Assembly (NCBI GenBank): GCA_963833055.1 | Contig: CAWHWM010000005.1 | Span: 9,321-73,320, forward strand | Reading direction: 5' to 3' | Length of the DNA: 64,000 nucleotides | Source of the DNA: Candidatus Dormiibacterota bacterium | GTDB taxonomy: Bacteria > Chloroflexota > Dormibacteria > Aeolococcales > Aeolococcaceae | Shown: piece by piece, positions 1 through 64,000 of the stretch | Layout: each line of letters begins with the position of its first letter | Numbering within the stretch: position 1 is the first letter of the stretch | Translations under genes and position numbers: made by a program | The notes under the pieces: model-generated | The model's database searches: none | What the model was told of the DNA's origin: nothing | Seen by the model: only the letters and a program-made list of their open reading frames with translations

Positions 1-2
1 CC

Positions 3-177
3 TGAGCTACCCGATGTTCGTGGTCTTCCTGATCCACGCACAGCTGGCAGGAACTGATTTCAGCGACGTCGCGATCAGCCTGGCCGCGTGGGCGACTCTC
101 GGCGGCCTGATCGCGCTCGCCCTCCTGCGGGCGGCGGGTGGGAGGATGGCGGACAAACCGTTTGTGTAGCCGCCTCT
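3..177 (+). CDS. hypothetical membrane protein, C-terminal fragment (5' end outside window)
   Basis: Open frame from window edge to TAG at 175-177; hydrophobic translation (FVVFLIHAQLAG...LGGLIALALL); no family recognised. Confidence 0.3.
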
Positions 178-185
178 TGAGGCGG
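170..185 (+). terminator. GC hairpin after stop of the upstream fragment (no U-tract)
   Basis: ccgcctc-tt-gaggcgg, a 7-bp perfect inverted repeat starting 1 nt after the TAG; U-less hairpins are common terminators in high-GC bacteria. Confidence 0.25.
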
Positions 186-198
186 GTACACTCGCTCC

Positions 199-657
199 AT
201 GTTGACCTGGATGTGGGTGGTCTGGCTCCTGGCAGGTCTGATCCTGCTGGGCCTGGAAGTGCACACGCAGGCGTTCTACTCGCTGTTCCTCGCGGTGGGA
301 GCCTTCGCCGCCACCGTGGTCGCGCTGTTCCCCACCGAGGTCTGGATCCAGGCGGTCGTCGGCGCGGCCGTGGCCATCGTCGGCACGATGGCGGTGCGCC
401 CGACGCTCGCTCGCATGTCGGCTCGCCACCTCGGGCCCAAGCTCACCATGCCGGGCGCTTCGGACAACCTCGTCGGGCAGCCGGCGCTCACCCTCGAAGC
501 CGTCGGCGATGAGAATCACCCCGGGCATGCCCGCCTCTTCAATGAGAAGTGGCTCGCAGTCACGTCGAATCCCGGCGGCGTGCCGGCACATCAGCAGGTT
601 ACCGTCGTCGAAGTGCGCGGCACCACCCTCGTGGTCGCGCCCCCCAAGGGAGGCTGA
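199..657 (+). CDS. NfeD-family membrane protein (short form, stomatin-operon partner)
   Basis: ORF 199-657; two N-terminal TM helices (WVVWLLAGLILLGL, FLAVGAFAATVVALF) then a beta-rich C-terminal domain; sits immediately upstream of the SPFH gene as in known NfeD-stomatin operons. Confidence 0.75.
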   Translation: MLTWMWVVWLLAGLILLGLEVHTQAFYSLFLAVGAFAATVVALFPTEVWIQAVVGAAVAIVGTMAVRPTLARMSARHLGPKLTMPGASDNLVGQPALTLEAVGDENHPGHARLFNEKWLAVTSNPGGVPAHQQVTVVEVRGTTLVVAPPKGG

Positions 658-662
658 CTCAA

Positions 663-1628
663 GTGGACAACAGTGGTCTGGTCACCGCGATCATCGTCAT
701 CGTCCTGCTCATCGTGGTGGCGATCCTCATCGGCGGCGCAGTGCGCGTGGTGCCCCAGGGATTCGCCGGTGTGGTCACACGTTTTGGACGATTTCGGCGG
801 GAATCCCAGGCCGGCCTGACGATCATCACGCCCTTTATCGACAAGCTGCTTCGCGTGGATATGCGCGAGACGCCGCGCACCGGAGACCGGCAGGACGTCA
901 TCACTCGCGACAACGTCGCTGTCGCGGTCAACGCGACCATCTTCAGCCAGGTCATCGAACCGCGGGCCGCGCTGTTCAATGTCTCGGACTATCTCGTCGC
1001 CATCGATCAGCAGGCGCGCACCACGCTCCGTAATGCGTTCGGCAACGTCAGCCTTGACGAGGCGCTGTCCTCTCGCGAGCAGATCAATGCAGCGATGCAG
1101 CAGCAGATGGAGCAGGTCACCGACAAGTGGGGCATCCGTATCAATCGCATTGAGATCGTGGATATCTCCCCGCCGGTCCAGATCCTCCAGGCGATGGCCT
1201 TGCAGAAGCAGGCGGATCAGGAGAAGCGTGCGCGGATCCTGCAGTCGGAAGGCCAGCAGCAGTCGGCCGTCAACATCGCTGACGGTAACCGGCAGGCCGC
1301 GATCAAGCAGGCGGAAGGTGAGCGGCAGGCAGCCATCCTTCGCGCGGAAGGCAACCGGCAGGCGGCCATCCTCGAAGCTGAAGGTCGCGCCCAGGCAATC
1401 TCCACCGTGTACGGATCCATCAAGGCCGCGTCGCCGGATCCGACCCTGGTGGCGATCCTCCAGCTGGACACGCTGACCAAGTTTGCTGAGAGCCCCAACG
1501 CCAAGCTGGTGGTTCCCGCCGAGACGGCCGGACTGCTCGGTGCGGCGCAGGTGCTCCGCAGCGTGCTGGGTGACGCGCCTGGCCTCGAGCCGCCGACTGT
1601 CGTCACCGTGCCGCCCTCCAGCAGCTAG
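663..1628 (+). CDS. SPFH/band-7 (stomatin/prohibitin-like) protein
   Basis: GTG at 663 preceded by GGAGG (~650); N-terminal TM then SPFH core (VVPQGFAGVVTRFGRF...DMRETP...), C-terminal coiled coil with repeated QAAI/AEG motifs. Confidence 0.85.
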   Translation: MDNSGLVTAIIVIVLLIVVAILIGGAVRVVPQGFAGVVTRFGRFRRESQAGLTIITPFIDKLLRVDMRETPRTGDRQDVITRDNVAVAVNATIFSQVIEPRAALFNVSDYLVAIDQQARTTLRNAFGNVSLDEALSSREQINAAMQQQMEQVTDKWGIRINRIEIVDISPPVQILQAMALQKQADQEKRARILQSEGQQQSAVNIADGNRQAAIKQAEGERQAAILRAEGNRQAAILEAEGRAQAISTVYGSIKAASPDPTLVAILQLDTLTKFAESPNAKLVVPAETAGLLGAAQVLRSVLGDAPGLEPPTVVTVPPSSS

Positions 1629-1636
1629 GCGGATCC

Positions 1637-3010
1637 ATGCCGGTGGCCGGGCAGAGCTCACTCTTCGGCGCGGACCCGGTCAGCTCGGCAGCACCTGGCG
1701 ACGCCGGCAGGCACGCGCCGCTTGCAACGAGGATGCGCCCACGAACGTTCGACGAGTTCGTGGGACAGCATCGGGCGATCGGTGCGGGGACGGTCCTGCG
1801 CCGGGCGGTGGACGCCGGGGAGGTGCCGTCGCTCATCCTCTGGGGGCCGCCGGGCAGCGGCAAGACGACGCTCGCGGCGTTGATCGCCGGAGCGACGAAC
1901 GCCACGTTTGAAGCCGTCAGCGCGACCAGCGCCGGGGTGGCGGATCTGCGCAAGGTGATGGAGCGAGCGAACGAGCGGCTGCGCACCGGGAGGCGGACCG
2001 TGCTCTTCATCGATGAGATTCACCGCTTCAACAAGGGCCAGCAGGACGCGGTGCTCCCGCACGTCGAGAACGCGACCGTGACCCTGCTCGGCGCAACCAC
2101 GGAGAACCCGTCGTTCGAGGTCAATGCGGCACTGCTGTCACGAAGCAGGGTCATCCGCCTCGAAGCGCTCGACGCCGGCGACCTTCGCCGCCTCATCGAG
2201 CGCGCGCTGACGGATCCCGAACGAGGGCTTGGCGCCCAGCACGTGGCCGTCGACAGCGAAGCCATCGACCGGCTGGTCGCGCTGTGCGGTGGCGACGCGA
2301 GGATCGCGCTCAACTCGCTGGAGCTCGCCGTGCAGGCGGCGGTGCCCGATGCCACCGGGGCGGTGCGGGTGACGGTCGCGGACATAGAAGGTGCTTTGCA
2401 GAACCCAGCGCTGCTCTACGACCGTGCCGGCGATCAGCACTACTGGCTGATCTCGGCCTTCATCAAGTCGGTCCGGGGCAGCGACCCGGACGCCGCGGTG
2501 TACTGGCTGGCCCGGATGCTGGAAGCAGGGGAGGATCCGCTCTTCGTCGCGCGGAGGTTGGTGATCCTCGCAGCCGAGGACATCGGTCTCGCCGATCCGC
2601 AGGCGCTCGGTGTGGCCGTTGCCGCGCAGCAGGCCGCGCACTTCATCGGGATGCCCGAGGGGTACCTGCCGCTCAGCGAGGCGACGCTGTACCTGGCGAC
2701 GGCGCCCAAGAGCAACAGCGTGCTTCGAGCCTATGGAGCAGCCGTGGCCGACGTGGCCGAGACCCTCCATCAGCCGGTGCCCCTGCACCTCCGGAACGCG
2801 GTCACGGGGCTCGGACGTTCGATGGGCTTTGGCAGCGGCTACCGATACGCGCACGACCATGAAGGGGGCGTCGTCGAGCAGGAGCACCTGCCGGAGCAGC
2901 TCTCCGGGCATCGGTACTACGACCCCTCGGACCATGGTGCCGAACGCGAGATCGCGGAACGGCTCGAAACCAACCGTCGGAAGCTGTCGGGGCGCGAATC
3001 AGGGTCTTAA
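1637..3010 (+). CDS. rarA: replication-associated recombination protein A (AAA ATPase RarA/MgsA)
   Basis: Walker A GPPGSGKTTLA, Walker B LFIDEIHRFNK, conserved C-terminal MgsA helical domain (PLHLRNA...GYRYAHD). Confidence 0.9.
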   Translation: MPVAGQSSLFGADPVSSAAPGDAGRHAPLATRMRPRTFDEFVGQHRAIGAGTVLRRAVDAGEVPSLILWGPPGSGKTTLAALIAGATNATFEAVSATSAGVADLRKVMERANERLRTGRRTVLFIDEIHRFNKGQQDAVLPHVENATVTLLGATTENPSFEVNAALLSRSRVIRLEALDAGDLRRLIERALTDPERGLGAQHVAVDSEAIDRLVALCGGDARIALNSLELAVQAAVPDATGAVRVTVADIEGALQNPALLYDRAGDQHYWLISAFIKSVRGSDPDAAVYWLARMLEAGEDPLFVARRLVILAAEDIGLADPQALGVAVAAQQAAHFIGMPEGYLPLSEATLYLATAPKSNSVLRAYGAAVADVAETLHQPVPLHLRNAVTGLGRSMGFGSGYRYAHDHEGGVVEQEHLPEQLSGHRYYDPSDHGAEREIAERLETNRRKLSGRESGS

Positions 3011-3247
3011 GACGATCGGCCTAGCAGCGCCGGGATAGCAAGGGGCTGACCATCGTCGGGACGGGAATTCATTCTTTCGAAACGCAAGTCCCCCTGATAG
3101 GCGGGCGGGCGCCGACCCAGTTCAGTGGTTTACCCTCGCGGGCTCCCCCTCCCCGCGGCACCGGGTGTATCGCGGTTCTGCTGGGTCGGTGCCACCGCCG
3201 ACTTTCTTTCTCCAGAGCGAGAGATATCGGTTAGGCTGGGATCGACT

Positions 3248-3889
3248 GTGGAAGTTACGCACCCCACTCCCATTCGAGTGCTCATTGTCGATGACCACCC
3301 GTTGGTGAGGCGAGGGCTGACCTCCCTCCTCAATGGGACCACCGATATTCGCGTTGTCGGCGCTGCGTCTGACGGCGAAGAGGCGGTGGCCTATGCCGTG
3401 GAGGAGCATCCCGACATCGTGTTGATGGACATCTCCATGCCGGGGATGAACGGATTCGAAGCGCTGCGACGGATGCTCAAGGCTGTCGCCGGCACCAAGG
3501 TGGTAATGCTCACCTCGTACTCCGAACACGACATGGTGGTGGAGGCGATCGACAACGGCGCCGTGGGCTTCCTCCTCAAGGACACCGAGCCGCAGGAACT
3601 CCTCAACGGCATCCGTTCGGCTGCAAAGGGCGATACGCCGCTTTCACCCAAGGCTGCCAAGGAGTTGCTGCGCGACCGCGTCAAGCGGCGTCCGCTCGAT
3701 GACCTGACACAGCGCGAGCTCGACGTCCTGACCCTCGTGGGGCGAGGGATGAGCAACAAGCAGATCGCCTGGCGCCTCGGCATCAGCGAGAAGACGGTGA
3801 AGGCGCATCTCGGATCGGTGTTCGACCGCCTCGGCGTCGAGGACCGTGTGCAAGCTGCGCTATGGGCGCAGCGGCACGGGATCATCTAG
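3248..3889 (+). CDS. LuxR/NarL-family response regulator (REC + LuxR HTH), no kinase adjacent
   Basis: GTG 3248; REC domain with LIVDDHPLVRRG and phospho-acceptor region VLMDISMPGMNG; C-terminal LuxR HTH LTQRELDVLTLVGRGMSNKQIA...SEKTVKAH. Confidence 0.85.
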   Translation: MEVTHPTPIRVLIVDDHPLVRRGLTSLLNGTTDIRVVGAASDGEEAVAYAVEEHPDIVLMDISMPGMNGFEALRRMLKAVAGTKVVMLTSYSEHDMVVEAIDNGAVGFLLKDTEPQELLNGIRSAAKGDTPLSPKAAKELLRDRVKRRPLDDLTQRELDVLTLVGRGMSNKQIAWRLGISEKTVKAHLGSVFDRLGVEDRVQAALWAQRHGII

Positions 3890-3907
3890 CCCCGTCGTTT
3901 CCGGCCG

Positions 3908-5135
3908 CTACTCCGCAGCCGCCGCGACGCGAATCGCACGTGCGAACGCGGCGGAGGTCTCTTCGAGATCCGCGGCTGTGTGCACCGACGAGCAGAACGC
4001 GCTTGTGTTGAGGATGTCGACACCCTCGGCGCGCATGGCGTTCGCAATTCGCCCATGGGCTCGCGGATCCGACAGGAAGATATGCAGGATGCTCGCAAGC
4101 CGGCGGATGGTCCCGTCGATTCCGGCCGTGGCGAGCGCGGCGGTCCAGTCGGCGGCGAGGCTCACGGCATACGCCTCAGCGGTGCGCTGCGGCACGCCGT
4201 CGGCAACCAGCCGCAGCGTGGTGACCCCCGAGCTTGCGCTGAGCGGATTGGCGTTGAACGTTCCCGGATGGGGGATCGTCGTGGCGAGCAATTCGAGGAG
4301 ATCCGAGCGGCCGGCAACCGCTCCGCCAGGGAGCCCACCGGCCATCACCTTGCCGAGGACGCTGACGTCCGGCGTGATCCCGAGCACCGCCTGCATGCCA
4401 CCAGGGGACACGCGGAACCCCGTGACCACCTCATCGAAGACGAGCAGCGTGCCGGTCGCCGTGCACGCGGCTCGTGCGGCGGCGATGAAGGCGGGATCGA
4501 GCGGCAGCTGCCCGTAGTGCGCGCCTGACGCTTCCATGATCACGGCTGCCACATCGCCGCGAGCGAGGGCCGCCTGCAGTGCGGCGGGATCGTCGGTCCG
4601 TACGACCTCCGTGAGCTCGCCGAGGACTTCAGGAACGCCGATCGGCGTCCTGGTGGTGCCGTCCGCGTCCAGGTATGGGCTCACCACGTCGGACCATCCG
4701 TGAAAGTGGTCCTGGAGCTTGACGATGCGATCCCGGCCGGTCGCGGCCCGCGCAACGCGGAGCGCGAGCATCACCGCCTCGGTGCCCGACGCGGTGAACC
4801 TGACCTTCTCGGCCGACGGGATCAGCGACGTGATCAGCTCCGCCCACTCGACCTCGAGCGGATGCGCGGCGCCGTAGTGGGTGCCGTGCGACACCTGCTC
4901 GCGAACGGCCTCGACCACGGCGGGATACGCGTGCCCGAGCAGGAGGGCGCCGTGTCCCATCGTGTAATCGATGAGCTCGGTGCCGTCGATGAGCCACTTC
5001 CTCGATCCGCTCGAGCGAGCGACGTAGATGCGCGGGTCATAGGTCCGCGAGGCTGTGCGTGGCGCCTCCCGGGAGCACCCGGCGTGCGCGCTCCGCCAGG
5101 TCGGCGTGGGCACGCGTGTGCACGGCCTCGGTCAC
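3908..5135 (-). CDS. glutamate-1-semialdehyde 2,1-aminomutase-like class-III aminotransferase (paralog; apparent N-terminal frameshift near 5045)
   Basis: 401-aa ORF 3908-5113 with PLP fold-type I motifs (FDEVVTGFRV, LGKVMAGGLP); conserved N-terminus (LAERARRVLPGGATHSL) lies in another frame upstream, so one indel is inferred. Confidence 0.7.
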
Positions 5136-5165
5136 AGACACGTCCAGAGGATACCCGGCAAAATG

Positions 5166-5236
5166 AGGCGACGGTGGGAATCGAACCCACGATCAGGGTT
5201 TTGCAGACCCGTGCCTTACCACTTGGCTACGTCGCC
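5166..5236 (-). tRNA. tRNA-Cys (anticodon GCA)
   Basis: Reverse complement GGCGACGTAGCCAAGTGGTAAGGCACGGGTCTGCAAAACCCTGATCGTGGGTTCGATTCCCACCGTCGCCT folds as a cloverleaf: 7-bp acceptor, T-arm GTGGG/TTCGATT/CCCAC, anticodon loop CTGCAAA, discriminator U. Confidence 0.9.
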
Positions 5237-5349
5237 TCGTCACCGGAGTGCGCCATTGTCGCCCACCGGCGCACCGGCGCAGCCACGGCAGGCGCCTCGC
5301 GGTCTGCGCGGTCGGTCGATCCGCGACCCGTCTGTAGAGTCTGTGGGCG

Positions 5350-6342
<993 letters not shown>

Positions 6343-6482
6343 GGACGCGAGCGCGGGCGATCGCTGCAACGGGCGCGGTACCCGGATCGTCCCTCCCGAG
6401 CGCTGCCTGCACACGCGCTGTCTGTTCAACGCAGACGTGAGTACGATTCGGTTTGAGACGCGGGCTGAGGTAGGAGACGCCG

Positions 6483-9400
6483 GTGGTCTGTTCGAACTGC
6501 GGTGAGACCAATGCTGTGGAGCGCAAGTTCTGTGGCGAGTGCGGGGCTCCGCTCGCGCAGCTCTGCGCCGCGTGCGGCGCGCGGAATCCTGTCGGAGTCA
6601 AGTTCTGCGGGGAGTGCGGTTCGTCTCTCGGAGCATCTGGGGACGGAGCCGGCGTCTTACCACCGAAGCCTGCGACCGTCGGCTCGGCGTCCACGGTGCT
6701 GGCCGAGATCCGCCTGGTCTCCGTGCTCTTCGCGGATCTTGTCGGATTCACGACACTCTCGGAGTCGCGCGATCCAGAGGAGGTGCGTGATCTCCTCTCG
6801 CGATACTTCGACGTCTGCCGGGGACTGATCGAGCGCTACGGCGGGACGGTCGAGAAGTTCATCGGCGATGCGGTGATGGCGGTGTGGGGCGCACCCACAG
6901 CCAACGAGGACGACGCTGAACGCGCCGTGCGAACCGGCTCTCGAACTCGTTGCGGCAGTCGCTGAGCTCGGCGCGCGAGGTCGGCGCTCCGGACGCTGCG
7001 TGCGCGCGCCGGGATCGCTCACCGGCGAAGTGGCGGTCGACCGCTCGGCGACGACGGCCGAGGGCATGGTGGCCGGAGACACTCGTGAACACGGCGTCGC
7101 GCGTTCAGTAGCGCCGCCGAGCCGGGCATGCGTGCTTGTCGACGAGGCAACCATGCGCGCAGCAGCGCCGGGCGATCGCCTACGTCGAAGCCGGCGACCC
7201 TCGACCCTCAAAGGGAAGGCAGGAGCCGGTCGCGGTATGGGAGGCGCAGCGTGTCGTCGCCCAGCGCCAAGGGATCGGCGCGGTCGAGAGCGGCTCGAGC
7301 CACCGTTCGTTGGACGGGAGCGAGGAGCTCCGATTGCTCAAGGAGCTGTTCCATGCGACCGCTCGAGAGCAACGTCGCTCGTCTGGTGTCGGTGACGGGC
7401 CTTGCCGGAATCGGGAAGAGCCGGCTCGCCTGGGAGTTCCTCAAGTACGTCGACGGCCTCGCGGCAGACGGTGTACTGGCACGCAGGGACGCTCCGCTGC
7501 GTACGGTGAGGGCATCAGCTTCTGGGCGCTCGGCGAGATGGTGCGGATGCGGGCGGGGATCACCGAGGGCGAGGATCCTGCTCAGGCCCGCGCCGAAGCT
7601 CAGCGCCTCGGTCGCCGAATTCGTCACCGATGCCGACGAGCGGCGGCTGGATCGAGCCACGCGCTCGCGTATCTGCTCGGACTCGCCGAAGCACCGGGCG
7701 GCGACCGAGAAGAGCTCTTCAGCGCGTGGCGCACCTTCTTCGAGCGCATCGCGGACGCACGGGCCAACGGTGCTCGTGTTCGAGGATCTGCAGTGGGCGG
7801 ACCCGGGGCTGATCGACTTCATCGAGTCGATCGCTCGAGTGGTCGCGGAGTCGCCCCTGTTCGTGCTCACCCTGTCCCGACCCGAGCTGCTGCAGCGGCG
7901 CCCCACCTGGGGCGCAGGGCAGCGTTCATTTACGGCGCTGCATCTCGAGCCCCTGCCGCCGGCGGCGATGGCCGCGTTGCTCCGCGGCTTTGTCGCCGGA
8001 CTTCCGGAATCAGTGGTGGAGCACGTGCTGCACCGCGCCGAAGGAGTGCCGCTCTACGCGGTGGAGACGATCCGGATGCTGGTCGACCGAGGTCAACTGG
8101 TGGAGCGCAACGGGGTGCTGACGGTCACGGGAACGCTCGAGTCGCTCGACATCCCCGACACGTTGCACGCCCTCATCGCATCGCGCCTCGACGGGGTGAC
8201 GGCGGAGGAGCGCTCGCTGCTCCAGAACGCCTCCGTCATCGGTCAGAGCTTCTCGATCGCGGCGCTCGCCGCCGTCTCGGGCCGGAACCGAGCGGCGCTG
8301 TCCGCCCCACTCCGGGACCTGGTGCGCAAGGAGCTTCTGGCGCTCGACACCGATCCCCGTTCGCCGGAGCGCGGCCAGTACGGCTTCGTTCAGGGCCTGA
8401 TTCGTGAAGTCGCCTACGGGACACTCGCGAAGCCGGAGCGGCGGGCGAAGCACGTCGCTGCCGCATCGTACTTCGAGGGCCTCGACGACGAGGAACTCGT
8501 CGGCGTGGTGGCGACCCACTACGCCGAGGCACAGCGAGCCACCGCGATGGCCCGGAGCGAGATGCGCTCGTCGAGCGGGCTCGGGAGTGGCTCACGCAGG
8601 CGGGCCGCCGCGCACTCGCGCTCGGTTCGTCCGAACAGGCTCTGACGTACCTGGAACGGGCGCTAGAACTCACCGGGGAAGGCGGCACCAGAGCGGCGCT
8701 CCTCGACCTGGCTGGCGAGGCCGCGCTGCACTCCGATGCGTTCGAGCGCTCCGTGGCGCACTACCAGGCGGCGGCGGCCCTGCACCAGAGCGCAGGCGAC
8801 CTCGATGCCGCCGGTCTCAGCACGGCGCGCCTGACCTGGGCGCTGGGCGACGGACTGTCGCGGGTTTCCGAAGCGATGGAGCTCGCCGAGCAATTCCTGG
8901 CAAAGCTTGGTGAAACCGCCAACGAGCGAGCGCGTGCCGACGTTGCGGCGACTCTCGCTTCGTTGCAGAGCTCGACCGGCGCCTCCGACGAAGCGCTCGC
9001 CTGGGCTGAGATGGCGTGCGTGCTGGCCGAACGCATCGATGACGCCGAACTGCTCGGCCGAGCGATCGGCTCGAAGTCAGCCGCGATGTTCCGCCTCGGA
9101 CGCCACCGCGAAGCCGTGATGCTCGCTCGTGGCCGGATGGCACTCGCTGAGAACGCCGGGTCACTGGTTGAGTGCAGTGTCGCGACGCTGTACACCTCGA
9201 TCTTCGTGCTCGATGACGACCCGCACGAGGCGATCAGGCTCCAGCTCGAAGCCGCCGATCTGGCGCGGCGGGCCGGTGTCCGCAGCCTCGAGACGGTGAA
9301 CCTGCTCAATGCCGCGGAAGGCGCGATCATGCTCGGGCATTGGGACGATGCGCGATCCGCGTTGGACGCGCTCAGCCAGCGCGACCTCGCGCCCGCCCGT

Positions 9401-10014
9401 CAAACCCAGTTCGAGTTGTGTGATGCGGTGCTTGCGGCGTTGACCGGTCGTACCGCCCACGCCCTCGGCCGCCTGGAATCGTCAGCCGCCGCGGCGACGA
9501 CCGAGGATCGGACGCGCGCTCCAACAATTACCTCGGCCGGAGTCAGGTGCATCTGGCCATCGGTGACCTCGAGACTGCCTACCAGGAGGCCGCCACAGCT
9601 CTCGAGGCGGAGCCCTCCGGCATCAACAGCCCAAGCGCGCTGGCGGTTGAGATGCACGCCGCACTCTGGCTCGGGGATGCCGCGCGGGCGCGTCTGGCGC
9701 TCGATGCGATGCAGGCGTTTCGCGGCCGCTGGATGGCTGCGACACGGCTGACCGCAGAGGCCGGGATCGCGTCCCTGGAGGGCCGTTACGAAGCGGCCGC
9801 GGCAGCGTATGCACGCGCACTCGAGGCATGGCGAGAGCTGGATTCGCCGCTCGATCTGGCCATGTGCGGTCTGGACCGCGCATCGGTTCGCGGCGCCGGC
9901 GTCCCTGCAGGCGATGAAGATGACGAAGCTCGAGAGATCCTCACGCGCATCGGCGCGGTTCCACTGCTCGCGCGGCTCGACCGAGCCGTCGAGGCGGCGA
10001 GCAAGGCGGGCTGA
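6483..10014 (+). pseudogene. zinc-ribbon / class-III adenylate-guanylate cyclase / AAA(NB-ARC-like) ATPase / TPR regulator, broken by at least 10 frame changes
   Basis: Consecutive ORFs in all three + frames carry, in order: CxxC x4 zinc ribbon, cyclase motifs FADLVGFT and GDTVNTASRVQ (the latter only after a +1 shift near 7083), EPVAVWEA, P-loop GLAGIGKSRLAWEF, YGEGISFWALGEMVR, VLVFEDLQWADPGLIDF, then TPR-like helical repeats to 10014. Confidence 0.75.
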
Positions 10015-10146
10015 CTAGCGCTCGTTGTAGACCGATGGCATCGGGTGCCGCGATCTTGCCACTTGCACCTTTTGGTGCGATCGACAATACTGTGATGACT
10101 GGCGCGGGGGCGCCGGAAGGGAATGATTCGACCAGGGGGTTTGGAA

Positions 10147-10308
10147 ATGTCGACGATGTCGACTGATGCTCGTCGCCGCCGTACGCGCTCCTTTGCGACC
10201 TACGGGGTCACCCTCATCACGATCGCGCTCGTCCTGATCGTGGTGGAGATCGTCGGTCACCAGGCGGGCAACCTCTACTCGAACGTCAGCCAGGGATTGT
10301 CGCTCTGA
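10147..10308 (+). CDS. hypothetical small membrane protein (53 aa)
   Basis: ATG 10147 with upstream GGGGG; single TM (VTLITIALVLIVVEIV); no homology recognised. Confidence 0.25.
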   Translation: MSTMSTDARRRRTRSFATYGVTLITIALVLIVVEIVGHQAGNLYSNVSQGLSL

Positions 10309-10538
10309 GGGCGCCAGGCCTCGACGGACCTCACCTCTGCGGCCTCGGCCACTGCGAGTGCTTCCGGGAGGGTGAGGTCGCACGGCTGACCCGCTTGGCC
10401 CTCATCGGTGAGCACAGCGACAACGCGACCAGCGAAGTGGTCGCGGAGCTGCGTGGCGACGTCATCGACGGGACCCACCTACGACGTGCCGCTCAGGCGG
10501 GTACGTTGATACCGTCAGAGATGTCGAAAACTGAAGGC

Positions 10539-11087
10539 TCAGGCCGCTGAGGGCTGCGTGGTTCCGTTGGCGCCGGGCTCGGGCGGCATGACGAATGCAA
10601 CCTCGAGCGCGCCGGCCAGGGCGCGCAGGCGCGCGTAGAACCCGGCGGTGTGCGGTGAGCGCGCCAGACGCAGGCCCGCGAAGTCGTGGTGATGCTCCCA
10701 TTCGTGCAGGAGCGTGTTGAGGAACACCTTGGTGGTGATCACCTGCTGACGGACCGCGGTTCGGTGATATATGCGGATACGAGCAGTCTTGATCGCGCCT
10801 TCGGCAAACGTGCAGCGGTAGTACCCGTAGGTCTTGCTCTGCAGACGCTGGCCGTTGTGCGAGTGGACCTGGGCTCGATCGGCAACCACGAGATCGCAGT
10901 GGGGAAGGCCGGCGAGCGCATCGAGCTCATCAAGAAGCATCTGGCCGAGACGCTTGCGCTCGGTCGGATCCTCTGACGCATCGACGATGCGAAGCGCCAG
11001 CCCGCGAGCTACCGGGCTCGGTTGCACCGGGAGGCCAGTGGCGCTCTGGCTCCGGCGGTAGGTGGCGTCGGGACGTCGACCGAACAT
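10539..11087 (-). CDS. putative zinc metallohydrolase with HExxH motif (YgjP/DUF45-like)
   Basis: 182-aa ORF; motif LLHEWEHHHDF (HExxH) followed by aromatic FY, basic N-terminus; family assignment from recall of DUF45 architecture. Confidence 0.55.
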   Translation of the reverse strand: MFGRRPDATYRRSQSATGLPVQPSPVARGLALRIVDASEDPTERKRLGQMLLDELDALAGLPHCDLVVADRAQVHSHNGQRLQSKTYGYYRCTFAEGAIKTARIRIYHRTAVRQQVITTKVFLNTLLHEWEHHHDFAGLRLARSPHTAGFYARLRALAGALEVAFVMPPEPGANGTTQPSAA

Positions 11088-11175
11088 CTGCTCCGGGAGT
11101 ATAGGGCCGTCCCGGAGGACGCGGCCCGGACGGTGGAGGCAGGCCAGAAGGCGCTCGGACCCATAGAATCCGCGT

Positions 11176-11260
11176 GCCGGGCTGGCGAAATGGCAGACGC
11201 GGCGGTCTTAAAAACCGCTGGGGGGAAACCCTCGTCCGGGTTCAATTCCCGGGCCCGGTA
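11176..11260 (+). tRNA. tRNA-Leu (anticodon TAA), class II with long variable arm
   Basis: GCCGGGC-TG-GCGAAATGGCAGACGC-G-GCGGT-CTTAAAA-ACCGC-(17-nt variable arm)-CCGGG-TTCAATT-CCCGG-GCCCGGT-A; all stems pair (one G-U), D-loop has GG; CCA not encoded. Confidence 0.85.
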
Positions 11261-11290
11261 GCGAAGTTGAAGCGAAGCAGGAGTCATGAG

Positions 11291-11632
11291 ATGACGCGGT
11301 ACCTGATCTCGTTCGATGACGGTGCGATGGCCTTCCCCGAAGAGGAACTTCCTGACGTGGCAGATGCTGCGCACGCGGTGGTCCGGCAGGCCGAGGACGC
11401 CGGCGTCTGGGTGTTCGGCGGCGGGCTGAAGGACCAAACAGAGACGAGCGTTGTGGGCATCGACGGGACGATCAGCGACCGCGTGTCCCAGGAGAACAAG
11501 CAGTATGTCGGCGGCTTCGCGGTCGTCGACGTGCCTTCACGCGAGGAAGCGCTGCGGTGGGCTGCAAAGTTCGCCGTTGCATGCCGCTGTGCTCAAGACG
11601 TTCGCGAGTTCGTTCCCGACCCGGCGGTCTGA
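11291..11632 (+). CDS. YciI-like (YCII-related/DGPF domain) protein
   Basis: ATG 11291 with AGGAG 8 nt upstream; small acidic alpha/beta protein (MTRYLISFDDGAMAF...VWVFGGGL...GGFAVVDVPSREEALRWA) typical of the YciI fold. Confidence 0.75.
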   Translation: MTRYLISFDDGAMAFPEEELPDVADAAHAVVRQAEDAGVWVFGGGLKDQTETSVVGIDGTISDRVSQENKQYVGGFAVVDVPSREEALRWAAKFAVACRCAQDVREFVPDPAV

Positions 11633-11642
11633 TCGGGACCCC

Positions 11643-12035
11643 ATGATGGACGACAGCGACGACATCATTGACCTAAACGATGACGTCATCGACGGCGCCT
11701 TCCCGGGGCGCAAGGGAGATGTCGACGCCGTCTCGTGGCAGATCTCGGAGGAGACGGAGTATCGGCTGTATTTCGGGCGCCTCTCACGACACTGGGGGAT
11801 CGCGAGCTGGGGGTTGGTCACGCTGAGTCGAGGTGCCGTGGTCGATCAGGCCATGTACGACCATCGCCCGCCGGCGTTCACTCGCGATGGGCTCGCCACG
11901 TGGCTGGTCGGCTCGGGGGTCGATGCGGGCGCGGCCCTGCAGCTGACAGACCTGGCCATGGAAGCGCGAGGAGATCTATTCCCTGGCGAGCAAGCGCTGG
12001 GGACGGAACCACAGCAACGGACCGACGACCAATAG
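11643..12035 (+). CDS. hypothetical protein (130 aa, acidic N-terminus)
   Basis: ATG 11643 in frame of ORF 11451-12035; no recognisable domain; codon usage consistent with coding. Confidence 0.4.
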   Translation: MMDDSDDIIDLNDDVIDGAFPGRKGDVDAVSWQISEETEYRLYFGRLSRHWGIASWGLVTLSRGAVVDQAMYDHRPPAFTRDGLATWLVGSGVDAGAALQLTDLAMEARGDLFPGEQALGTEPQQRTDDQ

Positions 12036-12167
12036 GCCGAGGAGGAGCAGCGCCAGTCCCGAGCCGATGACGACCAGTCACCGCGAGGACGACCAGTGGG
12101 AGCCGGCGACGTCAGCAGCCGGCTTTTGTCCCAGGGCTCACGGTGCTCCGATCCGCGTGTGTGCGGC

Positions 12168-12596
12168 TCAGATTCTGGGCGGCATCGGCGGGGGTGCCGG
12201 CGCATTGCTCACGCCGATATACCGATCCCACAGGTCGTTGAGGTGGCTCTGGTAGTAGAGCGAGTGCAGGCCGAACACGAACGCCAACAGCAAGCCGAGC
12301 CCCCCGGACGCCCGGCTTGGACTGCCACTTGCCGCCTCCATTCTCGCGATCCGATTGCCGAGGCGATAGATGGCCACGAATGGCGGGACGATCAGGATGA
12401 ACCCCAGGACGAACGCCAGGACTGACATGGCCGGCTTGATCGATTCGTCCCCGAGGTAACGGCGCGCTTCGTCATTGATCTTGTAGATCCACACGTAGGA
12501 ATAAATGCCGAGCGTGATGAACGGCAATCCCAACCAGACGCCGACGATGTTCCGCTTCTTGTACGCCTGATTGCCGATGACGACCGTCTGGGACAC
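12168..12596 (-). CDS. DUF4234-family membrane protein
   Basis: Motif NIVGVWLGLPFITLGIYSYVWIYK and second TM pair; proline-rich C-terminus; family recalled from conserved WxG...GIYxxxW pattern. Confidence 0.7.
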   Translation of the reverse strand: MSQTVVIGNQAYKKRNIVGVWLGLPFITLGIYSYVWIYKINDEARRYLGDESIKPAMSVLAFVLGFILIVPPFVAIYRLGNRIARMEAASGSPSRASGGLGLLLAFVFGLHSLYYQSHLNDLWDRYIGVSNAPAPPPMPPRI

Positions 12597-12920
12597 TGCG
12601 ACACCTCCCGATGGCGGCCCGCAGGGACCTCGCCTGTGGGCAGAGTGTAGATCGGTTCCCCTCTCGGCGCCGGGTAGCGGTATGCGGGTTGCGGCCCCAT
12701 TGACAAGGCGTTCTTCACCGACATCACCACGGGCTCAGCCGGGAGCTCCGCGACATGCAAGGCCTCGAAGGGCTGGGACTGGCCGACGGGTCTTGGTACC
12801 CCACACGCCAACGGGCTGGTGAGCGAGCTCGCGAATATCTAGTCCAAGGAACCACGCAATGGGCGTCAGCGTCGCGGGAGGCGCTGCCGCCCATGCGGGG
12901 TGTCGCTCGGACTGCGTGCG

Positions 12921-13100
12921 TTACCCGACGGACAGCCCGAAGAGGTGGAGCAGAAGGTAGAAGAGCGCCAGGCCTGCCGCCACCCCAAGCGCCACGAGGA
13001 CGAAGAGCAGGCACGAGAAGGTCGGCAGGTCGACGTCCTTCAGCCGGCGCGGCGGCGGCGAGGGCGGTTGGAAGGCTGGCGGTCTCTGTTCGTCGGGCAT
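12921..13100 (-). CDS. hypothetical small protein (59 aa): proline-rich N-terminus + C-terminal TM
   Basis: ATG at 13100 with GGGGAG 4 nt upstream; MPDEQRPPAFQPPSPPPRRL... then LLFVLVALGVAAGLALFYLLLHLF. Confidence 0.3.
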   Translation of the reverse strand: MPDEQRPPAFQPPSPPPRRLKDVDLPTFSCLLFVLVALGVAAGLALFYLLLHLFGLSVG

Positions 13101-13299
13101 CGCTCTCCCCATCGTCGACCTCACACAAAGGCCGAACCCCCGCAGTATGCTCGGACCTCGCGCTCCGGTCCACATGGTCCGTGAGGTGGGTCCGTCGGGC
13201 TACATGGACCCCGCGGTGCTTGATGAAGATCGCACCGCCGCGGCACGCGCCGATGCCCCCAACCGGCAGGCCATGCCTTGGTGCAACATTCGGAGCCGC

Positions 13300-13410
13300 A
13301 TGGACACGAGGACGAAGTGGGTGATCGGCATACTCCTGTTCCTCGCGCTTGTGCTGCTGGTCATCGGCGGCATCATGGCGATCGCCAGCCCGCCGGACGC
13401 GTGCTGCTGA
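13300..13410 (+). CDS. hypothetical small membrane protein (36 aa)
   Basis: ATG 13300 with GGAG upstream; MDTRTKWVIGILLFLALVLLVIGGIMAIASPPDACC. Confidence 0.25.
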   Translation: MDTRTKWVIGILLFLALVLLVIGGIMAIASPPDACC

Positions 13411-13451
13411 TCGGCATCGACGTGACACTGGAAGTTGGGGGCGCACGAGGA

Positions 13452-13805
13452 ATGTTCCTAGGGCTGCGATCCGTGATCCATCCGGCGCCAGATCTGGCGA
13501 AATCCAAGGCCTGGTACACCCAGGTGCTCGGCCAGGAACCGTATTTCGACGAGCCGTTCTACGTCGGCTTCAACGTCGGTGGCTACGAGCTCGGGCTCGA
13601 CCCCAACGGCGATGTGGCCGCCGGCCCGGTCGCGTACTGGGGCGTCGAGAATGCAGACGAGGCGTTCGCGCAGTTGCTTGCCAGTGGGGCGACGGAGCAC
13701 GCCAAGGTGACCGATGTCGGCGACGGCATCCGATTGGCGACTGTGCGCGACGCCATGGGCAACGTGATCGGCGTCATCGAGAACCCGCATTTCAAGCTGC
13801 CCTGA
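13452..13805 (+). CDS. VOC-family protein (glyoxalase/bleomycin-resistance fold)
   Basis: ATG 13452 with GAGGA upstream; 117 aa; conserved VOC fold recognised by recall, with metal-ligand His/Glu candidates (HPAPDLAKS...GYELGLDP...HAKVTD). Confidence 0.75.
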   Translation: MFLGLRSVIHPAPDLAKSKAWYTQVLGQEPYFDEPFYVGFNVGGYELGLDPNGDVAAGPVAYWGVENADEAFAQLLASGATEHAKVTDVGDGIRLATVRDAMGNVIGVIENPHFKLP

Positions 13806-13814
13806 TCTGACCGA

Positions 13815-14645
13815 TTGCTTCGAGGATCACAACGCGACGCTATCGGGATCGTGGCGCTGCGACGGACGTTCAGCGTGATTGCTGACGACCCGGAGTCGCT
13901 CCGAGCCTTGCTCGCGCGGGAGGGGTTCATCGCAGCGGACGAGGAGTCGGCGCAACTGCTCGCCTACGCCCGGGGCGATCGGGAACTCCTCGATGCCGCC
14001 GTACGCCGGCGCCTTACCGGCGAGCCGCTCGCATGGATCACCGGAAGCGTCTCGTTCTGCGGCCTGGAGATTCGTGTCGATCGCGACGTCTACGTGCCGC
14101 GCTGGCTCACCGAGCCGCTGGCGAGGCGAGCGGTCGCGCGCTTGCCCGAGCAGGGAGTGGCGGCGGATCTCTGCACCGGCAGCGGCGCACTCGCCGTCGT
14201 CTTGCAAACGCATCGTCCCGGCGCTCGGGTCGTGGCCACCGACATCGACCCGCGCGCCGTCGCGTGCGCGGCCGGCAACGGTGTCGACGCCCTGGTCGGT
14301 GATCTCTTCGCGCCGCTGCCGGACGATCTCATCGGCTCTCTCGACGTGGTGGTCGGGGTTGTTCCGTATGTGCCCACATCCGAGCTCCCGCTGCTGCAGC
14401 GCGACACGTTCACCTTCGAGCGCCCGCTGTCCTATGACGGAGGCGCCGACGGCGCCGACATCCTGCGCCGCGTGCTCGCCGACGCCCCGCGATTCCTCAA
14501 ACGAGGCGGCGCGATCCTGCTCGAGGTCGGCGGCGACCAGGCAGCGCTCCTCGAGGCTGACCTCGAGCGCCTCGGCTACGGAGACGTGAGCATCCTCACC
14601 GATGAGGACGGCGACGTTCGAGGGATCGAAGCCACCCTGGGTTAG
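13815..14645 (+). CDS. HemK/PrmC-related class-I SAM-dependent methyltransferase (putative protein glutamine-N5 MTase)
   Basis: SAM motif I ADLCTGSGALA, acidic motif VVATDIDP, motif IV variant VVPYVP in place of NPPY; start uncertain (TTG 13815, GTG 13848 or 13872). Confidence 0.7.
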   Translation: MLRGSQRDAIGIVALRRTFSVIADDPESLRALLAREGFIAADEESAQLLAYARGDRELLDAAVRRRLTGEPLAWITGSVSFCGLEIRVDRDVYVPRWLTEPLARRAVARLPEQGVAADLCTGSGALAVVLQTHRPGARVVATDIDPRAVACAAGNGVDALVGDLFAPLPDDLIGSLDVVVGVVPYVPTSELPLLQRDTFTFERPLSYDGGADGADILRRVLADAPRFLKRGGAILLEVGGDQAALLEADLERLGYGDVSILTDEDGDVRGIEATLG

Positions 14646-14689
14646 CGTCGCCTGGTGAGCGCCCCGTGACGCTACCATCGGGCGTGCCC

Positions 14690-15856
14690 ATGCGTACGTC
14701 CCCGTTTGCCATCGCCAACCTCGCAGTGATCGTGGCGATCGCGGGCTCCACGCTCATGGCGGTCGGCTCGGGCCGGCACACCGATTTCACCGCTCAGACG
14801 CAGCAGCTCGAGCAGCAGTGGACGGAGATGAGCAGCGAAGGGGTGGCGCCGAGCGCGCTCGCCCCGCTGAAGAACGCCCTTCGGACGTCGTCCTACCAGG
14901 CGCCGTGGTGGTCACCGGCATGGTGGAACGACCCGGGCACCGCCTTTGTCCAGCGCCTCGAAGCCGGGACCGACGGAGTGTGGAACCAGGCGATGACAGC
15001 CGCGCGGACGCACGCAACCGCCGCGCTCCTCGGCTGGGATCTGATGGTGGAGCGCAACGCTCCGATGCTCACGTCCGCCACCATCGCGCTGTCGACCTCC
15101 TGGTCAACCCAACTCGCGGCCGCAACCACGCCCGCGGCCGTCGAGGCACTCTCAGCGGACCTGGTCACCCAGACCGCAAACGACCAGACCGAAGCGCTCG
15201 CCGACGAGGGGACGAACATCGCCGCCCTGCCCAGCCGCCTGCACCAGGTGCTGCTCGACGCAGACCAGGCCGGCGCAGAGAACATCGCGGGATCCGCAGC
15301 CTTCCTGACCGCATATCAACACCTCGCAACAGCTGTTGCCGCGAAGCCGGGCACCGCGGCGATGGCCATCCTCAGCGCCCAGGTGACCTCCCTCGCGTCA
15401 ACGGTCACCGCGACCCTTCAGAAAGACGCCTGTGGCCACAACGTCCCCTCAGGCAAGGCAATCGTGATCAACCTCACGCTGCAGGAAGCCCTCTTCTACC
15501 AGAACGGCTGCGTCCTCGAGGCAACACCCGTGACAAGCGGCCGCCGCAACGAGCGCACCCCAACCGGCACCTTCCACGTCTTCCGCAAAGACTCGCCAGT
15601 GCTCTTCACCTCATGGGCACCCCGCTCATCGCCGTACTGGTACCCGCCGGAGCGAGCGAACTACGCGCTCGAATTCACCGTCGTCCGGGCCGGCATCTTC
15701 CTGCACGACGCCCCATGGGAACCAACCAGCGCCTTCGGCCCCGGCAGCCAGAACACGGACAACGCCAGCCACGGCTGCGTCCACGCACCAACCTCAGTGA
15801 TGGCCTGGGCCTATTCCTGGGCCAACATCGGCACCCCAGTCATCGTCGTCGACTAA
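14690..15856 (+). CDS. L,D-transpeptidase (YkuD domain) with N-terminal membrane anchor
   Basis: ATG 14690; TM IANLAVIVAIAGSTLMAV; C-terminal YkuD catalytic region ...FLHDAPWEP...SHGCVHAP. Confidence 0.8.
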   Translation: MRTSPFAIANLAVIVAIAGSTLMAVGSGRHTDFTAQTQQLEQQWTEMSSEGVAPSALAPLKNALRTSSYQAPWWSPAWWNDPGTAFVQRLEAGTDGVWNQAMTAARTHATAALLGWDLMVERNAPMLTSATIALSTSWSTQLAAATTPAAVEALSADLVTQTANDQTEALADEGTNIAALPSRLHQVLLDADQAGAENIAGSAAFLTAYQHLATAVAAKPGTAAMAILSAQVTSLASTVTATLQKDACGHNVPSGKAIVINLTLQEALFYQNGCVLEATPVTSGRRNERTPTGTFHVFRKDSPVLFTSWAPRSSPYWYPPERANYALEFTVVRAGIFLHDAPWEPTSAFGPGSQNTDNASHGCVHAPTSVMAWAYSWANIGTPVIVVD

Positions 15857-16043
15857 CCACCGGCCCAGGGCGACGGACCGCGCCTTCGCCAAACACCACA
15901 TCTGTTGCGTGTAGCCAGCGCAGCTTCCAGGTCAGCAGAGGAACGGATGTCGTCACGACTTCCGGCTCCCGAGAGAGCTCGATTGTTGCGGTTGCGAGAC
16001 CGGGGGCACCGAAGCAGAGCGGATGTGCACGTCACGGAGTGGA

Positions 16044-16172
16044 GGGCGACGGGGCACGGGCAGCACCCAGCGAATTTGACCGCTCCCGAGTGAGTGCGAC
16101 AATCTGCTTGCGCGAGGGAGGGAGCGGGCAAGCTGGAAAGCTGAGCAGGGTGCTGCCCGTGCCCCGTCGCCC
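16044..16172. repeat. 25-bp perfect inverted repeat with 79-nt spacer in a convergent intergenic region
   Basis: GGGCGACGGGGCACGGGCAGCACCC (16044-16068) and its exact reverse complement GGGTGCTGCCCGTGCCCCGTCGCCC (16148-16172); spacer has an inner 8-bp IR and an imperfect ~40-nt direct repeat with 15965-16005. Confidence 0.6.
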
Positions 16173-16184
16173 GTGCATAGCGAA

Positions 16185-17474
16185 CTACGCGACGGGCGCA
16201 GCTGCAAGCGAAGTGACCGCCTCCTCGATCACCCCAATCGCGCGATCGAGTTCTTCTTCGCCGATGACGAGCGGCGGCTGGATCCGGACCACGTTCCCGT
16301 GCGCCCCCCCGACCCCGATGAGGACCCCGCGCTCACGGCAGTGGCGCTTCACGGCTGCCGCCTCGGCGACGGCGGGCTCCTTGGTGGCGCGGTCGCGTAC
16401 CAGCTCAACGCCGATCATGAGGCCGGATCCGCGGACGTCACCGACGAGCTCGGACTCGACGGCGAAGGCGTCGAGCCGGGCCATCGCCATCGTCCCAACG
16501 CGCGCCGCACGCTCGGGCAGGCGCTCCTCGAGCAGCATGTCGATGGTGGCGACGCCGGCGGCGCACGACACCGGGTTGCCCCCGAACGTGCTCATGTGAT
16601 CACCGGGTTCGAACGCGTCGGCCACCTCCTCGCGGGCGATGAAGGCGCCGAGCGGGAATCCGCTCGCGATTCCCTTGGCCATGGTCATGATGTCGGGCTC
16701 CACGTCGTATGCCTCGACTGCGAACATCCTGCCGCTGCGCCCGAAACCGCTCTGCACCTCATCGACGATCAGCAGGATGCCGCGAGCATCGAGCAGCTCC
16801 TTCACGCGGCGGAGATATCCCGCGGGCAGCGGGATGATGCCGCCCTCGCCCATGATCGGCTCGACGAGGAACGCGGCAACGTCGTCACTCGTGTCGTAGC
16901 GGATGACGTCCTCGACAGCGTCGGCGCACGCCAGCGAGCACGACCCCGAGCACATCCGGCAGCGATACGGATCCGGCGTCGGCGCGAACGCGATCCCCGC
17001 AATCTGTGCGCCACCGCGGTGCTTGCGCAGCGCGTTGCCGGTGACCGCGAGCGCGCCCGCCGTCCTGCCGTGGAAGGAACTCTGCAGGGCGATGATCTCG
17101 CGCCGTCCCGTGTACGCACGTGCGAGCCGCAGCGCCCCTTCGACGGCCTCGGCGCCGCTGTTGCCGAAGAAGGTCTTCTGCAGCCGTCCCGGGGTGATCT
17201 GGGCGAGCCGCTCGGCCAGGTCCGCGACGACTGGGACGTGATAGACATACGAGCACGAGTGCACGACCTTGTCCATCTGCCGCTTGGCGGCTTCCGCAAC
17301 CTTCGGGGGCACGTGACCCGCGTTGACGACGCCGATTCCCGAGTACAGATCGGTGTACTCGGTCCCGTCGGTCGCGGTGACGGTCGCGCCGCGTGCACTC
17401 TCGACGGTGATGGGCTCGACGCCCGCGAGCGCGCTGGTGTTCACGTAGCGGCGGTACTTCTCGACCGTGTCCAT
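16185..17474 (-). CDS. class-III (aspartate aminotransferase family) PLP aminotransferase, GABA/putrescine-type
   Basis: 429 aa; LIVDEVQSGFGRSG, TMAKGIASGFP (Lys), GGNPVSCAAG. Confidence 0.9.
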   Translation of the reverse strand: MDTVEKYRRYVNTSALAGVEPITVESARGATVTATDGTEYTDLYSGIGVVNAGHVPPKVAEAAKRQMDKVVHSCSYVYHVPVVADLAERLAQITPGRLQKTFFGNSGAEAVEGALRLARAYTGRREIIALQSSFHGRTAGALAVTGNALRKHRGGAQIAGIAFAPTPDPYRCRMCSGSCSLACADAVEDVIRYDTSDDVAAFLVEPIMGEGGIIPLPAGYLRRVKELLDARGILLIVDEVQSGFGRSGRMFAVEAYDVEPDIMTMAKGIASGFPLGAFIAREEVADAFEPGDHMSTFGGNPVSCAAGVATIDMLLEERLPERAARVGTMAMARLDAFAVESELVGDVRGSGLMIGVELVRDRATKEPAVAEAAAVKRHCRERGVLIGVGGAHGNVVRIQPPLVIGEEELDRAIGVIEEAVTSLAAAPVA

Positions 17475-17489
17475 GGTTGCGCGCTCCTC

Positions 17490-18266
17490 TCAGAAAGTTG
17501 GCGGGGTGTTGACCCAGAACAGACGGGTCGTGGCACTGGACTGATTCATCCAGCGATGCTGCTGGGCACTGTGGAAATACAGGGTGTCGCCCGCCTCGAT
17601 GTGGTAGTGCTCGACATCGTCGAGCCACACGTCGAGCTCGCCGCTCAGGACGTAGAGCGCTTCCTCCCCGTCATGAGCGTATGCGCCACCGCTTCCTCCT
17701 CCCGGGGCGACGTTGAAGATGTCGATCTCGAGCACCGCGTTGGGAAACGTGACCAGGTCCTCCATCTCGACACGGTCGAAACCGCGCAACCGGCGGCGCT
17801 CGGCGGAGCGCACCAGCTTCGGGCCGGCGGCGCCGGCCGGAGCTGCACCGAAGAACTCGAGCAGCGTGCCGCCGTATGCCGAAGCGACGCGCTGCAGCAG
17901 CGAAACCGACGGCTCCGCAAGGCCACGTTCCACAAGGCTGAGATACGACGCAGAGATCCCCGCGCGCTCCGCGGCGGTGCGCAACGACAGGCTCCGTCTG
18001 GTGCGTGCCGCGCGAAGTCGCTTGCCGACCACGGGGTCTTCGGGCACGGTTTCGCCTGCGATGAGCGAATGCAGCGCGGGTGGCGCGAAGCCACGCGTGA
18101 GCAGCGCGCGGACGTCGCGCAAACGGGCGATGTCCTCGGACGTGTACCGGCGATGGCGGCCACCGGCGCGCATCGGGCGGATCAGCCCCTTGCGCTCCCA
18201 CGCTCTGAGCGTCGACGGGCTGACGCCGACTCGCCGGGCGACCTCGCCGATCCGGATGTCGTCCAC
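17490..18266 (-). CDS. transcriptional regulator with MerR-type HTH + XRE-type HTH + cupin domain (PuuR-like)
   Basis: GTG 18266 with GAGGAG upstream; IRIGEVARRVGVSPSTLRAWERKGL (MerR), LRTAAERAGISASYLSLVERG (XRE), C-terminal cupin (GGAYAHDGEEALYVLSG...YFHSAQQH); the upstream 198 aa of the 456-aa ORF are an R-rich artefact. Confidence 0.8.
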   Translation of the reverse strand: MDDIRIGEVARRVGVSPSTLRAWERKGLIRPMRAGGRHRRYTSEDIARLRDVRALLTRGFAPPALHSLIAGETVPEDPVVGKRLRAARTRRSLSLRTAAERAGISASYLSLVERGLAEPSVSLLQRVASAYGGTLLEFFGAAPAGAAGPKLVRSAERRRLRGFDRVEMEDLVTFPNAVLEIDIFNVAPGGGSGGAYAHDGEEALYVLSGELDVWLDDVEHYHIEAGDTLYFHSAQQHRWMNQSSATTRLFWVNTPPTF

Positions 18267-18347
18267 GCGGACACTCCTCGACACGACGGGGTGCAGGCAG
18301 CAGGTACGCTGTCCGACCCGGTCGAACTTGTCACTGTTGAGTAGATT

Positions 18348-19662
18348 ATGAGCCTCTGGGCCACCCCCGGTCCGCCGGGTCCGCACACCGCACCACTCGC
18401 CGAGGACTATCGCGAGACCCCGCTCTGGTGGGACGACACGACGTTCCCGGTACTTGATGAGTCCGCGCTGCCAGGAACTGCCGATGTGGTGGTTGTCGGC
18501 GCCGGATTCACCGGGATGACGGCGGCAATTCGCATTGCCTCGCACGGCAAACAGGTGGTGGTCGTTGACAGCGGTGCGTTGGGGGAGGGTGCCAGCGGCC
18601 GCAACGCCGGAATGATCCACGCAGGCGTGCGCCGCGACATCGCGTTTCTCGAGCGCAAGCACGGCCCCGCCGGCAAGGCGCTGCACGACGCGAGCGTTGA
18701 GGCGTATGCCTTCGTGGCGAGGACCGCGGCGGCTGCGGCGCCTGATGCCCATTACACGCAAACCGGGCTGGCTCCATCTCGCACACAGGGCATCGCGCAT
18801 GAAGGGATTGCGCGCGGAGGAGCTCGAGCGCAGGCAGCTGCTCGGCGAATCGACGGTCATGCTCGAGGAACCGGCGCTCGAAAGCGAGTCGCCGTGCCGT
18901 GGGTTCTACGGCGGGATGCTCACCGACAACGGCGCGAGCATTCATCCCGCTCGGTATCTGGCCGGGCTCGTGCGGCTCGCGATCACCAACGGCGCGGCGA
19001 TCCACGCGCACACGCAGGTCCGGTCGATCGAGCGGGTCGGCGCGGGAGTGGTCGTCCACACATCGCGCGGCGATGTCAGCGCCGGCGACGTGCTCGTTGC
19101 GACCAACGGATATACAGACGCCGCAGCCCCCTGGGCACGGCGTCGCATCATCCCGATCGGCAGCTACATCATCGCGACCGAGCCACTTGGCGATGTGCGT
19201 GCGGCGGACGTGAGCCCGCAGCGCCGGATGATGAGCGACTCGCGCAACTTCCTGCACTACTGGCGCCTGTCGCCCGATGGCCGGCTGGTCTTTGGTGGCC
19301 GGACGAGCTTTGCGCCGGTCACCGTGCAGACAGCCCGCGATCGCCTCTACAAAGCGATGATCGCCATGTATCCGCAGCTCGCCGGCGTGCGCATCAGCCA
19401 TGCGTGGACGGGCAACGTTGGCTTCACGCTCGACCAGCTGCCCCACCTCACGCGGTCCGACGGCATCACCTATGCGATGGGCTATTGCGGCAGCGGAGTC
19501 GCGCTCGGCAGCTGGATGGGAACGCTCGCCGGTGAGTGGATTGCCAGAGGTGCCCAGCCGGCCTTTGCGGACATCCGCTTTCCGCGGATCCCGCTGTACC
19601 GGGGGCACCCCTGGTTCCTCCCACTCGTTGGGCTGTACTACTCGTTACTCGATCGGCTTTGA
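18348..19662 (+). CDS. FAD-dependent oxidoreductase (DadA/glycine-oxidase family; gamma-glutamylputrescine-oxidase-like), apparent frameshift near 18768
   Basis: Dinucleotide fold VVVVGAGFTGMTAA...DSGALGEGASGRNAG in frame 0; rest of the protein (ATNGY...GYCGSGV...) continues in frame +1 (ORF 18697-19662). Confidence 0.8.
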
Positions 19663-21234
19663 GCAGTTGCGTCGGCAGTCGGATCTGCCGCCGCTCCAGG
19701 CGTGCTGAGCGCAGCGGCAGCGCCCGCAAGCTCCATCGTTGGACCTCCGGCGATTTGAGCCGCCAGACGGCCGTTCTTCATGACGTACGCAACGGTCTTC
19801 TCACGGAAGAACCCCGTCTTGTTCAGCAGAGCCGCCAGGCCGGTCAGCGGGATGCCGATCACGAACGTGATGATGATCGGCACCGAGTCGCTCGGGTCAG
19901 AGGCGATGACCTGATAACCAACCCAGAACAAGAAGACCCCACCGATGAACGGCAGCAGGCCGGCCAGCAGGAACAGTGAGGGTGAAGTGAACAGCACCTT
20001 TCGGAACGCCCAGGTGCAGGCGAGACCCGTGATCCCGTAGTAGAAGGCAACGAGGACTCCGATCTGGAGGATGAGCTGGCCGAACGTATTCCCGATCGGA
20101 CCCCAGAACGTGGAAATGATCACGACGACGGAGAGCGCGGTTGTGATCAACGTGCCCACCCACGGTGTCTGCCAGTCCTTGTGCACGATCCCGAAGATCT
20201 TCGGGAAGACGCCGTCGCGTGCCATCGAATACGACAGCCGGCTCGACGGGAGCAACGTCGTCTGCACGGTGGCGACGGTTGAGGAGAGGACCGCGAGGAC
20301 CATCAGGTAGGTGATCGGTGCTCCGCTCAGTGATTGAGCGAAGAAGTAGAGGATGTCGCCGCCGTTGTTGCCGATGCTCGTGAGGTTGGACGCGGAGGTG
20401 ACCATATCGATCGCTGTGGCCGAGAAGAGGAAGAGGACGAGCAGCACGACCATGCTGATCAGCCCGGCATAGCCTGGCGTCGTCTCAGCGTCCTTGGACT
20501 CCTCATTGACATTCGCCGCGGTGTCCCATCCCCAGAAGAAGAACACTCCCAGCGCGGCACCGGCGGCCAGACCATCAATGTTGTGCAGCGAGAGCGGGTT
20601 GAACCAGCTCCCCTGCACAGGCTGCGCTGCCGGGTGGCCGCCGAGCACCTTGACCACGGCGGCGATGCAGAAACCGACGACGATGAAGTACTCGATCGCG
20701 AGGAGCACCCACTGGAAGTTGGCGGTCAGGCGGATGCCCTTGACCACCATGTAGGTGACGAACAAAAGCCACGCGACGCCGGCGAAAGCCTGCCAGAACG
20801 CGCTCGATGCAGCGTCAGCGCTGATCCAGCCGAAGCTGTTGAAGAGCTGCAGGGTGTATGCACCGGCAACGATTGGGGCGGCGGCACAGAAGAGGACGTT
20901 GGCGCACAGCTGAACCCACCCGCCAAGCCACCCGATATAGGGGCTCATCGTGCGGCTCACCCACGAGTACGACGCGCCGCAGTTGGGGTCCTGCCGGTTG
21001 AGGTAGTAGTAGGCAAGCGCGATGAACGAGCACCGGGAAGAAGCTCACGAGGATCGCTGCCGGAGACGCGGCGCCAACGGCCACGAAGAGCACTGCGATC
21101 GTCGCCGCAAGGCTGTATGCCGGCGCGACACTCGAGGTCGCGATGATGGTGGCGTCGAAGAGATTCAGGGTATTGGTCTTCAGCTGTGAGACCACCTGTT
21201 TCCCGTGAACGATTGGCTCCGCTAGCGTCGCCAT
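19638..21234 (-). CDS. APC-family amino acid/polyamine permease, apparent frameshift near 21015
   Basis: N-terminal segment (ORF 20815-21234, ATLAEPIV...LFDATIIATSSVAP) and main body (ORF 19638-20960, about 12 TM) are in different frames; joining them restores the conserved SFIALAYYYL segment. Confidence 0.8.
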
Positions 21235-21276
21235 GTCTTCCTCCTCACCGTATCCTCCTGCGTCGAGCCTGGATCT

Positions 21277-22719
21277 TCAGGCTTCGATGTTGCTCATCAC
21301 GTGCTTGATGCGCGTGTAGTCCTCAAACCCGTACATGGAAAGGTCCTTGCCATATCCCGAGTGCTTGTATCCCCCGTGCGGCATCTCGGAGATGAGCGGG
21401 ATGTGCGTGTTGATCCACACGCAACCGAAATCAAGTGCACGTGCCATCCGCATCGCGCGGCCGTGGTCTCGGGTCCAGACGCTCGCGGAGAGACCGTACT
21501 CGACGCCGTTGGCCCATTCGAGCGCCTTTGCCTCATCGTCGAAGCGCTGCACGGTGATGACCGGTCCGAAGATCTCGCGCTGGATGAGGTCGTCATCCTG
21601 GCGGAGACCCGCGATGACCGTTGCGTCGTGGAAGTACCCTCGGTCGCCGACGCGATGGCCACCCGCGACGACGTCCGCGTGGGCCGGCGCGCCACCGACC
21701 AACTCCCGGACGCGGTCGAACTGGCGGGCGTTGTTGAGCGGTCCGAACGCCGCGTCCTCATCGTCGGGAGCACCCGTCTTGTTCACCGCAGCCTGTTCGG
21801 CCAGCGCGGCAACCAAGTCGTCGTGGATCGATGCTGCGGCGAGGACTCGCGTCGCGGCCGTGCAGTCCTGGCCGGCGTTGAAATAGCCGGCCATCGCGAC
21901 CGCCTCTGCCGTCGATGCGATGTCGGAATCGTCGAAGACGATGACCGGTGCCTTGCCGCCGAGCTCGAGGTGCACGCGCTTGAGGTCGCCGGCAGCCGCA
22001 CGGGCGACCTCCATCCCGGCGCGAACACTGCCGGTGATCGATGCCATCGCCGGGATCCGGTGGGTCACCAATGCCGCTCCGGTGCTGGGATCGCCGCACA
22101 CCACGTTGAAGACGCCGGGTGGCAGGAACTCAGCCATGATCTCGGCCATCAGCAGAGTCGTCACGGGCGTCGTGTCCGATGGCTTGAGCACGACGGTATT
22201 GCCCGCAGCGATCGCCGGCGCCCATTTCCAGATCGCCATGAGCATCGGGTAGTTCCACGGCGTGACCTGGGCGCAGACCCCAACCGGCTCGCGACGGATC
22301 ATCGACGTGTGTCCGGTCATGTACTCACCGGCGCTCCGTCCCTCGAGGATCCGTGCGCATCCGGCGAAGAACCGCACCGGGTCGATCAGCTGCGGGATTT
22401 CCTCACTCCGTGTGAGCGAGATCGGCTTGCCGGTGTTCTCGCACTCGAGCGCGACGAATTCCTCGGAGCGCTTCTCGAATGCGTCGGCAATGCGCAGCAG
22501 CGCGAGGCTGCGCTCTCGCGGAGTCGTATCGCGCCAACCGCCGAATGCCCGTTGCGCCGCCTGGAGCGCCGCGTCCACATCGGCGGGGCTGGAGACCGGC
22601 GCCTGGGCAAACTCCTCGCCGGTGACCGGGTTGATCAGGGGCGTGGAGGCATCGGAGCTCGCGTCGCGGTAGTCGCCGTCAACGAAGTTGCGCAGGGTGC
22701 GCACCGCGACAGTGCTCAT
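21277..22719 (-). CDS. NAD(P)-dependent aldehyde dehydrogenase (aminobutyraldehyde-DH-like)
   Basis: ATG at 22719 overlaps the upstream stop (ATGA); ALDH motifs LELGGKAP (Glu) and GQDCTAATRV (Cys), NAD-binding WNYPM. Confidence 0.9.
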   Translation of the reverse strand: MSTVAVRTLRNFVDGDYRDASSDASTPLINPVTGEEFAQAPVSSPADVDAALQAAQRAFGGWRDTTPRERSLALLRIADAFEKRSEEFVALECENTGKPISLTRSEEIPQLIDPVRFFAGCARILEGRSAGEYMTGHTSMIRREPVGVCAQVTPWNYPMLMAIWKWAPAIAAGNTVVLKPSDTTPVTTLLMAEIMAEFLPPGVFNVVCGDPSTGAALVTHRIPAMASITGSVRAGMEVARAAAGDLKRVHLELGGKAPVIVFDDSDIASTAEAVAMAGYFNAGQDCTAATRVLAAASIHDDLVAALAEQAAVNKTGAPDDEDAAFGPLNNARQFDRVRELVGGAPAHADVVAGGHRVGDRGYFHDATVIAGLRQDDDLIQREIFGPVITVQRFDDEAKALEWANGVEYGLSASVWTRDHGRAMRMARALDFGCVWINTHIPLISEMPHGGYKHSGYGKDLSMYGFEDYTRIKHVMSNIEA

Positions 22720-24074
22720 GCCTTGAGGTCTCGCGCCAGTTCGCGGAAGTTGTCGACATAGCGCCTGACGTCCTCCGTCGAGTGCTGGACGGAGAGCGTC
22801 CAGTTCTCCTCGGCGCCCGGCGCCATCAGCACGCCGCGATTGGTCTGATAGAGCCACGAGATATACGCGAGCGACTTGTCCATGGCGGCGTAGTCGCGGT
22901 AGTTGCGAACCGGTTGCTCGCGATAGGTGACGCACCCACGCGCTCCCATCGACACGACATGGAAGGGGAGTGCGTACTCAGCCATGACCTCGCGGAGCCC
23001 GCCACTCAGCTCCTCGGTCAGCGCGTCGAGATGTGAATACGCCTGCCCGGTGAGCACCTCGGTGAGCGTGGCGCGAGACGCGGCGGTGGTGAGCGGATTG
23101 CCGTTGAAGGTGCCGAGCTGCGCCACCTTGCCGTCGCTGATCGTGGCCATGATGTCGGCCCGGCCACCCACTGCGCCGCAGGGGAGGCCACCGCCGATCG
23201 CCTTGGCAAGGCACACGATGTCCGGGACGACACCGAAGCGTTCGGTGGCGCCGCCCGGGGCGATCGTGACGCCGGTCTTGACCTCGTCGAAGATCACAAC
23301 GGCGCCATGGCGATGGGCGATCTCGACCACACCCGCCAGGTATCCCGGCTCGGGAAGCACGAACCCGATGTTCATCATCGCGGGCTCGACGATCACGCCG
23401 GCGACCTGACCCGGATGCGTGGCGAATGCACGCTCGAGCGCCTCGAGGTCATTGAAGCCGACCACCGTGGTGAGCTCGACGGTGGATGCCGGGATGCCGC
23501 CGGTCATCGGCACCGAGTTCGGCTCGGCTTCGTCGCCAACGAGATCCATGTCCGGCTCGACCGAGACGAGGACCAAGTCGTGGTGCCCGTGGTACGAGGC
23601 CTCGATCTTGATGATGCGTTCGCGATCCGTGAAGCCACGAGCCAGGCGGATCGCATCCAGCGTCAACTCCGTGCCGCTGTTGGTGAATCGCCACTGCGGC
23701 TGCTGGAACCGGCGCGCGAGCTCCGTCGCCACGACGATGTTCTCGGCAACCGGTTGCGCGAAGTGCGAGCCACGATGCATCTGCGCATCAACGGCCGCGA
23801 CGATCGCGGGGTGCGCATGTCCGACGACCATGACACCAAAGCCGTTGTGGAAGTCGACGTACTCGTTGCCGTCCACATCCCACACGCGGCTGCCCTTCCC
23901 GTAGTCGATGAAGACCGGCTGCGGCGGCGTGTCCTGGAACGAGCTGGGCACGCCGCGGGGGATCACCTTCTTCGCGTCCTCCCACAGCTCGCGCGAGCGT
24001 GCGCGCTTGGAGCGGAAGACCTCCTCCTCGTGGGAGGTGAGGGCAGCGACCCGATCCGCAGCGACGTCAACCAT
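22716..24074 (-). CDS. class-III aminotransferase, glutamate-1-semialdehyde-aminomutase-like paralog
   Basis: FDEVKTGVTIAPGG, LAKAIGGGLPCGAVGG (Lys), N-terminal HemL-like KKVIPRGVPSSF; start ATG 24074 or TTG 24122. Confidence 0.85.
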   Translation of the reverse strand: MVDVAADRVAALTSHEEEVFRSKRARSRELWEDAKKVIPRGVPSSFQDTPPQPVFIDYGKGSRVWDVDGNEYVDFHNGFGVMVVGHAHPAIVAAVDAQMHRGSHFAQPVAENIVVATELARRFQQPQWRFTNSGTELTLDAIRLARGFTDRERIIKIEASYHGHHDLVLVSVEPDMDLVGDEAEPNSVPMTGGIPASTVELTTVVGFNDLEALERAFATHPGQVAGVIVEPAMMNIGFVLPEPGYLAGVVEIAHRHGAVVIFDEVKTGVTIAPGGATERFGVVPDIVCLAKAIGGGLPCGAVGGRADIMATISDGKVAQLGTFNGNPLTTAASRATLTEVLTGQAYSHLDALTEELSGGLREVMAEYALPFHVVSMGARGCVTYREQPVRNYRDYAAMDKSLAYISWLYQTNRGVLMAPGAEENWTLSVQHSTEDVRRYVDNFRELARDLKA

Positions 24075-24192
24075 GCTCGTAAGCCATTGACCAGGTCCCT
24101 CCAGGACGCCCCGTGGTTGCAAGGAATCCTACTGAACGCCTGTAGAATCAGCGCAACGTTAGACGCAAACCAGTGGGACCGTCAAGCGAACG

Positions 24193-24507
24193 TCAGCGCC
24201 AGTCCACCTCGGTGACCTGACCATCCAGGATCTCGATCGTGATGGTGGCGCAGGGACCTTCGGCCCAGAGCGTCCAGCGGCCCTCGCTGAGCGAGGGGAA
24301 GAGGGCCACCGGCACCGTCTCACCGTGCAGAGAACGCTCGTGCACGCCTGTGTGCGTCCGCGCCTCGGGCTGATCCTCGGGGCTGACCTCGGGCTCGGTG
24401 TGGAGGAGCGCTGCCGGCACGATCACCACCAGCGCTCCTGTTCCCCCACCGATGTCGAGGACCGCCGGCCCGCTTGGAGCGGGGCCGGCGAACTCGATCG
24501 TGTTCAA
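24193..24507 (-). CDS. hypothetical protein (104 aa) co-transcribed with DUF4331 gene
   Basis: ATG overlaps the DUF4331 stop (ATGA at 24504-24507); no domain recognised. Confidence 0.5.
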   Translation of the reverse strand: MNTIEFAGPAPSGPAVLDIGGGTGALVVIVPAALLHTEPEVSPEDQPEARTHTGVHERSLHGETVPVALFPSLSEGRWTLWAEGPCATITIEILDGQVTEVDWR

Positions 24508-25883
24508 CTCGGGGTGTCGAATCCGTTGAGCGGCACGCCCAGGTACGGGAAGTGATCGATGTACCGGTTGTTGGCCGGTACAGCGCCACTGCTGAACTGA
24601 GCGGCTGAGAAGTCGCTGACGACGCCTGCGGCGCCGTCGGGCGTGTAGGACTTGTCCACGAGCGGGATCGTGACGCCGGCGATGGCGCGGATCTCGATGG
24701 TTGCGACGTCGTCGAACACGCGGCGGCCGTTCGGGAACCCTGCGAGGTCACCGCCGAGGATGCCGTTGATGTTCGGCTTCGATGCCGGCGGAATCGCCAT
24801 GTTCAGACGGAGCAGGTCGGCCGGGGTCGACCCGGTCGAGTTCTGGAAGCCCGCAACGATTCCCGAGGGGATTCCCGTCAGCAGGATGGCCTCGAGGTCG
24901 GCACGCGCCGGCTTGTAGGCGGCGAGGTTCGGGAACACACCGGGGTAGAGGACCGGGAGGAGTCCCTGGAGCTCGGGATGGGCGTAGTTCGCGACGAACT
25001 GCGCATCGTTCTGCGGCTCGGTGGAGTTCCAGAAGTCCTTGGTCCCGATGGGGATGACCACCTCATTGATGAGCGGCATGCCGAGGCGCGACACCTGGAC
25101 CCACGGACCGACGTCCATGGTGCGGCCACCCTTGTCCAGCACGGTCGACTTGCGGCGGCTGGCGGTGGTGTACACGCCGATGACCGAGTCCGCGCTGGTC
25201 GGGTCGGTGGGCATCTCGCCGTTCTTGGTGAGGTTCGTCTTGGGGATCTGGATGGCGATCGTGTGGACGTTGAGGTGCTTCGTGGAATCGACGCCACCGA
25301 CGGCCGGCAGCGGGATCAGGTGCAGGTTCTGGAACGGACGCAGCGCGCCGAGGTCGAAGATCGATCCGAGGTCGACGTAGAAGCCTTCACGGCGCTGGCC
25401 GGCGAACACCCATCCACCGTCGAGCGCATGCACCGCGGAACGTGCGAGCGCGCCGTAGTTCGGGGTCGAGCGCACGCCGACATTCACCGGCGGGCACGCG
25501 AGCTTGCTCGCAAGCACTTCGGACTTGCCGTGCTTGATCTTGGTGACCGAGTAGAACTGACGGACGTTCCAGCTCGAGCTGGTCAGGCTGGTGATCGGCC
25601 CGGTGTTGTACAGGAACGTGTTCGGGTCGGTGTACTCGGTGGTGAACGCGAACTGATAGGTGATCGCGTCGGCGACGCTGCCGCCGTTGGTGACCGTGAT
25701 CTCGTAGAGCACGTCGTCGCCGAAGTTGTAGAAGTTCGGTCCGCCGTCCGGTCCCTCGAGCGGGATGTAGTTGGCGATCAGCGTCACCGTGTCGGGATGA
25801 TCCGGGCTGGTGAACGCGTAAAGGTCAGTGCTGTCTGCAACCGGGTCCTGCGAGATCCCGGGTGCTTCACGATGCGAAGACAT
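24504..25883 (-). CDS. DUF4331-family protein
   Basis: 459 aa starting MSSHREAPGISQDPVADSTDLYAF, an N-terminal signature I recall for DUF4331; beta-rich, no obvious signal peptide. Confidence 0.75.
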   Translation of the reverse strand: MSSHREAPGISQDPVADSTDLYAFTSPDHPDTVTLIANYIPLEGPDGGPNFYNFGDDVLYEITVTNGGSVADAITYQFAFTTEYTDPNTFLYNTGPITSLTSSSWNVRQFYSVTKIKHGKSEVLASKLACPPVNVGVRSTPNYGALARSAVHALDGGWVFAGQRREGFYVDLGSIFDLGALRPFQNLHLIPLPAVGGVDSTKHLNVHTIAIQIPKTNLTKNGEMPTDPTSADSVIGVYTTASRRKSTVLDKGGRTMDVGPWVQVSRLGMPLINEVVIPIGTKDFWNSTEPQNDAQFVANYAHPELQGLLPVLYPGVFPNLAAYKPARADLEAILLTGIPSGIVAGFQNSTGSTPADLLRLNMAIPPASKPNINGILGGDLAGFPNGRRVFDDVATIEIRAIAGVTIPLVDKSYTPDGAAGVVSDFSAAQFSSGAVPANNRYIDHFPYLGVPLNGFDTPS

Positions 25884-25926
25884 GTGTACCCCTCGTGAGG
25901 ATGTGAATGCTGTTGTGGTGGGCGGT

Positions 25927-26196
25927 TCAGCGCGCTGCGCGCTGGAGACGCCGGATGAGCTGCGGGTCCTTGGTCACGACCTCGCGATGGCCGACCATCA
26001 CGGCGATCTCGCCGGTCGCCGCGTCGCGCACGTACGCGGTCATGGGCGCGCTCGACACTGGACCGTCACTCGCATCGGCGACGTTCTGCGCCGCCTCGAC
26101 GAGCGTGCTCGGCCCGGCGAGAAGCCCCATCGCCGCCACTCCGCCCGCTGCCCCCACTGTCGTGGACAGAAACGTCCGCCGTGTCACCTTGGCCAT
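25927..26196 (-). CDS. small protein with twin-arginine (Tat) signal peptide (89 aa)
   Basis: MAKVTRRTFLSTTVGAAGGVAAMGLLAGPSTLVEA: RRxFL motif, h-region, AxA cleavage-site-like. Confidence 0.6.
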   Translation of the reverse strand: MAKVTRRTFLSTTVGAAGGVAAMGLLAGPSTLVEAAQNVADASDGPVSSAPMTAYVRDAATGEIAVMVGHREVVTKDPQLIRRLQRAAR

Positions 26197-26335
26197 GTGT
26201 ACACCTCTGCTGGAGCGGTCGTTGGCGATCCGGTTGGCCGTCTTGTCACCGCCCTGTCACCGCTTGGTACGGACGGCTCCGTGTGCCGGATCACTGCCCG
26301 CCGCCGGCATGCACGCCGGTGCGGTGCGACGCGTC

Positions 26336-27010
26336 TCAGGTCCAGGCGGGGACGAGCACCTCGACGCTGTCAGCGGTGACACGCGTCTGGATCGCAGGCA
26401 GAGGATTCAGGCGATAGTCGCCGGGATTCGCCGCGCCCGTGAGGTTGAAGCTCATGGGATGGCACGGGCAGACGAGCTTGCTCTGGGACGCCTCGGGAAC
26501 CAGCGTGCAGCCCTGATGCGTGCAGACCGCGCTCAGCGCCTGGACCTTGTCGTCGAGCGTGAAGACGACGCCCTGCAGGCCGCCGGCGGAGAACTGCTTG
26601 ATCCTGCCCGGCTTGACGTCATCGAGGGTCGCGACGGCCACCCACGTGCTGATGTACGGCTGGATCGTCCCGCCGCCGCTGGCCGGTGCCGTGAGCGCCT
26701 CGCGCAGCCCTTCAGCACCGATCCCGGCGGCGACGGACGCCGCGACAGTCGCCAGCCCACCGACCAGGAAACGCCTGCGGCGGATGCCCGCCTCCGTCCA
26801 CCCGGGCTCGTGGCCCTGTGCGTCGCGTAGCTGACGCGCGAGGCCGTCGACGAATGCCGGCGACGGGGTCGACCCACCTGGGTGCGCCGCGCGCAGCCGC
26901 GTGGCAACCTGCATCGCCGCGGAATCGTCACCTGCTGGGATGCGCGGCGGCCGGCGGTTGGCGATGAGCGCCTTGACGAAGCGCGCGAGGCGGCGGTCAG
27001 CTTTCGACAT
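26336..27010 (-). CDS. Rieske [2Fe-2S] domain protein with cytoplasmic N-terminal region and internal RRxFL-TM anchor (candidate anti-sigma factor)
   Basis: ATG 27010 lies 14 nt inside the ECF sigma gene; Rieske boxes CTHQGC and CPCHPMSF; RRRFLVGGLATVAASVAAG around residue 85. Confidence 0.75.
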   Translation of the reverse strand: MSKADRRLARFVKALIANRRPPRIPAGDDSAAMQVATRLRAAHPGGSTPSPAFVDGLARQLRDAQGHEPGWTEAGIRRRRFLVGGLATVAASVAAGIGAEGLREALTAPASGGGTIQPYISTWVAVATLDDVKPGRIKQFSAGGLQGVVFTLDDKVQALSAVCTHQGCTLVPEASQSKLVCPCHPMSFNLTGAANPGDYRLNPLPAIQTRVTADSVEVLVPAWT

Positions 27011-27527
27011 CACGAACTCCCGTGGCGGCCGCTCGGCGCAGGGCGCGGAGCTGCAGCACCTTGGCGTTGGCAACGCTCACGCCCATCGCCGCCGCGGTCT
27101 CCCGTATCGAGTAGCCGCGCAGAAACCGGAACTCGAGGACACTCCGGTAGTTGTCCGGGAGCCCGTCGAGGATGGGGCTGACGTCCACGTCGTGCTCGCG
27201 CTCCGGGGGCTGGGTGGCATCGCGCTGATCATCGAACTCCATCAGGACCGTCCCGTGGCGCTGCCGCCACACGTCGGCGAGCACGCTGCGAGCGGTGGTC
27301 CGCAGGTATGCGCGGGTCTCCGCGGCCGAGACGTCGGAGCGGAGCCTCGGGAGTGCCCGGAGGAAGGTGGTCGAGGTCACGTCCTCGGCGTCCGCTGTAT
27401 TGCCGGTTCGCGAGTAGACATACCGATAGAGAGGAGCCACATGCTCCTGGTAGACGGATTCCCAGTCGTTCGAGCGATCTGGGCCGCCAACCACGCGAAG
27501 CGGGGGCGGCGATTCAGGAACGGCCAC
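26997..27527 (-). CDS. ECF-type RNA polymerase sigma-70 factor
   Basis: Region 2 (VAPLYRYVYSRTGNTADAEDVTSTTFLRA) and region 4 HTH (YRSVLEFRFLRGYSIRETAAAMGVSVANAKVLQLRALRR). Confidence 0.85.
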   Translation of the reverse strand: MAVPESPPPLRVVGGPDRSNDWESVYQEHVAPLYRYVYSRTGNTADAEDVTSTTFLRALPRLRSDVSAAETRAYLRTTARSVLADVWRQRHGTVLMEFDDQRDATQPPEREHDVDVSPILDGLPDNYRSVLEFRFLRGYSIRETAAAMGVSVANAKVLQLRALRRAAATGVRDVES

Positions 27528-27602
27528 TGTCGTTCATGTTCTACGGATCGGGGTTACGCAACCGGCCGTTCGGGGCATGATTGGCACAGAGGGTTTTTCG
27601 CC

Positions 27603-28652
27603 ATGAGTTCCGACGCTTCCCACGACCGTCTCATCGGGACAGTCTCGCTGGTCCTGGATCGGATGGTGCACGTGCGCCTGACCGCCGTCGGCATCACTCG
27701 CCCGGATTCGATCGACCGCACTCCGGCCGATCCCGTCGAGTTCTGGGAGCAGAGCCGGGTCCACGATCCACATCCCATCCATGTCAACCGCGAGTGGGAA
27801 TCGCTCGGCGGCCCACGCTGGCGTGAGCTCGAACTCGAAGGTGACAGCGTCGGCCCGGGGCACCACTGGGGCAGCCGGCACCTGGTCGCGACGGCGCACG
27901 TCCGCCGCGAGCCGGGACCTGCTCCGTTCGTGCTGCTGCTCCACGGCTACGCGGTTCCGCAGACCACCTACGACCGATGGCTCGCCCGGCAGATGCGCAT
28001 GCGGGGCGCCCACACCGCCAGGCTCGACCTGCCGTACCACCTGCGCCGGACGCTGCCACATCAGCGGAGCGGCGACGGGTACTTCAGCCTCGACCCGGCT
28101 CACATCCGCGCGGTGGTGCGCCAGACCGTCGAGGACGCCGCCGCCATCGTCGCGTGGGCTCGCGCGGAGGTCAGCCCGTACGTGACCGTCGTCGGCGTGA
28201 GCCTCGGCGGGCTCATCGCCACCCAGCTGGCGGCGCACCTCGAGCTCGACCGCGTCATCGCCGTGGCCCCATTCTGCGATCCCGCGACGACGCTATCGCA
28301 GCGACCACCCACCCCGTCGCTGCGCCACCTCGGCATGATCGGCGAGCACACCGTCTCCTGGGGTCCCGACCGGGCCAGCGCGGGTGCGTTCCTGCAGGCG
28401 ACGCTTGCCCCGCTCGTGGCGCGCAACCTGACGCCGCGAACGCCGGGCAGCCGGATCACGCTGGTGCGCGCCATGCAGGACCTGGTGGTCGGCCCGGACC
28501 CCGTCACGCAGCTCGCCGACGCGTGGAACACGGACCTGTGGACCTACCCGCACGGCCACATGAACGTGATGAGCGCCAGTGGGATCGCCCGGCGGATCGC
28601 CGACCTTGCGACCAGGATGCACGACGAGCCCGGCCTGTCCGTCGCGGTATGA
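27603..28652 (+). CDS. alpha/beta-fold hydrolase
   Basis: ATG 27603 (upstream part of the 583-aa ORF is an R-rich artefact); nucleophile elbow GVSLGG; HG oxyanion-like LLLHGY. Confidence 0.7.
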   Translation: MSSDASHDRLIGTVSLVLDRMVHVRLTAVGITRPDSIDRTPADPVEFWEQSRVHDPHPIHVNREWESLGGPRWRELELEGDSVGPGHHWGSRHLVATAHVRREPGPAPFVLLLHGYAVPQTTYDRWLARQMRMRGAHTARLDLPYHLRRTLPHQRSGDGYFSLDPAHIRAVVRQTVEDAAAIVAWARAEVSPYVTVVGVSLGGLIATQLAAHLELDRVIAVAPFCDPATTLSQRPPTPSLRHLGMIGEHTVSWGPDRASAGAFLQATLAPLVARNLTPRTPGSRITLVRAMQDLVVGPDPVTQLADAWNTDLWTYPHGHMNVMSASGIARRIADLATRMHDEPGLSVAV

Positions 28653-29206
28653 CCGTCGCCCGGCCGGTGCTCCGTCGCGAGGGCACCACCCCGTCGGGAC
28701 ATCCTTATGTGATCCGACCGTCCCAGGACGGCGACGCCCCGGGCATCGCGGCTCTGATCGATGCCGTGGCGGGGGAGGGCGAGCTCATCGCGGCCGTCCC
28801 CGGTGAGCCCGACACCATCGAGCAGACCGTCCGGCTCGTGTCGATCGTGCTGGAGGGTGGGCTCAGCCTGACCCTCGAGGTCGGCGGCGTCCCGGCCGGC
28901 CATGTCATGGTGCAGCGACGCGCCGGGCGCCACTACGGGCACGTCGGTGAAATAGCCATCCTTGTCAGCAACAGCGAGCGCGGGGCAGGGCTCGGACGCG
29001 CATTGATGGAGATGGCGATCGACTGGAGTTGCGTTGTGGGACTCGCCAAGCTGACGCTCCGCGTCTTTCCCGACAACCGGCGCGCGATCGCGCTGTATCG
29101 GGCGCTCGGCTTCGAGGATGAGGGCCTCGTCAAGGGCGAGGTGCGCATGCCGAGCGGCGATCGCGACCTGCTGCTGATGGGGCTCGCCCTGGCGGACCGG
29201 GCGTGA
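28649..29206 (+). CDS. GNAT-family N-acetyltransferase
   Basis: ATG overlaps the hydrolase stop (ATGA); acetyl-CoA motif SNSERGAGLGRALM. Confidence 0.85.
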   Translation: MTVARPVLRREGTTPSGHPYVIRPSQDGDAPGIAALIDAVAGEGELIAAVPGEPDTIEQTVRLVSIVLEGGLSLTLEVGGVPAGHVMVQRRAGRHYGHVGEIAILVSNSERGAGLGRALMEMAIDWSCVVGLAKLTLRVFPDNRRAIALYRALGFEDEGLVKGEVRMPSGDRDLLLMGLALADRA

Positions 29207-29234
29207 TGCGCGCCCCTGCTATCCTGCGGAACGA

Positions 29235-30086
29235 ATGAGCGACTCGCGCCCGATCGGCGTGTTCAACTCCGGGGTCGGCGGCCTGACCGTGCTGCGCGAG
29301 ATCCGCCGCCGGATGCCGGCGGAAGGGCTGATCTACGTCGCCGACCTGGAGCACTTCCCGTACGGACCGCGCTCGCAGGCGCAGGTGCGCGGTGTCGCGC
29401 TGGACATCATCGCCATGCTCGCCGGGATGGACACCAAGCTCGTCGTGATCGCGTGCAACACGGCCACGGCGGCGGCGCTCAACATCGCACGGGAGCGCTT
29501 TGACATCCCGGTCGTCGGGGTGATCGCGCCGGGAGCGCAGGCTGCCGCCGCGGCCACACGCAACGCGCGAGTTGCGGTCCTGAGCACCGAGGGAACCCGC
29601 GCGAGCGGCGAGTATGTCCACGCGATCAAGGAGGCCAACCCCGGGATCGTCGTGCTGAGCGAAGTGGCGCCGGACCTGGTCGAGATCGTCGAGGACGGCG
29701 ACGCGGATACGCCGCGTGCGGACGACGCGCTCCGCCCGGTGCTCGCGCGCATCCTCGAATGGCACGCGGACACGCTCGTCCTCGGCTGTACGCACTACCC
29801 ACTGCTCCGGCCGGCGCTCCAGCGGGTGATTGGATCGCATCCTCTCCGCGTCGTCGACAGCGCCGACACCACGGCCGCGCGGGTCAGCCGCATCATCGAC
29901 GTCAACCGGATCGGCGCCGGCGAGCGCGGCGCCGATGCTCCCGGGGCACCACGTCTGGAGATCGTCGTCACCGCAGATCCGGCGCGATTCGAGGCCAGCG
30001 CCAGCCGTCTCTTCACCGAGCCGCTCCCGCATCCACAGCTCCGGCAGCCGGCGCCGTGGACGATCCGGGTGGCGGCGGGGTCGTGA
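29235..30086 (+). CDS. murI: glutamate racemase
   Basis: IGVFNSGVGGLTV, VIACNTATAAAL, LVLGCTHYPLL (both catalytic Cys contexts present). Confidence 0.9.
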   Translation: MSDSRPIGVFNSGVGGLTVLREIRRRMPAEGLIYVADLEHFPYGPRSQAQVRGVALDIIAMLAGMDTKLVVIACNTATAAALNIARERFDIPVVGVIAPGAQAAAAATRNARVAVLSTEGTRASGEYVHAIKEANPGIVVLSEVAPDLVEIVEDGDADTPRADDALRPVLARILEWHADTLVLGCTHYPLLRPALQRVIGSHPLRVVDSADTTAARVSRIIDVNRIGAGERGADAPGAPRLEIVVTADPARFEASASRLFTEPLPHPQLRQPAPWTIRVAAGS

Positions 30087-31057
30087 GCATCGCCGCGGAC
30101 GAGCTCCTGGAGCCGATCTCCACGGAGCTGATCGAGTTCGAGCGCCGGCTCGACGCCGAGATCGCGTCCGACCTCGGGCCGATGGCGAGCGCGATGTCCC
30201 ACATCGTCAAGGCGGGAGGCAAGCGGCTGCGGCCGGCTCTGGTCATCCTCGCCGCGCGCCTCGGAGACGCCAACCCCGATGACGTGTTCAACCTGGCGAT
30301 GGGGATCGAGTTCATCCACACCGCGACGCTCGTGCACGACGACCTCATCGACAAGGCACCGACCCGGCGCGGGATCCGCACGATCCACGAGGCGCTCGGC
30401 CCCGACCCTGCCGTGATCATCGGCGACTATTACTTCGCCAAGGGCGCGTACCTGCTGGCCGAGATCGGCATGCCGGCCATCGACTCCGCGATCAGCCACG
30501 CGGTCATGACCATCTGCATGGGTGAGCTGCTCCAGATGACCAGCCGGAACGAGTACGACCAGACGCTCGCCGACTACCACCGCAAGATCGGGCGCAAGAC
30601 GGCGACCCTGGTCAGCACCAGCTGCTACGGCGGCGGGCTGATCGCAGGGCTCGACGAAGAGGCCGTGGAGCGCCTGCGCCGCTACGGCCACAGCCTCGGG
30701 ATGGCATTCCAGATCGCCGATGACGTCCTTGACTACGTGGCGACCAGCGCTGAGGTGGGGAAGCCGGTCGGCGCCGACCTGCGCCAGGGGACGGTCACCC
30801 TGCCGCTCATGCTCGCGTTGAACGACCGTGAGGTCGGCGCCCGGCTCCGCAGGATTCTGGCCAGGAATGACCTCAACGAGGAGGACTTCGACACCGTGGT
30901 CAGCCTTGTGCGCGGCTCGAACGCGATCGCTGAAGCAGAGCGCAGTGCCCAGGAGTTCGCGCAGGAGGCTTCAACCGAGCTGCAGGGCTTCCCGCCGTCG
31001 CCGGCTCGCGAGACGCTCGAGCGCGTCTGCGATTACGTGGTGGAACGGCGGATCTGA
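30083..31057 (+). CDS. polyprenyl diphosphate synthase (trans-isoprenyl chain elongation, HepT/IspB-like)
   Basis: GTG 30083 overlaps the murI stop (GTGA); first DDxxD LVHDDLIDKAPTRRG and second AFQIADDVLDY. Confidence 0.85.
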   Translation: MSIAADELLEPISTELIEFERRLDAEIASDLGPMASAMSHIVKAGGKRLRPALVILAARLGDANPDDVFNLAMGIEFIHTATLVHDDLIDKAPTRRGIRTIHEALGPDPAVIIGDYYFAKGAYLLAEIGMPAIDSAISHAVMTICMGELLQMTSRNEYDQTLADYHRKIGRKTATLVSTSCYGGGLIAGLDEEAVERLRRYGHSLGMAFQIADDVLDYVATSAEVGKPVGADLRQGTVTLPLMLALNDREVGARLRRILARNDLNEEDFDTVVSLVRGSNAIAEAERSAQEFAQEASTELQGFPPSPARETLERVCDYVVERRI

Positions 31058-31061
31058 CCGG

Positions 31062-31650
31062 TCACAACGCGCCGAGGCGGCGCACCTCGGTGCCGAAGCT
31101 GCGTGCCCACGCCGCAAGGACCAGCGCAGCCACCACGTACCCGAGCGCCTCGGCGACCGTCGCCGGCATGCGTCGATGCGATCCCCTTGTCGCCCGCCTG
31201 CGCGGCGATGAGGCTCGCGATCGTCCGCGCCACGTCCACGGCGGCGCACAGCACCACGACGACGAGCGCGGTCCTGACGACTCGATACTCGCGACGCAGC
31301 CCCGAGCGCAGCTGGGCGAGGGTCTGATGCTCGACTGCGGTTCTTCCCGGCGGTGGCTCGGTGGCGCCGTGCCGCAGGCGCAGGACCGCTGCGCCAAAGC
31401 ACAGGGCGGCAACCCATCCGGGCCAGAGCGTGCGCGTGGTTGACCCGGTCGCGATCAGCGTCTGCAACGGGTTGAGCGCATCGTGCGCGGCAAGCTCACC
31501 TGCGAGCGACTGGTGCAGGCGCACGAGCAGGGTGCCGGCGACGCCACACGCGGCCGCGGCGATCACCACCGCGATGCAACGCAGCGCGATCGGACCGCGG
31601 TCGAGGAAGACGAGCTCGGTGAGGTGTGCGTCGCGCTGTGGCTGCACCGT
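31062..31650 (-). CDS. hypothetical membrane protein, possibly frameshifted
   Basis: Hydrophobic segments in ORF 31033-31941 (minus) continue into ORF 31062-31412 (minus) in another frame; no family recognised. Confidence 0.25.
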
Positions 31651-31669
31651 GGCATTGTAAGTTCGGTCG

Positions 31670-32686
31670 ATGTCGCGAGCCAGAAAATCCACGCCCCGCA
31701 GGATTCGCGTCGCCACGTACAACATCCTGCTCGGCGGCGAGAGTCGCCGCGGCCTCATCCACAACGTGCTGCGGCGCATCGATGCGGATGTCGTCGCGCT
31801 CCAGGAAGTCAGAGAGATCGATCCAATCCGCGAGCTCGCAACCGACCTTGGGATGGAGATGTTGCTCGGTGAGCCGAGCGACCCGGACTCTCCGATGCAC
31901 ACCGCGATCCTCACCCGCCTGCCGGTGCACGCATGGCACAACCGCCGCCATCACGGACGGATGCTCCGGTCCCACCTCCACTGCGACATCGAGACGGGCG
32001 GCGCGGAGGTCCCGCTCGTCGGGGTCCACTGCCTCCACCTCGCCGCACGCTTTGGGGAGCGCAACAAGGGCGAGGCCCGGCGCATCCGCGAGATCGGCGC
32101 CGTGCTGACCGACATCGCCGATGAGCCGCATCTGCCCCACATGCTCATCGGGGACTTCAACGCGCTGTCCCCGGGCGACGACATCCTGGCGACGTCGTTC
32201 TTCCGGCGGATGAACGATCTTCGCCGCGCCGGATTGCTCGTCGCCGGACCGAACGGGGTGGAGCCGCTGGTTCCGGGCGCGTCGGACTCGGCTGACGGAC
32301 TGGCGGACCGGTGGCGGCGAGCGGGCGTTGATCCGCGCTTGCTGGGCGGCATCCCGGCGTTGCCACGTGTCGTCTCGCCACTCACGGCCGGCCTCCCCGT
32401 GTCGCGGGCGATGGACCGGCTCATGGGACGCCTGATCGAACGCTGGACGGTCGAGCGCCTGCTCAAGGAGGGATACGTCGACTCGTACCGGCGGATCCAC
32501 CCGCGAGCTCGCGGGCTCACCTGTGCGACGTGGCAGCTCTCAGCGCGGGTCGACTACGTGTTCGCCACCCCTGACCTTGCCGAACACGTCACAGGCGCGG
32601 ATGTGGTGGGGAGCAGGACATGGCCGGATCAGGACGCCGCCGCGGCGTCTGATCACTACCCGGTGGTCGCTGAGTTCAGCGTCTGA
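31670..32686 (+). CDS. endonuclease/exonuclease/phosphatase (EEP) family protein
   Basis: N-terminal IRVATYNIL, DADVVALQEV, C-terminal SDHYPVVAEF: the characteristic EEP catalytic motifs. Confidence 0.8.
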   Translation: MSRARKSTPRRIRVATYNILLGGESRRGLIHNVLRRIDADVVALQEVREIDPIRELATDLGMEMLLGEPSDPDSPMHTAILTRLPVHAWHNRRHHGRMLRSHLHCDIETGGAEVPLVGVHCLHLAARFGERNKGEARRIREIGAVLTDIADEPHLPHMLIGDFNALSPGDDILATSFFRRMNDLRRAGLLVAGPNGVEPLVPGASDSADGLADRWRRAGVDPRLLGGIPALPRVVSPLTAGLPVSRAMDRLMGRLIERWTVERLLKEGYVDSYRRIHPRARGLTCATWQLSARVDYVFATPDLAEHVTGADVVGSRTWPDQDAAAASDHYPVVAEFSV

Positions 32687-32709
32687 CCAGGGCGCCGACG
32701 CTGCGGGAA

Positions 32710-33162
32710 TCAGTTCCCGACACCACCGACGCCCGCCTGGATCGACGTCACGGCCGCGTACACGACGGCGAGGAACAGGATCGTGATCACGACCGCGACG
32801 ATGCCGGTGACGATGCCGGTGATCGCCATTCCCTTGCCGCCACCGCCGTGCTCATTCGCATGGCGAACCCCGATCGCCCCGAAGATGATCGCCAGCGCCC
32901 CGAGCACGATGCTGATGTAGTCGACGAAGGGGATCCAGCAGAGCACCACCGCGACGATGCCGCACACGCCACCGGTGATCCCGAGGCCATTGCTTGGGGC
33001 GACTGCGGGATATCCCTGCGGCACCTGGGAGTACCCGTACTGGCTGCCCTGGGGCGGATATCCCGGCTGCTGGGGTGGCAGCCACTGCGGCTGGCCGGGA
33101 GGAGCCCCCTGGGAGCCGTCCCACTGCGGCGGTTGCTGCGGAGCGTCTGGAGCGTCAGGCAT
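32710..33162 (-). CDS. DUF4190-like small membrane protein (proline/glutamine-rich N-terminus + 2 TM)
   Basis: MPDAPDAPQQPPQWDG...PQGYP then GITGGVCGIVAVVLCWIPF and second TM; architecture recalled as DUF4190. Confidence 0.7.
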   Translation of the reverse strand: MPDAPDAPQQPPQWDGSQGAPPGQPQWLPPQQPGYPPQGSQYGYSQVPQGYPAVAPSNGLGITGGVCGIVAVVLCWIPFVDYISIVLGALAIIFGAIGVRHANEHGGGGKGMAITGIVTGIVAVVITILFLAVVYAAVTSIQAGVGGVGN

Positions 33163-33195
33163 GTGGTCTCTCCCTCCTTGCGATCCGCGCGCCGG

Positions 33196-33741
33196 CTAGG
33201 TGGCCGGAGGTGGCGGTGGTGGCGGCGGCGGCGAGGTCGGAAGCTGCGGCCTCGAGAGTGGCGCGGTGGCCGGCTGCGGTTCCGACCGTAGCAGGTAGCC
33301 TCCGACACCGACGGCCGCAGCGGCGATGATGCCGATGAAGACGCCAAAGCTCGGCCCGGACGAGTAGCCAGGAAGGTCCGAGTAGATCGCATACACCGAT
33401 GAGTACCCGCCACCGGTCACGAGCCACAGCAGTGCGCAGAGGATCATCACCACGCCGATGCCCAGGTAGATCGCCGCGTCCGTGAAGGGGAGGGCGGGAA
33501 TGCTCACCTGGGGCACGAAGGTCCGGATCACGAAGAGCGCAAGACCGACCAGGATCGCCAGGAAGAAGATCCAGCCCGACCAGTACCCGAGCGCATCGTG
33601 GCCTCCGCTGTCGAGGCCGCTGAAGGTCGGGATGGTCGTGCTGTGCCACGGGAGGAAGGTGTCGATGAGCCCGACGACGAGCCCGCCGGCGACCACGAGG
33701 CCGCCATTCGACACCTGCTTGCCAGCGACGTTCATTGGCAC
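33196..33741 (-). CDS. paralogous polytopic membrane protein P1 with C-terminal poly-Pro tail
   Basis: 4 predicted TM; motifs FLPWHS, GYWSGW, IRTFVP..IPALP; ends TSPPPPPPPPPPAT (10 consecutive Pro). Confidence 0.7.
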   Translation of the reverse strand: MPMNVAGKQVSNGGLVVAGGLVVGLIDTFLPWHSTTIPTFSGLDSGGHDALGYWSGWIFFLAILVGLALFVIRTFVPQVSIPALPFTDAAIYLGIGVVMILCALLWLVTGGGYSSVYAIYSDLPGYSSGPSFGVFIGIIAAAAVGVGGYLLRSEPQPATAPLSRPQLPTSPPPPPPPPPAT

Positions 33742-33765
33742 CTCACACGTCCGTCGGAACGTTGG

Positions 33766-34308
33766 TCAGACGGACGCCGGCGGAGGAGGTGGTGGCGGGG
33801 TCCCAGACGGTGTCTGGTACGCGCTGAAGGGCTTGGTTGCCGGCTGTGGATCCGAGCGCTTGAGGTAGCCACCGACCGCGACGACGATGCCCATGATCAG
33901 ACCGATGATCAGCCCGAAGCTCACGCCGGCGGAGTAACCGGGCCCGGAGAACGACGCCGGAGCGCCGAGCAGGAGCCAGAGGAGCGCCGCAACGGCCATC
34001 ACCACGCCGACCACGATGTACGTCATCGAGTCGTTCAACGGCAGGGCCGGGATGGCCACGGTCGGAGCGAAGGTCCGGAGGATGATCAACGCGAGTCCGA
34101 TCAGCACGAACAGGAAGAAGAACCAACCCGTCCAGTAGCTCAACCCGCCGACGGACGCGCTGTCCGAGAACCCGCTGGTGACTCCGGCGATGCTGCCGGT
34201 GGAGTACGAGTAGCTGTACCAGGGAAGGAAGAGGGCGATCAGACCGATGATCAGTCCGACGCCGACCGCAATGTCCCCATTCGAAAGTCTCTTGCCTGCG
34301 ATGTTCAC
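33766..34308 (-). CDS. paralogous polytopic membrane protein P2 with C-terminal poly-Pro tail
   Basis: Roughly 40-50% identical to P1 by eye (FLPWYSYS, SYWTGW, LRTFAP..IPALP); ends GTPPPPPPPASV. Confidence 0.7.
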   Translation of the reverse strand: MNIAGKRLSNGDIAVGVGLIIGLIALFLPWYSYSYSTGSIAGVTSGFSDSASVGGLSYWTGWFFFLFVLIGLALIILRTFAPTVAIPALPLNDSMTYIVVGVVMAVAALLWLLLGAPASFSGPGYSAGVSFGLIIGLIMGIVVAVGGYLKRSDPQPATKPFSAYQTPSGTPPPPPPPASV

Positions 34309-34332
34309 GTGTGTTTCTCTCCCTCTTGTTGC

Positions 34333-34890
34333 TTATGCGCTTGGCGGTGGTGGCGGTGGCGGGCTGCCGTAACCGCCTGGTGGATTGCCGTAGCCGCCGA
34401 CGTTGGGGGTGGCCACCAGCGGCACGTCACCCGGCCACCGGCTGATCACGACGATGTACCACACGATCCCGTAGACGATCACGCCGAAGATCAGCCCGAA
34501 AATGGCGCCGCCCGCGGAATATCCGCCCAGCGTGTAGATCCCGCTGTACGCGACGATGTTCCCGATGGCGCCCACGATGGCGCCGAGGAACGCGAGCGCG
34601 AGTGCGTAGATCACCAGCCGCTTGCCGGCGCGGTTCATGCTGTACATCTGGAACCCGCCGATCGCGCCAATGATGTCTGCCACGAGGCCGATCAGGATGC
34701 CGATGAGCCAGATGCCGCCGAAACCGCCTGCAGCGAGGCTGAAGAGGGAGAACAGGCCGCCGATCAGGCCGCCGAATACCGCTCCAATGAGCGCCAGGAT
34801 GCCGATGACCAGCCCAAGGATCTTCGCGTTGACGTTCAGCTTTACCGGTGGGTTCGCCGCAAACGGCGGGTCAGTCAGGATGTTGGCCAT
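34333..34890 (-). CDS. glycine-rich polytopic membrane protein P3 with C-terminal poly-Pro tail
   Basis: Gly-zipper-like TM helices (GLVIGILALIGAVFGGLIGG...), ends GSPPPPPPPSA; same strand and spacing as P1/P2. Confidence 0.65.
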   Translation of the reverse strand: MANILTDPPFAANPPVKLNVNAKILGLVIGILALIGAVFGGLIGGLFSLFSLAAGGFGGIWLIGILIGLVADIIGAIGGFQMYSMNRAGKRLVIYALALAFLGAIVGAIGNIVAYSGIYTLGGYSAGGAIFGLIFGVIVYGIVWYIVVISRWPGDVPLVATPNVGGYGNPPGGYGSPPPPPPPSA

Positions 34891-34981
34891 TGGTTTGGGT
34901 GGTTCCTCCCAGCGTGAATGAGCAGGTGGGGCATCGACCTTGATCGGGTGCGCCAGGTCCCCGAGGCGCCGGATCGGTGGA

Positions 34982-35437
34982 TTATGGAGTAATCAGGGCC
35001 TCGTGGGAAAGGCTTTCACGAACTGTTCGACGGCGATCCGGATGCAGCCGCCTGAATACCGCAGCGGTGCAGAGGCCGGCTGCGGCAATCAGCGCCAGGA
35101 AGATCCCGATGCCGAGTGACCGTCCGGTCGCCTTGGCAAGGATCATCTGGATGAGCACACTCCCCATTGCAAGCGCAGCAGCGAGCGCGTGAGCGGTGCT
35201 TTCAGGAATGTACGGAGTGACGACGTCATCGACGAATCCTCTGCCAATCAGCAGCAGCAGGATGACGGCGGCAATCGCGATGAAGAAGACGTCCCCGAGC
35301 AGCGATGCTCGAAAAGCGTTAACCGTTATGTGCGAATGACCCGAGGTGTACGCGTACCACGGAAGGAACGCAACGAGGACACCAAGAGCTGCGGACGCCG
35401 CACCGATCGCCTCCGCCCTGTTGATGTGGGTGGGCAT
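34982..35437 (-). CDS. membrane protein P4, N-terminally related to P1/P2 (FLPWYAYTSG), no poly-Pro tail
   Basis: 151 aa, 4 TM; shares the N-terminal LPWY motif with P1/P2. Confidence 0.6.
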   Translation of the reverse strand: MPTHINRAEAIGAASAALGVLVAFLPWYAYTSGHSHITVNAFRASLLGDVFFIAIAAVILLLLIGRGFVDDVVTPYIPESTAHALAAALAMGSVLIQMILAKATGRSLGIGIFLALIAAAGLCTAAVFRRLHPDRRRTVRESLSHEALITP

Positions 35438-35542
35438 CGCCGAGACCTCGAGATGAACCTGGATGGAGCACCGGCCGCTGACGCGCGCACCGGTATGTGT
35501 GTGGTTGGTTCGAGTGAATGGTATGCAGCGCTGTCCGTACTG

Positions 35543-36334
35543 TCAACGCCGCCGGCGCGTGCGAGAGCTCGAATTGCCGGGTTTCACGCCGCCGCCTGGA
35601 GGTGCAACACCCGTGTCCGCGGCGAAAACCGGCGGCTTGCCGGCCACGAGCAGATCCCCCAGGGTGCGCCAGTTGAAGCGTTCGCTCCCGCGCCGCACCA
35701 GTTCCACAAAGCACGCCGCGGTTGCCTCGGCGTCGGCGAGCGCGTGATGCGGCTTGCGGTGCACGACGCCGAGCTCGCGGCACAGCCGCTCCAGGCCGAT
35801 CGTGTCCTTCAGATCGAACAGCTTCGCCGCGAGTCTCGTCGTGTCGACATTGTCTGCGTCGAGGCTCGTTCCGATCGCGCGGCCGATCAACCGGGTGTCA
35901 AACGCATCCGCGCTGTGCTCGACGAGCACGGAGCCTGTGGCAAAGCGCTGAAAGCGCTCAACAACGAGCGACACGGGAGGCGCGCCGTTCAGCGCTGCCG
36001 CGTCGATGCCGTGAATGCGTCGCGCATACGGATTGATCCGGTCGTTGCTGTGGACCAGCGTCTCGAAGCTCATCAGATGCTCGCGCATCGTGAAGGCGAC
36101 AGCGCCCAGCTCCACGAGATGGTGCGGCGACTGCCCCGTGGTCTCGCAATCGAGCGCGACGAAATGCAGCGACTCGATCGGCGTCTCTGGAGATGGCCGT
36201 TCCGCTGACCAGGAATCCAGAGCGTCGTCAGGCGAGGCAAAGGGCTCGGCACCCGCCGGACCGAGTTGCGAAAGAAACTTATCGCCCGTGGGGACCCTCC
36301 CTCGGCGGCGACCATATCGCCGGCGAGTTTCCAT
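35543..36334 (-). CDS. DnaQ-like 3'-5' exonuclease (DEDD family, DNA Pol III epsilon-like)
   Basis: Exo I FVALDCETTG, Exo II region VLVEHSADAFDTRLI, Exo III HHALADAEATAACF; R-rich N-terminal 50 aa may precede the true start. Confidence 0.75.
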   Translation of the reverse strand: METRRRYGRRRGRVPTGDKFLSQLGPAGAEPFASPDDALDSWSAERPSPETPIESLHFVALDCETTGQSPHHLVELGAVAFTMREHLMSFETLVHSNDRINPYARRIHGIDAAALNGAPPVSLVVERFQRFATGSVLVEHSADAFDTRLIGRAIGTSLDADNVDTTRLAAKLFDLKDTIGLERLCRELGVVHRKPHHALADAEATAACFVELVRRGSERFNWRTLGDLLVAGKPPVFAADTGVAPPGGGVKPGNSSSRTRRRR

Positions 36335-36381
36335 AAGACCACCATCCTAGAACGCCGGGACAGGAGAACCGGTGGCGACCC

Positions 36382-36387
36382 GCCGGA
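36382..36387 (+). promoter_or_regulatory. candidate -10 hexamer TATACT upstream of hemA
   Basis: TATACT about 15 nt upstream of the hemA start in the 68-nt divergent intergenic region; no experimental support. Confidence 0.2.
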
Positions 36388-36402
36388 AACCTATACTCGC
36401 TC

Positions 36403-37653
36403 GTGATGCGACTGGTAGCCGCCGGGCTGAGCTTTCGCACCGCTCCACTGGCTGTGCGGGAGGCTGCGGCCATCCCAGCGGCGCGCGCCGCGACGACCCT
36501 GCGCTACCTGGTGGGTCATGCCGGGCTCCATGGCGCGGCAGTGCTTTCCACCTGCAACCGCACCGATTTCTACATGGTCTGCCCCGACAACCTCGCCGCT
36601 GAGGTGACGCCGCGGCTGGCCCGCTACCTCGACCCGGGCGGTGCCCGCGGCGTGGAGCGTCACATGGTCACCCTCGAGGATCGCGAGGCGGCGCTGCACA
36701 TGTTCCGGGTGGCGAGCGGGCTCGAGAGCATGGTGATCGGCGAGGCGCAGGTGCTCGGGCAGTTCAAGGCAGCGCACCGCGTCGCCACCGATGCCGGCAC
36801 GGTCGATGCCCGCCTGGACTACGTGATGCGTCGCGCGATCTCCACGGCCAAGCGGGTTCGCACCGACACGGCGCTCGGCAGAGGGGCCGCGAGCCTCAGC
36901 GAGATCGCAGTCGAATGCGCACGCGCCTCGTGTGGCGACCTCGAGGGCAAAGGCGTCCTCCTTGTGGGCGCCGGCAAGATGAGCCGGCTGGCCGCGGATC
37001 GATTGCGTGACGAGGGGGCGCGGATCATGGCCACGTCGCGCGGTGAATCCAGCCGCCGCCTCGCCCGGTCGATCGGGGCGGAGCGAGTGGCGCTCGCAGA
37101 TATCGAAGACCTGGCCGATGGTGTCGACGTGATCATCGCGTCGACCGACAGCCCGAGCATCGTGCTTGACGCGGGCACGATCGAGACCCTGCAGCGCCGT
37201 CGTGACGGGCGGCCGCTCTGCATCGTCGACATGGCAGTGCCGCGGGATGTCGACGCCGATGCGGCCCGCGTGCCCGGCGTCACCCTCATCGACATCGACG
37301 ACCTCGGGAGGCGCGTCGGTGCGCGGCTCGACCAGCGCCGGCAGACGATTCCAGCCGCCGAGGAGATCATCGACTCCGAGCTCGAGAAGACGGTCACGGT
37401 GATCGGGCAGCGGGACACAGCCGGGCCGACGATCGCCGCCCTGGTGGAATGGGCCGAGGAGGTGCGTGCGCGCGAGGTGGCCCGGACCTTCGCAGCGGGG
37501 AAGCAGGTCGACGAGGAGACGCGCGAGCGCATCGATGTGCTGACGCGCAGCATGGTGCGCAAGCTCCTGCACGGACCGGTCATGCGCCTCCGCGAAGCGG
37601 GCGACCCGGCCACTGCGCTGGCGATCCGCGAGGCGTTCCGGCTCGACCGTTGA
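36403..37653 (+). CDS. hemA: glutamyl-tRNA reductase
   Basis: VGLSFRTAPLAVRE, catalytic VLSTCNRTDFY, NADPH fold LLVGAGKMSRLAA. Confidence 0.9.
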   Translation: MMRLVAAGLSFRTAPLAVREAAAIPAARAATTLRYLVGHAGLHGAAVLSTCNRTDFYMVCPDNLAAEVTPRLARYLDPGGARGVERHMVTLEDREAALHMFRVASGLESMVIGEAQVLGQFKAAHRVATDAGTVDARLDYVMRRAISTAKRVRTDTALGRGAASLSEIAVECARASCGDLEGKGVLLVGAGKMSRLAADRLRDEGARIMATSRGESSRRLARSIGAERVALADIEDLADGVDVIIASTDSPSIVLDAGTIETLQRRRDGRPLCIVDMAVPRDVDADAARVPGVTLIDIDDLGRRVGARLDQRRQTIPAAEEIIDSELEKTVTVIGQRDTAGPTIAALVEWAEEVRAREVARTFAAGKQVDEETRERIDVLTRSMVRKLLHGPVMRLREAGDPATALAIREAFRLDR

Positions 37654-38537
37654 CGCCGGCCGCCGAGACGTCAACCCTCCGCCTGGCGACGCGTGGGAGC
37701 GCACTGGCGCTGCGACAGGCGACCCTCGCCGCGGAAGCCCTGCGCGCCAACGGTCACGGTGACGTCGAGACGCTCGTCATTCGCACGGAGGGCGACCGCC
37801 GGGTCGACGCACCGATCGACCAACTCGAGGGTCAGGGCTGGTTCACCGCGGATATCGAACGCAGCCTGCTCGAGGGCCGCGCCGACATCGCGGTCCACAG
37901 CGCCAAGGATCTGCCGTCGGTGCTGGCCCCCGGCCTCGGCATCGCCGCCTACCTTGTGCGCGCGGATGTCCGCGACGGTGTGGTGTCGGCGAGCGGGGAA
38001 CCGCTCGAGGCACTCCCCGCCGGTGCGACGGTGGGCACCAGCAGCGCGCGGCGCGCGGGCCTCCTCGCGGCGATGTACCCGGGCCTGCGCCCGATCGCGA
38101 TTCGCGGCAACGTCGACACACGGCTGCGCAAGCTCGACGCCGGCGAGTTCGATGCCCTCCTGCTCGCGTGCGCGGGACTCGACCGCCTTTCGCTCGGCGC
38201 CCGGTTCACCCAGCGTCTCGACCCGGGGGAGTTCGTGCCCTCTCCGGCGCAAGGCGCGATCGCCCTCGAGACGGTCATCGGATCCGCGGTTGCGGCGGCC
38301 TGCGCCCAGGCCGGCGATGACACGACCAGGGTTGCCGTCACCGCGGAACGCGCAGTGCTCATCAGCCTCGGTGGGGGTTGCCTGCTTCCGCTGGGCGCGT
38401 GGGCCCGGGTGGAGGATGGGCGGCTCCTGCTGACCGCCGCGCTCGTCCAGGACGGGGCCATCCGCCGGGCCGAGGCGTCGGGGAGCCTCGACGCGCCGGA
38501 AGCGCTCGGCGAGACGGTGGCAGCGCAGCTTCGATGA
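37650..38537 (+). CDS. hemC: porphobilinogen deaminase (hydroxymethylbilane synthase)
   Basis: TTG 37650 overlapping the hemA stop; LRLATRGSALALRQA, AVHSAKDLP, cofactor-Cys region GGGCLLPLGAWA. Confidence 0.85.
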   Translation: MTPAAETSTLRLATRGSALALRQATLAAEALRANGHGDVETLVIRTEGDRRVDAPIDQLEGQGWFTADIERSLLEGRADIAVHSAKDLPSVLAPGLGIAAYLVRADVRDGVVSASGEPLEALPAGATVGTSSARRAGLLAAMYPGLRPIAIRGNVDTRLRKLDAGEFDALLLACAGLDRLSLGARFTQRLDPGEFVPSPAQGAIALETVIGSAVAAACAQAGDDTTRVAVTAERAVLISLGGGCLLPLGAWARVEDGRLLLTAALVQDGAIRRAEASGSLDAPEALGETVAAQLR

Positions 38538-39316
38538 CCGACGAGCGCCGGCCACTCGCCGGGCGGAGGGTGCTCGTGACCCGGACTCGCGAGCAGGCCG
38601 AACGGCTCGTGGACCGCCTCCACGACGCCGGCGCATCAGTGGTCGTCGTCCCGCTGATCACGACGGTGCCGGTCGCCGCGCCCGACGCCATCGCAGCCGT
38701 CGCGGCGGACGTCGCTGCCGCTCCGGCGCCTCGATGGGTCGCCTTCACGAGCGCCACGGCGGTGCGGCTTGTCGTCGGCGCTGCCGGCATCGAAGCCCTC
38801 TCGCCGATGCTCGTCGCAGTCGTCGGCCCCGCCACGGCCGCGGCTCTCGAAGCTGAGGGGAGAACGCCGGACCTGGTCGCCGCCGACCATGACGCAGCAG
38901 GGCTGAGCGCCGCGATGCTGGGTCGCGGCGTGGCGGGCGCAACCGTGTGGTTTCCCGTCGCTGAAGGATCGCGCGGTGACCTCGCCGGCTCGCTCCGTAC
39001 GGCCGGCGCAGCCGTCACCGAGCAACACATCTACCGGAGCGTCATGCCGGAGAGCGCACCCGAGCGTCTCCGTGCGGCATTCGACGGCGGCATCGACGCG
39101 ATCACGCTCACGAGCGGCAGCACCGCGCGACACCTCGTGGAGGCAGCCGGCGCGGCCGGCGTACCGCCTGGGGTGCCCGTCGTCTGCCTCGGTGAGCAGA
39201 CTGCGGCCGAGGCTCGGCGTGCGGGCGTGACAGTGGCGGCGATCGCGCGCGAGGCGACCGTGGACGCTCTCGTCGATGCTCTCAGCGAGTGTCTGACCCC
39301 ACAGCCGCTACGCTGA
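38534..39316 (+). CDS. hemD: uroporphyrinogen-III synthase (stand-alone, not fused to cobA)
   Basis: ATG overlaps the hemC stop (ATGA); HemD-like two-lobe Rossmann repeats (VLVTRTREQAERL...FTSATAV; ITLTSGSTARH). Confidence 0.75.
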   Translation: MTDERRPLAGRRVLVTRTREQAERLVDRLHDAGASVVVVPLITTVPVAAPDAIAAVAADVAAAPAPRWVAFTSATAVRLVVGAAGIEALSPMLVAVVGPATAAALEAEGRTPDLVAADHDAAGLSAAMLGRGVAGATVWFPVAEGSRGDLAGSLRTAGAAVTEQHIYRSVMPESAPERLRAAFDGGIDAITLTSGSTARHLVEAAGAAGVPPGVPVVCLGEQTAAEARRAGVTVAAIAREATVDALVDALSECLTPQPLR

Positions 39317-39323
39317 ACGCCGT

Positions 39324-40313
39324 ATGGGATTCCCGCTCGACCGACCCCGCCGCCTGCGCCGCACCCCGGCGCTGCGCCGTCTGGCGCGCAAGTCGCGAAT
39401 CAGCCCGGGCCAGCTGATCCATCCCGCCTTCGTTCGCGAGGGCCTCGACGCCCCGCAGCCGATCGGCTCGATGCCGGGGCAGAGCCACGAGTCGATCGAT
39501 TCGCTCTGCGCGACGGTGGAGGAGACGATCCGTCTCGGCATCGGCGGCGTGCTGCTGTTCGGACTGCCTGCGGCCAAGGATGCGCAGGGATCCGGCGCAT
39601 TCGCCGAGGACGGCGTGGTCCAGCAGTCCATCCGCGCGCTGCGCGAGCGCTTTGGCGATGCGTGTGTCGTCATCGCCGATTGCTGTCTCTGCGAGTACAC
39701 CGACCACGGTCACTGTGGATTCCTGCTCGACAACGGCAGCGTCGACAACGACGCGACGCTGGAGCTCTATGCGCGAACCGCCGTCAGTCAGGCTGCAGCC
39801 GGCGCGGACATCATCGCGCCGAGCGGGATGATGGACGGGCAGGTGGCCGCGATACGCGAGGCGCTCGACACATCAGGCTTCACCGAAACGGCGATCCTCG
39901 CGTACAGCGCGAAATTCGCGACCGTGCTGTACGGCCCCTTCCGTGACGCGGCGGAATGCGCGCCGAAATCGGGCGACCGTCGCTCCTACCAGATGGATCC
40001 GGCCAATCAACGTGAGGCGGTTCGCGAGGCGATCCTCGATGTCGAGGAGGGCGCTGACATGGTCATGGTCAAGCCCGCGATGACGTACCTCGACGTTGTG
40101 GCAAGGGTTCGCGATGCAACCGATCTGCCACTTGCCGCGTACTGCGTGAGTGGCGAGTTTGCGATGCTGCACCACGCGGCGGCAGCGGGCGCGTTCGATG
40201 AACGCGCCGCGGTGCTCGAAACACTCGGCGGCATCCACCGCGCGGGTGCCGACATGATCATCACGTACCACGCGCGGGCCGCAGCGGGCTGGCTCGCCGA
40301 CAGCAAGGAGTAA
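39324..40313 (+). CDS. hemB: porphobilinogen synthase (delta-aminolevulinate dehydratase)
   Basis: RPRRLRR N-terminus, metal-site region CLCEYTDHGHCG, active-site Lys contexts MVKPA and YSAKFAT. Confidence 0.9.
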   Translation: MGFPLDRPRRLRRTPALRRLARKSRISPGQLIHPAFVREGLDAPQPIGSMPGQSHESIDSLCATVEETIRLGIGGVLLFGLPAAKDAQGSGAFAEDGVVQQSIRALRERFGDACVVIADCCLCEYTDHGHCGFLLDNGSVDNDATLELYARTAVSQAAAGADIIAPSGMMDGQVAAIREALDTSGFTETAILAYSAKFATVLYGPFRDAAECAPKSGDRRSYQMDPANQREAVREAILDVEEGADMVMVKPAMTYLDVVARVRDATDLPLAAYCVSGEFAMLHHAAAAGAFDERAAVLETLGGIHRAGADMIITYHARAAAGWLADSKE

Positions 40314-40316
40314 TCA

Positions 40317-41114
40317 ATGAGTGACCCGTCCGGCGGCCGGCGCCGCTTTCCACTGGTGCTGGGATCAGGTGCAGTCGTCGTGATCGCCATCGTGGCGATC
40401 GCGATCGGCGTGAACGGCGCAAGCTCGCCGCTGCCCGCACTGCCGAGCCCGACGCCCACTGCGGCTGTGCCCACCCCGAGCGCGACGCCATCGCCGACTC
40501 CGTCGCCAACCGCCGCGGCAACGATCCCCTTCGCAGACTGCTCGAAGGCGACCTTCGGACCGGTGCTCCAGCCGATCAACCCGCCGGCGAGCGTGCACGT
40601 GTACTCGGCTGCGCCGGCAATGACGATCAACACGAGCAAGCTCTATCAGGCGACGATCGTGACCGCAAAAGGCGACATCGTCCTTTGCCTGCAACCGAAT
40701 CTCGCGCCGAACACGGTGAATGTGATCGTGACGCTGATGCGCAACAAGTACTACAACGGCATCCCGTTTCAGCGCGTCGTCGCCGCGTTCGTCATCCAGG
40801 GTGGCGACCCGGAATGCATCGGCGCCGTCCCGGCAGCGCCTGCAACTCCGTCGGGACAGTGCGGTGATGGCGGCCCTGGGTTCCAGTTCAATGACGAGCC
40901 GGTGCATCAGCAGTACGTCGAGGGTGCTGTTGCGATGGCCAACAGCGGCGCCAACACCAACGGCTCGCAGTTCTTCATCTGCATCGCCGATGACTCGACG
41001 CAGCTCACGCCGTCCTACAACCTCTTCGGCAAGGTGGAGTCGGGAATGCCGGTGGCACTCGCGGTCACGCAGGGAACCGTGATGGAGTCCATCACCGTGC
41101 GAGAGCAGACCTAG
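40317..41114 (+). CDS. cyclophilin-type peptidyl-prolyl cis-trans isomerase with N-terminal membrane anchor and Pro/Thr/Ser linker
   Basis: TM VVVIAIVAIAIGV; CLD motifs FQRVVAAFVIQGGDP, MANSGANTNGSQFFI. Confidence 0.85.
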   Translation: MSDPSGGRRRFPLVLGSGAVVVIAIVAIAIGVNGASSPLPALPSPTPTAAVPTPSATPSPTPSPTAAATIPFADCSKATFGPVLQPINPPASVHVYSAAPAMTINTSKLYQATIVTAKGDIVLCLQPNLAPNTVNVIVTLMRNKYYNGIPFQRVVAAFVIQGGDPECIGAVPAAPATPSGQCGDGGPGFQFNDEPVHQQYVEGAVAMANSGANTNGSQFFICIADDSTQLTPSYNLFGKVESGMPVALAVTQGTVMESITVREQT

Positions 41115-41118
41115 CGCC

Positions 41119-42411
41119 ATGAATGACAGCAACGCCCGGGCGCTGCGCGAGCGTGCCGAGCGTGTGCTCCCGGGCGGGGTTGACAGCCCCGTCCGTGCCT
41201 ATCGCGCCGTGCCGGGGGTGCCGCCGCACATCGTCCGGGGCAGCGGCGCGCACGTCGTCGACGCGGACGGGAACGACTTCATCGATTACGTGCTGGCGTA
41301 CGGGCCGCACATCCTCGGCCATCAGCCGCCCCAGGTCCTTGCGGCCGTCCGAGCCCAGCTCGATCGCGGGATCGCCTATGGGCACACCGTGGAGCTCGAG
41401 GTCGATCTCGCGGAGCGAATCGTCGCCGCCGTCGAATCGGTCGAGATGGTGCGGTTCGTCACCTCGGGCACCGAGGCGGCGATGTCCGCCGTTCGCCTCG
41501 CGCGCGCAGCCACGGGTCGCGACCGGATCGTGAAGTTCGCGGGCGGCTACCACGGCCACGCGGACGCGCTCCTTGCCGAGGCAGGCTCCGGGATCGCGAC
41601 GCTCGGCATCCCGGGTTCGCCAGGGGTCCCGGCCGGTGCAGTCGCGGAGACCACCGTCCTTCCGTACAACGACCTCGATTCGGTGGCGGCGCTCTTCGAA
41701 CGCGAGGGCGAGCACATCGCCGCGGTGATCGTGGAACCGGTCGCCGGGAACATGGGGTGCATCCCTCCGCAGGCGGGCTTTCTGGACGGACTTCGCCGGC
41801 TCACATCCAAATGGGGTGCTTTGCTCGTATTCGATGAAGTGATGACCGGATTTCGCGTGGCTTATGGCGGCGCCCAGGCGCTCTACGGAGTTCGTCCCGA
41901 TCTCAGCCTCTTCGGCAAGGTGATCGGCGGCGGCCTTCCGGTCGGCGCCTATGGCGGGCGCCGTGACCTCATGGAGCAGATCGCGCCGTCAGGTCCCGTC
42001 TACCAGGCGGGGACGCTCTCCGGCAGCCCGCCCGCAATGGCTGCGGGCATCGCGGCACTCGATGTGCTCCGCGACGATCCGCAGCTGTACGTGCGTCTGG
42101 AAGGGCTGGGAGCCCGGCTGCAGGCCGGCTTCGAGACCGCGGCCGCCGACGCCGGGATGCCCTGCACGGTCGGCCGGGTGGGCAGCATGGTGACGCCGTT
42201 CCTCGGAGTGACCGAGGCACGCTCCTTCGACGACGTCAAGCGCGCCGACCGCGAGCGGTTCGGGCGTCTCCACGCCGGCTGGCTCGACGCGGGCGTCCTC
42301 TGGCCGCCCTCGCAATTTGAGACTGCTTTTCTTTCGACAGCGCACACGACTGAGGACGTCGACAGGACGGTTGAAGCGTTCGCCCGAGCCCTGTCCGCGG
42401 TCTCAGTCTGA
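41119..42411 (+). CDS. hemL: glutamate-1-semialdehyde 2,1-aminomutase
   Basis: LPGGVDSPVRAYRAV N-terminus, FDEVMTGFRVAYGG, LFGKVIGGGLPVGAYGG (Lys); positioned in the heme operon. Confidence 0.9.
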   Translation: MNDSNARALRERAERVLPGGVDSPVRAYRAVPGVPPHIVRGSGAHVVDADGNDFIDYVLAYGPHILGHQPPQVLAAVRAQLDRGIAYGHTVELEVDLAERIVAAVESVEMVRFVTSGTEAAMSAVRLARAATGRDRIVKFAGGYHGHADALLAEAGSGIATLGIPGSPGVPAGAVAETTVLPYNDLDSVAALFEREGEHIAAVIVEPVAGNMGCIPPQAGFLDGLRRLTSKWGALLVFDEVMTGFRVAYGGAQALYGVRPDLSLFGKVIGGGLPVGAYGGRRDLMEQIAPSGPVYQAGTLSGSPPAMAAGIAALDVLRDDPQLYVRLEGLGARLQAGFETAAADAGMPCTVGRVGSMVTPFLGVTEARSFDDVKRADRERFGRLHAGWLDAGVLWPPSQFETAFLSTAHTTEDVDRTVEAFARALSAVSV

Positions 42412-42453
42412 TCTCAGGGGTATGACAAAAATGGTGCTAGACTGGAGGCCGAC

Positions 42454-42769
42454 ATGCTGAGTGAACTCACGGGACATCTGCCGGAAATCATCATCGTCCT
42501 GGTGGTGATCCTGATCATCTGGGGACCGGGCAAGCTCCCCGATGTCGGTGCTGCCATGGGCAAGGGGATTCGCGAGTTTCGCAAGGCCTCGGCCGAGACG
42601 CATCGACTCCGTGATGGGCACGAGCACGACGGCAACGCCGGCGCCCGCCCCCGCACAACCGGCCCCAGTGGTTCAGGTTGTCGCGGCACCCGCGCCGGCC
42701 GTGCAGCCTGCGGAGCCGGTCACCGTCCCGGCCGACACGACGACACACCAGCCCTCAGTCTCTGGCTGA
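42454..42769 (+). CDS. tatA: twin-arginine translocase subunit TatA/E (C-terminal frame ambiguous)
   Basis: N-terminal TM + hinge IIIVLVVILIIWGPGKLP and amphipathic helix GKGIREFRKAS; the low-complexity Ala/Pro C-terminus typical of TatA is in frame +1 (ORF 42542-42769), suggesting an indel near 42595. Confidence 0.7.
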
Positions 42770-42807
42770 CGCGCCCGTCAGGCGCGCGCTGATCGGAGGC
42801 ACGTAAG

Positions 42808-43560
42808 GTGCAGGGAGTGGCAGGCGACGACGAGCGGCGGATGACGATCGTCCAGCACCTGGAGGAGCTACGCCGTGTGCTCATCTGGGTGATGGGCGCT
42901 TGGCTCATCGGGACGGCGATCGCCTTCATCTTCAACGGGTTCTTCCTCGGGATCCTGTTGCACCCGCTGCACACGGTGCTCGCCAACTCGCACAGCATCA
43001 TCCCGAACGACGAGGCGATCATCACGAGCCCCACCGAGGGGCTCACGGTTCCGTTGAAGATCTCCGCAGTCGTCGGCGTCGTGATCTCGCTGCCGATAAC
43101 GCTCTGGCAGATCTGGAACTTCGTGTCCCCGGGTCTGCGGCCGAAGGAGCGCAAGTTCGTCGGTCCATTCATCGCGAGCGCGATCCTGCTGTTCGCGGCG
43201 GGGGCGGCATTCGCCTACTTCGTGATGCCGCTCGGCCTGAACTTCCTGACGAATTTCCTGAACGGCCACGCCGTGTACTTCCCGGACATCAACTCGTACA
43301 TCTCGTTCTTCCTGATCGTGTGCTTCGTCTTCGGGATCACGTTCGAGATGCCCGTGGTGATCGTGCTGCTCGGCCTGCTCGGCTTCGTGTCGTCGAAGAA
43401 GCTGAAGGGCTGGCGCAAGGTCTCGTACATCGGGATCATCGCCGTGGCGCTCGTGATCACGCCGGGGGCCGACCCGTTCACGCCGACGGCGCTCGCGATC
43501 CCGCTGCTGTTGCTGTACGAGGCGTCGATCATCGTGCTCCAGCGCATCTTCCGGCGGTGA
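42808..43560 (+). CDS. tatC: twin-arginine translocase subunit TatC
   Basis: 6 TM; conserved IVQHLEELRRVL N-terminus and FGITFEMPVV motif. Confidence 0.9.
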   Translation: MQGVAGDDERRMTIVQHLEELRRVLIWVMGAWLIGTAIAFIFNGFFLGILLHPLHTVLANSHSIIPNDEAIITSPTEGLTVPLKISAVVGVVISLPITLWQIWNFVSPGLRPKERKFVGPFIASAILLFAAGAAFAYFVMPLGLNFLTNFLNGHAVYFPDINSYISFFLIVCFVFGITFEMPVVIVLLGLLGFVSSKKLKGWRKVSYIGIIAVALVITPGADPFTPTALAIPLLLLYEASIIVLQRIFRR

Positions 43561-43591
43561 TCTCCGGGTCGACCGATACACTCGGCCGACA

Positions 43592-44314
43592 ATGCGCCCA
43601 GATCAACGAGCCGCCGATGAACTCCGTCCGACCTCGATCGAACTGCACACGCTCCCCTACGCCGAGGGCAGCGCACTGATCACGATGGGGGACACGCGGG
43701 TCCTCTGCGCGGCAACGGTGGAGGAGCGAGTCCCCCATTCCGCAAAGGCAGCGGGAGGGGATGGGTCACCGCCGAGTACGCCATGCTGCCGCGGAGCACG
43801 CAGACGCGCTCGGACCGCGACGGCCGCAAGGGTCGGGTGGACGGTCGCGTCCAGGAGATCCAGCGCCTCATCGGCCGGAGCCTCCGGGCCGCTGTCGATT
43901 TCGAGGCGCTCGGCGAACGGAGCATCCTCATCGACTGCGACGTCATCGTTGCCGACGGCGGGCACGCGGACCGCGTCGATCACCGGTGGGTATGTCGCGC
44001 TGGCGCTGGCCGTCGGACGCCTGCGCGAGGCGCGGGTGGTCCGCACGGACCCGTTGCGCTGGCCTGTGGCTGCCGTGAGCGCGGGCATCGTCTCGGGTGA
44101 GGCGCGGCTCGATCTCTGCTACCTCGAGGACTCGGCCGCGGAGACCGACATGAACTGCGTGGGGTCGCTCGACGGCAGGTTCATCGAGCTGCAGGGATCG
44201 GCGGAGCAGGAGCCGTTCTCGCGCGAGGAGCTCGATTCCCTCCTCGGACTTGCCGGGACCGGCCTGAGCAAGCTCTTCGCGCTCCAGGCAGAGGTGTTGA
44301 GCGGCGCGAGGTGA
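43592..44314 (+). CDS. rph: ribonuclease PH (two apparent frameshifts, near 43740 and 43960)
   Basis: N-term RADELRP...[28 protein letters not shown] and C-term TGGYVALA...DMNCV in frame 0; middle segment ([47 protein letters not shown]) in ORF 43783-44100. Confidence 0.8.
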
Positions 44315-44919
44315 GCGGACCAACGCTGCTCCTGGCCACGCGAAACCCGGGCAAGATCCGCGAGCTCCGCAAGCTGCTCGAGCCTTTCGCGCTGACCCTC
44401 GCGTCCCTGGACGAGGTTGGCTTCGACGCGGTGCTCGAGGAGCCCGGGCCCGGCTACACGGAGTCGGCGCTCGCCAAGGCGGTCACCGTCTGCACTGCGA
44501 TGGGGATGCCGGCGCTCGCCGACGACAGCGGGATCGAGGTGGACGCACTGCGGGGCTGGCCCGGCCCGATGTCGGCCCGCTGGATGGGTGAGGACGCCAC
44601 GGACCTGGACCGGCTTCACGGCCTGCTCGCCGAGGTGGAGCGCAGGACGCCGGATGACCGCCGGGCTCGCTACGTGTGCGTTGCCGCGCTGGCGCGTCCG
44701 GGAGCGGAACCGGTGACCGCCCACGGCGAGTGCCTCGGGACGCTCGTGGCGCCGCGGGGCACCAACGGCTTCGGCTACGACCCCGCCTTTCTGTCGGTCG
44801 ACCTGGGCATCACGTTCGCAGAAGCACCTGACGAAGCCAAGGAGCGCGTCTCGCACCGGGCTCGAGCGATCGCCCGCCTTGGCGAATCCGGCGCCTTCGA
44901 GGCTCCTTCGCTGCGCTGA
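44311..44919 (+). CDS. rdgB: non-canonical purine NTP pyrophosphatase (RdgB/HAM1 family)
   Basis: GTG overlaps the rph stop (GTGA); LLLATRNPGKIREL, ADDSGIEVDAL, FGYDPAF. Confidence 0.85.
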   Translation: MSGPTLLLATRNPGKIRELRKLLEPFALTLASLDEVGFDAVLEEPGPGYTESALAKAVTVCTAMGMPALADDSGIEVDALRGWPGPMSARWMGEDATDLDRLHGLLAEVERRTPDDRRARYVCVAALARPGAEPVTAHGECLGTLVAPRGTNGFGYDPAFLSVDLGITFAEAPDEAKERVSHRARAIARLGESGAFEAPSLR

Positions 44920-44922
44920 CGC

Positions 44923-45648
44923 TCAGCCTGCCGGGATGGCGGCGCCGGTGACCGCCGCGGCCTCGTCCGACAGCAGCCAGTCGATGACCGCGGCAACCGA
45001 ATCCGTGCTCACCCATGTGTCCCGGTTCGCCTTGGGCATGTCGCGGCGATTCGCCGGCGTGTCCATGGTGCCGGGCAGGACGGCATTGACCGTGATCCCG
45101 TGTCCCCGCAGCTCCGCGGCCATCACCTGCGCGAGGCGGAGCACCGCGGCCTTGCTGACCTGGTAGGCGGCCTGTCCACGGGCAACGTCGACTGCTGCGC
45201 GCGAGGCGACGATCACGATGCGACCACCGGCGCCACCACCGACCATCGAGGCCGCCGCGGCGCGAGCGAGACGCCATGGGCCGAGAAGGTTCGCGTCGAG
45301 CTGCTCCTGGATCGCCTCGTCGTCGACCTCGTGGGCACGCCCGCCGGCATAACCGCCGGAGGCGCTGACCATTGCCTCCCACGCTCCCATGGCGTCGACG
45401 GTTACGCGCAAACGCTCGACCGACTTGACGTCGTCGAGATCGCACTCGACCTCGGTGACGCCCTCCTGCGGCTGGGTGCGGCCCGGGTGGCGCGTCGGCA
45501 CGACGACCTGACGGCCGCCCTTCACGAGGCGGCTGACCACGGCACTGCCGAGCGCTCCGCCACCACCACCGACAACGGTGATCCCGCTTCGCCGAACAAC
45601 CACAATGCTTCCTCGTGGATCGAGGGACCGAGCCGACGTTCCGACCAC
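44923..45648 (-). CDS. SDR-family short-chain dehydrogenase/reductase
   Basis: Gly-rich fold ITVVGGGGGALG, catalytic YxxxK AAYQVSKAA, NAVLPG; true start probably internal (GTG ~45603) to avoid overlap with the divergent protease start. Confidence 0.8.
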   Translation of the reverse strand: MVGTSARSLDPRGSIVVVRRSGITVVGGGGGALGSAVVSRLVKGGRQVVVPTRHPGRTQPQEGVTEVECDLDDVKSVERLRVTVDAMGAWEAMVSASGGYAGGRAHEVDDEAIQEQLDANLLGPWRLARAAAASMVGGGAGGRIVIVASRAAVDVARGQAAYQVSKAAVLRLAQVMAAELRGHGITVNAVLPGTMDTPANRRDMPKANRDTWVSTDSVAAVIDWLLSDEAAAVTGAAIPAG

Positions 45649-46424
45649 GTGCCGTGGCTCGTGCCCTGGCGGCCATCATCGCGCTCCTGATGGTCGGGCT
45701 GGCGGGCTTTCTGGTGGCACGCAACGCGGCGCAGATCAACCCGGAGCAGGTGCCGCCCGTGCGCCTGCCACCGGTGGTGACACCGAGCCCATCGCCGGTC
45801 GGCCTGACCGACCTCGGGCTGAACGACCTCGCGAGCGTGGTGACCATCGAGGCGGAGCTCGAGAACGGCTCGGAAGAGTCGCTCGGCACCGGGTGGATCT
45901 TCGACAGCCTCGGTGACGTCGTCACCAATGCGCACGTCATCGACGGCGACGACACGCTTCGCGTGACCGACCGCGCCGATCACACGCACGTCGCCCGGGT
46001 GGTGCAGAGCGACGCCAACGTCGACATCGCGATGCTCCGGGTCACAGGCACGCTGGCCGGAACGCCGCTGCCCATCGACACCAGGGCGCTCAGCGCGGCC
46101 CCGCAACCCGTCATCACGCTGGCGTCGAGCCGCGCCACGGGGCACGGCGACATGACGGCCGAGACGCTCAAACAGCTCGATGTCGATGTCCCGCTTGCCG
46201 GCACCGGCATCGAAGCCGGGCAGTCCTCGCCCCAGGAGTACGACGACATGCTCTTTCTCGAGGGGGCGAGGATCTACGAGGGCAACAGCGGCGGCCCCGT
46301 CCTCAACGCATCCGGGCAGGTGATCGGCATCGTCACGCTGGCGAGCCCGAGCGCTCCCGAGGCGTATGCAATCCCGATCAGCAGGGTGATCGCCGAGCTG
46401 CGACAGTGGGTCGCAGCCGGCTGA
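45615..46424 (+). CDS. membrane-anchored trypsin-like (S1 family) serine peptidase, no PDZ
   Basis: TM ALAAIIALLMVGLAGFLV; triad contexts TNAHVI (His), DIAML (Asp), GNSGGPV (Ser). Confidence 0.8.
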   Translation: MDRGTEPTFRPRAVARALAAIIALLMVGLAGFLVARNAAQINPEQVPPVRLPPVVTPSPSPVGLTDLGLNDLASVVTIEAELENGSEESLGTGWIFDSLGDVVTNAHVIDGDDTLRVTDRADHTHVARVVQSDANVDIAMLRVTGTLAGTPLPIDTRALSAAPQPVITLASSRATGHGDMTAETLKQLDVDVPLAGTGIEAGQSSPQEYDDMLFLEGARIYEGNSGGPVLNASGQVIGIVTLASPSAPEAYAIPISRVIAELRQWVAAG

Positions 46425-46492
46425 TTCGGTCCCGCATTGGGTATCGTCATCAGTGACGGGGCGTACAGACGTGCCCAAGGAGTGCAACCACC

Positions 46493-47479
46493 GTGCCCAC
46501 TGACGACTACGACATCGCGATCATCGGCGGCGGTCCCGCCGGGCTCACGGCTGCGCTCTACGCGGGCCGGAATCGCGAGCGGGCCGTGCTGCTCGAGGGC
46601 AAGGCGCCGGGTGGCCAGCTGCTCAATACCGAGCTTATCGAGGATTACCCAGGTTTTCTCTCGATTCTCGGCGGCGAGCTCGCGACCGTCATGGAGGAGC
46701 AGGCCGCGCATTTCGGGACCAAGCTCGTCCGGACCGAGGTCAAGGCGATCAAGGTGCAGCCCGACGGCATGAAGTTGATCGAGACGTACGACGGGGACTA
46801 TCTCGCCCCGGCGGTGATCATCACGGCGGGCGGTAATCCACGCAAGCTCGGTGTGGCGGGCGAGGAGGAGTTCGCGGGCCGCGGTGTGTCGTACTGCGCT
46901 GTCTGCGACGGCGCGTTCTTCAAGGATGTCCATCTCGCGGTTGCCGGCGGCGGTGACGCCGCGGTGGAGGAGGCGCTCTTCCTCACGCGGTACGCGAGCA
47001 AGGTCACGATCATCCACCGGCGCAAGGAGTTTCGCGCGCAACCCATCCTGCTCGACGAGGCGCGCAAGCACCCCAAGATCGACTTCCTCGTGGACACCAT
47101 CATCGAAAGCATCGATGGCGATGAGAAGGTGCGCAAGCTCTCGCTGCGCAACCTCGACACCGAGCGTCGCTCCGAGCTCGAGGTGGGCGGCATCTTCATC
47201 TTCATCGGGTTCATCCCCAACACGCAGCTCGTCGATGCCCACATCGATCATGACAAAGCTGGCTATTACAAGACGGATCCGATGACGATGATGACCAATA
47301 TCCCGGGCATCTTCGCGGCCGGCGACGTCCGGAGCCAGCTGACTCGTCAGATCACCACCGCAGTCGGTGACGCGACGACGGCGACCATCGCGGCGAGCAA
47401 GTGGATCGAGGACTGGCGGCGCGGTCGCGATGACACGAACCCGGAGCTCGTCGAAGCCACGCTGCACGGCGCCGTCTAG
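46493..47479 (+). CDS. trxB: thioredoxin-disulfide reductase
   Basis: GTG 46493 with AAGGAG 11 nt upstream; FAD fold IAIIGGGPAG, redox-active CAVCDG, NADPH fold AVAGGGDAAVEEA. Confidence 0.9.
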   Translation: MPTDDYDIAIIGGGPAGLTAALYAGRNRERAVLLEGKAPGGQLLNTELIEDYPGFLSILGGELATVMEEQAAHFGTKLVRTEVKAIKVQPDGMKLIETYDGDYLAPAVIITAGGNPRKLGVAGEEEFAGRGVSYCAVCDGAFFKDVHLAVAGGGDAAVEEALFLTRYASKVTIIHRRKEFRAQPILLDEARKHPKIDFLVDTIIESIDGDEKVRKLSLRNLDTERRSELEVGGIFIFIGFIPNTQLVDAHIDHDKAGYYKTDPMTMMTNIPGIFAAGDVRSQLTRQITTAVGDATTATIAASKWIEDWRRGRDDTNPELVEATLHGAV

Positions 47480-47488
47480 CCTCCCCGC

Positions 47489-48073
47489 GTGAGCATCACC
47501 ACCGGACACGGCGACGGGGGAGAGACCGGGCTGCTCTACGGCGGCCGGGTGGCGAAAGACGATCTCCACACCGAGGCATACGGCGCGCTGGATGAGGCCA
47601 TCTCGGCGCTCGGCCTCGCCAGGGCGCTCACCAACTCACCGGAGCGTGCCGCGCGCATCCTCGAGCTCCAGCGCGAGCTGTTCGTCGTCGGCGCCGAGCT
47701 GGCGACCGGACCGGGGCACCGTGCCGACCTCGAACGCCATTTCAACGTCGTCACCACGGCGATGACCGACGCCCTGGAGCGCGAGATTCACGATCTCGAA
47801 GGTCGCGTCCCGCTGCCGGGCGGCTTCGTCATCCCGGGTGGAACACCGGTGGGTGCGGCGCTCGACGTCGCTCGGACCCTCGTGCGCCGCGCGGAGCGTC
47901 GAGCCGTTGCGCTGCAACGCGAGGGCGGCGTCGAGAATCCCGAGGTCGTCCGCTATCTCAACCGCTGCTCCGACCTGCTCTTCATGCTCGCTCGCGAGGC
48001 CGAGCAGGGCGCCACCGTCGCCTCGGGCGGACAGCGCCGCCGCGAGGCTGACGGAAAGGCCGATACCCCGTAA
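47489..48073 (+). CDS. ATP:cob(I)alamin adenosyltransferase, PduO type
   Basis: N-terminal TGHGDGGETGLLYGGRV and DLHTEAYGALDEA, typical of the PduO N-terminal domain. Confidence 0.85.
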   Translation: MSITTGHGDGGETGLLYGGRVAKDDLHTEAYGALDEAISALGLARALTNSPERAARILELQRELFVVGAELATGPGHRADLERHFNVVTTAMTDALEREIHDLEGRVPLPGGFVIPGGTPVGAALDVARTLVRRAERRAVALQREGGVENPEVVRYLNRCSDLLFMLAREAEQGATVASGGQRRREADGKADTP

Positions 48074-48077
48074 GGAG

Positions 48078-48890
48078 TTAGCTGGCGGGAACCAGGCCGC
48101 GGCGGCGCAGGAGCCCGCGCTCCAGCGGGGCGAAGATGATGTCGTTGACGGCGATCCCGACGACCAGGATCGCGACCATGGCCGCAAGCATCTCGGGCAT
48201 GTCGCCGAGGCTCCGGCCGTCATCGAGGATGGGGCCGAGACCACCGCTCGCCACCGATCCGATGATCAGCTCAGCGGCCATGAGCGAGCGCCAGGAGAAC
48301 GCCCAGGCCTGCTTCATGCCGGCGACGTATCCCGGCAGCGACGCCGAGAAGATGAAGTGCCGGTAGTACTTCGGGCCGCTTGCGCCCATTGAGCGTGCGA
48401 GGCTGAAGGTCAGCGGTGGGATGTTGTCGTACGCGTACATGACACCCATCGCGATGGACGGGAAGGCACCCATGAGCACCACGAAGTACACCGCGAACTC
48501 GACGTTGCCGCCAAGTGAGAGAAAGATGACCGCAAACGGAACCCACACGACCGACGGAAGGCTCTGCAGGCCGGCAAGCAGTGAGCCGACACCCGCACGC
48601 AGCACCGGGATCCGGGCAACGGCGAGACCCACGATGGTCCCGAACACGAGAGCCACCGCGTAACCGATCGCAGCGCGCTCGAGCGTGTCCATCAGGGCCG
48701 GCAGCAGCACGCCTGTCCGGGTGAGATACACGATCTCGGACCACGTGTCTCCAGGGCCGGGGAGCGCATAGCCTCCCGGCGAGGTGAAGCCGACGATGAC
48801 CAGCAGTTCCCAGAAGCCGAGCAACAGGCCGATGGCGAGTGCCCGCGGCCAAACCGCCTTGAAGATGCGCTGAAGCCTATTCCGTTCCAT
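48078..48890 (-). CDS. ABC transporter permease (NitT/TauT-type binding-protein-dependent inner membrane component)
   Basis: 6 TM; EAA-like loop SLARSMGASGPKYYRHFIFSASLP. Confidence 0.85.
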   Translation of the reverse strand: MERNRLQRIFKAVWPRALAIGLLLGFWELLVIVGFTSPGGYALPGPGDTWSEIVYLTRTGVLLPALMDTLERAAIGYAVALVFGTIVGLAVARIPVLRAGVGSLLAGLQSLPSVVWVPFAVIFLSLGGNVEFAVYFVVLMGAFPSIAMGVMYAYDNIPPLTFSLARSMGASGPKYYRHFIFSASLPGYVAGMKQAWAFSWRSLMAAELIIGSVASGGLGPILDDGRSLGDMPEMLAAMVAILVVGIAVNDIIFAPLERGLLRRRGLVPAS

Positions 48891-49687
48891 TGCTGATCAC
48901 TCCGGTGCCGACTCCCGCACGCAGCCGTGTGGTGATCTCCTGCGCCAGCCCCGACACCTCGAAGGAGTTCGAGCTCGCGTGGCCGCTGGATCTCAACGTC
49001 CCAGATCTGCGCGACCCGGCCCGGACGGGGGGTCATCAGCACCACCCGATCGCCGAGGCGCACGGCCTCGCGAACATTGTGGGTCACGAAGATGATCGTC
49101 TTGCCCGTCTCCTGCCAGATCCGATTCAGGTCGTCATGGAGCTGATCCCGGGTGATGGCGTCGAGCGCCGCAAACGGCTCGTCCATGAGCAGCAGGTCGG
49201 AATCCTGGGCGAGCGCGCGAGCAAGCGCGCAGCGCTGGCGCATGCCGCCGGACAGCTGATGCGGACGGTGTTCGGCGAAGTCGATCAGTCCGACCATGGA
49301 GAGCAGCCGGTTCACGGTCAGATTGCGCTGATCCGCATCCACCTTGTGGATGCGCAACGGCAGCTCGACATTGCGCCTGACGGTCAGCCACGGGAGGAGC
49401 GCAGGCTCCTGGAACATCACCGCCGGCCTGCCGTCGGCGATCTCGATCGTTCCGGACGTGGGCTTGTCGAGCCCCGCGATCAGCGAAAGGAGGGTCGACT
49501 TGCCGCATCCCGACGCGCCGAGGATGCAGACGAACTCTCCCTTGCTCATCTCGAGGCTCACGTTGTCCAGGGCCGTCATCACGGACTTGCCGTGGCCGAA
49601 GACCTTCGTGACCCCATCCAGGGTCACGAAGGCGTCATCGGCCTCAAGCGTTACTACGGACGGTCGTGGCGCGAGCGCGAGGTTCAT
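48877..49687 (-). CDS. ABC transporter ATP-binding protein (NitT/TauT family), apparent frameshift near 48940
   Basis: Walker A GASGCGKST, signature LSGGMRQRCALARAL, Walker B LLLMDEPF; ORF frame runs on to 48692 as low-complexity read-through, while a -1 frame gives a natural end ...GVISNGTE* at 48877 overlapping the permease start. Confidence 0.8.
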
Positions 49688-50802
49688 CAGCCAAGCGATC
49701 CGGCGCTGACGGTCGGATCACCCGCCGCGGAAAGGACCGCGTTGAGCGGACCGAGATCAAGGATGCCCTTGATGCTCGCCGAGCTGTTGAATCCAAGCTT
49801 CTGCGCGTTGTTCGCATCGGTCTGCAGATCCGCGGCGAGCGGGTCGAGCAGGAAGCTGAGGTGGGTCCACGCAAGTGCGAGCACGTTGGCCTTGAGTGGC
49901 TTGCCGCCGGTTGCCGACGCAAGTGCGGTGTTGACCGCCGCCGGGGCGGCCAACTCGTTGGAGTTGATCCAGTTCACCGACTTGACGAGCCCCTTGAGGA
50001 GGTCGGTGACGATGTCGGGATGGTTCTGCAGCAGGTTCTGCGTCACGACGAGCACGGTGGTCGGGAACTGTCCGTTCGGCCAGAGCGAGGCCTCGTCGAC
50101 CGCAAGCGTGCCTTTGCCCTGGAGGATGAACTCGGACTCGTAGGGCTCAGGAACCCAGCCACCGGCGATCTTGCCGGCTTCGAAGTTCTGGAGGCTGACC
50201 GAGTTCCCCGAGCTGGTGTCGATGTTCACCTGGCCGCCGCCGTTGACGCTGGTGGTCAGCCCCTTGGACTGGAGCCACGTGCGAAGCGAGATGTCCTGGG
50301 TGTTGCCGAGCGACGGCGTGGACAGGGTCTGGCCGGCAAGGTCCGCGGGGAAGTTGCCGTCGGCGATCTTGGAGCTGACGACGAGACCGGCTCCGCCCGA
50401 GGCTGCGCCCGCGACGATCACCACTTTGCCCTTGGTCTTCAGGAATGCGCTGATCGCCGGTCCGGGACCGACGAACGCGGCGTCAAGCGTGCCGCCGAGG
50501 AGCGCCTCGCTCTCGAGCGTGCCCGTGCTGAACGTGGTCGTCTTGACGGTGGTGCTCTTGGGCATCGCACCCTGGAAGAAGCCCTGCGAGACGCCGATGA
50601 GCGCCGGGGCGTGCGTCAGGTTGACGAGATACCCGAGGTTGACGGTGGACGGATCCGGCTGCGGTTTGTTGGTTGCGCCGGGACCGCTGGTGGAGCCGCA
50701 CGCGCCCACAACGACAGCGGTGGCCATGAGCGCAACGGAAGTCGCTGCGCGCCGGGTGACCCGGCGCGGCGCCGAGTTTCGTAGAAGTGTTTCCCCAAAC
50801 AT
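49687..50802 (-). CDS. ABC transporter substrate-binding protein (NMT1/SsuA-like) with lipoprotein signal
   Basis: ATG 50802 with GGGAG upstream; signal and lipobox ATAVVVGACGS; TGATG overlap with the ATPase gene. Confidence 0.85.
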   Translation of the reverse strand: MFGETLLRNSAPRRVTRRAATSVALMATAVVVGACGSTSGPGATNKPQPDPSTVNLGYLVNLTHAPALIGVSQGFFQGAMPKSTTVKTTTFSTGTLESEALLGGTLDAAFVGPGPAISAFLKTKGKVVIVAGAASGGAGLVVSSKIADGNFPADLAGQTLSTPSLGNTQDISLRTWLQSKGLTTSVNGGGQVNIDTSSGNSVSLQNFEAGKIAGGWVPEPYESEFILQGKGTLAVDEASLWPNGQFPTTVLVVTQNLLQNHPDIVTDLLKGLVKSVNWINSNELAAPAAVNTALASATGGKPLKANVLALAWTHLSFLLDPLAADLQTDANNAQKLGFNSSASIKGILDLGPLNAVLSAAGDPTVSAGSLG

Positions 50803-51200
50803 GAAATGTGTCTCCCCTTTACCGATTTCTCTTCCTGAGGCCCCCTCTCGATTCGATCGGCCTCGTTGATTCAAATACGTATGCCCTGCGGCGTTCCCGA
50901 TGAGTCTCCGTCCGTTTACTACCATTAAGCAATGAGCTTGCTTCGAACGGAATCATCCCCCTATGTGATGGTTTGTTCTGCCTCGATGACAGCCTCGCGG
51001 ACGCGTGACGATGCGTCGCGAAACGACCCCCGATTGACTGGCTCCGTCAGCCACCTCCCCCTGCTCTGGTGCGATTGCTCCATTTTGCAAGGGGCGCCAG
51101 ATGTGGCGTCAATGAGGATCAGTCAATGATTACGATCTCTTTGTACGATGGATCCTCGAGCCGGCGCCTGGTCCGAATTGGAAGGTCGGTCGCCCGGCGA

Positions 51201-52404
51201 TCAGCCTTCGAGGAGGCGCGCGCAACGGAGCGCGAGCCAGAGCTGATGGCGCTGCTCCGGGATCGTCGGCGTCGATGCCGAGCTGGCGGAGCCGGCCGAC
51301 GCGATACACCACGGTGTGGCGGTGCACACCCAGGCGCTCGGCGGCGTCGCCGATGCTGCGGCTGTCGAGCAGGGCCTCGAGAGTCGCGACCAGCTCGAGC
51401 CGGCGGTTCGGCGTGCCCACGGCGAGCGGTCCGAGCACACGGTCGGTGAAGGTTCGCATCGCCTCGTGGTCGTCGGCAAGCGCGGCGAAGACGCCGACCT
51501 CCGCATCGGTGTGCACCGTGCGATCCGGATAGAGCATGCGGCCGACATCGAGGGCACGACGCGCCTGCTGCGCTGACGGCGCCACCGCGTCGAGCGTCGT
51601 CGCGACGGGACCGACGCCGAAGGTCACAGGGCCGACGGCACCGCACAGCTTCGCCAGGTCCTTCCCCTCGGGCACGAGCGCGATCCAGAGACCGGGGTCG
51701 TCACCGATGAGATGACACCCCTCGGCGCGCCAGGTCTCCTCGAGCAGGCGTTCCGCCTCGAGCGTCGGCGCCGAGCACGCCACCACCGTGTATGGCGGCA
51801 GCAGCGTCAGCTCCGCCGAGGCAGCGATGCGACGCAGCTCGGCCGAGGCATCACCGGCGAGCAGGCGCTGCAGGATGCGGTCGCGGTCTCGATCGCGCTG
51901 CCGGAGCAGGCGCTCCCGCGTCTCCAGGTAGGCGCCCCCGACCGCAGCGCTGATCTCGTCGAAGTACTCGAGGACGGTGCTCGTGAGCCCGATCACAACG
52001 CTCGGCGGCACGTCGTTGAGAACCGCCGGCTGGCCGATGACCTCGTCCCACAAGACGCGGGCGGCGAGGCGATAGGCGCCGAACACCAACTCCAGCGGCA
52101 CCTCGAGCTCGGCCTGCTGCGCGCCCATCGATCCAAGCCGCTCCAGGTCGCCCGCACGGAGCCCGCGTCCGTCGCGGAGCAGGCGCACGAAGGTGCGCAG
52201 CGCATCGCGGCAGGCGGCGGTGACCGTGCGGAAGTATCCGAGCGTGCGGAAGCGGCTCTCCGGCAGGGAGATGCCCGAGACGATGTGGCGGGTCATCCGC
52301 CGCGCGATCACGTCCACCTCCGAGAGCAGGCGGACGGTCACTTCGGGCGGGAGGGTGGCCACAACGGACAACCTGAGGTCGGGTGCCTTGGTCAATTGGG
52401 CCAT
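51201..52404 (-). CDS. PucR/CdaR-family transcriptional regulator, apparent C-terminal frameshift near 51270
   Basis: ATG at 52404; C-terminal PucR HTH IGDAAERLGVHRHTVVYRVGRLRQLGIDADDP, then the conserved tail EQRHQLWLALR continues in another frame (ORF 51201-51557). Confidence 0.75.
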
Positions 52405-52478
52405 ATTGTCCCTTATGTACAAATCTCGGCCTGTACGCCGGATGACATTGCCCACGCTTTGTGTCCGGCGAAGAAAGT

Positions 52479-53306
52479 ATGCTGGTTCCAATGCTCTACG
52501 ACGACATGTTCATTCGACTTGAGCGCGCCCGCTGGACGCTCAGCACCGACATCCCCTTCGACGACATCGATCCGAGCCTCCTGAGCCCTCAGTGGATCAG
52601 CGACCTCCGGAACATCTGCCTGACGGAGCTGTCTGCGCTCTATGCCACGGAGATGTTCATCCGTGACTTCTACACGGACATCGATTTCTGCAGCTTCATC
52701 TCGATCTGGTTCTACGAGGAGATGAAGCACCACCTCACGCTCCGCAAGTACCTGGAGCGCTGCGGTGAGACGTTCGACGAATCCAAGCTCCCGGAGCTGC
52801 GCCTGACGTTCGCGCCGGGACCGGCGATCGAGACCCTCACCATGCATTTCTGCGGCGAGCAGCGTCTCGCCCACTGGTACACCGCGTTCAGCGAGCAGGG
52901 ACCCGAGCCGGTGATGCGCAAGATCTTCAAGATCCTTGCCGCGGACGAGCTGCGCCACGCGGCGTGCTACGCGAAGTACCTGCGCCGCGCCGTCGCCAAC
53001 AAGCCCGAGGTGCTCCCGGACATCCTCAAGATGTCGCTCTGGATGATGCGCAGCACCAACGACGCGCCCAAGCATCCCACCACGATCACCGAGCCCTCGG
53101 TGGTCTCGCAGCTCGAGGATCCGGAATACATCTCGCGGATGCTCAACTGGTACCTGCCGGGCCGCGACCACGAGGCTCCTGTGCAGCGTCGCATCCTCGC
53201 GCTGCTCTCCGAGTTGAGCGGGGTCGAGATCAAGAACCTGCGCGAGATCCCGCCGCTCGTCCGCAAGCTGTCGGCAACCAAGCAGCTCTCGCCTGCCGCT
53301 GCCTGA
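52479..53306 (+). CDS. ferritin-like diiron-carboxylate protein (unassigned subfamily)
   Basis: Two ExxH motifs in helical context (WFYEEMKHH and LAADELRHA) about 90 aa apart, plus additional Glu candidates; start ATG 52479 or GTG 52461. Confidence 0.55.
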   Translation: MLVPMLYDDMFIRLERARWTLSTDIPFDDIDPSLLSPQWISDLRNICLTELSALYATEMFIRDFYTDIDFCSFISIWFYEEMKHHLTLRKYLERCGETFDESKLPELRLTFAPGPAIETLTMHFCGEQRLAHWYTAFSEQGPEPVMRKIFKILAADELRHAACYAKYLRRAVANKPEVLPDILKMSLWMMRSTNDAPKHPTTITEPSVVSQLEDPEYISRMLNWYLPGRDHEAPVQRRILALLSELSGVEIKNLREIPPLVRKLSATKQLSPAAA

Positions 53307-53343
53307 GGAGCGCTGAAGGCGCCGCACCTATAATCGGGCGGCC

Positions 53344-53629
53344 ATGGGTGCAGAGGTGGTGCGTTTGCGTGCGGTCGTCCACGGACGGGTGCAGATGGTT
53401 GGCTTTCGCGCCTTTGTGATGCGCCACGCAGGCGACGCCGGCCTGGCCGGCACCGTGCGAAACGAGCCCGACGGAACCGTTGAGACCGTGCTCGAAGGCC
53501 CACGCCCCGAAGTGGAGCGGATGCTGGAGCTCCTGCAAAGAAGGACCGAGTCACGCGCGCGTCGAACGCGTCGACGTCGAGTACAGCGCGCCGACCGGCA
53601 CCCTTCCCGCCATGATGGTGGCGTCATGA
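53344..53629 (+). CDS. acyP: acylphosphatase (apparent +/-1 frameshift near 53540 at an A-run)
   Basis: VHGRVQMVGFRAFV and AGTVRNEPDGTVE motifs; the natural C-terminus (GPSHARVERVDVEYSAPTGTLPAMMVAS*) appears after a 1-nt shift at caaagaagg, ending TGA 53627-53629 (ATGA overlap with next gene); without the shift the ORF reads through into the aminotransferase. Confidence 0.7.
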
Positions 53630-54811
53630 CCATTCGCTTCGCCGACCGCCTGAACCGCCTCGGGACCGAGAGCGCCTTCGAGGTGCTCGCCCACGCGCGC
53701 CTGCTCGAGGCCGAGGGACGGAGCATCGTCCATCTCGAGATCGGCGAACCAGATTTCGCCACTCCTGACAACATCATCGACGCCGCGGTTCGCGCGATGC
53801 GCGACGGGGCAACCCACTACACGGCCGCAAGCGGCATCCGCGAGGTCCGCGAGAAGACCGCCGCCTACGTGACGCGGCACACCGGCGTGCCCACGGCCTT
53901 CGAGAACATCGTGCTGACCCCGGGCTCGAAGAACCTCCTGCTGTTCGCGCTGCTCTCACTCGTCGAGGAGGGCGACGAGGTCATCGTTCCCGATCCCGGG
54001 TATCCGATCTATCGATCACTGGTCGAGTTCATCGGCGCCAAGGCGGTCTCGCTGCCGCTGCGCCAGGAGAACGACTTCCGCGCCGACGTCGATGAGCTCG
54101 CCAGGCTCATCACGCCGCGCACGCGGATGCTGGTGGTCAACTCGCCGCAGAACCCGACGGGCGGCATCCTCACCAGGGATGACTGCGAGAGGATCGCGGC
54201 GCTCGCGATCGAGCACGACCTCATCGTCCTGAGCGACGAGATCTACAACCGCCTCAGCTACGACGGCGACCCACGTCTCCCTCTACGGCATCGACGGGAT
54301 GGCCGAACGCACCATCTACATGGACGGGCTCTCCAAGGCGTGGGCGATGTGCGGCTGGCGTCTGGGCTTCGGTGCGATGCCGGTCGAGATCGCGAAGAAG
54401 ATGGACACGCTGATGATCAACAGCTCGTCGTGCGCCGCGGCATTCACGCAGTGGGCGGCCGTTGAGGCATTCGACTCTCCCGAGTCGGACGCGTCGGTGA
54501 CGCGCATGGTGGCCGAGTTCAGCCACCGCCGCAACCGCATCGTCGATCTCCTGAACGCCATCCCCGGGTTCGACTGCCGCCGCCCGGCCGGTGCGTTCTA
54601 TGTCTTCCCCGACATCACGGCGACCGGCTTCGGCGATCGCGAGCTCGCAGGCTCGCTGCTCGACGAGGTGGGGGTCGCGGTGCTCCCCGGCCAGTCGTTC
54701 GGACCCGAGGGCAAGGGCCACATCCGCCTCAGCTACGCGGCATCCATCGACAAGATCGAGGAGGCCACGCGACGGATCGCGCAGTACATCGGCTCGGCGG
54801 TCCCCGGATGA
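53626..54811 (+). CDS. class I/II PLP aminotransferase (aspartate/aromatic aminotransferase-like), apparent frameshift near 54275
   Basis: VHLEIGEPDF, TPGSKN, NSPQNPTGG in frame 0; SKAWAMCGWRLG (Lys) onward in ORF 54299-54811. Confidence 0.8.
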
Positions 54812-54832
54812 CACCTCCATGGCGTCCTTGCG

Positions 54833-56293
54833 ATGAACGAGCCGGTTCCCGGTCTCGAGGAGACGCGGCGCCGTCTCGCTGACCACGACGTCGTGGCGGT
54901 GGTCCTGGAGCTCCCGATCGGCGACGTCACGCCCGTCGGCGCGATGCGCGCGCTCGGGACCGACGCGAGCTGCTTCCTGCTGGAGTTGGTCGAAGGCAGC
55001 GGTGCGATCGCTCGCTGGTCGATGCTGGGGCACCGTCCATCGCGCGTCATCAGTGACTCCGGCGATGGCGACGATCCGCTCGGGATCCTCGATCGCGACG
55101 TGGCATCGCTCGCCGCCGCGTGTGCGCCAGGGATGGGCGCGCCGTTGCTCGGCGGCGCCGTCGGCTTTCTCACCTACGACGCTGCGCGCCGTTATGAGCG
55201 GCTGCCATCGCCTGCGAACGACCCGCTTGGCCTGCCATCCCAGTGGTTCGCGATCTTTGACACCGTGGCGGTCTTCGACCACGCACCGCATCGTTTGCTG
55301 CTCTCCAGCTGCGTGCATCGCGGCGATGCTGCGGGGATCGACGCCGCGTACGAACGGGCGATCACGCGGATCGAGACCTTGCGCGCCGCTCTGCTCGCGG
55401 CGCCACCGGCGCCGACGCCACAGCTTGCCGGCACGCCCGTGGACGTCGGAGCGCATGACCACGAGGCCAATCTCTCGAGGACCGAGTTTCAGGACCGCGT
55501 GCGTCGCGCGCTCGACTACATCGCCGCGGGCGATATCTTCCAGGTCCAGATCTCGCGGCGATTCGCGCTGCCGCTGCAGGCGGATCCGTTCGATGTCTAC
55601 ATCGCGCTCCGCGCCATCAACCCGAGCCCGTACATGATCTACATCGCCACGCCGGACTGCACGCTGGTGGGGGCATCACCGGAGATGCTCGTGCAGGTCA
55701 CGGGGCAGATCGTCCGGTACCACCCGATCGCCGGGACGCGCCGGCGGGGCCGCACACCCGAGGATGACGAGCGGATGGAGCGCGAGCTCCGCGCCAGCGA
55801 CAAGGAGGCTGCGGAGCACCTCATGCTCATCGACCTCGGCCGCAACGATCTCGGCAGGGTCTGCGCCACCGGCAGCGTGCGCGTCACCCAGCACATGGAG
55901 GTCGAGCGCTACTCGCACGTCATGCACCTCGTGAGCAGCATCGAGGGGACGCTCGATGACACGTGCGACTCGCTCGATGCGCTGCGCTCCTGCTTTCCCG
56001 CCGGAACCGTGACCGGGGCGCCCAAGATCCGTGCCATGGAGATCATCGCCGAGCTGGAACCCGAGGTTCGCGGGCCGTACGCGGGCGCGATCGGCTATGT
56101 GGGGTACGGCGGTGACCTGGACACAGCGATAGCGCTTCGCACCATCGTCATCCGGGACGGAACCGCGTATGTGCAGGCCGCGGCTGGCATCGTGGCCGAC
56201 TCGGTGGTGGCGGAGGAGACCGTGGAGATCGACAACAAGGTCGCCGCTCAGATCCTTGCGGTGGAGGAGGCGAACGCGTGGGCTCGGGGCTGA
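54833..56293 (+). CDS. trpE: anthranilate synthase component I
   Basis: LLESxEG-type region (LLELVEGSG), chorismate-binding motifs IAGTRRRG, GAPKIRAMEIIAELE, GAIGYVGYGGDLD. Confidence 0.9.
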   Translation: MNEPVPGLEETRRRLADHDVVAVVLELPIGDVTPVGAMRALGTDASCFLLELVEGSGAIARWSMLGHRPSRVISDSGDGDDPLGILDRDVASLAAACAPGMGAPLLGGAVGFLTYDAARRYERLPSPANDPLGLPSQWFAIFDTVAVFDHAPHRLLLSSCVHRGDAAGIDAAYERAITRIETLRAALLAAPPAPTPQLAGTPVDVGAHDHEANLSRTEFQDRVRRALDYIAAGDIFQVQISRRFALPLQADPFDVYIALRAINPSPYMIYIATPDCTLVGASPEMLVQVTGQIVRYHPIAGTRRRGRTPEDDERMERELRASDKEAAEHLMLIDLGRNDLGRVCATGSVRVTQHMEVERYSHVMHLVSSIEGTLDDTCDSLDALRSCFPAGTVTGAPKIRAMEIIAELEPEVRGPYAGAIGYVGYGGDLDTAIALRTIVIRDGTAYVQAAAGIVADSVVAEETVEIDNKVAAQILAVEEANAWARG

Positions 56294-56892
56294 GTGGTCA
56301 GGTGCTCGTCATCGACAACTACGACTCGTTCACCTTCAACCTCGTGCAGTACCTGCGCGAGCTCGGTGCGACGGTGGCCGTCGAACGCAACGACGCGCTG
56401 TCCGTCGCCGACGTCGCGGACGCACAACCCTCCGCCATCGTCATGTCGCCGGGACCGCGAGTCCCGGAGGAGGCGGGCATCTGCGTCGACCTCGTTCGCG
56501 AGCTTGGTGACGCCATCCCGATGCTCGGCGTCTGCCTCGGTCATCAGGCGATCGGCGTCGCGTACGGCGCCCAGGTCGTCCGAGCACCGGCAGTGGTCCA
56601 CGGCAAGGTGGGTGCTGTGCACCACGCCGGCGCAGGCGTGCTTCGCGGCCTCGAAGATCCGTTCATGGCCACTCGCTACCACTCACTGGTCGTCGCGGTT
56701 GCGGGACTGCCCGACGTGCTCGAGGCGACTGCGTGGAGCGACGATGGCCTGATCATGGCCATGCGCCACCGTGCCTTCCCGGTGGAGGGCGTCCAGTTCC
56801 ATCCCGAGTTGATCGGCACGCCGGTGGGACATGCGCTGTTGCGCAACTTCCTGGAGACCGCGGGCGTCAGCGCCGGCGCGGTGCTCGCGTGA
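56278..56892 (+). CDS. trpG: anthranilate synthase component II (glutamine amidotransferase)
   Basis: VIDNYDSFT, catalytic GVCLGHQ, HPE; start GTG 56278 (16-nt overlap with trpE) or GTG 56302. Confidence 0.9.
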   Translation: MGSGLSGQVLVIDNYDSFTFNLVQYLRELGATVAVERNDALSVADVADAQPSAIVMSPGPRVPEEAGICVDLVRELGDAIPMLGVCLGHQAIGVAYGAQVVRAPAVVHGKVGAVHHAGAGVLRGLEDPFMATRYHSLVVAVAGLPDVLEATAWSDDGLIMAMRHRAFPVEGVQFHPELIGTPVGHALLRNFLETAGVSAGAVLA

Positions 56893-57687
56893 GCAGAGCA
56901 GGCGGCACGCTCGACGCCATCGCGCTTCGCAAACGTGCCGAGGTCGAACAGCTTCGCTGCGCCGAGGCAGCGCTCTGGGCGAAAGCCGAGTCGCTGACTC
57001 CTGCGCGGGAGATCGGACCCGCGTTGCGCGGCGGCACGATCATCGCGGAGATGAAGCGCCGCTCACCGAGCGGCGGGACTCTTCGCCCCGAGCTCGACCC
57101 GCTCGCCATCGCGCGCGACTACGCCGGTTGTGGCGTCGCCGCGATCTCGGTCCTGACCGATGGACCCGACTTCGGCGGCTCGCTGGACGACCTCGCCGCC
57201 GTCCGCAGGGTGGTGGACATTCCCTTGCTGCGCAAGGACTTCACGCTCGACCCCGTGCAGATCGCCGAGGCGCGCGTGGCAGGTGCGGACTGGGTGCTCC
57301 TCATCGTCGCGATCCTCGACCAGGACGCGCTCGACAGCTGCCTCGCGGGGGCTGCGCGAAGCGGAGCGCATGCAATCGTCGAGGTGCACGACGTCGATGA
57401 GGCGGCGCGTGGCCGTCGCAGCCGGCGCCACGTGCATCGGCATCAACAACCGCAACCTCGATACGCTCGTGACCGACATCGAGACGTTCGCTCGCGTGCG
57501 CCGTGTGATCCCCGACGGCGTCATCTGCATCGCCGAGTCGGGCGTGCGCAGTCCCGAGGATGTCGCGCGCCTGGTCGGCGAGGGAGCGGATTCCGTCTTG
57601 ATCGGCGAGGCGCTGATGCGTGCCGCATCGCCGGCCGCCGCCTGCACCGCGATGGTGTCTGCCGCGCGCGGCGCCGCACGCTCGTGA
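56889..57687 (+). CDS. trpC: indole-3-glycerol phosphate synthase, apparent frameshift near 57395
   Basis: GTGA overlap with trpG; IAEMKRRSPS, LRKDF in frame 0; C-terminal GINNRNLDTL...ICIAESGV ends TGA 57685-57687 in ORF 57160-57687. Confidence 0.8.
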
Positions 57688-58325
57688 TCGTCAAGGTGTG
57701 CGGCGTGCGGACGCCCGAGGTGGCCGAGGCTGCGCTCGATGCCGGCGCCGACTGGATCGGCCTGATGCTCGTGCCGAAGAGCTCTCGGTGGGTGGACGAC
57801 GATGCGGCTCGTGCAGTTGCGCGAACGGTCGCAGATCGCGCCGACCTGATCGGCGTGTTCGTCGAGCCCACCGCCGCCGAGTGCGACGACGCAGCCTCGC
57901 GGTATGGCCTCGCCGGAGTCCAGGTGCACGGAAACATCAACCACAGCCTCATGATGGCGTGCTCCGTTCCCGTCATCCCTGTCATCAACGTGCAGGATCG
58001 CCGGCATGCCAACACCATCGACTGGCCGCCCGACACGCTCCTGATGCTCGACGGGATGCCCGACCGTGGGGCATTGCCCGGAGGCACCGGACACCGCGTC
58101 CCGCTCGAGTGGGCCGCCGATGTCGCGCGTCATCGCGAGATCGTCCTCGCGGGCGGGCTCGGTCCCGATGACGTGGCCGAGGCAATCGCCGCCGTGCGTC
58201 CAGCGGGTGTCGACGCGTCGAGCCGCCTGGAACTGCGCCCGGGAGAGAAGGATCCGGAGCTCGTCCGGCGTTTCGTGCTCGCCGCCCGGGATGCCGCCGC
58301 ACGCGTCAGGATCGATCCGCGGTGA
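57684..58325 (+). CDS. trpF: N-(5'-phosphoribosyl)anthranilate isomerase (stand-alone TrpF)
   Basis: GTGA overlap with the trpC stop; [25 protein letters not shown]. Confidence 0.8.
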
Positions 58326-59497
58326 GCGTGCACGCGACGGGGCGTTTCGACGGGTATGGCGGCGCCTACGTGCCGGAGACACTGGTGCCTGCACTGGAGG
58401 AGCTCGAGGCTGCGATGGCGGAGGCGTTCGCCGACGAAGCGTTCACCGCCGAGCTCCGCCGCTGGCTCGCGGAATTCGCGGGCCGGCCGACTCCGATCAC
58501 GCACGCACGCCGCCTCACCGCCGCGCGGTCCGGCGCGCAGATCTGGCTCAAGCGCGAGGACCTGCTGCACACGGGCGCGCACAAGCTGAACAACGCGCTC
58601 GGCCAGGTGCTGCTCGCGCAGCGCATGGGCAAGCGGCGGATCATCGCGGAGACAGGAGCGGGCCAGCATGGTGTTGCCACCGCGACCGCTTGCGCGGCAC
58701 TCGGCCTCGGATGCCTCGTGTACATGGGGCGTGAGGACATGCGCCGCCAGTCGCTCAACGTCTACAAGATGGGGCTGCTCGGCGCCGAGGTCGTCCCTGT
58801 CGACAGCGGTTCCGCGACGCTCAAGGACGCGACCAACGAAGCGATCCGGGACTGGGTGGCGCACGTGCGCGACACCCACTACGTCATCGGCAGTGCGGTC
58901 GGCCCGCATCCCTACCCGTCGCTTGTCCGCCGGCTGCAGCGCGTGATCGGCGACGAGGCGCGCGAGCAGATGCTGGCCACTACCGGGCGTCTGCCAGCGG
59001 TCGTCGTTGCATGCGTGGGTGGCGGCAGCAACGCCATCGGCATGTTCGCGGCGTTCCTCGAGGATGACGTCCAGCTGATCGGTGTCGAAGCTGCAGGCCG
59101 CGGCCTCGACTCGGGCGAGCACGCGGCGCCGCTGTCACGAGGCCGCCCCGGGGTGCTGCACGGTTCGCTCAGCTACCTCATGCAGGACACCGGCGGTCAG
59201 GTGCTCGCTACCCATTCGATCAGCGCCGGCCTCGACTATCCAGGTGTCGGGCCCGAGCACAGCGCGCTTCGCGACAGCGGTCGCGTCGTGTACCGCGCGG
59301 CGACCGATACCGAGGCGCTGGCTGCGTTTCACGAGCTGTGCCTGCTCGAAGGCATCATCCCCGCGCTCGAGTCGTCGCACGCTGTCCACATCGCTGCCGA
59401 GAGTCGCCCGCGACATGACGTCTGACGACGTGGTCCTCGTCTGCCTCAGCGGGCGCGGTGACAAGGACATCGATACCGTGCGCGAGTACGACGCCCG

Positions 59498-59501
<4 letters not shown>
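58322..59501 (+). CDS. trpB: tryptophan synthase beta chain, apparent frameshift near 59395
   Basis: GTGA overlap with trpF; [13 protein letters not shown] (PLP Lys), [15 protein letters not shown]; conserved C-terminus [19 protein letters not shown] in ORF 59082-59501. Confidence 0.85.
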
Positions 59502-60317
<816 letters not shown>

Positions 60318-60321
<4 letters not shown>

Positions 60322-61624
60322 GCCAGGAGCGCGTCTCTCCCGCGTCGCATATCGACGGTGACGTCACCGTTCCGGGCGACAAGTCGATCACCCACCGGGC
60401 GCTCATCCTCGGGTCGATGGCCAAGGGCCGCAGCTATGTCGGCAACGGATCGCCGGCTGCCGATGTCCTTGCCACTGCGGCCTGCCTGCGCGCCTGCGGG
60501 GTGTGGGTGCGCGACTTTCCACCCGACCGCTTCGCGCTCGACGGCGCCGGTGTCGGCATGAGCCTGCGCAACCCGGACACCGTGCTCGATTGCGCCAACT
60601 CCGGCACCACCATGCGACTGCTCGCAGGGGTGCTCGCCGGCACCGACATCGACGCCACGCTCGACGGCGACGCGTCTCTGCGCGGCCGCCCGATGCGTCG
60701 CGTGGCGGAACCGCTCCGCGCCATGGGGGCAAGCGTCGATGTGTCACCTGAGGGAACGGCGCCGATGCGCGTCCGTGGGCGAGGTCTCCTCGATGCCATC
60801 ACCTGGGAATCGCCGGTGGCGAGCGCGCAGGTGAAGTCCGCAATCCTGCTCGCCGGCCTTGCCGCGGACGGACCGACCACGGTCATCGAGCCGCTCCCGA
60901 CCCGCGACCACACCGAGCGGATGCTGCGAATGTGCGGTGTGGACGTGGTGACGGACGGCGCGGCAGTCACCGTGCATCCGGCACCGCTGCAGCCGTTCGG
61001 CATCCGGATCCCGGGGGATCTCAGCTCGGCGGCATTCTTCCTCGCGCTCGCAGCTTCACGCCCCGGGTGGCGCGTCAGGTGCCCCTTGGTGGGCCTGAAT
61101 CCGGGACGGACCGGGAATCCTCGACGTGCTCGAGGCCATGGGGGCAGACGTACGGATCGAGCCGCGCGACCCGGCCGGCGGGGTGGAGCCCGCTGGTGAC
61201 GTGGAGGTACGCGGCACGGCGCTGAGGGGAATCGTGATCTCGGATGCGCTCACGGTTCGCTGCATTGATGAGCTCCCGGTGATCGCCGTGCTTGCGAGTC
61301 AGGCTGAAGGTGACACGCAGATCCGCGACGCGGGCGAGCTTCGCAACAAGGAGACCGACCGGATCGCCCTCCTCGAGACAGGGCTCCGTGTGCTCGGGGT
61401 GCCCTGCGAGAGCACGCCCGAACTCGCTGACCATCCACGGGCCGGTCAAGCTCCGGGGAGCGCATCTCGATGCTGCCGGTGACCACCGCTTCGCAATGGC
61501 CTGGGCCATCGCCGGGGCCCTGGTCGAACCGGGTGGTGGAGACACCGTCATCGACGGCGCCGACGCCGCGGCGGTGTCGTACCCGAACTTCTACGCGGAC
61601 CTGCGCAGGCTGCTGACCCGCTGA
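60318..61624 (+). CDS. aroA: 3-phosphoshikimate 1-carboxyvinyltransferase (EPSP synthase), two apparent frameshifts (near 61110 and 61425)
   Basis: GTGA overlap with trpA; [23 protein letters not shown] in frame 0; middle in ORF 61126-61482; C-terminal [10 protein letters not shown] in ORF 61292-61624. Confidence 0.8.
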
Positions 61625-61628
61625 GGGC

Positions 61629-62084
61629 TCACTCGTCGAAGCGCAGGAGCAGGTGGGGACCGTCGCGCGCCTCCACGACCTTGAGCCAGCGCACGGCGAT
61701 CGCCACGGGAAGGACGTCCGGGCCTTCCACATACGCCTCGGCGCCCGCGGCGTGCGCGGTGAGGCGCCGGGCCAGTTCCATGCGCTGACCAGGGTCTCGG
61801 AGCACGGACGCGGTGCCACCGCCCTGAATCCATCGGGAGGCATTCCCGGGCGAGCACATGAAGGCCACGCGCGGGTCGGCCTCGAGCTCGCGATGCACCC
61901 GCGACCCGCCGCGTGCGGCGATCAGCAGCCGGATCCCGTGCTCGGTGCGTTCGGGCGCGAAGAACACGCCGGCGACGTGGGGACCTGCCGCGCTCGTGGT
62001 GGCCAGCGCAATCGTGTCGTATGCACGCAGCGCCCAGAGCGCTCGCTCGACGGCGGCATCGTCCTGTGGCGAAGGCGTGCTCAT
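61629..62084 (-). CDS. pyridoxamine 5'-phosphate oxidase-family (FMN-binding split barrel) protein
   Basis: ATG 62084 overlaps the fpg stop (ATGA); motif TIALATTSAAGPHVAGVFF typical of the PNPOx-like fold. Confidence 0.65.
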   Translation of the reverse strand: MSTPSPQDDAAVERALWALRAYDTIALATTSAAGPHVAGVFFAPERTEHGIRLLIAARGGSRVHRELEADPRVAFMCSPGNASRWIQGGGTASVLRDPGQRMELARRLTAHAAGAEAYVEGPDVLPVAIAVRWLKVVEARDGPHLLLRFDE

Positions 62085-62938
62085 CGCAGCAGTTTGCTCA
62101 GGCGCCGGTCCGCGAAGACGCGGCCTCCGGTCTGGCATCCGGGGCAGTACTGAAATGACCGCGATGCGAGCGACACCTCGCGCACCGTCTCTCCGCAGAC
62201 GGGGCACGGCAGCCCAGTGCGGCCGTGCACGCGCATCGACTGCCGTTTCCCGTCCTTCAGCGCCGCCGGATCCGAGTCCACCGCCAGTGCGACAGCGGCG
62301 CTCAGCACGTCTCGCGTCGCGGTCGCGAGCCGCTCGAGCTCGTCAGGGGTCAGGGCGTCGGCATGCCGGAAGGGGGAGAGCTGCGCCGCGTGCAGGATCT
62401 CGTCCGAGTACGCGTTGCCGATGCCGGCGATGACCGCCTGATCCGCGAGGACGCTCTTGAGCGTGCCGTGTTGCGCTGCCAGTAGCGTTCCGAGGCGGGC
62501 CCCCGAGAGGCTCGGATCGAGTGCGTCGATGCCCAGGCGCGCGACGCCGGGGACATCGGTGGGGTTCCTCACGACGGACACGGCGAGCCGCTTGTCGGTG
62601 CCGTGCTCCGTGATCTCGAGGCTCCCGCCGTCGACCAGCGTGACGATGACTGCGAGCGGGCCTCGAAGCGACGGCCGCGCGTTGGTGGGGGTGTCGCGCA
62701 GGCGGATCCAGCCCCCGCGCGCGAGATGCACGATCAGGTGCAGGGGCGGCGCCTCGAGGTCGATGAACTTCCCGCGACGAACGCACCCTGCGAACGCCAG
62801 GCCCTGCAGTGCGGTCACCGGCGGATCGAACGTCTTGAGCACCGCGACCGAGCGAACGCTGACGTTCGCGACCGTCCGGCCGCGGAGCCGGGCGTCAAAT
62901 GACCGGCACAGCGCTTCCACTTCGGGCAATTCAGGCAT
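62081..62938 (-). CDS. fpg: formamidopyrimidine-DNA glycosylase family (Fpg/Nei)
   Basis: N-terminal MPELPEVE (catalytic Pro2/Glu3), H2TH region, C-terminal zinc finger CPVCG...CPGCQ; start coordinate +/-1 nt uncertain from my manual counting. Confidence 0.8.
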   Translation of the reverse strand: MPELPEVEALCRSFDARLRGRTVANVSVRSVAVLKTFDPPVTALQGLAFAGCVRRGKFIDLEAPPLHLIVHLARGGWIRLRDTPTNARPSLRGPLAVIVTLVDGGSLEITEHGTDKRLAVSVVRNPTDVPGVARLGIDALDPSLSGARLGTLLAAQHGTLKSVLADQAVIAGIGNAYSDEILHAAQLSPFRHADALTPDELERLATATRDVLSAAVALAVDSDPAALKDGKRQSMRVHGRTGLPCPVCGETVREVSLASRSFQYCPGCQTGGRVFADRRLSKLLR

Positions 62939-63037
62939 CGCGGGTGAAAGAATGCGCCCGGTGCCGAGAAGCGTGGCTGCTACGCGCGCCGTCGGGCCGC
63001 GGCGGAGCCGTGCGCATGGGGCGGAGGACGTCCTCTG

Positions 63038-63662
63038 CGTGCCTCGCTCCACGATCTTTCCGGACGGCGCCTGGCACGGGCTGATCGCGAAGGGGCTCGA
63101 GCGAGTGCTCCGCACCGTGCATGCGACATCGGAGTACCGCCCCCGCGCTGAGATCGAGGACGATCCCGCGCTCCAGCAGATCATCCCGTACTGCGTGGTC
63201 CACCATCCGGAGGACGACACGTACCTGCTCACGCGGCGGCTGCGCCGCTCCAGTGAGAAGCGCCTCCATCACCTGTACTCGCTGGGCATCGGCGGCCACG
63301 TGAACCCCGGCGACGGCGAGCGCGAGGACCCGGTGGTCGGGGGCCTGCGCCGTGAGTGGGCCGAGGAGATCCGGTGTCCGACCTCGGCCCGGGCCAGCCT
63401 CGTCGCCATGCTCAACGACGATTCGAGCCCGGTCTCGCGGGTGCACCTCGGTCTCGTGTTCCTGGTCGAGCCGGCAGGCGGCGCCGTCGAGGTGCGTGAG
63501 GTCGAGAAGCTGGAGGGGGAGTCGCTGACACTCGAGGCGATGCGGCGCCACTACCTGAGCATGGAGTCCTGGTCGCAACTGGTCTACGACGACCTGGTCG
63601 CCGGCGCGCAGACGCGCGTCGAGAAGAGCCCGCTCATCGTGGATCTCGAACCGGAGCCGTGA
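63038..63662 (+). CDS. NUDIX hydrolase
   Basis: Nudix box GGHVNPGDGEREDPVVGGLRREWAEEI; no in-frame ATG upstream, start probably GTG between 63040 and 63110. Confidence 0.65.
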
Positions 63663-64000
63663 GCGGGACCGTGCCCGCGTCCCCGGAGTTCTTCCGGACA
63701 GCGGAGGATCTCTCGAGGTGGTTCGCTGCCAACGCCGACGCGTCCGAGCTGTGGGTGGGGTTCTGGAAGAAGGGCTTCGAACGCCCCGGCATCACCTATG
63801 GCGACGCCGTGGATGAGGCGCTCTGCAACGGCTGGATCGACAGTGTCGTGCGGCGGGTGGACGAGGCGAGCTACATGCTCCGGTTCACGCCGAGGCGCCC
63901 GAAGAGCAACTGGACGGAGGCCAACCTCCGGCGGGTGGCGGAGCTCCGCGCTGCGGGCCGGATGCGCCCAGGCGGAGAGGCCGCCGTTCGTGCGGCCCAG
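63659..64000 (+). CDS. YdeI/OmpD-associated (OmdA-like) family protein, 3' end outside window
   Basis: GTG overlaps the NUDIX stop (GTGA); open frame to window end; FWKKGFERPGITYGD...RRPKSNWTEANL matches family pattern by recall. Confidence 0.55.
   Translation, partial: MSGTVPASPEFFRTAEDLSRWFAANADASELWVGFWKKGFERPGITYGDAVDEALCNGWIDSVVRRVDEASYMLRFTPRRPKSNWTEANLRRVAELRAAGRMRPGGEAAVRAAQ

Follow-up and report, generated by a model that had tools for sequence, protein, structure and literature searches.

The window analysed here is a 64-kb stretch of DNA from a soil bacterium. It lies on a contig of 403,640 bp in a metagenome-assembled genome of Candidatus Dormibacterota. Frame breaks were found in about 16 of its genes, including tatA, rph, acyP, trpC, trpB, trpA and aroA. 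Alignment to relatives revealed about 40 indels that are private to the window, each of 1 nt (about 35 insertions and about 5 deletions; Table 1). The first-pass annotation had counted about 25 indels; these are real, but the number was too low. Its gene names (the above seven and a hemL paralog) were all correct, and each site that it listed was recovered within 0–30 nt, except that the one placed at ~31330 lies 160 nt away, at 31170.

Table 1. Single-nucleotide lesions located in the window, with the position given by the first-pass annotation where there was one.
Start	End	Strand	Lesion	Gene or feature	First-pass position	Remark
5051	5051	-	1-nt insertion (G)	class-III aminotransferase gene (hemL paralog), near 5' end	5045	
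6934	7834	+	burst of ~25 single-base insertions	cyclase/AAA_16 part of zinc-ribbon/adenylate-cyclase/ATPase/TPR regulator gene		private to window
7853	7853	+	1-nt deletion, C-run 5->4	regulator gene		alignments to relatives
8544	8544	+	1-nt deletion, CC->C	regulator gene		alignments to relatives
9512	9512	+	1-nt deletion, CC->C	regulator gene		alignments to relatives
18762	18767	+	1-nt insertion (AAA or GGG run)	DAO-family FAD oxidoreductase gene	18768	
21031	21031	-	1-nt insertion (C)	APC amino-acid permease gene	21015	no homopolymer
31170	31170	-	1-nt insertion (G)	conserved hypothetical membrane-protein gene, near 3' end	~31330	
41118	41118	.	1-nt deletion (AA->A)	short intergenic spacer, cyclophilin gene/hemL		not listed earlier
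42603	42603	+	1-nt insertion (T)	tatA, after amphipathic helix	42595	
43732	43734	+	1-nt deletion	rph	43740	
43959	43963	+	1-nt insertion (GGCGGGC)	rph	43960	destroys 11-residue protein motif
48968	48968	-	1-nt insertion (T)	ABC-transporter ATPase gene	48940	
51262	51262	-	1-nt insertion (A)	PucR-type regulator gene, near 3' end	51270	no homopolymer
53535	53535	+	1-nt insertion (G before CAAAG)	acyP	53540	
54268	54269	+	1-nt insertion	class I/II aminotransferase gene	54275	
57404	57407	+	1-nt insertion (G)	trpC	57395	
59397	59399	+	1-nt insertion (C)	trpB, near 3' end	59395	
59776	59778	+	1-nt insertion	trpA	59795	no homopolymer
59937	59938	+	1-nt insertion	trpA	59935	no homopolymer
61113	61115	+	1-nt insertion (G in G-run)	aroA	61110	
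61416	61421	+	1-nt insertion	aroA	61425	

Frame breaks were called by three agreeing methods: a self-trained codon-usage Viterbi path (used in place of a plain GC3 frame plot, which was too noisy), Pfam domains and nucleotide alignments. At the junctions, Pfam domains are continuous over the joined frames. This was seen for the FAD oxidoreductase (DAO match 1–353/353), the class I/II aminotransferase (Aminotran_1_2, 3–361/361), trpC (IGPS, 1–252/254) and, across both of its junctions, aroA (EPSP_synthase, 3–416/417). Similarly, the N-terminal motif RARRVLPGG of the hemL paralog and the Pro/Ala-rich tail of TatA fall in another frame, as does the membrane-protein C-terminus '...VAALVLAAWARSFGTEVRRLGAL*', which matches its orthologs in L166 and L087. 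The apparent junctions at 659, 1620, 3907, 11143, 13178, 14647 and 27594 were rejected as frameshifts; they are gene boundaries, shadow ORFs or a tRNA.

One of the checks suggested by the first-pass annotation was to compare the window with a close genome. We carried out this comparison and found that same-species assemblies carry the genes intact. The same-species contigs are 94.6–99.4% identical to the window and thus represent other strains, not the same genome. Against those built from short reads (94.6–99.4% nucleotide identity), the window showed no indels other than those at the frame breaks and one at an intergenic base. L170 (99.4%) and L171 (98.4%) showed a single gap in 6.1–6.3 kb, at 5051; L181–L183 showed four in 4.3–5.6 kb, at 41118, 42603, 43734 and 43960; and L164 (94.6%) showed one in 1786 nt, at 21031. 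All the lesions covered by these short-read contigs (6/6) were missing from them, and the contigs had no private indels of their own. The hemL paralog (408 aa in L170 and L171), the permease (531 aa; protein P0121 of L164, 98% identical), TatA and Rph (240 aa in L181–L183) are intact there. As a control, five short-read relatives had 0 private coding frameshift indels in 15 kb, in which the window has 10; the apparent frameshifts of these relatives lie in non-coding DNA or beside masked N runs.

We also compared the window with a long-read sibling (ENA contig_21640; 96.7–98.2% identity). It lacks 11 of the 13 testable window lesions, namely those at 5051, 18767, 31170, 42603, 43734, 48968, 51262, 53535, 54268 and 57407 and the whole burst, and only 21031 and 43960 are common to both. 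The sibling has private indels in its aldo-keto reductase gene, hem genes and permease gene (25 in 1.76 kb), and in the long-read contig L081, 18 insertions form a burst in the region corresponding to window 16.4–19.2 kb.

Single sites were compared as well. The extra base at 18762–18767 is missing from L165, L081 and same-species L168, and that at 31170 from same-species L168. The insertion at 42603 is missing from L179 and L181–L183, in which TatA has 104 aa. The intergenic deletion at 41118 is private to the window relative to eight short-read contigs and L179, and the rph deletion relative to L084–L090, L179 and L181–L183. The PucR-type regulator (400 aa), the acylphosphatase (94 aa) and TrpC (265 aa) are intact in L179. 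The sites at 59.4–61.4 kb were compared with relatives of ~78–80% nucleotide identity only, and a homolog query with a chimeric Rph+TrpA+AroA sequence yielded long fused proteins alone, with no single gene that was nearly identical.

When the private bases were deleted, full-length ORFs were obtained in 15/15 genes checked; for tatA, the assessment instead relied on its tail and orthologs. In-frame stops after repair, nonsense mutations and multi-base lesions were not seen in the affected genes. The bias toward insertions was significant (binomial p = 2 × 10−7 for 36:4), and the insertions showed no preference for a codon phase (12/11/10, n = 33). The first-pass annotation had remarked that several sites sit at short homopolymers. 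This is only weakly true, as 7/33 insertions touch an identical base (~48% expected by chance, p = 0.0015) and most do not; thus, the homopolymer association expected of an artefact was absent for the insertions (n = 33). Its example in acyP (caaagaagg) was misread, since a G is actually inserted before caaag. The ~5 deletions all lie in runs of C, G or A.

The densest damage is found in the regulator gene, which encodes a cyclase/ATPase/TPR protein of 1169 codons and bears ~28 lesions, with the burst spanning 900 nt inside it. At least 10 sites had earlier been suspected between 6483 and 10014, which agrees with the burst and the three deletions that follow it; no frame breaks were found between 6483 and 6934. 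The clustering is extreme, with 20 events in 1 kb, whereas none of 20000 simulations gave more than 8. In alignments, the burst insertions are missing from L081, L082 and L083 and from same-species contig L169, and the orthologs are intact (1168–1169 aa). The repaired gene has 1173 open codons and no stop codon, and it matches P0001 from end to end with 91% identity (79–99% per 100-aa block). Private substitutions were raised in one 300-nt bin only (34 vs. 12–17).

Two sources of the insertions were considered and rejected. An unpolished raw-read segment patched into the consensus at the burst would be rich in substitutions, but the burst consists essentially of insertions only. A consensus retaining both alleles of a strain SNP predicts insertions adjacent to third codon positions, which the observed phases do not support. 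Among same-species strains, the regulator gene is present, truncated or absent, and a search for direct repeats flanking it found none of note. Because the gene is strain-variable, few reads probably lie behind the consensus at the burst. At this locus, the sibling contig has a chimeric-looking join in which window 8249 is followed by a second copy of 6233–6341.

Apart from 21031 and 43960, the lesions occur in this assembly alone; repairing them gives back intact conserved genes, and lesions of the same class are found elsewhere in sister long-read contigs. Because independent same-species assemblies carry the genes intact, we read almost all of the frame breaks as errors and not as dying genes. 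On these sequence comparisons, we consider that almost all window frame breaks are assembly consensus errors rather than mutations of the organism (probability about 0.93). The same-species comparison thus supports the first-pass annotation, which had preferred sequencing or assembly errors of the indel type to gene decay.

Two error modes can be seen. The first is the spurious insertion of single bases, mostly unlike both neighbouring bases, at a background rate of ~0.03% that rises to ~2.8% in one 900-nt stretch. The second is a few run-length under-calls, in which a run of C, G or A is one nucleotide too short. The platform was probably long reads, judging from contig size and from the 'contig_N' naming of the siblings, and the burst may have been caused by poor effective coverage or a mixture of strains.

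That indels fragment genes in assemblies and metagenomes from long reads has been well documented (PMC12007338; PMC8692599). The window resembles the Nanopore/PacBio assemblies and metagenome-assembled genomes of the Kastor paper (PMC12007338) and the Antarctic soil Nanopore metagenome (PMC8692599) in that 1-nt indels split conserved genes, are not found in short-read assemblies and vary between assemblies of the same taxon, and in that correction de-fragments the genes. However, the indels in published long-read profiles are mostly linked to homopolymers (PMC12007338), whereas in the window the ratio of insertions to deletions is 7:1, most insertions lie away from homopolymers, and there is also an extreme local burst (~25 in 900 nt). 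Apparent frameshifts have also been corrected by allele-specific assembly (PMC8445201). A mosaic consensus from collapsed haplotypes or strains of this kind is similar in that the burst lies in a strain-variable locus and the sibling has a chimeric-looking join, but differs in that the window insertions have no codon-phase preference.

The sites 21031 and 43960 need separate consideration. They cannot be called random errors, because they are shared with the long-read sibling; they are either systematic context-dependent errors or real shared polymorphisms. The extra base at 21031 is missing from L165–L167 and present at the same spot in the long-read sibling L168, and that at 43959–43963 is missing from L084–L090 and the short-read same-species contigs L181–L183 and present in the long-read sibling L179. 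Most lesions might then be errors while these two are real frameshift alleles of the permease gene and rph, inherited by both strains. The window and contig_21640 are 98.2% identical, compared with ~97% to the short-read contigs, so that, phylogenetically, the two could share a derived mutation, and both long-read contigs have the extra base where 3–4 short-read contigs do not. However, exactly this pattern is also expected from a systematic error of the platform, such as one at a modified-base motif, and site 21031 falls within an error burst of L168 itself. We regard this mixed origin as unlikely. If real, the rph allele would have a counterpart in the rph-1 frameshift of E. coli K-12. The two breaks are present in both long-read assemblies, which come from different samples; that they segregate as real alleles in a natural Dormibacterota lineage, or that the burst marks a truly hypermutated strain-variable regulator gene and not a poorly supported consensus, seems to us quite improbable.

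Recent and widespread gene decay would make the frameshifts true mutations and the genes young pseudogenes. Several genes of one pathway are affected (trpC, trpB, trpA twice and aroA twice), the regulator gene carries many lesions, and events are enriched beyond 42.5 kb (13/17, p = 0.001); relaxed selection would give multiple hits per gene. However, the lesions are missing from same-species contigs, apart from 21031 and 43960 in the long-read sibling, and two other long-read contigs carry similar bursts in genes that are intact in the window. Bacterial pseudogenes reportedly show a deletion bias, as Mira, Ochman and Moran are said to have described in 2001, and the ratio of 35:5 insertions over deletions, all of 1 nt, is the reverse. 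The mixture of nonsense codons with deletions of varied length that decay would produce was not observed among the window lesions, protein identity is retained after repair without in-frame stops, and the affected genes have not lost protein conservation or codon bias as under relaxed constraint. Genuine frameshift pseudogenes, such as those of Mycobacterium leprae-type decay or E. coli K-12 rph-1, are similar in having breaks in biosynthetic genes and rph, but the window differs from them in that most of its breaks are not common to conspecifics, stops and larger deletions are absent, insertions predominate and the coding signal is kept. We consider gene decay highly improbable.

Programmed recoding, by ribosomal frameshifting or transcriptional slippage that restores the frames, has in its favour the mere existence of +1/-1 frame changes, but the ~40 sites share no common motif and mostly lie away from slippery runs, and the orthologs in all relatives are single-frame without a conserved slippery shift site, which leaves it a negligible chance.

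If the lesions were real, they would imply that the organism had suddenly lost the synthesis of tryptophan and aromatic amino acids, and the evidence rules this out. With almost all frame breaks read as consensus errors, the consequences concern practice rather than biology. Automated annotation of this contig, as of the sibling public long-read contigs of metagenome-assembled genomes, will yield split, truncated or fused genes, and the fragmented products of the broken genes are already in public protein collections. The positions in Table 1 permit direct correction of the window sequence. Otherwise, statistics on pathway completeness or pseudogenes would be biased for this poorly known phylum.

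Using a codon-usage model derived from 37 confident ORFs, we computed a seven-state Viterbi path across the window; the translated path segments were then joined and scanned against Pfam. Unbroken Pfam matches spanned the frame changes (DAO 1-353/353, AA_permease_2, Aminotran_1_2 3-361/361, IGPS 1-252/254, PALP), and single matches to RNase_PH, Trp_syntA and EPSP_synthase (3-416/417) each enclosed two frame junctions. When ORFs of relatives were searched against the window by tblastn, adjoining matches changed frame at the same points, and the relatives themselves were single-frame. Nucleotide alignments to the relatives located each lesion, that is, each window-private single-base indel that breaks a reading frame, within a few bases. 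The path, the Pfam matches and the alignments confirm and extend the pervasive single-nucleotide frame changes described in the first-pass annotation. In the nucleotide alignments all of its indel sites were recovered with offsets of 0-30 nt, save that placed at about 31330, which proved to be a +1 event in the gene of a conserved membrane protein, at position 31170. Its estimate of at least 10 sites in 6483-10014 was far exceeded, with about 25 single-base insertions between 6934 and 7834 and three 1-nt deletions, all in a zinc-ribbon/adenylate-cyclase/AAA_16/TPR regulator gene.

Selected features of the window
Feature	Position	Remark
Class-III aminotransferase genes besides hemL	3.9-5.1, 16.2-17.5, 22.7-24.1 kb	Three in window
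Regulator gene	6342-10057	+ strand; 3.7 kb; within-species presence/absence polymorphism
Regulator 1-nt deletions	7853, 8544, 9512	All inside gene
Non-coding private 1-nt insertions	24080, 24152	Stretch 24080-24152
Tandem membrane-protein genes	32711-35063	- strand; four small paralogs with Pro-rich tails
Haem cluster	36400-42411	Intact; hemA-hemC-hemD-hemB-cyclophilin-hemL, then tatA-tatC-rph-rdgB
Intergenic 1-nt deletion (AA->A)	41118	Between cyclophilin stop and hemL start codons; beyond the first-pass list
Non-coding private 1-nt insertions	51010, 51096, 51159	Stretch 51010-51160
trp operon	54833-61616	trpE-trpG-trpC-trpF-trpB-trpA, aroA directly after; stops/starts overlap

The window (64 kb) has a G+C content of about 68% and two tRNA genes. 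Both its genes and its nearest relatives assign it to Candidatus Dormibacterota. The best genome matches of its TrpB are Dormibacterota MAGs (85-88% amino-acid identity), whose sequence follows the window colinearly from 48.3 to 64 kb (78-80% nucleotide identity). By exact sequence, proteins of the window are recorded at NCBI and ENA from a 403,640-bp contig. trpD is absent from the trp cluster. In a homolog search the top match was a TrpA-AroA fusion (P0241, 708 aa) encoded on a 1-Mb contig; a frameshift may in turn have produced this fusion. One of the tandem membrane-protein genes has a DUF4190 match, and no other family match was found for the four.

The strongest comparisons come from short-read contigs of the same species. 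Two JGI contigs, L170 (99.4% identity) and L171 (98.4%), span window 1-6341, and the sole indel against each is the window's extra G at 5051, in an aminotransferase of 408 aa in both contigs. In the permease gene, the single gap against L164 (94.6% nucleotide identity; protein of 531 aa, 98% identical) is the window's extra C at 21031. Over 38.7-44.5 kb, L181-L183 (96.8-97.3%) differ by indels only at 41118, 42603, 43734 and 43960, and encode a TatA of 104 aa and an Rph of 240 aa. In the multiple alignments these short-read contigs had zero private indels. The intergenic deletion breaks no ORF and is seen in none of nine other contigs compared with the window. As a control over a 15-kb stretch, ten coding frameshifts were counted in the window vs none in five short-read relatives, whose private non-triplet indels were all non-coding, at gene boundaries or beside masked N runs. 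The sites at 59.4-61.4 kb were compared exclusively with relatives of 78-80% nucleotide identity. The five non-coding insertions probably reflect the same error process; they were left out of the counts, and relatives vary there too.

Once private bases were deleted or missing bases restored, fourteen genes besides the regulator became full length, and canonical motifs were regained (an 11-residue motif in Rph, LNPGRTG in AroA). The repair test picked the wrong frame in tatA, which was judged from its Pro/Ala-rich tail and the intact 104-aa orthologs. The regulator, intact in relatives (1168-1169 aa), became one open frame of 1173 codons with no stop, 91% identical end to end to its ortholog P0001 with one gap.

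All lesions were single-base when set against the closest sequence, with about 35 insertion events vs 5 deletions (binomial p = 2 × 10−7 for 36:4). Inserted bases (C14, G13, A7, T2) were near genome composition, and insertion points were spread over codon phases (12/11/10). Only 7/33 insertions touched an identical base vs about 48% expected (p = 0.0015), and each deletion shortened a run of C, G or A. It may be speculated that this combination is the signature expected of a run-length-compressed consensus. The homopolymer example offered earlier in acyP (caaagaagg) did not hold: a G is inserted between T and CAAAG, and the A run is unchanged. Events were strongly clustered: one kilobase held 20, whereas 20000 simulations never gave more than 8. 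Of the 17 events outside the regulator, 13 lay beyond 42.5 kb (p = 0.001).

The regulator varies between strains. L170, 99.4% identical in the flanks, lacks the gene entirely and has 4 nt instead. Another same-species contig, contig_21640, leaves the window sequence at 8249, runs through 6233-6341 a second time and resumes at 10058, a join that looks chimeric. Because the gene is strain-variable and this join looks chimeric, fewer or mixed reads may lie behind its consensus. Window-private substitutions in the burst were raised in one 300-nt bin only. No direct repeats flanking the gene were found in the window. A consensus retaining both alleles of strain SNPs was also considered; the codon-phase test gave it no support.

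Contig_21640 (ENA ERZ25039522, 682,628 bp, presumed long-read) is 96.7-98.2% identical to the window. It lacks the lesions at 5051, 18767, 31170, 42603, 43734, 48968, 51262, 53535, 54268 and 57407 and the whole burst. It carries its own 1-nt indels in an aldo-keto reductase gene, hemB, hemL and a class I/II aminotransferase gene, all intact in the window, and, within the permease gene, its own burst of 25 single-base indels over 1.76 kb (19.7-21.1 kb). Its own 1-nt indels are scattered over two further stretches (L169, L179). The presumed long-read contig_74659 (ERZ25039595) carries 18 private single-base insertions in the part that corresponds to window 16.4-19.2 kb; the window's own aminotransferase gene in that part is intact. 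Proteins called on these two contigs are fragmented (for example Aminotran_3 77+119 aa, Aldedh 320+169 aa, ALAD 160+58 aa). Since the lesions differ between the three sequences, they are a property of individual assemblies, not of the organism.

The first-pass annotation had proposed comparison with close genomes, and same-species contigs lack the lesions at the compared sites, save 21031 and 43960 in contig_21640. At these two (the latter within 43959-43963), the extra base occurs in both long-read contigs, the window and contig_21640, and in no short-read contig. A real mutation inherited by both strains would give this pattern, and the two are each other's closest relatives; judged from the alignments, either a shared real allele or a recurrent, systematic, context-dependent error may be responsible.

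For the lesions as a whole, the same-species contigs, the repair test and the spectrum support the first-pass preference for indel-type sequencing or assembly error, and the sequence pattern fits consensus error rather than gene decay. Bacterial pseudogenes pick up stop codons together with deletions of varied length, and lose their conservation. Real decay of the broken genes does not fit: every event is 1 nt long, insertions predominate, and the coding signal is perfectly preserved. Each ortholog is encoded in a single frame and no motif is common to the sites, which excludes programmed recoding.

The size of the contigs, and the 'contig_N' names that the siblings carry, suggest that the window comes from a long-read assembly. 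Gene-fragmenting indels are well documented in long-read assemblies and metagenomes (PMC12007338; PMC8692599). The frame breaks are an artefact of low biological interest, with practical consequences when genes are annotated on this contig or on its public siblings.

Follow-up and report, generated by a model that had tools for sequence, protein, structure and literature searches.

Does a run of five minus-strand genes in a 64-kb window of Candidatus Dormibacterota (the whole stretch of DNA analyzed) form one regulated module, and what might its products do? A first-pass annotation had placed an ECF sigma factor, a Rieske protein, a Tat-signal protein, a DUF4331 protein, and a 104-aa protein in this run, and its coordinates and domain names were all confirmed in the window sequence, with matching profiles. 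The features of the locus were as follows.

24193..24507, minus strand: orf104, a 104-aa protein with a TTG start overlapping the DUF4331 stop codon (TTGA)
24504..25883, minus strand: DUF4331 protein, 459 aa, no signal peptide (PF14224, E 3e-135)
25927..26196, minus strand: tat89, an 89-aa twin-arginine protein with TRRTFL at 26167-26184 (TIGR01409)
26197..26265, minus strand: leader of ~70 nt separating the promoter-like motif from the 89-aa gene start, nearly invariant in 25 Dormibacterota sequences
26266..26291, minus strand: ATCCGGCACACGGAGCCGTCCGTACC, promoter-like motif of the cassette, presumably of SigK type (ATCC-N16-CCG[TA][TA]), conserved in 28/29 Dormibacterota loci
26336..27010, minus strand: Rieske membrane protein, 224 aa (PF00355, E 2e-13), with CTHQGC...CPCH boxes
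26997..27527, minus strand: ECF-type sigma factor, 176 aa (Pfam Sigma70_r2 and Sigma70_r4_2; TIGR02937)
27542..27557, minus strand: GTAACCCCGATCCGTA, conserved motif just 5' of the sigma gene (family-wide form GTA[AT]C-N6-7-CGTA), sole match in the 64-kb window

The best explanation, tentative as a whole including its mechanism, is that the locus consists of two independent, adjoining units, namely a sigma/Rieske pair and a three-gene cassette (tat89, DUF4331, and orf104). Both units were previously unstudied, which is why the locus matters. The annotation's statement that nothing here had an assigned role held, with no characterized homologue found, no paper mentioning DUF4331 in the literature, and no PDB sequence relatives.

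Gene order and co-occurrence

The annotation had joined all five genes into one regulated module, a claim that comparison with other genomes did not support. Scanning of 80 genome loci with tblastn for the cassette and flanking genes identified the cassette in Dormibacterota, Chloroflexota, and Actinomycetota, with the sigma and Rieske genes beside it in Dormibacterota only. The cassette occurred without the pair in Actinomycetota and Chloroflexota, and the pair occurred without the cassette in divergent genomes. The five genes were not co-conserved as one module. At the gene boundaries, the annotated 14-nt overlap of the sigma and Rieske genes was correct with the ATG at 27010; the longest Rieske reading frame opens at 27073, and the ATG at 27010 gives MSKADRRL, an N-terminus conserved in homologues. 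The overlap between DUF4331 and the 104-aa reading frame had been given as ATGA and was in fact TTGA, with a TTG start.

The Rieske and 89-aa genes are separated by a 139-nt gap that holds the conserved promoter-like motif, and the sequence therefore does not suggest a single operon. Unlike the ~70-nt leader, the sequence right after the Rieske stop codon varied among the 25 Dormibacterota sequences. The leader had no match in Rfam, and its RNA fold displayed one covarying pair only, with a fold z-score that was not significant.

The sigma factor and its putative Rieske partner

The window sigma contains only the sigma-2 and sigma-4 domains (Sigma70_r2 at residues 26-90 and Sigma70_r4_2 at 120-165; Pfam), scores 57 bits with TIGR02937 (cutoff 42.9), and belongs to the ECF (group 4) sigma factors by domain content, size (176 aa, within the ~170-200 aa usual for the group), and an adjoining, overlapping candidate regulator gene. 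Its closest relatives in phmmer searches of the PDB were 6dxo, SigL, and SigE, and SigK (4NQW) was not reached at E<0.01, with a Pseudoalteromonas sigma that matched 4NQW at 9e-26 serving as the control. A SigK-type assignment was rejected based on the absence of SigK from the PDB matches and a partner protein without RskA_C (PF10099), PF00355 being the sole Pfam match of the window Rieske protein.

The Rieske protein comprises a conserved predicted cytoplasmic domain (residues 1-65), RRRRF, a hydrophobic helix (residues 77-100), and an outward Rieske [2Fe-2S] domain, for which the Pfam match spans residues 122-194. The CxH...CxxH ligand boxes (CTHQGC at 163 and CPCH at 181) and the PF00355 fold profile were both present, with CTDQGC replacing CTHQGC in some homologues. 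The stretch RRRRFLVGG gave a weak TAT_signal match in the window protein (E 0.3), and TAT_signal was matched by 10/12 homologues. Homologues with 36-52% identity had the same architecture and were always encoded directly 3' of a sigma gene, the two genes recurring with overlaps in every divergent genome checked (4 nt in L089, L090, L096, and L097). In L098 and L099, a 71-aa reading frame that is a stand-alone copy of the N-terminal domain lies between the two genes and overlaps each by 4 nt. Invariant residues of this domain were R19, P21, A36, A42, P49, F53, and L57, and the genes following the pair varied, being a convergent gene, a cupredoxin, or a membrane protein.

The Rieske protein is probably an anti-sigma factor or sensor. 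It has the look of a membrane partner to the sigma and not of a redox partner to DUF4331. It resembles class I membrane anti-sigma factors (RsrA, RslA, and RskA types) in the overlap with the sigma gene, in the short cytoplasmic N-terminal domain followed by a single membrane helix and, on the outside, a sensor domain of variable type, and in the occurrence of the N-terminal domain as a separate small reading frame beside the sigma. It differs in having a Rieske [2Fe-2S] domain after a twin-arginine motif as the outside domain and in its N-terminus, which matched no known anti-sigma family among Pfam and PDB profiles, a result that counts against the anti-sigma role. In the proposed mechanism, the ECF sigma would be translationally coupled to the single-pass Rieske protein, whose ~65-residue cytoplasmic domain probably holds the sigma factor, and the twin-arginine motif probably brings the [2Fe-2S] domain to the outer side of the membrane, to act there as a redox or iron-sulfur sensor. 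On this view, the anti-sigma factor would use a Rieske domain as its sensor; no description of this combination was found, and Rieske proteins go unmentioned in the main text of an ECF classification (PMC7826278).

The DUF4331 cassette

Profile searching, which the annotation had proposed for both DUF4331 and the 104-aa protein, gave a full-length PF14224 match for the former (452 bits, profile positions 1-421 of 421) and no Pfam model for the family of the latter. The structure prediction that was also proposed for DUF4331 yielded a beta-sandwich as the confidently predicted part of an otherwise poor model (pLDDT 57). The window protein opens M-SSHREAP (SSHREAP codons at 25860-25880), as do 116/120 close homologues, and the same residues follow the predicted cleavage site (A|SSHREAP) in 12/12 signal-bearing homologues from Actinomycetota, Alpha-, Beta-, and Gammaproteobacteria, and Bacteroidota. 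Across five phyla, no invariant run is longer than S2-P8 and H4 is the sole invariant His, and many further invariant residues lie far from this N-terminal run.

ATCUN sites (NH2-X-X-His) hold Cu(II) and Ni(II) tightly, and Met is excised before Ser. The mature Ser-Ser-His-Arg-Glu-Ala-Pro N-terminus of DUF4331 fits the ATCUN Cu(II)/Ni(II) motif, with His at position 3 and a residue 2 other than Pro in the 12/12 signal-bearing and 116/120 leaderless proteins, where AxA cleavage sites in the former and removal of Met ahead of Ser in the latter predict a free N-terminus. The invariance of R-E-A-P extends beyond X-X-His, and a site more specific than a generic ATCUN site is therefore suggested. 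Other metal sites using the N-terminal amine (serum albumin ATCUN; the histidine brace of CopC, YcnI, and LPMO; the Ni-hook of NiSOD) are likewise extracytoplasmic and need a precisely processed free N-terminus to function. DUF4331 shares His at mature position 3 with ATCUN sites, although it has seven invariant residues rather than three and its metal binding is predicted, whereas histidine braces have His at position 1 and the Ni-hook has Cys residues for which DUF4331 shows no counterpart.

The signal-bearing DUF4331 relatives are clearly extracytoplasmic, having Sec-type signals and being encoded beside genes for sortase F or for type II secretion; the one from Bacteroidota (L087) is prolonged at its C-terminus by a long extra extension. 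A Tat-motif mini-ORF (homologous or analogous) preceded all 75 leaderless DUF4331 genes, at a median gap of 43 nt, and none of the 12 signal-bearing genes. The leaderless clade is probably one lineage, so these are not 75 independent events. This mutual exclusion of a cis signal and an upstream Tat mini-ORF suggests Tat "hitchhiker" export, and tat89 looks like a putative export carrier for DUF4331. In it, TRRTFL and a hydrophobic region are followed by a C-terminal segment of ~35 conserved aa; the protein scores 20.8 bits against TIGR01409 (cutoff 16.7) and contains no redox or cofactor motif. Of the two Tat-exported redox partners in an envelope redox or stress device that the annotation had envisaged, Tat export and an envelope location are plausible, but a redox partnership of the Rieske and 89-aa proteins with DUF4331 was not supported.

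Tat hitchhiking is known from the HybO/HybC hydrogenase subunits. As in these and other hitchhikers (HybO/HybC [NiFe] hydrogenase and DmsA/DmsB), a signal-less cargo gene adjoins the gene of a twin-arginine partner, and the cargo is a presumed metalloprotein whose assembly would take place in the cytoplasm with a His-rich accessory protein. The differences are that the tat89 carrier would be a ~50-residue mature peptide without a cofactor motif and not an enzyme subunit, that a complex is here a prediction from the genes, and that other DUF4331 clades use an ordinary cis signal peptide.

The accessory candidate orf104 was found directly 3' of leaderless DUF4331 in three phyla. The annotation called it an orphan, but its unnamed family numbers 1,253 clusters at 50% identity. 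It is predicted to be a seven-strand beta-sandwich without a signal peptide (AF2 pLDDT 87.5), with a generic CnaB/transthyretin-like fold. His-rich tracts were present, at varying positions, in 35/43 homologues outside Dormibacterota and in 30/145 family representatives, and were absent from the window copy and all 30 Dormibacterota-type (>60% identical) copies. A role as cytoplasmic metal-binding partner or chaperone is proposed. Such a protein would resemble the His-rich nickel metallochaperones (HypB, UreE, SlyD, and CooJ) as a small cytoplasmic accessory with lineage-varying His tracts encoded beside its client, but it has no sequence or fold kinship with them and its window copy lacks the tract.

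Distant DUF4331 operons adjoin genes for TPR proteins and HupE/UreJ- or NicO-type proteins, in one case together with SigK/RskA. TPR and HupE/UreJ or "nickel transporter" genes follow DUF4331 in Marinobacter, Pseudoalteromonas, Comamonadaceae, Lichenicola, and two Streptomycetaceae; these HupE_UreJ_2 matches and a weak NicO/DsbD_2 match represent one transporter superfamily, with "nickel" a label from annotation alone. In L027, the cassette is followed by a NicO gene (E 5e-103), ferritin-like genes, and a cupredoxin domain, and in Adhaeribacter DUF4331 adjoins a TonB-dependent receptor gene. Cupredoxin neighbors would favor copper.

From these patterns, the second unit would make an extracytoplasmic metalloprotein from its own SigK-type ECF promoter. 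DUF4331 would need its free Ser-Ser-His-Arg-Glu-Ala-Pro N-terminus as an ATCUN-type hook, most likely for Ni(II) and alternatively for Cu(II), which in most bacteria would be created by signal peptidase. The metal in the signal-bearing lineages would be supplied outside the cell by the neighboring HupE/UreJ-type or NicO-type membrane proteins and the TPR protein. In the window clade, which has no signal peptide, Met excision would expose the same N-terminus in the cytoplasm, where the protein would fold and load metal aided by orf104 before crossing the membrane by the Tat pathway, riding on tat89. Gene content, patterns of co-occurrence, the invariant N-terminus, the promoter motifs, and the His tracts were observed directly, and metal binding, the choice of metal, Tat hitchhiking, and the chaperone and anti-sigma roles are proposed from them.

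Control of the cassette and competing readings

The motif ATCC-N16-CG[AT]A was found 5' of the cassette in 28/29 Dormibacterota loci and in 27 of 48 others, the background rate being 0.053 per 450 nt; in the latter 27 the equivalent box reads CCATCC-N15-CCGAAT. GCATCC or CAATCC boxes were also identified in L084, L087, L092, and L093, and on a Streptomyces plasmid with a DUF4331 gene, a box matching the cassette motif precedes a gene for a fasciclin (mpt83-like). In Pseudoalteromonas, a SigK/RskA pair lies directly 5' of DUF4331 (M. tuberculosis SigK as top PDB match of the sigma, E 9e-26; RskA_C in the partner), and GCATCC-N15-CCGTT precedes both the SigK-like sigma gene and DUF4331. Several phyla show links between DUF4331 operons and ECF control. 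The cassette box, which we take to be of the SigK promoter type from the SigK consensus and the Pseudoalteromonas case, resembles the ATCC-N16-CCG[AT][AT] promoters of SigK/RskA systems (ECF18/19; Actinobacteria and some Gram-negatives; M. tuberculosis mpt70/mpt83). This likeness belongs to the cassette and not to the sigma gene, as the window sigma is not SigK-like and is paired with a Rieske-domain protein lacking RskA_C. SigK sites are reported to be conserved across genera (PMC7509140). An ECF sigma likely controls the cassette, and to that extent the annotation's dedicated ECF sigma is plausible; no support was found for the neighboring sigma in that role, its motif being absent before the cassette.

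It is unlikely that all five genes form one operon or regulon under the adjacent ECF sigma, in which the Rieske and 89-aa Tat proteins would serve DUF4331 as redox partners within an envelope device for redox or stress functions. The genes are co-directional and their order is kept in about 25 Dormibacterota genomes, but the synteny there reaches into unrelated flanking genes and the order therefore says little. The cassette occupies the spot held by downstream targets (cupredoxin, membrane protein) in other sigma/Rieske loci, and electron transfer between Rieske proteins and cupredoxins is a classic pairing; the sigma/Rieske pair and the cassette are nevertheless each found without the other, and tat89 lacks a cofactor motif. 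As for regulatory sequences, a CCGTA element lies before both the sigma gene and tat89, and ATSC-N16-CGTAMC matches only those two window sites, a pattern derived from them and not independent. The motif common to the sigma family and its targets, GTA[AT]C-N6-7-CGTA, precedes the sigma gene in L089, L090, L091, L096, L097, L098, and L099 and also the gene after the Rieske gene in L096, L097, and L098, but was not found upstream of tat89 or the cassette, its single copy in the 64-kb window being before the sigma. The cassette box is in turn SigK-like and common to phyla without an adjacent pair.

Two further readings concern DUF4331 itself. As an extracytoplasmic metal scavenger rather than a metalloenzyme, it would be ECF-induced under metal shortage and its hook would capture Ni, Co, or Cu for HupE/UreJ- or NicO-type importers. 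The recurrent transporter neighbors, the Adhaeribacter TonB-dependent receptor, the secreted or surface location in many lineages, and the tight metal binding of ATCUN sites fit such a role, to which we nonetheless assign a low probability: neither a transporter nor a TPR gene was found beside the cassette in the window's clade or anywhere in the 64-kb window, the Tat route (for folded proteins) and a cytoplasmic protein with His-rich relatives fit loading before export better, and 450 residues, with many invariant ones far from the hook, are large for a simple binder. Quite improbable is a cytoplasmic DUF4331 with tat89 as an unrelated small secreted protein and Ser-Ser-His as a catalytic (e.g., N-terminal nucleophile) or modification site. 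The R-E-A-P invariance exceeds ATCUN needs, N-terminal Ser nucleophiles are known in Ntn hydrolases, and DUF4331 export is itself a prediction, but the cis signal and trans Tat mini-ORF are perfectly complementary, all other DUF4331 clades are exported, the His tracts and metal-transporter neighbors indicate metal, and the confident fold of the poor model is a beta-sandwich, not an Ntn-type alpha-beta-beta-alpha sandwich. The preferred metal-hook reading has its own difficulties, in that metal binding, complex formation, and export are predictions within it, the window orf104 combines a generic fold with the lack of a His tract, the DUF4331 model is poor, and the cupredoxin neighbors would favor copper.

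Gene content and neighbourhood conservation

Five minus-strand genes were recovered from the window at the positions given in the first-pass annotation, and profile searches bore out its sigma, Rieske, Tat-signal and DUF4331 assignments:

26997-27527 (-): ECF sigma factor, with Sigma70_r2 and r4_2 matches (TIGR02937, 57 bits against a cutoff of 42.9)
26336-27010 (-): 224-aa Rieske membrane protein (PF00355, E 2e-13)
25927-26196 (-): tat89, 89-aa protein with a twin-arginine signal (TIGR01409, 20.8 bits against 16.7)
24504-25883 (-): DUF4331 protein, matched across its full length by PF14224 (E 3e-135)
24193-24507 (-): orf104, 104-aa protein

The 14-nt overlap described for the sigma and Rieske genes is correct provided that the Rieske protein begins at the ATG at 27010, and the supposed ATGA overlap of DUF4331 and orf104 reads TTGA, with a TTG start. 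The 104-aa "orphan" has no Pfam model but is a real, conserved gene without a signal peptide whose family comprises 1,253 clusters at 50% identity. The DUF4331 family is very abundant, with at least 8,000 clusters at 90% identity in at least seven phyla. DUF4331 had no match in PDB sequence searches, whether the query was one sequence or a profile, and neither a mention of DUF4331 nor a characterization of any part of the locus was found in the searchable literature. The nearest genomic relatives were Candidatus Dormibacterota metagenome-assembled genomes from peat and permafrost (85-93% amino-acid identity).

Comparison of neighbourhoods, with seven window proteins as tblastn queries against 80 genome loci encoding a DUF4331 relative, separated the five genes into two units. 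The tat89, DUF4331, and orf104 genes (hereafter the cassette) occurred together in Dormibacterota, Chloroflexota, and Actinomycetota including Kribbella and Nocardioides, whereas the sigma and Rieske genes adjoined them only in Dormibacterota. This adjacency says little because unrelated flanking genes (class III aminotransferase and aldehyde dehydrogenase) were syntenic there as well. The pair also occurred without the cassette, as in locus L089, where the upstream synteny was that of the window (356-aa ORF, acetyltransferase, glutamate racemase, and polyprenyl synthase, the 356-aa ORF without a Pfam match taking the place of the alpha/beta hydrolase gene) yet the cassette was missing. The proposal of a single five-gene module was consequently not upheld. 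Overall, the earlier observation was confirmed in part and its interpretation supported in part. Downstream of the Rieske gene, a consensus scan detected no minus-strand terminator; hairpins followed the gene in most orthologues but were no better than those of shuffled sequence. The window's arrangement was repeated in L091, a Dormibacterota contig with fragmented genes (ERZ25039460 contig_6362), in which DUF4331, aminotransferase, and aldehyde dehydrogenase were each broken into pieces, probably by uncorrected long-read frameshifts rather than as pseudogenes.

The DUF4331 amino terminus and its proposed export

The window DUF4331 begins M-SSHREAP, as do 116 of 120 close homologues. Among annotated plasmids, tblastn returned 35 records with DUF4331, and in all 12 sequences with their own signal peptide (11 inspected plasmid homologues plus locus L080) the same residues stood at the predicted signal-peptidase site (...A|SSHREAP). 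These 12 came from Thermoleophilia, Streptomycetaceae, Acidimicrobiales, Alpha-, Beta-, and Gammaproteobacteria, and Bacteroidota. Methionine is removed before serine, so that the leaderless forms, lacking a signal peptide of their own, would acquire the same mature N-terminus as the signal-bearing ones. In a cross-phylum alignment of 13 sequences (37-66% identity), S2 S3 H4 R5 E6 A7 P8 was the longest invariant run and H4 the sole invariant histidine. A free amino group followed by histidine at position 3 defines the ATCUN site for Cu(II) and Ni(II), and the four further invariant residues (R-E-A-P) suggest a more elaborate site.

The presence of a signal peptide in DUF4331 was complementary to that of a neighbouring Tat-motif ORF. 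Scanning 76 loci for ORFs with a twin-arginine motif and hydrophobic stretch ending between -30 and +200 nt of the DUF4331 start identified one upstream in 75/75 leaderless loci (median gap 43 nt); the lone exception was L080, which carries its own signal peptide, and such an ORF preceded none of the 11 signal-bearing plasmid homologues. The 75 leaderless cases are not independent since this clade is probably a single lineage. Signal-bearing relatives are plainly extracytoplasmic, with sortase F or a type II secretion cluster including prepilin peptidase as gene neighbours, and the Bacteroidota homologue has a long extra C-terminal extension. By analogy with known Tat hitchhiker pairs, the simplest reading is that tat89 provides the export signal for DUF4331 in trans. 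A dedicated Tat mini-carrier of this kind, if true, would be a new variation on hitchhiking and could become an export tool for folded proteins that need a native N-terminus.

On plasmids of Sulfitobacter, Paracoccus, and Jannaschia (L086, L093, and L095), DUF4331 and a ~75-aa lipoprotein adjoin a full set of type II secretion genes, joined in L093 and L095 by a prepilin peptidase gene, and DUF4331 may be a secreted substrate in these three. The Streptomycetaceae DUF4331 proteins of L083 and L094 end in a hydrophobic stretch and an Arg-rich tail, and in L094 a class F sortase gene (7791-8534) sits between the DUF4331 and TPR genes, a position suggesting cell-wall anchoring.

Promoters and the sigma/Rieske pair

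The 139-nt gap between the Rieske and tat89 genes in Dormibacterota consists of a variable part and a nearly invariant ~110 nt that opens with TGATCC-N15-CCGTACC (26266-26291); CCATCC-N15-CCGAAT occupied the equivalent place in Actinomycetota. The pattern ATCC-N15-17-CG[AT]A stood in the 450 nt before DUF4331 in 28/29 Dormibacterota loci and 27/48 others; the remainder of these loci gave a background of 0.053 per 450 nt. A Pseudoalteromonas plasmid has, ahead of DUF4331, genes for an ECF sigma factor, whose best PDB match was Mycobacterium tuberculosis SigK (E 9e-26), and for an anti-sigma factor carrying RskA_C; GCATCC-N15-CCGTT lies upstream of the sigma gene and again upstream of DUF4331. 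Boxes of the GCATCC or CAATCC type likewise stand ahead of DUF4331 in Marinobacter, Lichenicola, Paracoccus, and Adhaeribacter, and on a DUF4331-carrying Streptomyces plasmid a fasciclin (mpt83-like) gene has CCAATCC-N15-CCGAAT upstream. SigK sites are reported to be conserved across genera with mpt83 as the core target, and the signal for SigK/RskA is stated to be unknown (PMC7509140). The DUF4331 operons are thus probably ECF-dependent with a SigK-type specificity, the type being judged by the Pseudoalteromonas box, and this promoter link offers a lead on the purpose of SigK/RskA signalling. A literature search on RskA and metals found nothing useful.

The adjacent sigma factor had been proposed as the driver of all five genes. 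It is not SigK-like (best PDB relatives 6dxo, SigL, and SigE) and the cassette box is SigK-type, so that it is probably not the cassette's driver. In all sigma/Rieske loci compared, GTA[AT]C-N6-7-CGTA lay just upstream of the sigma start, and it recurred upstream of the post-Rieske gene in L096, L097, and L098; its single window occurrence (27542-27557) was upstream of sigma, with none upstream of tat89. A promoter shared by sigma and tat89 was considered on the grounds that ATSC-N16-CGTAMC matches only those two window sites, but the pattern was derived from them, distant sigma/Rieske loci have TGTAAC, and the conserved sigma motif is missing at tat89; the match is probably a coincidence.

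Between box and gene, the ~70-nt tat89 leader (26197-26265, minus strand) was almost invariant across 25 Dormibacterota genomes while neighbouring intergenic sequence varied. A riboswitch at this site was not supported: no Rfam family matched, the fold z-score was -0.21, and RNAalifold gave one covarying pair. In the Kribbella/Nocardioides loci L034, L040, and L059, the stretch from the promoter box to the tat89 start contains a perfect palindrome (TGTGATC-CA-GATCACA), followed in L034 and L040 by a second (ATGCGA-N5-TCGCAT); the palindromes together resemble operators at which a dimeric repressor would add a second layer of control to the ECF promoter.

The Rieske gene came after a ~175-aa sigma gene in every context examined, and its full-length architecture extended to homologues at 36-52% identity. 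The protein comprises a ~65-residue N-terminal domain (R19, P21, A36, A42, P49, F53, and L57 invariant down to 36% identity), then RRRRFLVGG, one hydrophobic helix, and a Rieske domain with CTHQGC and CPCH boxes; the RRRRFLVGG/helix stretch matched TAT_signal in 10/12 homologues and a Rieske-type Tat-signal profile in 7/12. The sigma/Rieske overlap was 4 nt in L089, L090, L096, and L097. In L098 (3711-3926) and L099 (575-790), a 71-aa ORF placed between the two genes and overlapping each by 4 nt is a copy of the Rieske protein's N-terminal domain, which argues that this domain is an independent, sigma-associated module. The sequence 3' of the Rieske gene differed between loci, being a convergent GGDEF gene (L089), a convergent dehydrogenase (L090), cupredoxin and metallophosphoesterase genes (L096/L097), or a 218-aa membrane protein gene (L098/L099). 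From this architecture and gene coupling we infer that the Rieske protein is a membrane anti-sigma factor, which, if true, would be a new sensor type in ECF signalling. Searches of Pfam and PDB with the N-terminal domain gave Tat-signal matches only and no anti-sigma family, and nothing useful was found in the literature on anti-sigma factors combined with Rieske domains.

Three Rieske homologues (P0317, P0319, and P0320, the last being L089 6001-6687) have CTDQGC as the first cluster-binding box, with Asp in place of a His ligand, which suggests that some family members have a modified [2Fe-2S] cluster or have lost it. An alpha/beta hydrolase-like gene (window ~27611-28652, plus strand) is divergent from sigma at ~80 nt, and in L089 and L091 its position is taken by a 351-356-aa ORF without a Pfam match.

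Metal context, proposed loading routes, and flanking genes

In Marinobacter, Pseudoalteromonas, Comamonadaceae, Lichenicola, and two Streptomycetaceae, lineages distant from the window's, the genes after DUF4331 encode a TPR protein and a membrane protein that is NicO-like or of the HupE/UreJ type (HupE_UreJ_2), the "nickel" label on HupE_UreJ_2 and on the weak NicO/DsbD_2 matches being annotation only. In the Thermomicrobiales locus L027, two ferritin-like proteins, one with a fused cupredoxin domain, and NicO (E 5e-103) come after the cassette. No HupE, NicO, TPR, ferritin-like, fasciclin, or SigK/RskA homologue was present in the 64-kb window. His-rich tracts were found at the N-terminus, C-terminus, or an internal loop of orf104: 35/43 homologues from outside Dormibacterota had them, as did 30/145 family representatives (at least five His in 12 residues), whereas the 30 copies of Dormibacterota type, the window's among them, had none. 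Variably placed His tracts of this kind are characteristic of Ni/Co/Zn chaperones. A fold search with orf104 returned a generic CnaB/transthyretin-like sandwich and no specific functional match.

Of two candidate metals, nickel is preferred: in the reducing cytoplasm an ATCUN site takes Ni(II), and the His tracts and the adjacent NicO gene point the same way. Copper is the alternative, for which the cupredoxin neighbours speak. On the proposed model, DUF4331 would be an exported metalloprotein loaded by either of two routes. One would combine Sec export with a dedicated membrane transporter and the TPR protein. By the other, that of the window's clade, DUF4331 would fold in the cytoplasm, receive its metal with the help of orf104, and cross the membrane by Tat, riding on tat89; this would explain the need for a signal in trans, as the N-terminal site would stay masked up to the end of export if the signal peptide were in cis. 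Dormibacterota are soil bacteria thought to live on trace gases via nickel and copper enzymes, which would make an envelope metal-handling system physiologically relevant.

This chain as a whole is offered tentatively, being possible but somewhat more doubtful than probable; the two units, the invariant N-terminus, the cis/trans complementarity, and the ECF-type promoter are much firmer. Unlikely to hold in every part is the joint reading, in which DUF4331 proteins are cross-phylum secreted metalloproteins working via the invariant SSHREAP, with two interchangeable ways of loading, as a core SigK-type output, and the Rieske neighbour is a Tat-exported Fe-S anti-sigma sensor. If it were true, orf104 would represent a new family of His-rich chaperones, tat89 with its ~50-residue carrier peptide a minimal stand-alone "signal peptide in trans", and the Rieske neighbour the first anti-sigma factor to sense through a Tat-exported Rieske iron-sulfur domain. 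The elements resemble known kinds (ECF sigma with anti-sigma factors, Tat hitchhiking, N-terminal metal hooks, and His-rich chaperones) and their combinations are new. The N-terminal Ni/Cu hook is a concrete, cheaply testable hypothesis, with culturable hosts in Kribbella, Nocardioides, Pseudoalteromonas, and Marinobacter.

The gene after DUF4331 is longer in Chloroflexota, where orf104 is fused to a ~190-aa C-terminal domain without a Pfam match (L025 3124-3903; L027 4652-5560); this extra domain was not found in the window. A 294-aa gene, also without a Pfam match, follows DUF4331 in L081 (9497-10381). Downstream of the cassette (window 21277-24122 and 16185-20960, both minus strand) are genes for a class III aminotransferase, aldehyde dehydrogenase, and amino-acid permease that together resemble a catabolic set of the polyamine or GABA type; a second class III aminotransferase and a MerR/HTH/cupin regulator lie beyond them. 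Three Kribbella loci and a Comamonadaceae plasmid (L056, L062, L077, and L088) likewise have gabT or an aminotransferase/aldehyde dehydrogenase pair no more than ~5 kb from DUF4331. Elsewhere in the window (33196-34890, minus strand), three tandem ~180-aa ORFs without Pfam matches, the first two 51% identical, encode multi-pass hydrophobic proteins with poly-Pro tails and adjoin a DUF4190 membrane protein gene (32710-33162).

Follow-up and report, generated by a model that had tools for sequence, protein, structure and literature searches.

A gene for a Rieske [2Fe-2S] protein overlaps the end of an ECF sigma factor gene in the 64-kb stretch of DNA analysed here (the window). The question raised by this arrangement is whether the Rieske protein is a respiratory subunit or the anti-sigma factor of its neighbour, as the preliminary description of the locus had proposed. 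The two genes are located as follows.

26997..27527, minus strand: ECF sigma gene, GTG start, 176 aa.
26336..27010, minus strand: gene of the candidate anti-sigma factor, a Rieske protein of 224 aa plus stop, with its start 14 nt inside the sigma gene end.

The Pfam search of the sigma ORF identified Sigma70_r2 (E 1.4e-10) and Sigma70_r4_2 (E 9.7e-9), and the protein scored above the cutoff of the NCBIfam sigma70-ECF model. It consists of sigma-2 and sigma-4 only and has no extensions. The ORF of the Rieske protein spans 26336..27073, and the start conserved among its homologues is the ATG at 27010 (MSKADRRL...). As the stop codon TGA of the sigma gene lies at 26997-26999, 14 nt are common to both genes, which bears out the direct, overlapping arrangement described earlier. 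The two genes would be translationally coupled, so that both proteins are made together.

The Rieske protein was divided into three regions, the last of which carries the four ligands of the cluster.

26813..27010, minus strand: N-terminal domain, residues 1-66, a putative sigma-binding module (AlphaFold2 helices, conserved pattern).
26711..26782, minus strand: twin-arginine motif (R77-R80, F81, L82) and hydrophobic segment 81-99 (conservation).
26339..26659, minus strand: Rieske [2Fe-2S] domain, residues 118-224 (PF00355, E 2.3e-13, residues 122-194).
26522-26524, minus strand: cluster ligand C163, CTHQGC motif.
26516-26518, minus strand: cluster ligand H165, CTHQGC motif.
26468-26470, minus strand: cluster ligand C181, CPCH motif.
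26459-26461, minus strand: cluster ligand H184, CPCH motif.

All three parts noticed in the preliminary description, namely the N-terminal region, RRRFL with a hydrophobic segment and the Rieske domain, are present. The motifs CTHQGC (C163, H165, C168) and CPCH (C181, C183, H184) are seen directly in the sequence. The Rieske domain was modelled by AlphaFold2 with a pLDDT above 90, and the top Foldseek matches of the model, 8hn2_A (E 3e-9) and 5cxm_A (TM 0.82), are both Rieske proteins. The family profile also matched the b6f-type Rieske protein 8hn2_A with an E value of 2.4e-17. The domain is of the bc1/b6f type in its fold, its four ligands and its disulfide cysteine pair (C168/C183).

The fold, the CTHxGC...CPCH motifs and the disulfide pair are shared with the bc1/b6f subunits PetA, PetC and QcrA, with Synechocystis PetC3 (5cxm) and with the arsenite oxidase subunit AioB, in which, as in the window protein, a twin-arginine motif immediately precedes the domain. 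Unlike these Tat-inserted Rieske proteins, the window protein has an extra conserved domain of ~75 residues before the Tat motif and a strict linkage to an ECF sigma factor, and its gene has no adjacent cytochrome b or catalytic partner. No cytochrome b gene adjoins the pair in the window or in the related loci L001-L003. Since a partner gene is missing, the additional N-terminal domain is present and the sigma linkage is strict, the identity of a respiratory Rieske subunit or a dioxygenase ferredoxin was rejected.

The N-terminal domain was predicted by AlphaFold2 to form three helices (residues 3-16, 30-42 and 51-65) with a moderate pLDDT of 59-75. Its conserved pattern is RRLxRFVxALLxDRRPPR...AM..AA.LRAAHPG...P.FVD.LARRLR, and it is free of cysteine. 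The class I zinc-binding anti-sigma factors (ZAS) carry HxxxCxxC in the sigma-binding domain, whereas the window protein does not have this signature, because no cysteine occurs in residues 1-162; the absence had been pointed out before, correctly. A different type of anti-sigma factor is suggested by the best solved relative of the window sigma factor, sigma-BldN (6DXO_A, E 2.3e-14), the partner of RsbN in S. venezuelae (6DXO, ECF121). RsbN has three linker-joined helices, a cytoplasmic N-terminus, one membrane segment and an extracytoplasmic domain (PMC6101532). The cytoplasmic part of RsbN comprises 117 residues and the extracytoplasmic domain, whose fold is unknown, 272 residues, and the protein is said to occur in Streptomyces only (PMC6101532). 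In this class III anti-sigma domain, helix 3 is clamped between sigma-2 and sigma-4, and helices 1-2 lie on sigma-4. The models suggest that the window partner has in common with RsbN the three helices with linkers before a single hydrophobic segment; meanwhile, RsbN has neither the Rieske domain nor the Tat motif, and the window partner has both a Rieske domain and a twin-arginine motif. The profile of the N-terminal domain, run against all PDB chains, gave no match to 6DXO at E values up to 10, and its matches in PDB and Pfam were at chance level only (viral VP3, E 0.24; VMAP-M0, E 6e-4, one member). As RsbN was not matched, homology to a solved anti-sigma domain cannot be claimed.

The profile of the N-terminal domain matched 473 protein clusters, and a related ECF sigma gene lies directly upstream on the same strand in all 17 loci with this domain that were retrieved (the window and L001-L016), which span Dormibacterota, Chloroflexota and Actinomycetota. 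Thus the same pairing, for which the preliminary description had proposed a search in other genomes, was found in three phyla, and the N-terminal-domain homologues L001-L016, which on the anti-sigma reading should not be unlinked to sigma factors, were sigma-linked throughout. Meanwhile, none of the 67 loci matched by the Rieske domain only has an adjacent related sigma gene on the same strand. Weakly similar sigma genes were seen within a few kb of the Rieske-only match in L025, L042, L075 and L083; they were judged unrelated, because the sigma gene is on the other strand or kilobases off and the promoter motif described below is absent.

The genes flanking the pair vary among the window and L001-L016. 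The start/stop overlap measures 4 nt in L001-L003 and L007, and 14 nt in L004 and L005 as in the window. The closest relatives of the Rieske protein (83-94% identity) come from metagenome-assembled genomes of Candidatus Dormibacterota. The window sigma factor is 41-95% identical to the sigma factors paired with homologous Rieske genes, and the identities of the sigma factor and the partner fall together (95/94, 91/83, 68/51, 55/45 and ~44/37%); by sequence identity, the two proteins diverge together. The N-terminal module is also portable, as judged from at least seven members in which it is joined to an unrelated C-terminal domain of ~100 aa; in one of them (P0244), the gene again overlaps an upstream ECF sigma gene, by 4 nt. 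The complete sigma linkage, its absence from the Rieske-only loci and the portability of the module support the earlier proposal of an anti-sigma factor. From these comparisons, the Rieske membrane protein is very probably the inhibitor of the sigma factor.

A pair of this kind has a name, ECF127, a group whose original definition is reportedly that of Huang et al. 2015. The Rieske–anti-sigma idea is already catalogued under it. In the ECF Hub (Casas-Pastor 2021, supplement), the Rieske/Tat protein encoded at position +1 of ECF127 is proposed as the anti-sigma factor, a GTAACCC -35 box is given upstream of the sigma gene, and a calcineurin-like phosphoesterase is listed in the genomic context. 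The ECF Hub also describes the partners of ECF127 as similar to those of ECF121, and as soluble proteins, with 0 transmembrane helices; only 10-40% of them are listed with a Tat signal. A 2022 review lists the mechanism of ECF127 as unknown, without experimental data. The minimal sigma factor, the +1 Rieske protein with a twin-arginine motif and the GTAACCC box upstream of the sigma gene are common to ECF127 and the window. We propose the assignment of the window pair to ECF127 from the shared +1 gene, the GTAACCC box and, as a proxy, the identity to the sigma factors of Amycolatopsis (43-44%, E ~1e-33 to 1e-35), which themselves have a +1 Rieske gene, the GTAAC motif and a phosphoesterase context; the trusted cutoff of the ECF127 HMM at the ECF Hub is 163.7 bits. 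The phosphoesterase/acyltransferase context of the ECF127 subgroup s1 is absent from the window, and a calcineurin-like phosphoesterase is encoded in L003 and L009. In the ECF Hub, ECF127 is restricted to Actinobacteria, whereas the window pair is Dormibacterota-like and has relatives also in Chloroflexota. These non-actinobacterial members therefore extend the taxonomic range of ECF127 and do not exclude membership; the pairing outside Actinobacteria is new.

The location of the Rieske domain decides between two ways of sensing. In the window protein, I76-RRRR-FL82 is followed by ~19 hydrophobic residues with a mean Kyte-Doolittle value of ~1.85 (hand-calculated over 19 residues). Among 46 homologues, R78, R79 and L82 never vary, the sequence RRx followed by two hydrophobic residues is present at this site in 229/229 scored family members, and the alignment of the family profile to the Tat-exported AioB chain 8r3a_B begins at position 75. 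The segment is probably a Tat signal-anchor or a transmembrane segment, as far as the conserved residues tell. If instead RRRFL were not an export signal, the protein would be a soluble cytoplasmic anti-sigma factor, the cluster of which senses the cytoplasmic redox or iron state in the manner of RsmA and RshA. The 0 transmembrane helices of the ECF Hub and its low share of Tat signals agree with such a protein, as do the Tat-signal HMMs, which remained below threshold on the window segment (E 0.08-0.12). One relative, P0193, reached E 0.007 with these HMMs. The AlphaFold2 confidence is low at residues 67-110. Cytoplasmic precedents for a [2Fe-2S] anti-sigma factor do exist: RsmA, acting on sigma M of S. 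coelicolor, and RshA, acting on SigH of M. tuberculosis (PMC3427169). In these proteins, as in the zinc-binding RsrA acting on sigma R, a redox-active metal centre controls the release of the sigma factor (PMC3427169), and their Cys-ligated centre lies inside the cytoplasmic sigma-binding domain. In contrast, the window protein would bind its His2Cys2 Rieske cluster in a domain of its own that is probably exported, and no cysteine occurs in the putative sigma-binding region. A soluble protein is further at odds with the invariant arginines and leucine, with the hydrophobic stretch found in every family member, and with the bc1/b6f/AioB-type domain, whose disulfide cysteine pair is typical of exported Rieske proteins. 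Moreover, the relatives with the alternative C-terminal domain keep an Arg-rich stretch and a hydrophobic segment in the corresponding position, and one orthologue is named 'Tat pathway signal sequence' by NCBI. We therefore regard the soluble form as improbable. The window partner looks membrane-anchored, whereas that of ECF127 is scored as soluble, and this probable topology is a new feature of the group.

The region upstream of the sigma gene was scanned for a promoter.

27542..27557, minus strand: promoter-like bipartite motif GTAACCCCGATCCGTA, GTAAC-N7-SGTA, the only copy in the window.

The motif ends 14 nt 5' of the sigma GTG, within a divergent intergenic region of 66 nt. GTAAC-N7-SGTA has a single match across the 64-kb window, where 0.03 matches are expected, and the match remains single when one mismatch is allowed. 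Its GTAACCC (27557-27551, minus strand) is the -35 box given for ECF127 by the ECF Hub. Upstream of the sigma gene, the motif is present in 14/16 related loci, with the exact N7 spacing in 13 and N6 in L014, whereas all 67 Rieske-only loci lack it. The alignment of the motif instances revealed no conserved -35 box 5' of GTAAC. The related ECF40 promoters have the form GTAAC-N16-18-CGAT with a spacing of 16-18 nt, whereas AAC and CGT are 7-8 nt apart in the window-type motif, which is odd for an ECF promoter. An ECF40-like -10 box 16-18 nt past GTAAC was considered and rejected, as 22 aligned instances have no conserved positions there. CGA triplets do occur 15-20 nt past GTAAC at a variable distance; we read them as chance. 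The second conserved box SGTA, 7 nt past GTAAC, distinguishes the window from ECF127 as catalogued, and both this box and the unusually short spacing are new here. If the motif is indeed a promoter, its geometry, with GTAAC and SGTA ~8 bp apart, is one not described for ECF sigma factors.

So sharply defined a motif predicts members of the regulon. The motif scan of the window, with one mismatch allowed, predicted no target genes beyond the pair's own operon. In the window, the Rieske gene is followed by genes for a small Tat-signal protein and a DUF4331 protein and by a 104-aa ORF. A separate promoter of the sigma type was sought for the first two of these and not found, even with one mismatch, and the search for an intrinsic terminator on the minus strand also gave none. 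In related loci, the genes behind the motif encode Lipoprotein_15 proteins, a cupredoxin lipoprotein and two Tat proteins, a metallophosphoesterase and a PAP2 protein; the position of the motif before the cupredoxin, Lipoprotein_15 and PAP2 genes is a new finding. The cupredoxin genes, which follow the pair in L003 and L009, raise another explanation, namely that the Rieske protein is the first member of the regulon, a Tat-exported electron carrier working with cupredoxin, and that the sigma factor is controlled otherwise. Rieske proteins and cupredoxins are both extracytoplasmic electron carriers, which would suit this explanation. The window and most loci, however, have no cupredoxin, and a mere electron carrier would not account for an N-terminal domain that is conserved, occurs only beside the related sigma clade and, when fused to a non-Rieske domain, still overlaps the sigma gene. 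In addition, the loci with called genes contain no other adjacent candidate for an anti-sigma factor. We consider this explanation very improbable.

Taken as an anti-sigma factor, the Rieske protein would be a single-pass membrane protein. Its residues 1-66 would remain in the cytoplasm and sequester the sigma factor, probably as the class III domain of RsbN does, and RRRRFL with the hydrophobic stretch would serve as a Tat signal-anchor that is internal and not cleaved off. On the outer side of the membrane, the bc-type Rieske domain (118-224), folded and carrying its cluster, would be the sensor. Were the cluster lost, damaged or shifted in its redox state, for instance under oxidants, copper or iron shortage, the anti-sigma factor would be destabilised and the sigma factor freed. 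The freed sigma factor would then transcribe from GTAAC-N7-SGTA promoters, in the window its own operon and in relatives also the genes for the secreted proteins named above (cupredoxin, metallophosphoesterase, PAP2 and Lipoprotein_15 proteins). In this scheme, we infer that the partner binds the sigma factor, that it is exported by Tat with the topology given and that its cluster site is occupied, and likewise what the signal is and how release comes about. An autoregulated ECF sigma/anti-sigma pair of the ECF127 type, with release proposed along these lines, is the likely reading of the locus. The narrower proposal, that the extracytoplasmic Rieske cluster of a Tat-inserted anti-sigma factor is itself the direct sensor and that the promoters carry GTAAC and SGTA ~8 bp apart, is tentative. 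If it is true, a cluster that is damaged, lost or altered in its redox state would release an ECF sigma factor for the synthesis of secreted metalloproteins (cupredoxin, metallophosphoesterase, PAP2).

The conservation of the cluster bears on what is sensed. The full ligand set is retained in 223/229 scored relatives. A His ligand is missing in a few family members (CxD, CxCR, CxCG), and the cluster is therefore not universally required. Some close relatives have neither disulfide cysteine (CTHQGV...CPAH); the loss of both cysteines together, with the ligands kept, shows selection on the cluster itself. The Tat pathway exports folded, cofactor-loaded proteins. In a variant of the main reading with another trigger, the pair might act as a checkpoint of cofactor insertion and export, in which only the cluster-loaded Rieske protein passes Tat proofreading and anchors the sigma factor. 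On a failure of Fe-S assembly, through iron or sulfur shortage or through cytoplasmic oxidative or copper damage, the apo-protein would be degraded and the sigma factor freed, and the system would report the Fe-S or iron status, not the extracytoplasmic redox state. The Rieske domain directly behind the conserved twin-arginine motif and ligands that are more strictly conserved than the disulfide pair are consistent with such a checkpoint; the cupredoxin behind the motif, a copper protein, could replace an iron carrier. Against it, no suf/isc or iron-uptake genes lie behind the motif in the loci examined (10-kb flanks), and we consider the checkpoint unlikely.

The hypothesis behind the direct-sensor proposal, namely that an anti-sigma factor takes its input from an exported Fe-S cluster, is open to direct testing, since the same system is present in species of Amycolatopsis that are genetically tractable. 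The sigma/Rieske pairing is old enough to be found in Dormibacterota, Chloroflexota and Actinomycetota alike. Public annotation has missed its putative sigma-binding part, a module that is small, portable and predicted to consist of three helices. Recognising the pair would correct a systematic mis-annotation, as the orthologues carry the NCBI labels QcrA or ubiquinol-cytochrome c reductase subunit.

The genes of the ECF sigma factor and the Rieske protein overlap on the minus strand of the window, and a copy of a bipartite motif precedes them:

27557–27542, minus strand: motif copy GTAACCCCGATCCGTA, 14 nt upstream of the sigma start codon
27527 (GTG) to 26997, minus strand: ECF sigma gene, 176 aa
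27073 to 26336, minus strand: open reading frame of the Rieske protein gene, start ATG at 27010, 224 aa

The start of the Rieske gene was placed at the ATG at 27010 because the sequence MSKADRRL... is conserved in all homologues; as the sigma stop codon lies at 26997–26999, the two genes overlap by 14 nt. The Pfam analysis found Sigma70_r2 and r4 in the sigma protein and the Rieske domain PF00355 at residues 122–194 of the 224-aa protein (E 2.3e-13). The b6f, bc1 and arsenite-oxidase Rieske subunits ranked highest in NCBIfam, all far under the family cutoffs. The boxes CTHQGC and CPCH provide the cluster ligands C163, H165, C181 and H184 as well as the disulfide pair C168/C183, and a stretch of about 19 hydrophobic residues comes after residues 76–82 (IRRRRFL). 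The zinc-binding anti-sigma motif is absent from the Rieske protein, since residues 1–162 contain no cysteine. The preliminary description had proposed a redox-sensing anti-sigma factor, and its account of the gene overlap, the missing zinc-binding motif, the RRRFL and hydrophobic segment and the Rieske boxes proved accurate throughout when compared with the ORFs, the Pfam matches and the sequence.

Homologues were gathered from a protein database and from one genome per species, and each fetched locus was searched for relatives of the window sigma factor. In all 16 loci with a match to the N-terminal region (L001–L016), the Rieske gene is preceded on its own strand by a related ECF sigma gene whose end coincides with the Rieske start or lies shortly past it. 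These 16 loci represent Dormibacterota, Chloroflexota, Amycolatopsis and other Actinomycetes; the 67 loci matching the Rieske domain only lack such a sigma gene. Unlinked homologues, named earlier as a possible refutation, were thus looked for, and the outcome backed the proposal. The gene calls gave 4-nt start/stop overlaps in L001–L003 and L007, where the other neighbours are unrelated, and the 14-nt overlap of the window pair recurs in L004 and L005. The sigma factor and its partner diverge in parallel, from 95/94% identity down to about 44/37%.

The profile of the N-terminal domain matched 473 clusters among 1.84 billion representative proteins; neither Pfam nor the solved structures yielded a significant match to it. 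Among the 61 listed matches of at least 180 aa, 37 contained Rieske boxes, and the remainder mostly seem to be frameshifted or truncated Rieske-type sequences. In at least seven proteins the same N-terminal domain, Arg-rich stretch and hydrophobic segment are followed by an unrelated C-terminal domain of ~100 residues without a Pfam match. For one of them, P0244, there is again a 4-nt overlap with the ECF sigma gene upstream, whose product is 46% identical to the window sigma factor. Such architectures therefore indicate that the N-terminal module, not the Rieske domain, travels with the sigma clade, as would be expected if this module were the putative sigma-binding part. The alternative C-terminal domain probably serves as a different sensor on a shared anti-sigma scaffold. 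Its members (P0244 at locus L084, P0172, P0169, P0176, P0183, P0192 and P0229) share the conserved C-terminal pattern GxPSWVFMxV...C.L...G.

The AlphaFold2 model of the Rieske protein, built on 46 homologues, predicted N-terminal helices at residues 3–16, 30–42 and 51–65 (pLDDT 59–75), low confidence at residues 67–110, which span the twin-arginine motif and the hydrophobic segment, and a Rieske domain with pLDDT >90 from residue 111. Foldseek ranked highest the Rieske domain of Chlorobaculum (8hn2_A, E 3e-9) and the Rieske protein PetC3 of the Synechocystis plasma membrane (5cxm_A, TM 0.82). The alignment of the family profile with the Tat-exported arsenite oxidase subunit AioB begins at position 75 and includes the twin-arginine region. 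The predicted N-in/C-out Tat-anchored topology is probable.

For the analysis of the cluster, 253 family representatives of 195–260 aa were examined, and recognisable cluster-binding boxes were found in 229 of them. The ligand pattern CxH..C/CxCH is kept in 223 of the 229, Asp takes the place of the first His in 4, and the second His is missing in 2. The Asp variant (CTDQGC) occurs in P0077, P0079, P0080 and P0161, a subclade including the L001 protein; replacement of the second His by Arg (CPCR) or Gly (CPCG) is found in single members, P0115 and P0193. In some close Dormibacterota relatives (82–85% identical; P0014, P0018, P0036, P0038 and P0010, P0012, P0016, P0041) the disulfide cysteines are replaced jointly (CTHQGV...CPAH) or one alone (CPAH), with all four ligands kept. 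As the ligands persist where the disulfide cysteines are lost, the cluster appears to be the constrained feature of the Rieske domain. The paired loss of the C168/C183 equivalents is consistent with a disulfide between both cysteines.

The window has a single copy of the promoter-like motif GTAAC-N7-SGTA, with 0.03 copies expected, and no second copy there even when one mismatch was allowed. Fourteen of the 16 related loci have it ahead of their sigma gene (N7 exactly in 13, N6 in L014), and it occurs in none of the Rieske-only loci. Additional copies precede a cupredoxin lipoprotein gene in L003 and L009 (with a Tat metallophosphoesterase gene behind it in L009), Lipoprotein_15 genes in L007, L008, L012 and L016, and a divergent Tat-signal PAP2 gene in L009, L010 and L015. 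In the latter three Amycolatopsis loci, two copies stand back to back (GGTTAC..GTAACC, about 4210–4373), one directed toward the sigma operon and the other toward the PAP2-superfamily gene (406–423 aa).

The spacing of the motif is puzzling. Related ECF promoters have 16–18 nt between the -35 and -10 boxes (GTAAC-N16-18-CGAT in ECF40), whereas here 7 nt separate the invariant GTAAC and SGTA. With SGTA as the -10 box, the distance between the boxes would be one helical turn shorter than usual. The ECF Hub gives GTAACCC as the -35 box of ECF127, with a non-conserved -10; if GTAAC is such a normal -35 box, the invariant SGTA would be without explanation, and transcription would begin only downstream of several of the start codons. 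The start codons fixed by protein conservation are located only 7–14 nt past SGTA in several genes. The alignment of 22 motif copies revealed no further conserved position from 45 nt upstream to 40 nt downstream.

The best solved relative of the window sigma factor is BldN in the RsbN–BldN complex, which is consistent with ECF121 being, as we take it, the BldN group. RsbN is a three-helix, single-pass anti-sigma factor and the founder of class III (PMC6101532); RsmA and RshA are cytoplasmic precedents for a [2Fe-2S] cluster on an anti-sigma factor (PMC3427169). The group ECF127 was defined in the supplement of Casas-Pastor et al. 2021, with Actinobacteria accounting for 2092 of its 2093 members, GTAACCC as its -35 box, a calcineurin-like phosphoesterase in the gene context, and partners proposed as anti-sigma factors and said to be similar to the putative ECF121 anti-sigma factors. 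A 2022 review places ECF127 under "unknown mechanism", with experimental data missing.

The window locus is a candidate sigma/anti-sigma pair with the hallmarks of ECF127 at the sequence level (+1 Rieske/Tat protein, GTAACCC box). It falls beyond the taxonomic range reported for the group and is without the gene context of the subgroup. The putative anti-sigma role of the Rieske protein is quite likely, and its specific signal (redox state, cluster damage by copper or oxidants, Fe-S or iron sufficiency) is speculative. This kind of pair is already known as ECF127 but uncharacterised; what is new is a member from a new phylum. To this are added the modular putative anti-sigma domain, the bipartite motif with its predicted targets, and the QcrA-like misannotation of orthologues. 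The public names of the Amycolatopsis orthologues are 'ubiquinol-cytochrome c reductase iron-sulfur subunit', 'QcrA and Rieske domain-containing protein' and 'Rieske (2Fe-2S) protein', none of them an anti-sigma annotation.

Two further groups of genes flank the pair:

24193–26196, minus strand: three genes downstream of the Rieske gene, after a gap of 139 nt
27594–28652, plus strand: divergent gene starting 66 nt from the sigma start codon

The product of the first downstream gene has 89 aa and carries a Tat signal (TIGR01409, E 3.5e-4). After a further 43 nt comes the gene of a 459-aa DUF4331 protein, and the third is a 104-aa ORF. Since its Pfam match begins at residue 2, the DUF4331 protein lacks a signal peptide. 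The trio might be a Tat 'hitch-hiker' arrangement like MelC1/MelC2. Neither the motif nor a terminator was found on the minus strand between the Rieske gene and this trio. Conservation of the three genes (64–94% aa identity) is limited to the close relatives L004 and L005. The product of the divergent gene is alpha/beta hydrolase-like by eye. Beyond it lie genes of a GNAT acetyltransferase, glutamate racemase and polyprenyl synthase, assigned by eye and from the syntenic, Pfam-annotated genes of L001, where the gene order is the same with two extra genes (one DUF5995) beside sigma.

Follow-up and report, generated by a model that had tools for sequence, protein, structure and literature searches.

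The window analysed in this work, a stretch of 64,000 nucleotides, contains between positions 32710 and 35437 an array of five minus-strand open reading frames (ORFs) for small membrane proteins. In their order of reading these are P4 (34982..35437; 151 aa), a divergent FLPW-family paralogue with four transmembrane (TM) segments; P3 (34333..34890; 185 aa), a four-helix membrane protein of a separate family; P1 (33766..34308; 180 aa), a tetraspan protein of the FLPW family; P2 (33196..33741; 181 aa), a tandem paralogue of P1; and a DUF4190-like protein (32710..33162; 150 aa). Besides the ORFs themselves, the assignments draw on HMM and hhalign comparisons (P4), a homologue search and an AF2 model (P3), AF2 and Foldseek (P1), BLASTP (P2), and Pfam (the DUF4190-like protein). 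The preliminary description of this DNA had reported five consecutive minus-strand genes with gaps of 24–91 nt, which agrees with the ORF coordinates: the spacers measure 91 nt (P3/P4), 24 nt (P1/P3), 24 nt (P2/P1), and 33 nt (DUF4190-like/P2). The array is flanked, 105 nt upstream of P4, by a gene for a DEDDh exonuclease (35543..36334, minus strand; DnaQ-like, Pfam RNase_T E 2.9e-21), and its reported location immediately downstream of a DnaQ-like gene is thus correct and is also conserved in related genomes. The host is a soil bacterium that belongs to Dormibacteraeota, an uncultured phylum known here from metagenome-assembled genomes only.

That the five ORFs are real genes is supported by several sequence characteristics, viz. 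a Shine-Dalgarno (SD)-like sequence before each of them, a GC3 that exceeds overall GC in 5/5 (0.84–0.86 in four genes and 0.67 in P4), dN/dS values against orthologues of 0.11–0.48 (P4 0.11, P3 about 0.32, DUF4190-like 0.48), and clusters of homologues. A consensus scan returned a promoter-like TTGACA-17-TACCAT (10/12; 35518..35546, minus strand) in the spacer between the DnaQ-like gene and P4; this site, a pattern match only in a scan that gave 2 sites where 0.5 were expected, is a possible promoter of the array's own. In this Candidatus Dormibacteraeota genome the five genes, all of which encode small integral membrane proteins, are thus co-oriented and probably co-transcribed. Housekeeping genes (viz. 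murI, polyprenyl synthase, and hemA/C/D) flank it. A defence-system or phage origin was rejected on account of these flanks and 0 PADLOC matches; the five membrane proteins matched none of the PADLOC models, and the neighbouring exonuclease matched the generic DEDDh model only.

Relationships among the Encoded Proteins

P1 and P2 had been described as alignable from end to end, and our comparisons identify them as tandem paralogues (BLASTP, 51% identity over 174 aa, E 2e-44) that both match the P1-family HMM (E 3.6e-87 for P1 and 9e-66 for P2). The motifs quoted for the pair are all found in the two proteins (viz. FLPWYS/FLPWHS, SYWTGW/GYWSGW, LRTFAPTVAIPALP/IRTFVPQVSIPALP, and RSDPQPAT/RSEPQPAT). 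P2 differs from P1 in its FLPWH variant and in its outer loop 2, which is enlarged by an 11-residue insertion. Translation of P2 may begin instead at an ATG at 33735 (protein start MNVAGKQ), with a GAGG located 5–6 nt upstream. The FLPWY module attributed to the N-terminal part of P4 is likewise present (AFLPWYAY), and P4 is matched both by a P1-family HMM that was built without it (E 3.4e-9) and by the P1 family in hhalign (probability 97.9, E 3.7e-13, 133 columns), while a tblastn search with P1 matches the P4 gene of the related locus L022 (E 6e-11). The similarity of P1, P2, and P4 hence exceeds chance by BLASTP, HMM, and hhalign, and these comparisons support the placement of P4 as a true but distant and much more divergent member of the P1/P2 family. 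Its tail is basic (RRLHPDRRRTVRE...ITP) and without polyproline.

The other two proteins had been considered to differ from the P1 family and they do represent separate families. Membership of P3 in the P1 family was rejected because its BLASTP similarity (24% identity) involves TM stretches only and its HMM match has an E of 0.039. None of the homologues of P3 (n=169) has a real Pfam domain; P3 carries a conserved N-terminal motif, MANxLTDPPFAxNPPVKLNVNAK, and the AF2 model of P3 (pLDDT 83) consists of four helices and 0 strands. The fifth gene matches the Pfam domain DUF4190 (PF13828) over residues 66–130 (E 1.6e-8, 56/62 profile positions), its 34.6 bits falling just short of the gathering score (35), and its orthologues are similarly weak matches. 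Three hydrophobic helices follow a Pro/Gln/Tyr-rich region of about 56 N-terminal residues (32995–33162), and an N-terminal Pro/Gln-rich region of this kind is common in the DUF4190 family. Among relatives the DUF4190-like protein varies in length, or the gene is missing. A distant relationship between P3 and the DUF4190 domain is possible: hhalign aligned the two over 65 TM columns (probability 88, E 2.9e-6), a result not clearly above that for P3 against the P1 family (probability 69), which was taken as a control for the background among TM proteins.

The array had been interpreted as lineage-specific duplication and diversification of one family. The P1/P2 duplicates and the relationship of P4 bear out a part of this interpretation, but the FLPW domain is widespread and, as judged from these comparisons, the array brings together three families that are unrelated to one another rather than one family diversifying.

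Distribution of the FLPW Superfamily

Homologues of P1 form 86 clusters, and a search with the P1-family profile from which the tail had been trimmed identified 2003 clusters (50% identity) at E<=1e-3, 307 of them at E<=1e-10. This large superfamily had no name and is called FLPW here; its members come from records of Actinomycetota (a cultured Frankia carries one), Chloroflexia, Patescibacteria, and Bacillota. The claim that the domain of P1, P2, and P4 belongs to a lineage-specific family is contradicted by this spread over several phyla. The sequence FLPW[YFW] after TM1 recurs in most of the superfamily clusters, the invariant columns are F27, P29, W30, G61, P87, P90, G128, and G132, and P1, P2, and P4 each match the profile over the full length and carry [FL][LI]PW behind TM1 as well as, in loop 2, the P..P motif. 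The core of the domain is covered by no model in Pfam and NCBIfam, and the gene neighbourhoods of distant superfamily members have nothing in common. It is the polyproline-tipped subfamilies of P1 type and P3 type that look confined to Dormibacteraeota in the sequences searched.

Several uncharacterised actinobacterial membrane families (viz. DUF5336, Trp_oprn_chp [PF09534], DUF7937, and the Rv2732c family membrane protein [NF050115]) resemble the FLPW proteins in being small and multi-TM, often with Pro-rich tails. A member from Frankia matches DUF5336 with an E of 9.6e-5 (23.2 bits, against a gathering score of 28.6), and among 110 FLPW-superfamily members weak matches, from distant members, were obtained to Trp_oprn_chp in 10 (best E 0.0066), to DUF7937 in 5 (best E 1e-5), and to the NCBIfam Rv2732c family in 3 (best E 7.5e-6). 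None of the window proteins, P1, P2, and P4 included, matched any of the four families. These four families add no mechanism, since none of them has a known function, and our literature searches returned nothing relevant on bacterial claudin-like proteins, DUF5336, DUF7937, DUF4190, or the envelope of Dormibacteraeota.

Predicted Fold of P1 and Its Resemblance to Claudins

The AF2 model of P1 (pLDDT 82, pTM 0.72), a single model that was built on an alignment of 18 sequences, contains TM helices at residues 10–25, 59–80, 93–115, and 131–152 and strands at residues 29–36, 48–54, 120–122, and 125–129. Both outer loops are modelled with beta-hairpins, which form a small outer beta-sheet, and the alternation of aromatic and small residues that is seen directly in the sequence of P1 (WYSYSYS, SFSGPGYSAG) fits such hairpins. 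All Lys and Arg residues of P1 (viz. K6, R7, R78, K150, R151, and K159) are located in the N-terminus, loop 2, or the C-tail and none in the beta loops, a charge distribution which by the positive-inside rule places both termini in the cytoplasm. For the topology prediction proposed earlier, the modelled helices and the Lys/Arg placement of P1 predict a protein that spans the membrane four times and has both of its ends in the cytoplasm.

In a Foldseek search of the PDB with the P1 model, the top 50 matches were all claudin, TARP, or GARLH structures (best E 5e-5), and the similarity to claudin-superfamily chains was moderate (TM 0.40–0.49, about 0.45; rmsd 6–8 A). The model of P3 served as a control and gave 0 PDB fold matches with an E below 0.1. 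The FLPW domain is thus predicted to be a four-helix bundle with an outer-loop beta-sheet that resembles the claudin/PMP22/TARP fold. The superfamily in question, Claudin/PMP22/EMP/TARP/LHFPL, is represented in Pfam by PF00822, PF13903, and their relatives. The proteins share with it about 150 structured residues, a very short N-terminus, a Trp where TM1 ends on the outer side, and a conserved motif at the extreme C-terminus, and, by prediction, four TM helices, cytoplasmic termini, and a flexible tail in the cytoplasm. A beta-sheet to which both outer loops contribute would be a further likeness. They differ from claudins in that the predicted sheet of P1 has 2+2 strands, whereas the claudin sheet has 4+1, in that the P1-type tip is polyproline-A/V where claudins have PDZ ligands like -YV, and in that the host is a bacterium without cell junctions. 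The claudin signature W-(G/N)LW-C-C is absent from P1, which has W30 and W59, no GLW, and no Cys; some P1 homologues carry a C-x4-6-C pair in a hairpin turn, the spacing and place of which differ from those of the signature. At the sequence level the window proteins matched none of the claudin Pfam models at E<=1, claudin families were absent from the 25 families most frequently matched by the 110 FLPW-superfamily members at E<=5, one match to Fig1 was at noise level (E 0.57), and a PDB sequence search with the family profile gave a noise match only and no claudin. The likeness may reflect either homology or convergence.

Claudins and TARPs line pores or modulate channels, and the four-TM proteins of the array could on this analogy be channels, pores, holin-like permeabilisers, or auxiliary subunits of transporters. 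Weak matches to phage holin models point in the same direction (Phage_holin_3_6 below threshold in 6/110 superfamily members, best E 7e-4; Phage_holin_2 with P4, E 0.96), but they lie far below the gathering scores, the helices are poor in polar or charged residues able to line a pore, and both a phage context and adjacent genes for transporters, ATPases, or lysins are absent. We consider a role of this kind decidedly unlikely.

Conserved Polyproline Tips

Three C-terminal polyproline tails had been reported for the array and they are present in P3 (34342..34362; 7 Pro in mixed CCG/CCA codons, then Ser-Ala-stop), P1 (33778..33798; 7 Pro, then Ala-Ser-Val-stop), and P2 (33205..33231; 9 Pro, then Ala-Thr-stop), as read from the codons of the minus strand. 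The proteins end in ...PPPPPPPSA, ...PPPPPPPASV, and ...PPPPPPPPPAT, respectively, and the consensus of the tip is P5-9, 0–2 small residues, and A/V-COOH. The tip is kept in 71 of 85 P1-type homologues (about 84%) and in 109 of 120 of P3 type (about 91%), although the linkers that precede it diverge (64 and 89 distinct sequences, respectively). Runs of at least 6 Pro occur in only 3 of the 562 six-frame ORFs of the window (at least 40 aa), viz. P1, P2, and P3, and of the 28 ORFs that end in a run of at least 5 Pro among 2619 from related loci (about 350 kb), 26 belong to the P1 or P3 family. A shared Pro-rich low-complexity theme had been proposed for the array; what P1, P2, and P3 have in common is a positionally conserved C-terminal motif and not generic low complexity. 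The Pro/Gln-rich region of the DUF4190-like protein is N-terminal and poorly conserved.

CadC of E. coli, a membrane regulator, is an EF-P-dependent polyproline protein, and Pro directly before a stop codon is known to cause termination problems. Three or more consecutive prolines stall bacterial ribosomes, and EF-P relieves the stall (reviews PMC12856214, PMC11611912). P1, P2, and P3 resemble such EF-P-dependent proteins in being membrane proteins with consecutive prolines, and differ from them in the much greater length of the run (5–9 Pro), in its location at the very C-terminal end, and in its conservation as a terminal motif in two families. With 7–9 consecutive prolines, the synthesis of P1, P2, and P3 would be dependent on EF-P. 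The tips could, on this basis, be translational throttles through which EF-P activity or growth state sets the output of P3, P1, and P2 relative to that of P4 and the DUF4190-like protein, with no partner for the peptide itself. The tracts are real and conserved, and the fact that 0 of the 180 motif-keeping homologues end in Pro fits an avoidance of Pro-stop termination problems. A throttle, however, is independent of position within the ORF, while the run is always found at the extreme C-terminus, with a constrained A/V/L/M end and in two unrelated families, which is more like a peptide motif. A throttle with no partner seems to us an improbable explanation; throttling and a peptide motif are compatible with each other.

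P3, P1, and P2 might also be monitoring substrates similar to SecM or MifM, in which a C-terminal stall about 25 residues beyond the last TM helix, freed by the force of membrane insertion, would control translation of the next gene through mRNA structure. The end of the last TM helix is located 19–30 residues before the final Pro, a range in which membrane-insertion force acts on arrest peptides, and the downstream spacers are 24–33 nt. Between P1 and P2, the GAGG in front of P2 is paired with a CCUCC in the proline tract. Such SD pairing is found at only 1 of the 3 junctions, where the fold is no better than that of shuffled sequences (z -1.4, 20/200). A general masking of downstream SDs by the CCN tracts was rejected, as the other two junctions have no SD pairing and their folds are likewise no better than those of shuffled sequences (z +1.2 and -0.1). 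The arrangement known for SecM, MifM, VemP, and RAPP, with a Sec/YidC gene downstream and its SD masked, is not seen at this locus, where other small membrane proteins follow; moreover, conservation extends over the whole length and not the arrest site alone, and homologues retain the motif even with a different gene downstream or with that gene 160 nt away (L001). This possibility appears very remote.

Conservation of the Array in Related Genomes

The arrangement hemA <- -> DnaQ-P4-... is shared by loci L002, L006–L009, L011, L014, L022, and L024. In all clade-1 loci examined except L004, P4 directly follows the DnaQ-like gene (in L004 a P1-like gene does so) and P4 and P1 are adjacent, an adjacency that persists down to 36–46% identity. 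The array among relatives consists of a P4-P1 core to which P2, P3, and DUF4190 are optional additions, P3 joining the core in two gene orders, with a different order in L014. The comparison of copy number that had been proposed reveals variation: the window, L006, L008, and L011 have P2, whereas L002, L007, L009, L014, and L022 lack it. Orthologues of P2 are restricted to L006, L008, L011, P0058, and P0212. In a neighbour-joining tree (without support values) the P2 clade falls outside each of the two P1-orthologue clades, and only the divergent copies of L004 and L024 branch still further out, which makes the duplication look older than the sub-clade that keeps P2, and the distribution of P2 over the P1-orthologue branches indicates at least one later loss. 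The origin of P1 and P2 by tandem duplication, with retention by only some relatives, is strongly supported. A second Dormibacteraeota clade has a lone P1 homologue beside housekeeping genes (cysS, rlmB-like) without P4 or P3, which makes an obligatory complex of all five proteins unlikely. A functional coupling of the array to the DnaQ-like gene is not supported by the gene orders compared, the synteny of the two being limited to one clade; the second-clade P1 homologues come after cysS.

A common function may be lacking altogether, with three unrelated families of small membrane proteins that came together by chance because the site, flanked by hemA/dnaQ-like and an EEP-family gene, is permissive, and with tails that matter little, being the disordered Pro-rich ends typical of the lineage. 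The absence of P2, P3, or DUF4190 from some relatives, the altered order in L014, and the P1 homologue located elsewhere in the second clade are all in keeping with accident, as are the absence of a functional link among the neighbours and of any defence-system match. It is opposed by the conservation of the tip while the linkers diverge, by the near confinement of the tip to two families in the DNA sampled, by dN/dS values below 0.5 in 5/5 genes, and by the persistent P4-P1 adjacency. Overall, we judge an accidental assembly to be rather unlikely.

Proposed Function and Significance

The most likely reading, which we put forward tentatively, is that of a membrane scaffold or oligomer with cytoplasmic polyproline tips that dock a partner. 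In this proposal the cytoplasmic tails of P1, P2, and the unrelated P3 would be flexible, about 25 residues long, and capped by the conserved short linear motif. The proteins would organise the membrane without enzymatic activity, forming homo- or hetero-oligomers by lateral assembly, and would offer their polyproline (PPII) tips to one common putative cytoplasmic partner, by analogy with tetraspan scaffolds that dock adaptor proteins through their C-terminal tips. A more far-reaching proposal, which at present is doubtful, is that FLPW is a bacterial counterpart of the claudin/PMP22 fold with thousands of members in several phyla, and that in Dormibacteraeota both it and the unrelated four-helix protein acquired a polyproline docking tip read by a putative cytoplasmic PPII-binding module. 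The two would then be a prokaryotic analogue of tail-mediated tetraspan scaffolding. To our knowledge, the claudin/PMP22 tetraspan fold has so far been discussed for eukaryotes only.

If the fold prediction fails, an ordinary cluster of small membrane proteins and a tandem duplicate remain. A tip that is common to two unrelated families points to an unrecognised system of protein-protein recognition or to EF-P-coupled control. Several thousand "hypothetical proteins" could be named with the profile and motif described here. Should the predicted fold be borne out, a structural identity would be gained for a very large and entirely unannotated superfamily of bacterial membrane proteins, and the origin of the claudin-type tetraspan architecture would become testable in bacteria.

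Organization of the Membrane Protein Gene Array

Our analyses have identified five consecutive minus-strand genes for small membrane proteins in the ORF list of the window, exactly as the preliminary description had laid them out. These genes encode a DUF4190-like protein (32710-33162; 150 aa), P2 (33196-33741; 181 aa), P1 (33766-34308; 180 aa), P3 (34333-34890; 185 aa) and P4 (34982-35437; 151 aa), with spacers of 33, 24, 24 and 91 nt, and a dnaQ-like gene for a DEDDh/RNase_T exonuclease (35543-36334, minus strand; Pfam E 2.9e-21) lies 105 nt upstream of the array. An SD-like sequence precedes each of the five genes (viz. GGGAGGA, GAGGGAG, GAGG, AAGGAGG, and GAGG), GC3 in four of them is 0.84-0.86 vs. 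an overall GC of 0.65-0.68, and runs of at least 6 Pro are found only in P1, P2, and P3 among the 562 six-frame ORFs of the 64-kb window. Comparison with the orthologues in two related loci (L008 and L002) gave dN/dS values, approximate because dS is near saturation, of 0.11 for P4, 0.19-0.20 for P1, 0.21 for P2, 0.32-0.33 for P3, and 0.48 for the DUF4190-like gene. Together, these sequence features indicate that the five genes are real and under purifying selection. A sigma-70-like site (TTGACA-17-TACCAT, 10/12; 35518-35546, minus strand) in the dnaQ-P4 spacer suggests that the array may be transcribed independently of the exonuclease gene; a second match (9/12; 34981-35009, minus strand) is located upstream of P3, where P4 ends, and the two matches compare with 0.5 expected from shuffles.

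A long ORF (31033-31941, minus strand) is also present between the polyprenyl synthase gene and an EEP-family gene, the start of which it overlaps. Since the equivalent position in L002 (6926-7579) holds a gene of 217 aa that has no match in Pfam, there may be one more uncharacterised gene here.

Relationships among the Five Proteins

P1 and P2 are paralogs that align from end to end with 51% identity (E 2e-44). P4, for which pairwise BLASTP gave only E 1e-4, is recovered at E 3.4e-9 by an HMM of 80-odd P1-family homologues from which it had been left out; its orthologue set matches the P1 set with a profile-profile probability of 97.9% (E 3.7e-13, 133 columns), and the P4 gene of locus L022 is matched directly by P1 in tblastn (E 6e-11). 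The invariant columns common to P1, P2, and P4 comprise F27, P29, and W30 of the FLPW motif, on the outer side of TM1 where the helix ends, P87 and P90 in loop 2, and G61, G128, and G132. P3 was rejected as a relative of P1, with TM-like BLASTP matches only, an HMM E of 0.039, and an hhalign probability of 69%; its match to DUF4190 (88%) is not clearly above this TM background (69%). The DUF4190-like protein scores 34.6 bits against Pfam DUF4190 (E 1.6e-8; gathering score 35), and no model in Pfam, NCBIfam, or PADLOC covers P1-P4. Hence, the earlier account of the array was accurate in what it saw and mostly so in its interpretation, including the P1/P2 paralogy and the kinship of P4, but the array comprises three unrelated families instead of one diversifying family. 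That its members have no common function is, in our judgment, unlikely.

Variation of the Array and its Distribution

A frame consisting of hemA, the divergently transcribed dnaQ-like gene, and, in the opposite orientation to the latter, the EEP-family gene is kept in one Dormibacteraeota clade, and its intervening content is variable. The order P4-P3-P1-P2-DUF4190 is found in the window, L006, L008, and L011; P4-P3-P1-DUF4190 in L002/L003, L007, and L009; P4-P1-P3 in L014; P4-P1-DUF4190 in L022; P4-P1, at a contig end, in L024; and a lone P1-like gene in L004. Copy number thus varies among relatives, P2 being absent from L002, L007, L009, L014, and L022. P4 and P1 form the core unit, with P2, P3, and DUF4190 accessory. 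In a neighbor-joining (NJ) tree without support values, both clades of P1 orthologues exclude the P2 clade, only the divergent copies of L004 and L024 branch outside it, and the P1 copies from P2-bearing genomes are paraphyletic relative to those lacking P2; this branching points to a P1/P2 duplication that predates the sub-clade, followed by at least one loss. In a second clade (L001/L010, L012, L013, L015-L021, and L023) the P1 homologue is placed after cysS. The next gene in L001 (5706-6350, plus strand) encodes another polyproline-bearing membrane protein of 214 aa, which has about four TM segments, a zinc ribbon (CPGC...CQRC) at its N-terminus, and PPPPPPPP at an internal position, and which matches DUF5336 weakly (E 0.28).

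The searches yielded 86 homologue clusters for P1 and 169 for P3, and wherever the source name is informative it is Candidatus Dormibacteria/-ota/-aeota or an older 'Chloroflexi bacterium' label. Scanning a single genome from each GTDB species brought up 19 loci in Dormibacteraeota, the closest to the window being L006 (MAG MFD01716.bin.2.17; 86% identity). The polyproline-tipped P1 and P3 subfamilies thus appear confined to Dormibacteraeota. The domain itself, which had been regarded as lineage-specific, is instead widespread: a tail-removed profile of P1/P2/P4-type sequences, searched against 1.84 billion representatives, gave 2003 clusters at E<=1e-3 and 307 at E<=1e-10, with full-length matches among them, and most of the hits have [FL][LI]PW[YFW] after the first helix. 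Members of this FLPW superfamily recovered outside Dormibacteraeota by the same genome scan, run with the pattern FLPWYS... (27-34% identity over ~150 residues) are carried by Frankia, Actinocrinis, a Chloroflexia MAG, Nealsonbacteria, and an Oscillospiraceae MAG. Among 110 diverse members aligned, ~14 carry an N- or C-terminal zinc-ribbon fusion and two a DUF2510 fusion. No curated model describes the FLPW core, for which only sub-threshold hits were obtained (viz. Trp_oprn_chp in 10/110, DUF7937 in 5/110, NCBIfam 'Rv2732c family membrane protein' in 3/110, and DUF5336 in one Frankia member, E 9.6e-5).

Conserved Polyproline Termini

P3, P1, and P2 end in PPPPPPPSA, PPPPPPPASV, and PPPPPPPPPAT, respectively. 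A run of 5-8 Pro, then 0-2 small residues, with A/V/L/M as the last residue, terminates 71 of the 85 P1-family clusters, and the same ending with 5-9 Pro is found in 109/120 P3-family clusters among the matches listed; the exceptions are mostly fragments or frameshifted calls, and Pro itself is the terminal residue in none of the 180 homologues keeping the motif. The run ends 23-30 residues after the last helix in the P1 family and 19-30 residues after it in the P3 family, and the linkers in between differ greatly in sequence (64 and 89 distinct versions, respectively). Related DNA of ~350 kb contains 28 ORFs with such ends, of which 26 belong to these two families and the other two are Arg-rich and apparently spurious off-frame ORFs. 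What had been described as a shared Pro-rich low-complexity theme is therefore a specific terminal motif, with the sequence signature of a short linear motif and not of compositional drift. An EF-P-dependent throttle (for background see PMC12856214, PMC11611912) is an unlikely explanation, and one compatible with the membrane-organiser reading set out below.

Another FLPW branch has a recurrent ...PP[TQ]xF-COOH tip, e.g., STPPQPF and GGPPTPF (P0253, P0259, P0274, P0278, P0279, P0284, P0298, P0299, P0305, P0325, P0331, P0335, and P0347), which suggests that tips rich in Pro and ending in a hydrophobic residue recur across the superfamily. Conservation in the P3 family is greatest in the cytoplasmic N-terminal peptide (residues 1-23, MANxLTDPPFAxNPPVKLNVNAK; invariant P8, F10, P14, P15, K17, and N19), a candidate second linear motif in the same protein.

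Several homologues (L008 6423-6986; L006 6360-6980 and 7567-8107; P0077, P0080, P0149, and P0186) show apparent frameshift, fusion, or truncation. The L008 break falls at a C-rich polyproline codon tract, and its P3 tail reads ...PPRRHPAHSG. These breaks may be assembly errors or genuinely slippage-prone sequence.

The P1-P2 spacer (33733-33803, minus strand) contains a 9-bp perfect hairpin (GCGUCCGUC...GACGGACGU) flanked by pairing of CCUCC, from the P1 proline tract, with GAGG before P2 (MFE -24.7 kcal/mol; z only -1.4). A SecM-like arrest switch is very improbable, as Sec/YidC targets are absent and SD pairing occurs at only 1/3 junctions, with this z of -1.4.

Predicted Structure and Possible Function

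The AlphaFold2 model of P1, from an 18-sequence alignment (pLDDT 82.4, pTM 0.72), has helices at 10-25, 59-80, 93-115, and 131-152, strands in outer loop 1 (29-36 and 48-54) and outer loop 2 (120-122 and 125-129), and a disordered tail. The loop sequences WYSYSYS... and SFSGPGYSAGVSFG have the alternating pattern and GPG turn expected for hairpins. Every Lys/Arg of P1 is located at the N-terminus, in loop 2, or in the tail, which predicts that its two ends face the cytoplasm, and the same charge logic predicts this for P3 (K17, K23, the NRAGKR loop, and SRW after TM4). The top 50 PDB matches to P1 in Foldseek were all claudins (4, 19, 3, 15, 9), TARP gamma subunits, and GARLH4 (best E 4.6e-5, probability 1.0, rmsd 6-8 Å, TM-score 0.40-0.49). 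The P3 model, which served as a control and is of equal confidence (pLDDT 83), consists of four helices without strands and had only generic GPCR bundles as matches, none below E 0.1. P1 is thus predicted to be an N-in/C-in tetraspan protein of claudin-like architecture; the likeness is at the level of architecture only, the TM-scores being borderline, and the P1 domain has no sequence link to claudin families and is missing their W-GLW-C-C signature. A limited literature search found no papers on bacterial claudin-like proteins or the neighbouring DUFs, which leaves novelty unproven. A role as channel, holin, or auxiliary subunit is quite unlikely.

Tentatively, the array proteins may be non-enzymatic organisers of the membrane that would associate laterally, their flexible tails of ~25 residues presenting PPII tips to one common cytoplasmic partner. 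They are of a kind already known, viz. uncharacterised small tetraspan membrane proteins, and it is doubtful that they would represent a genuine claudin-fold superfamily in bacteria, equipped with a system for docking through the tails.
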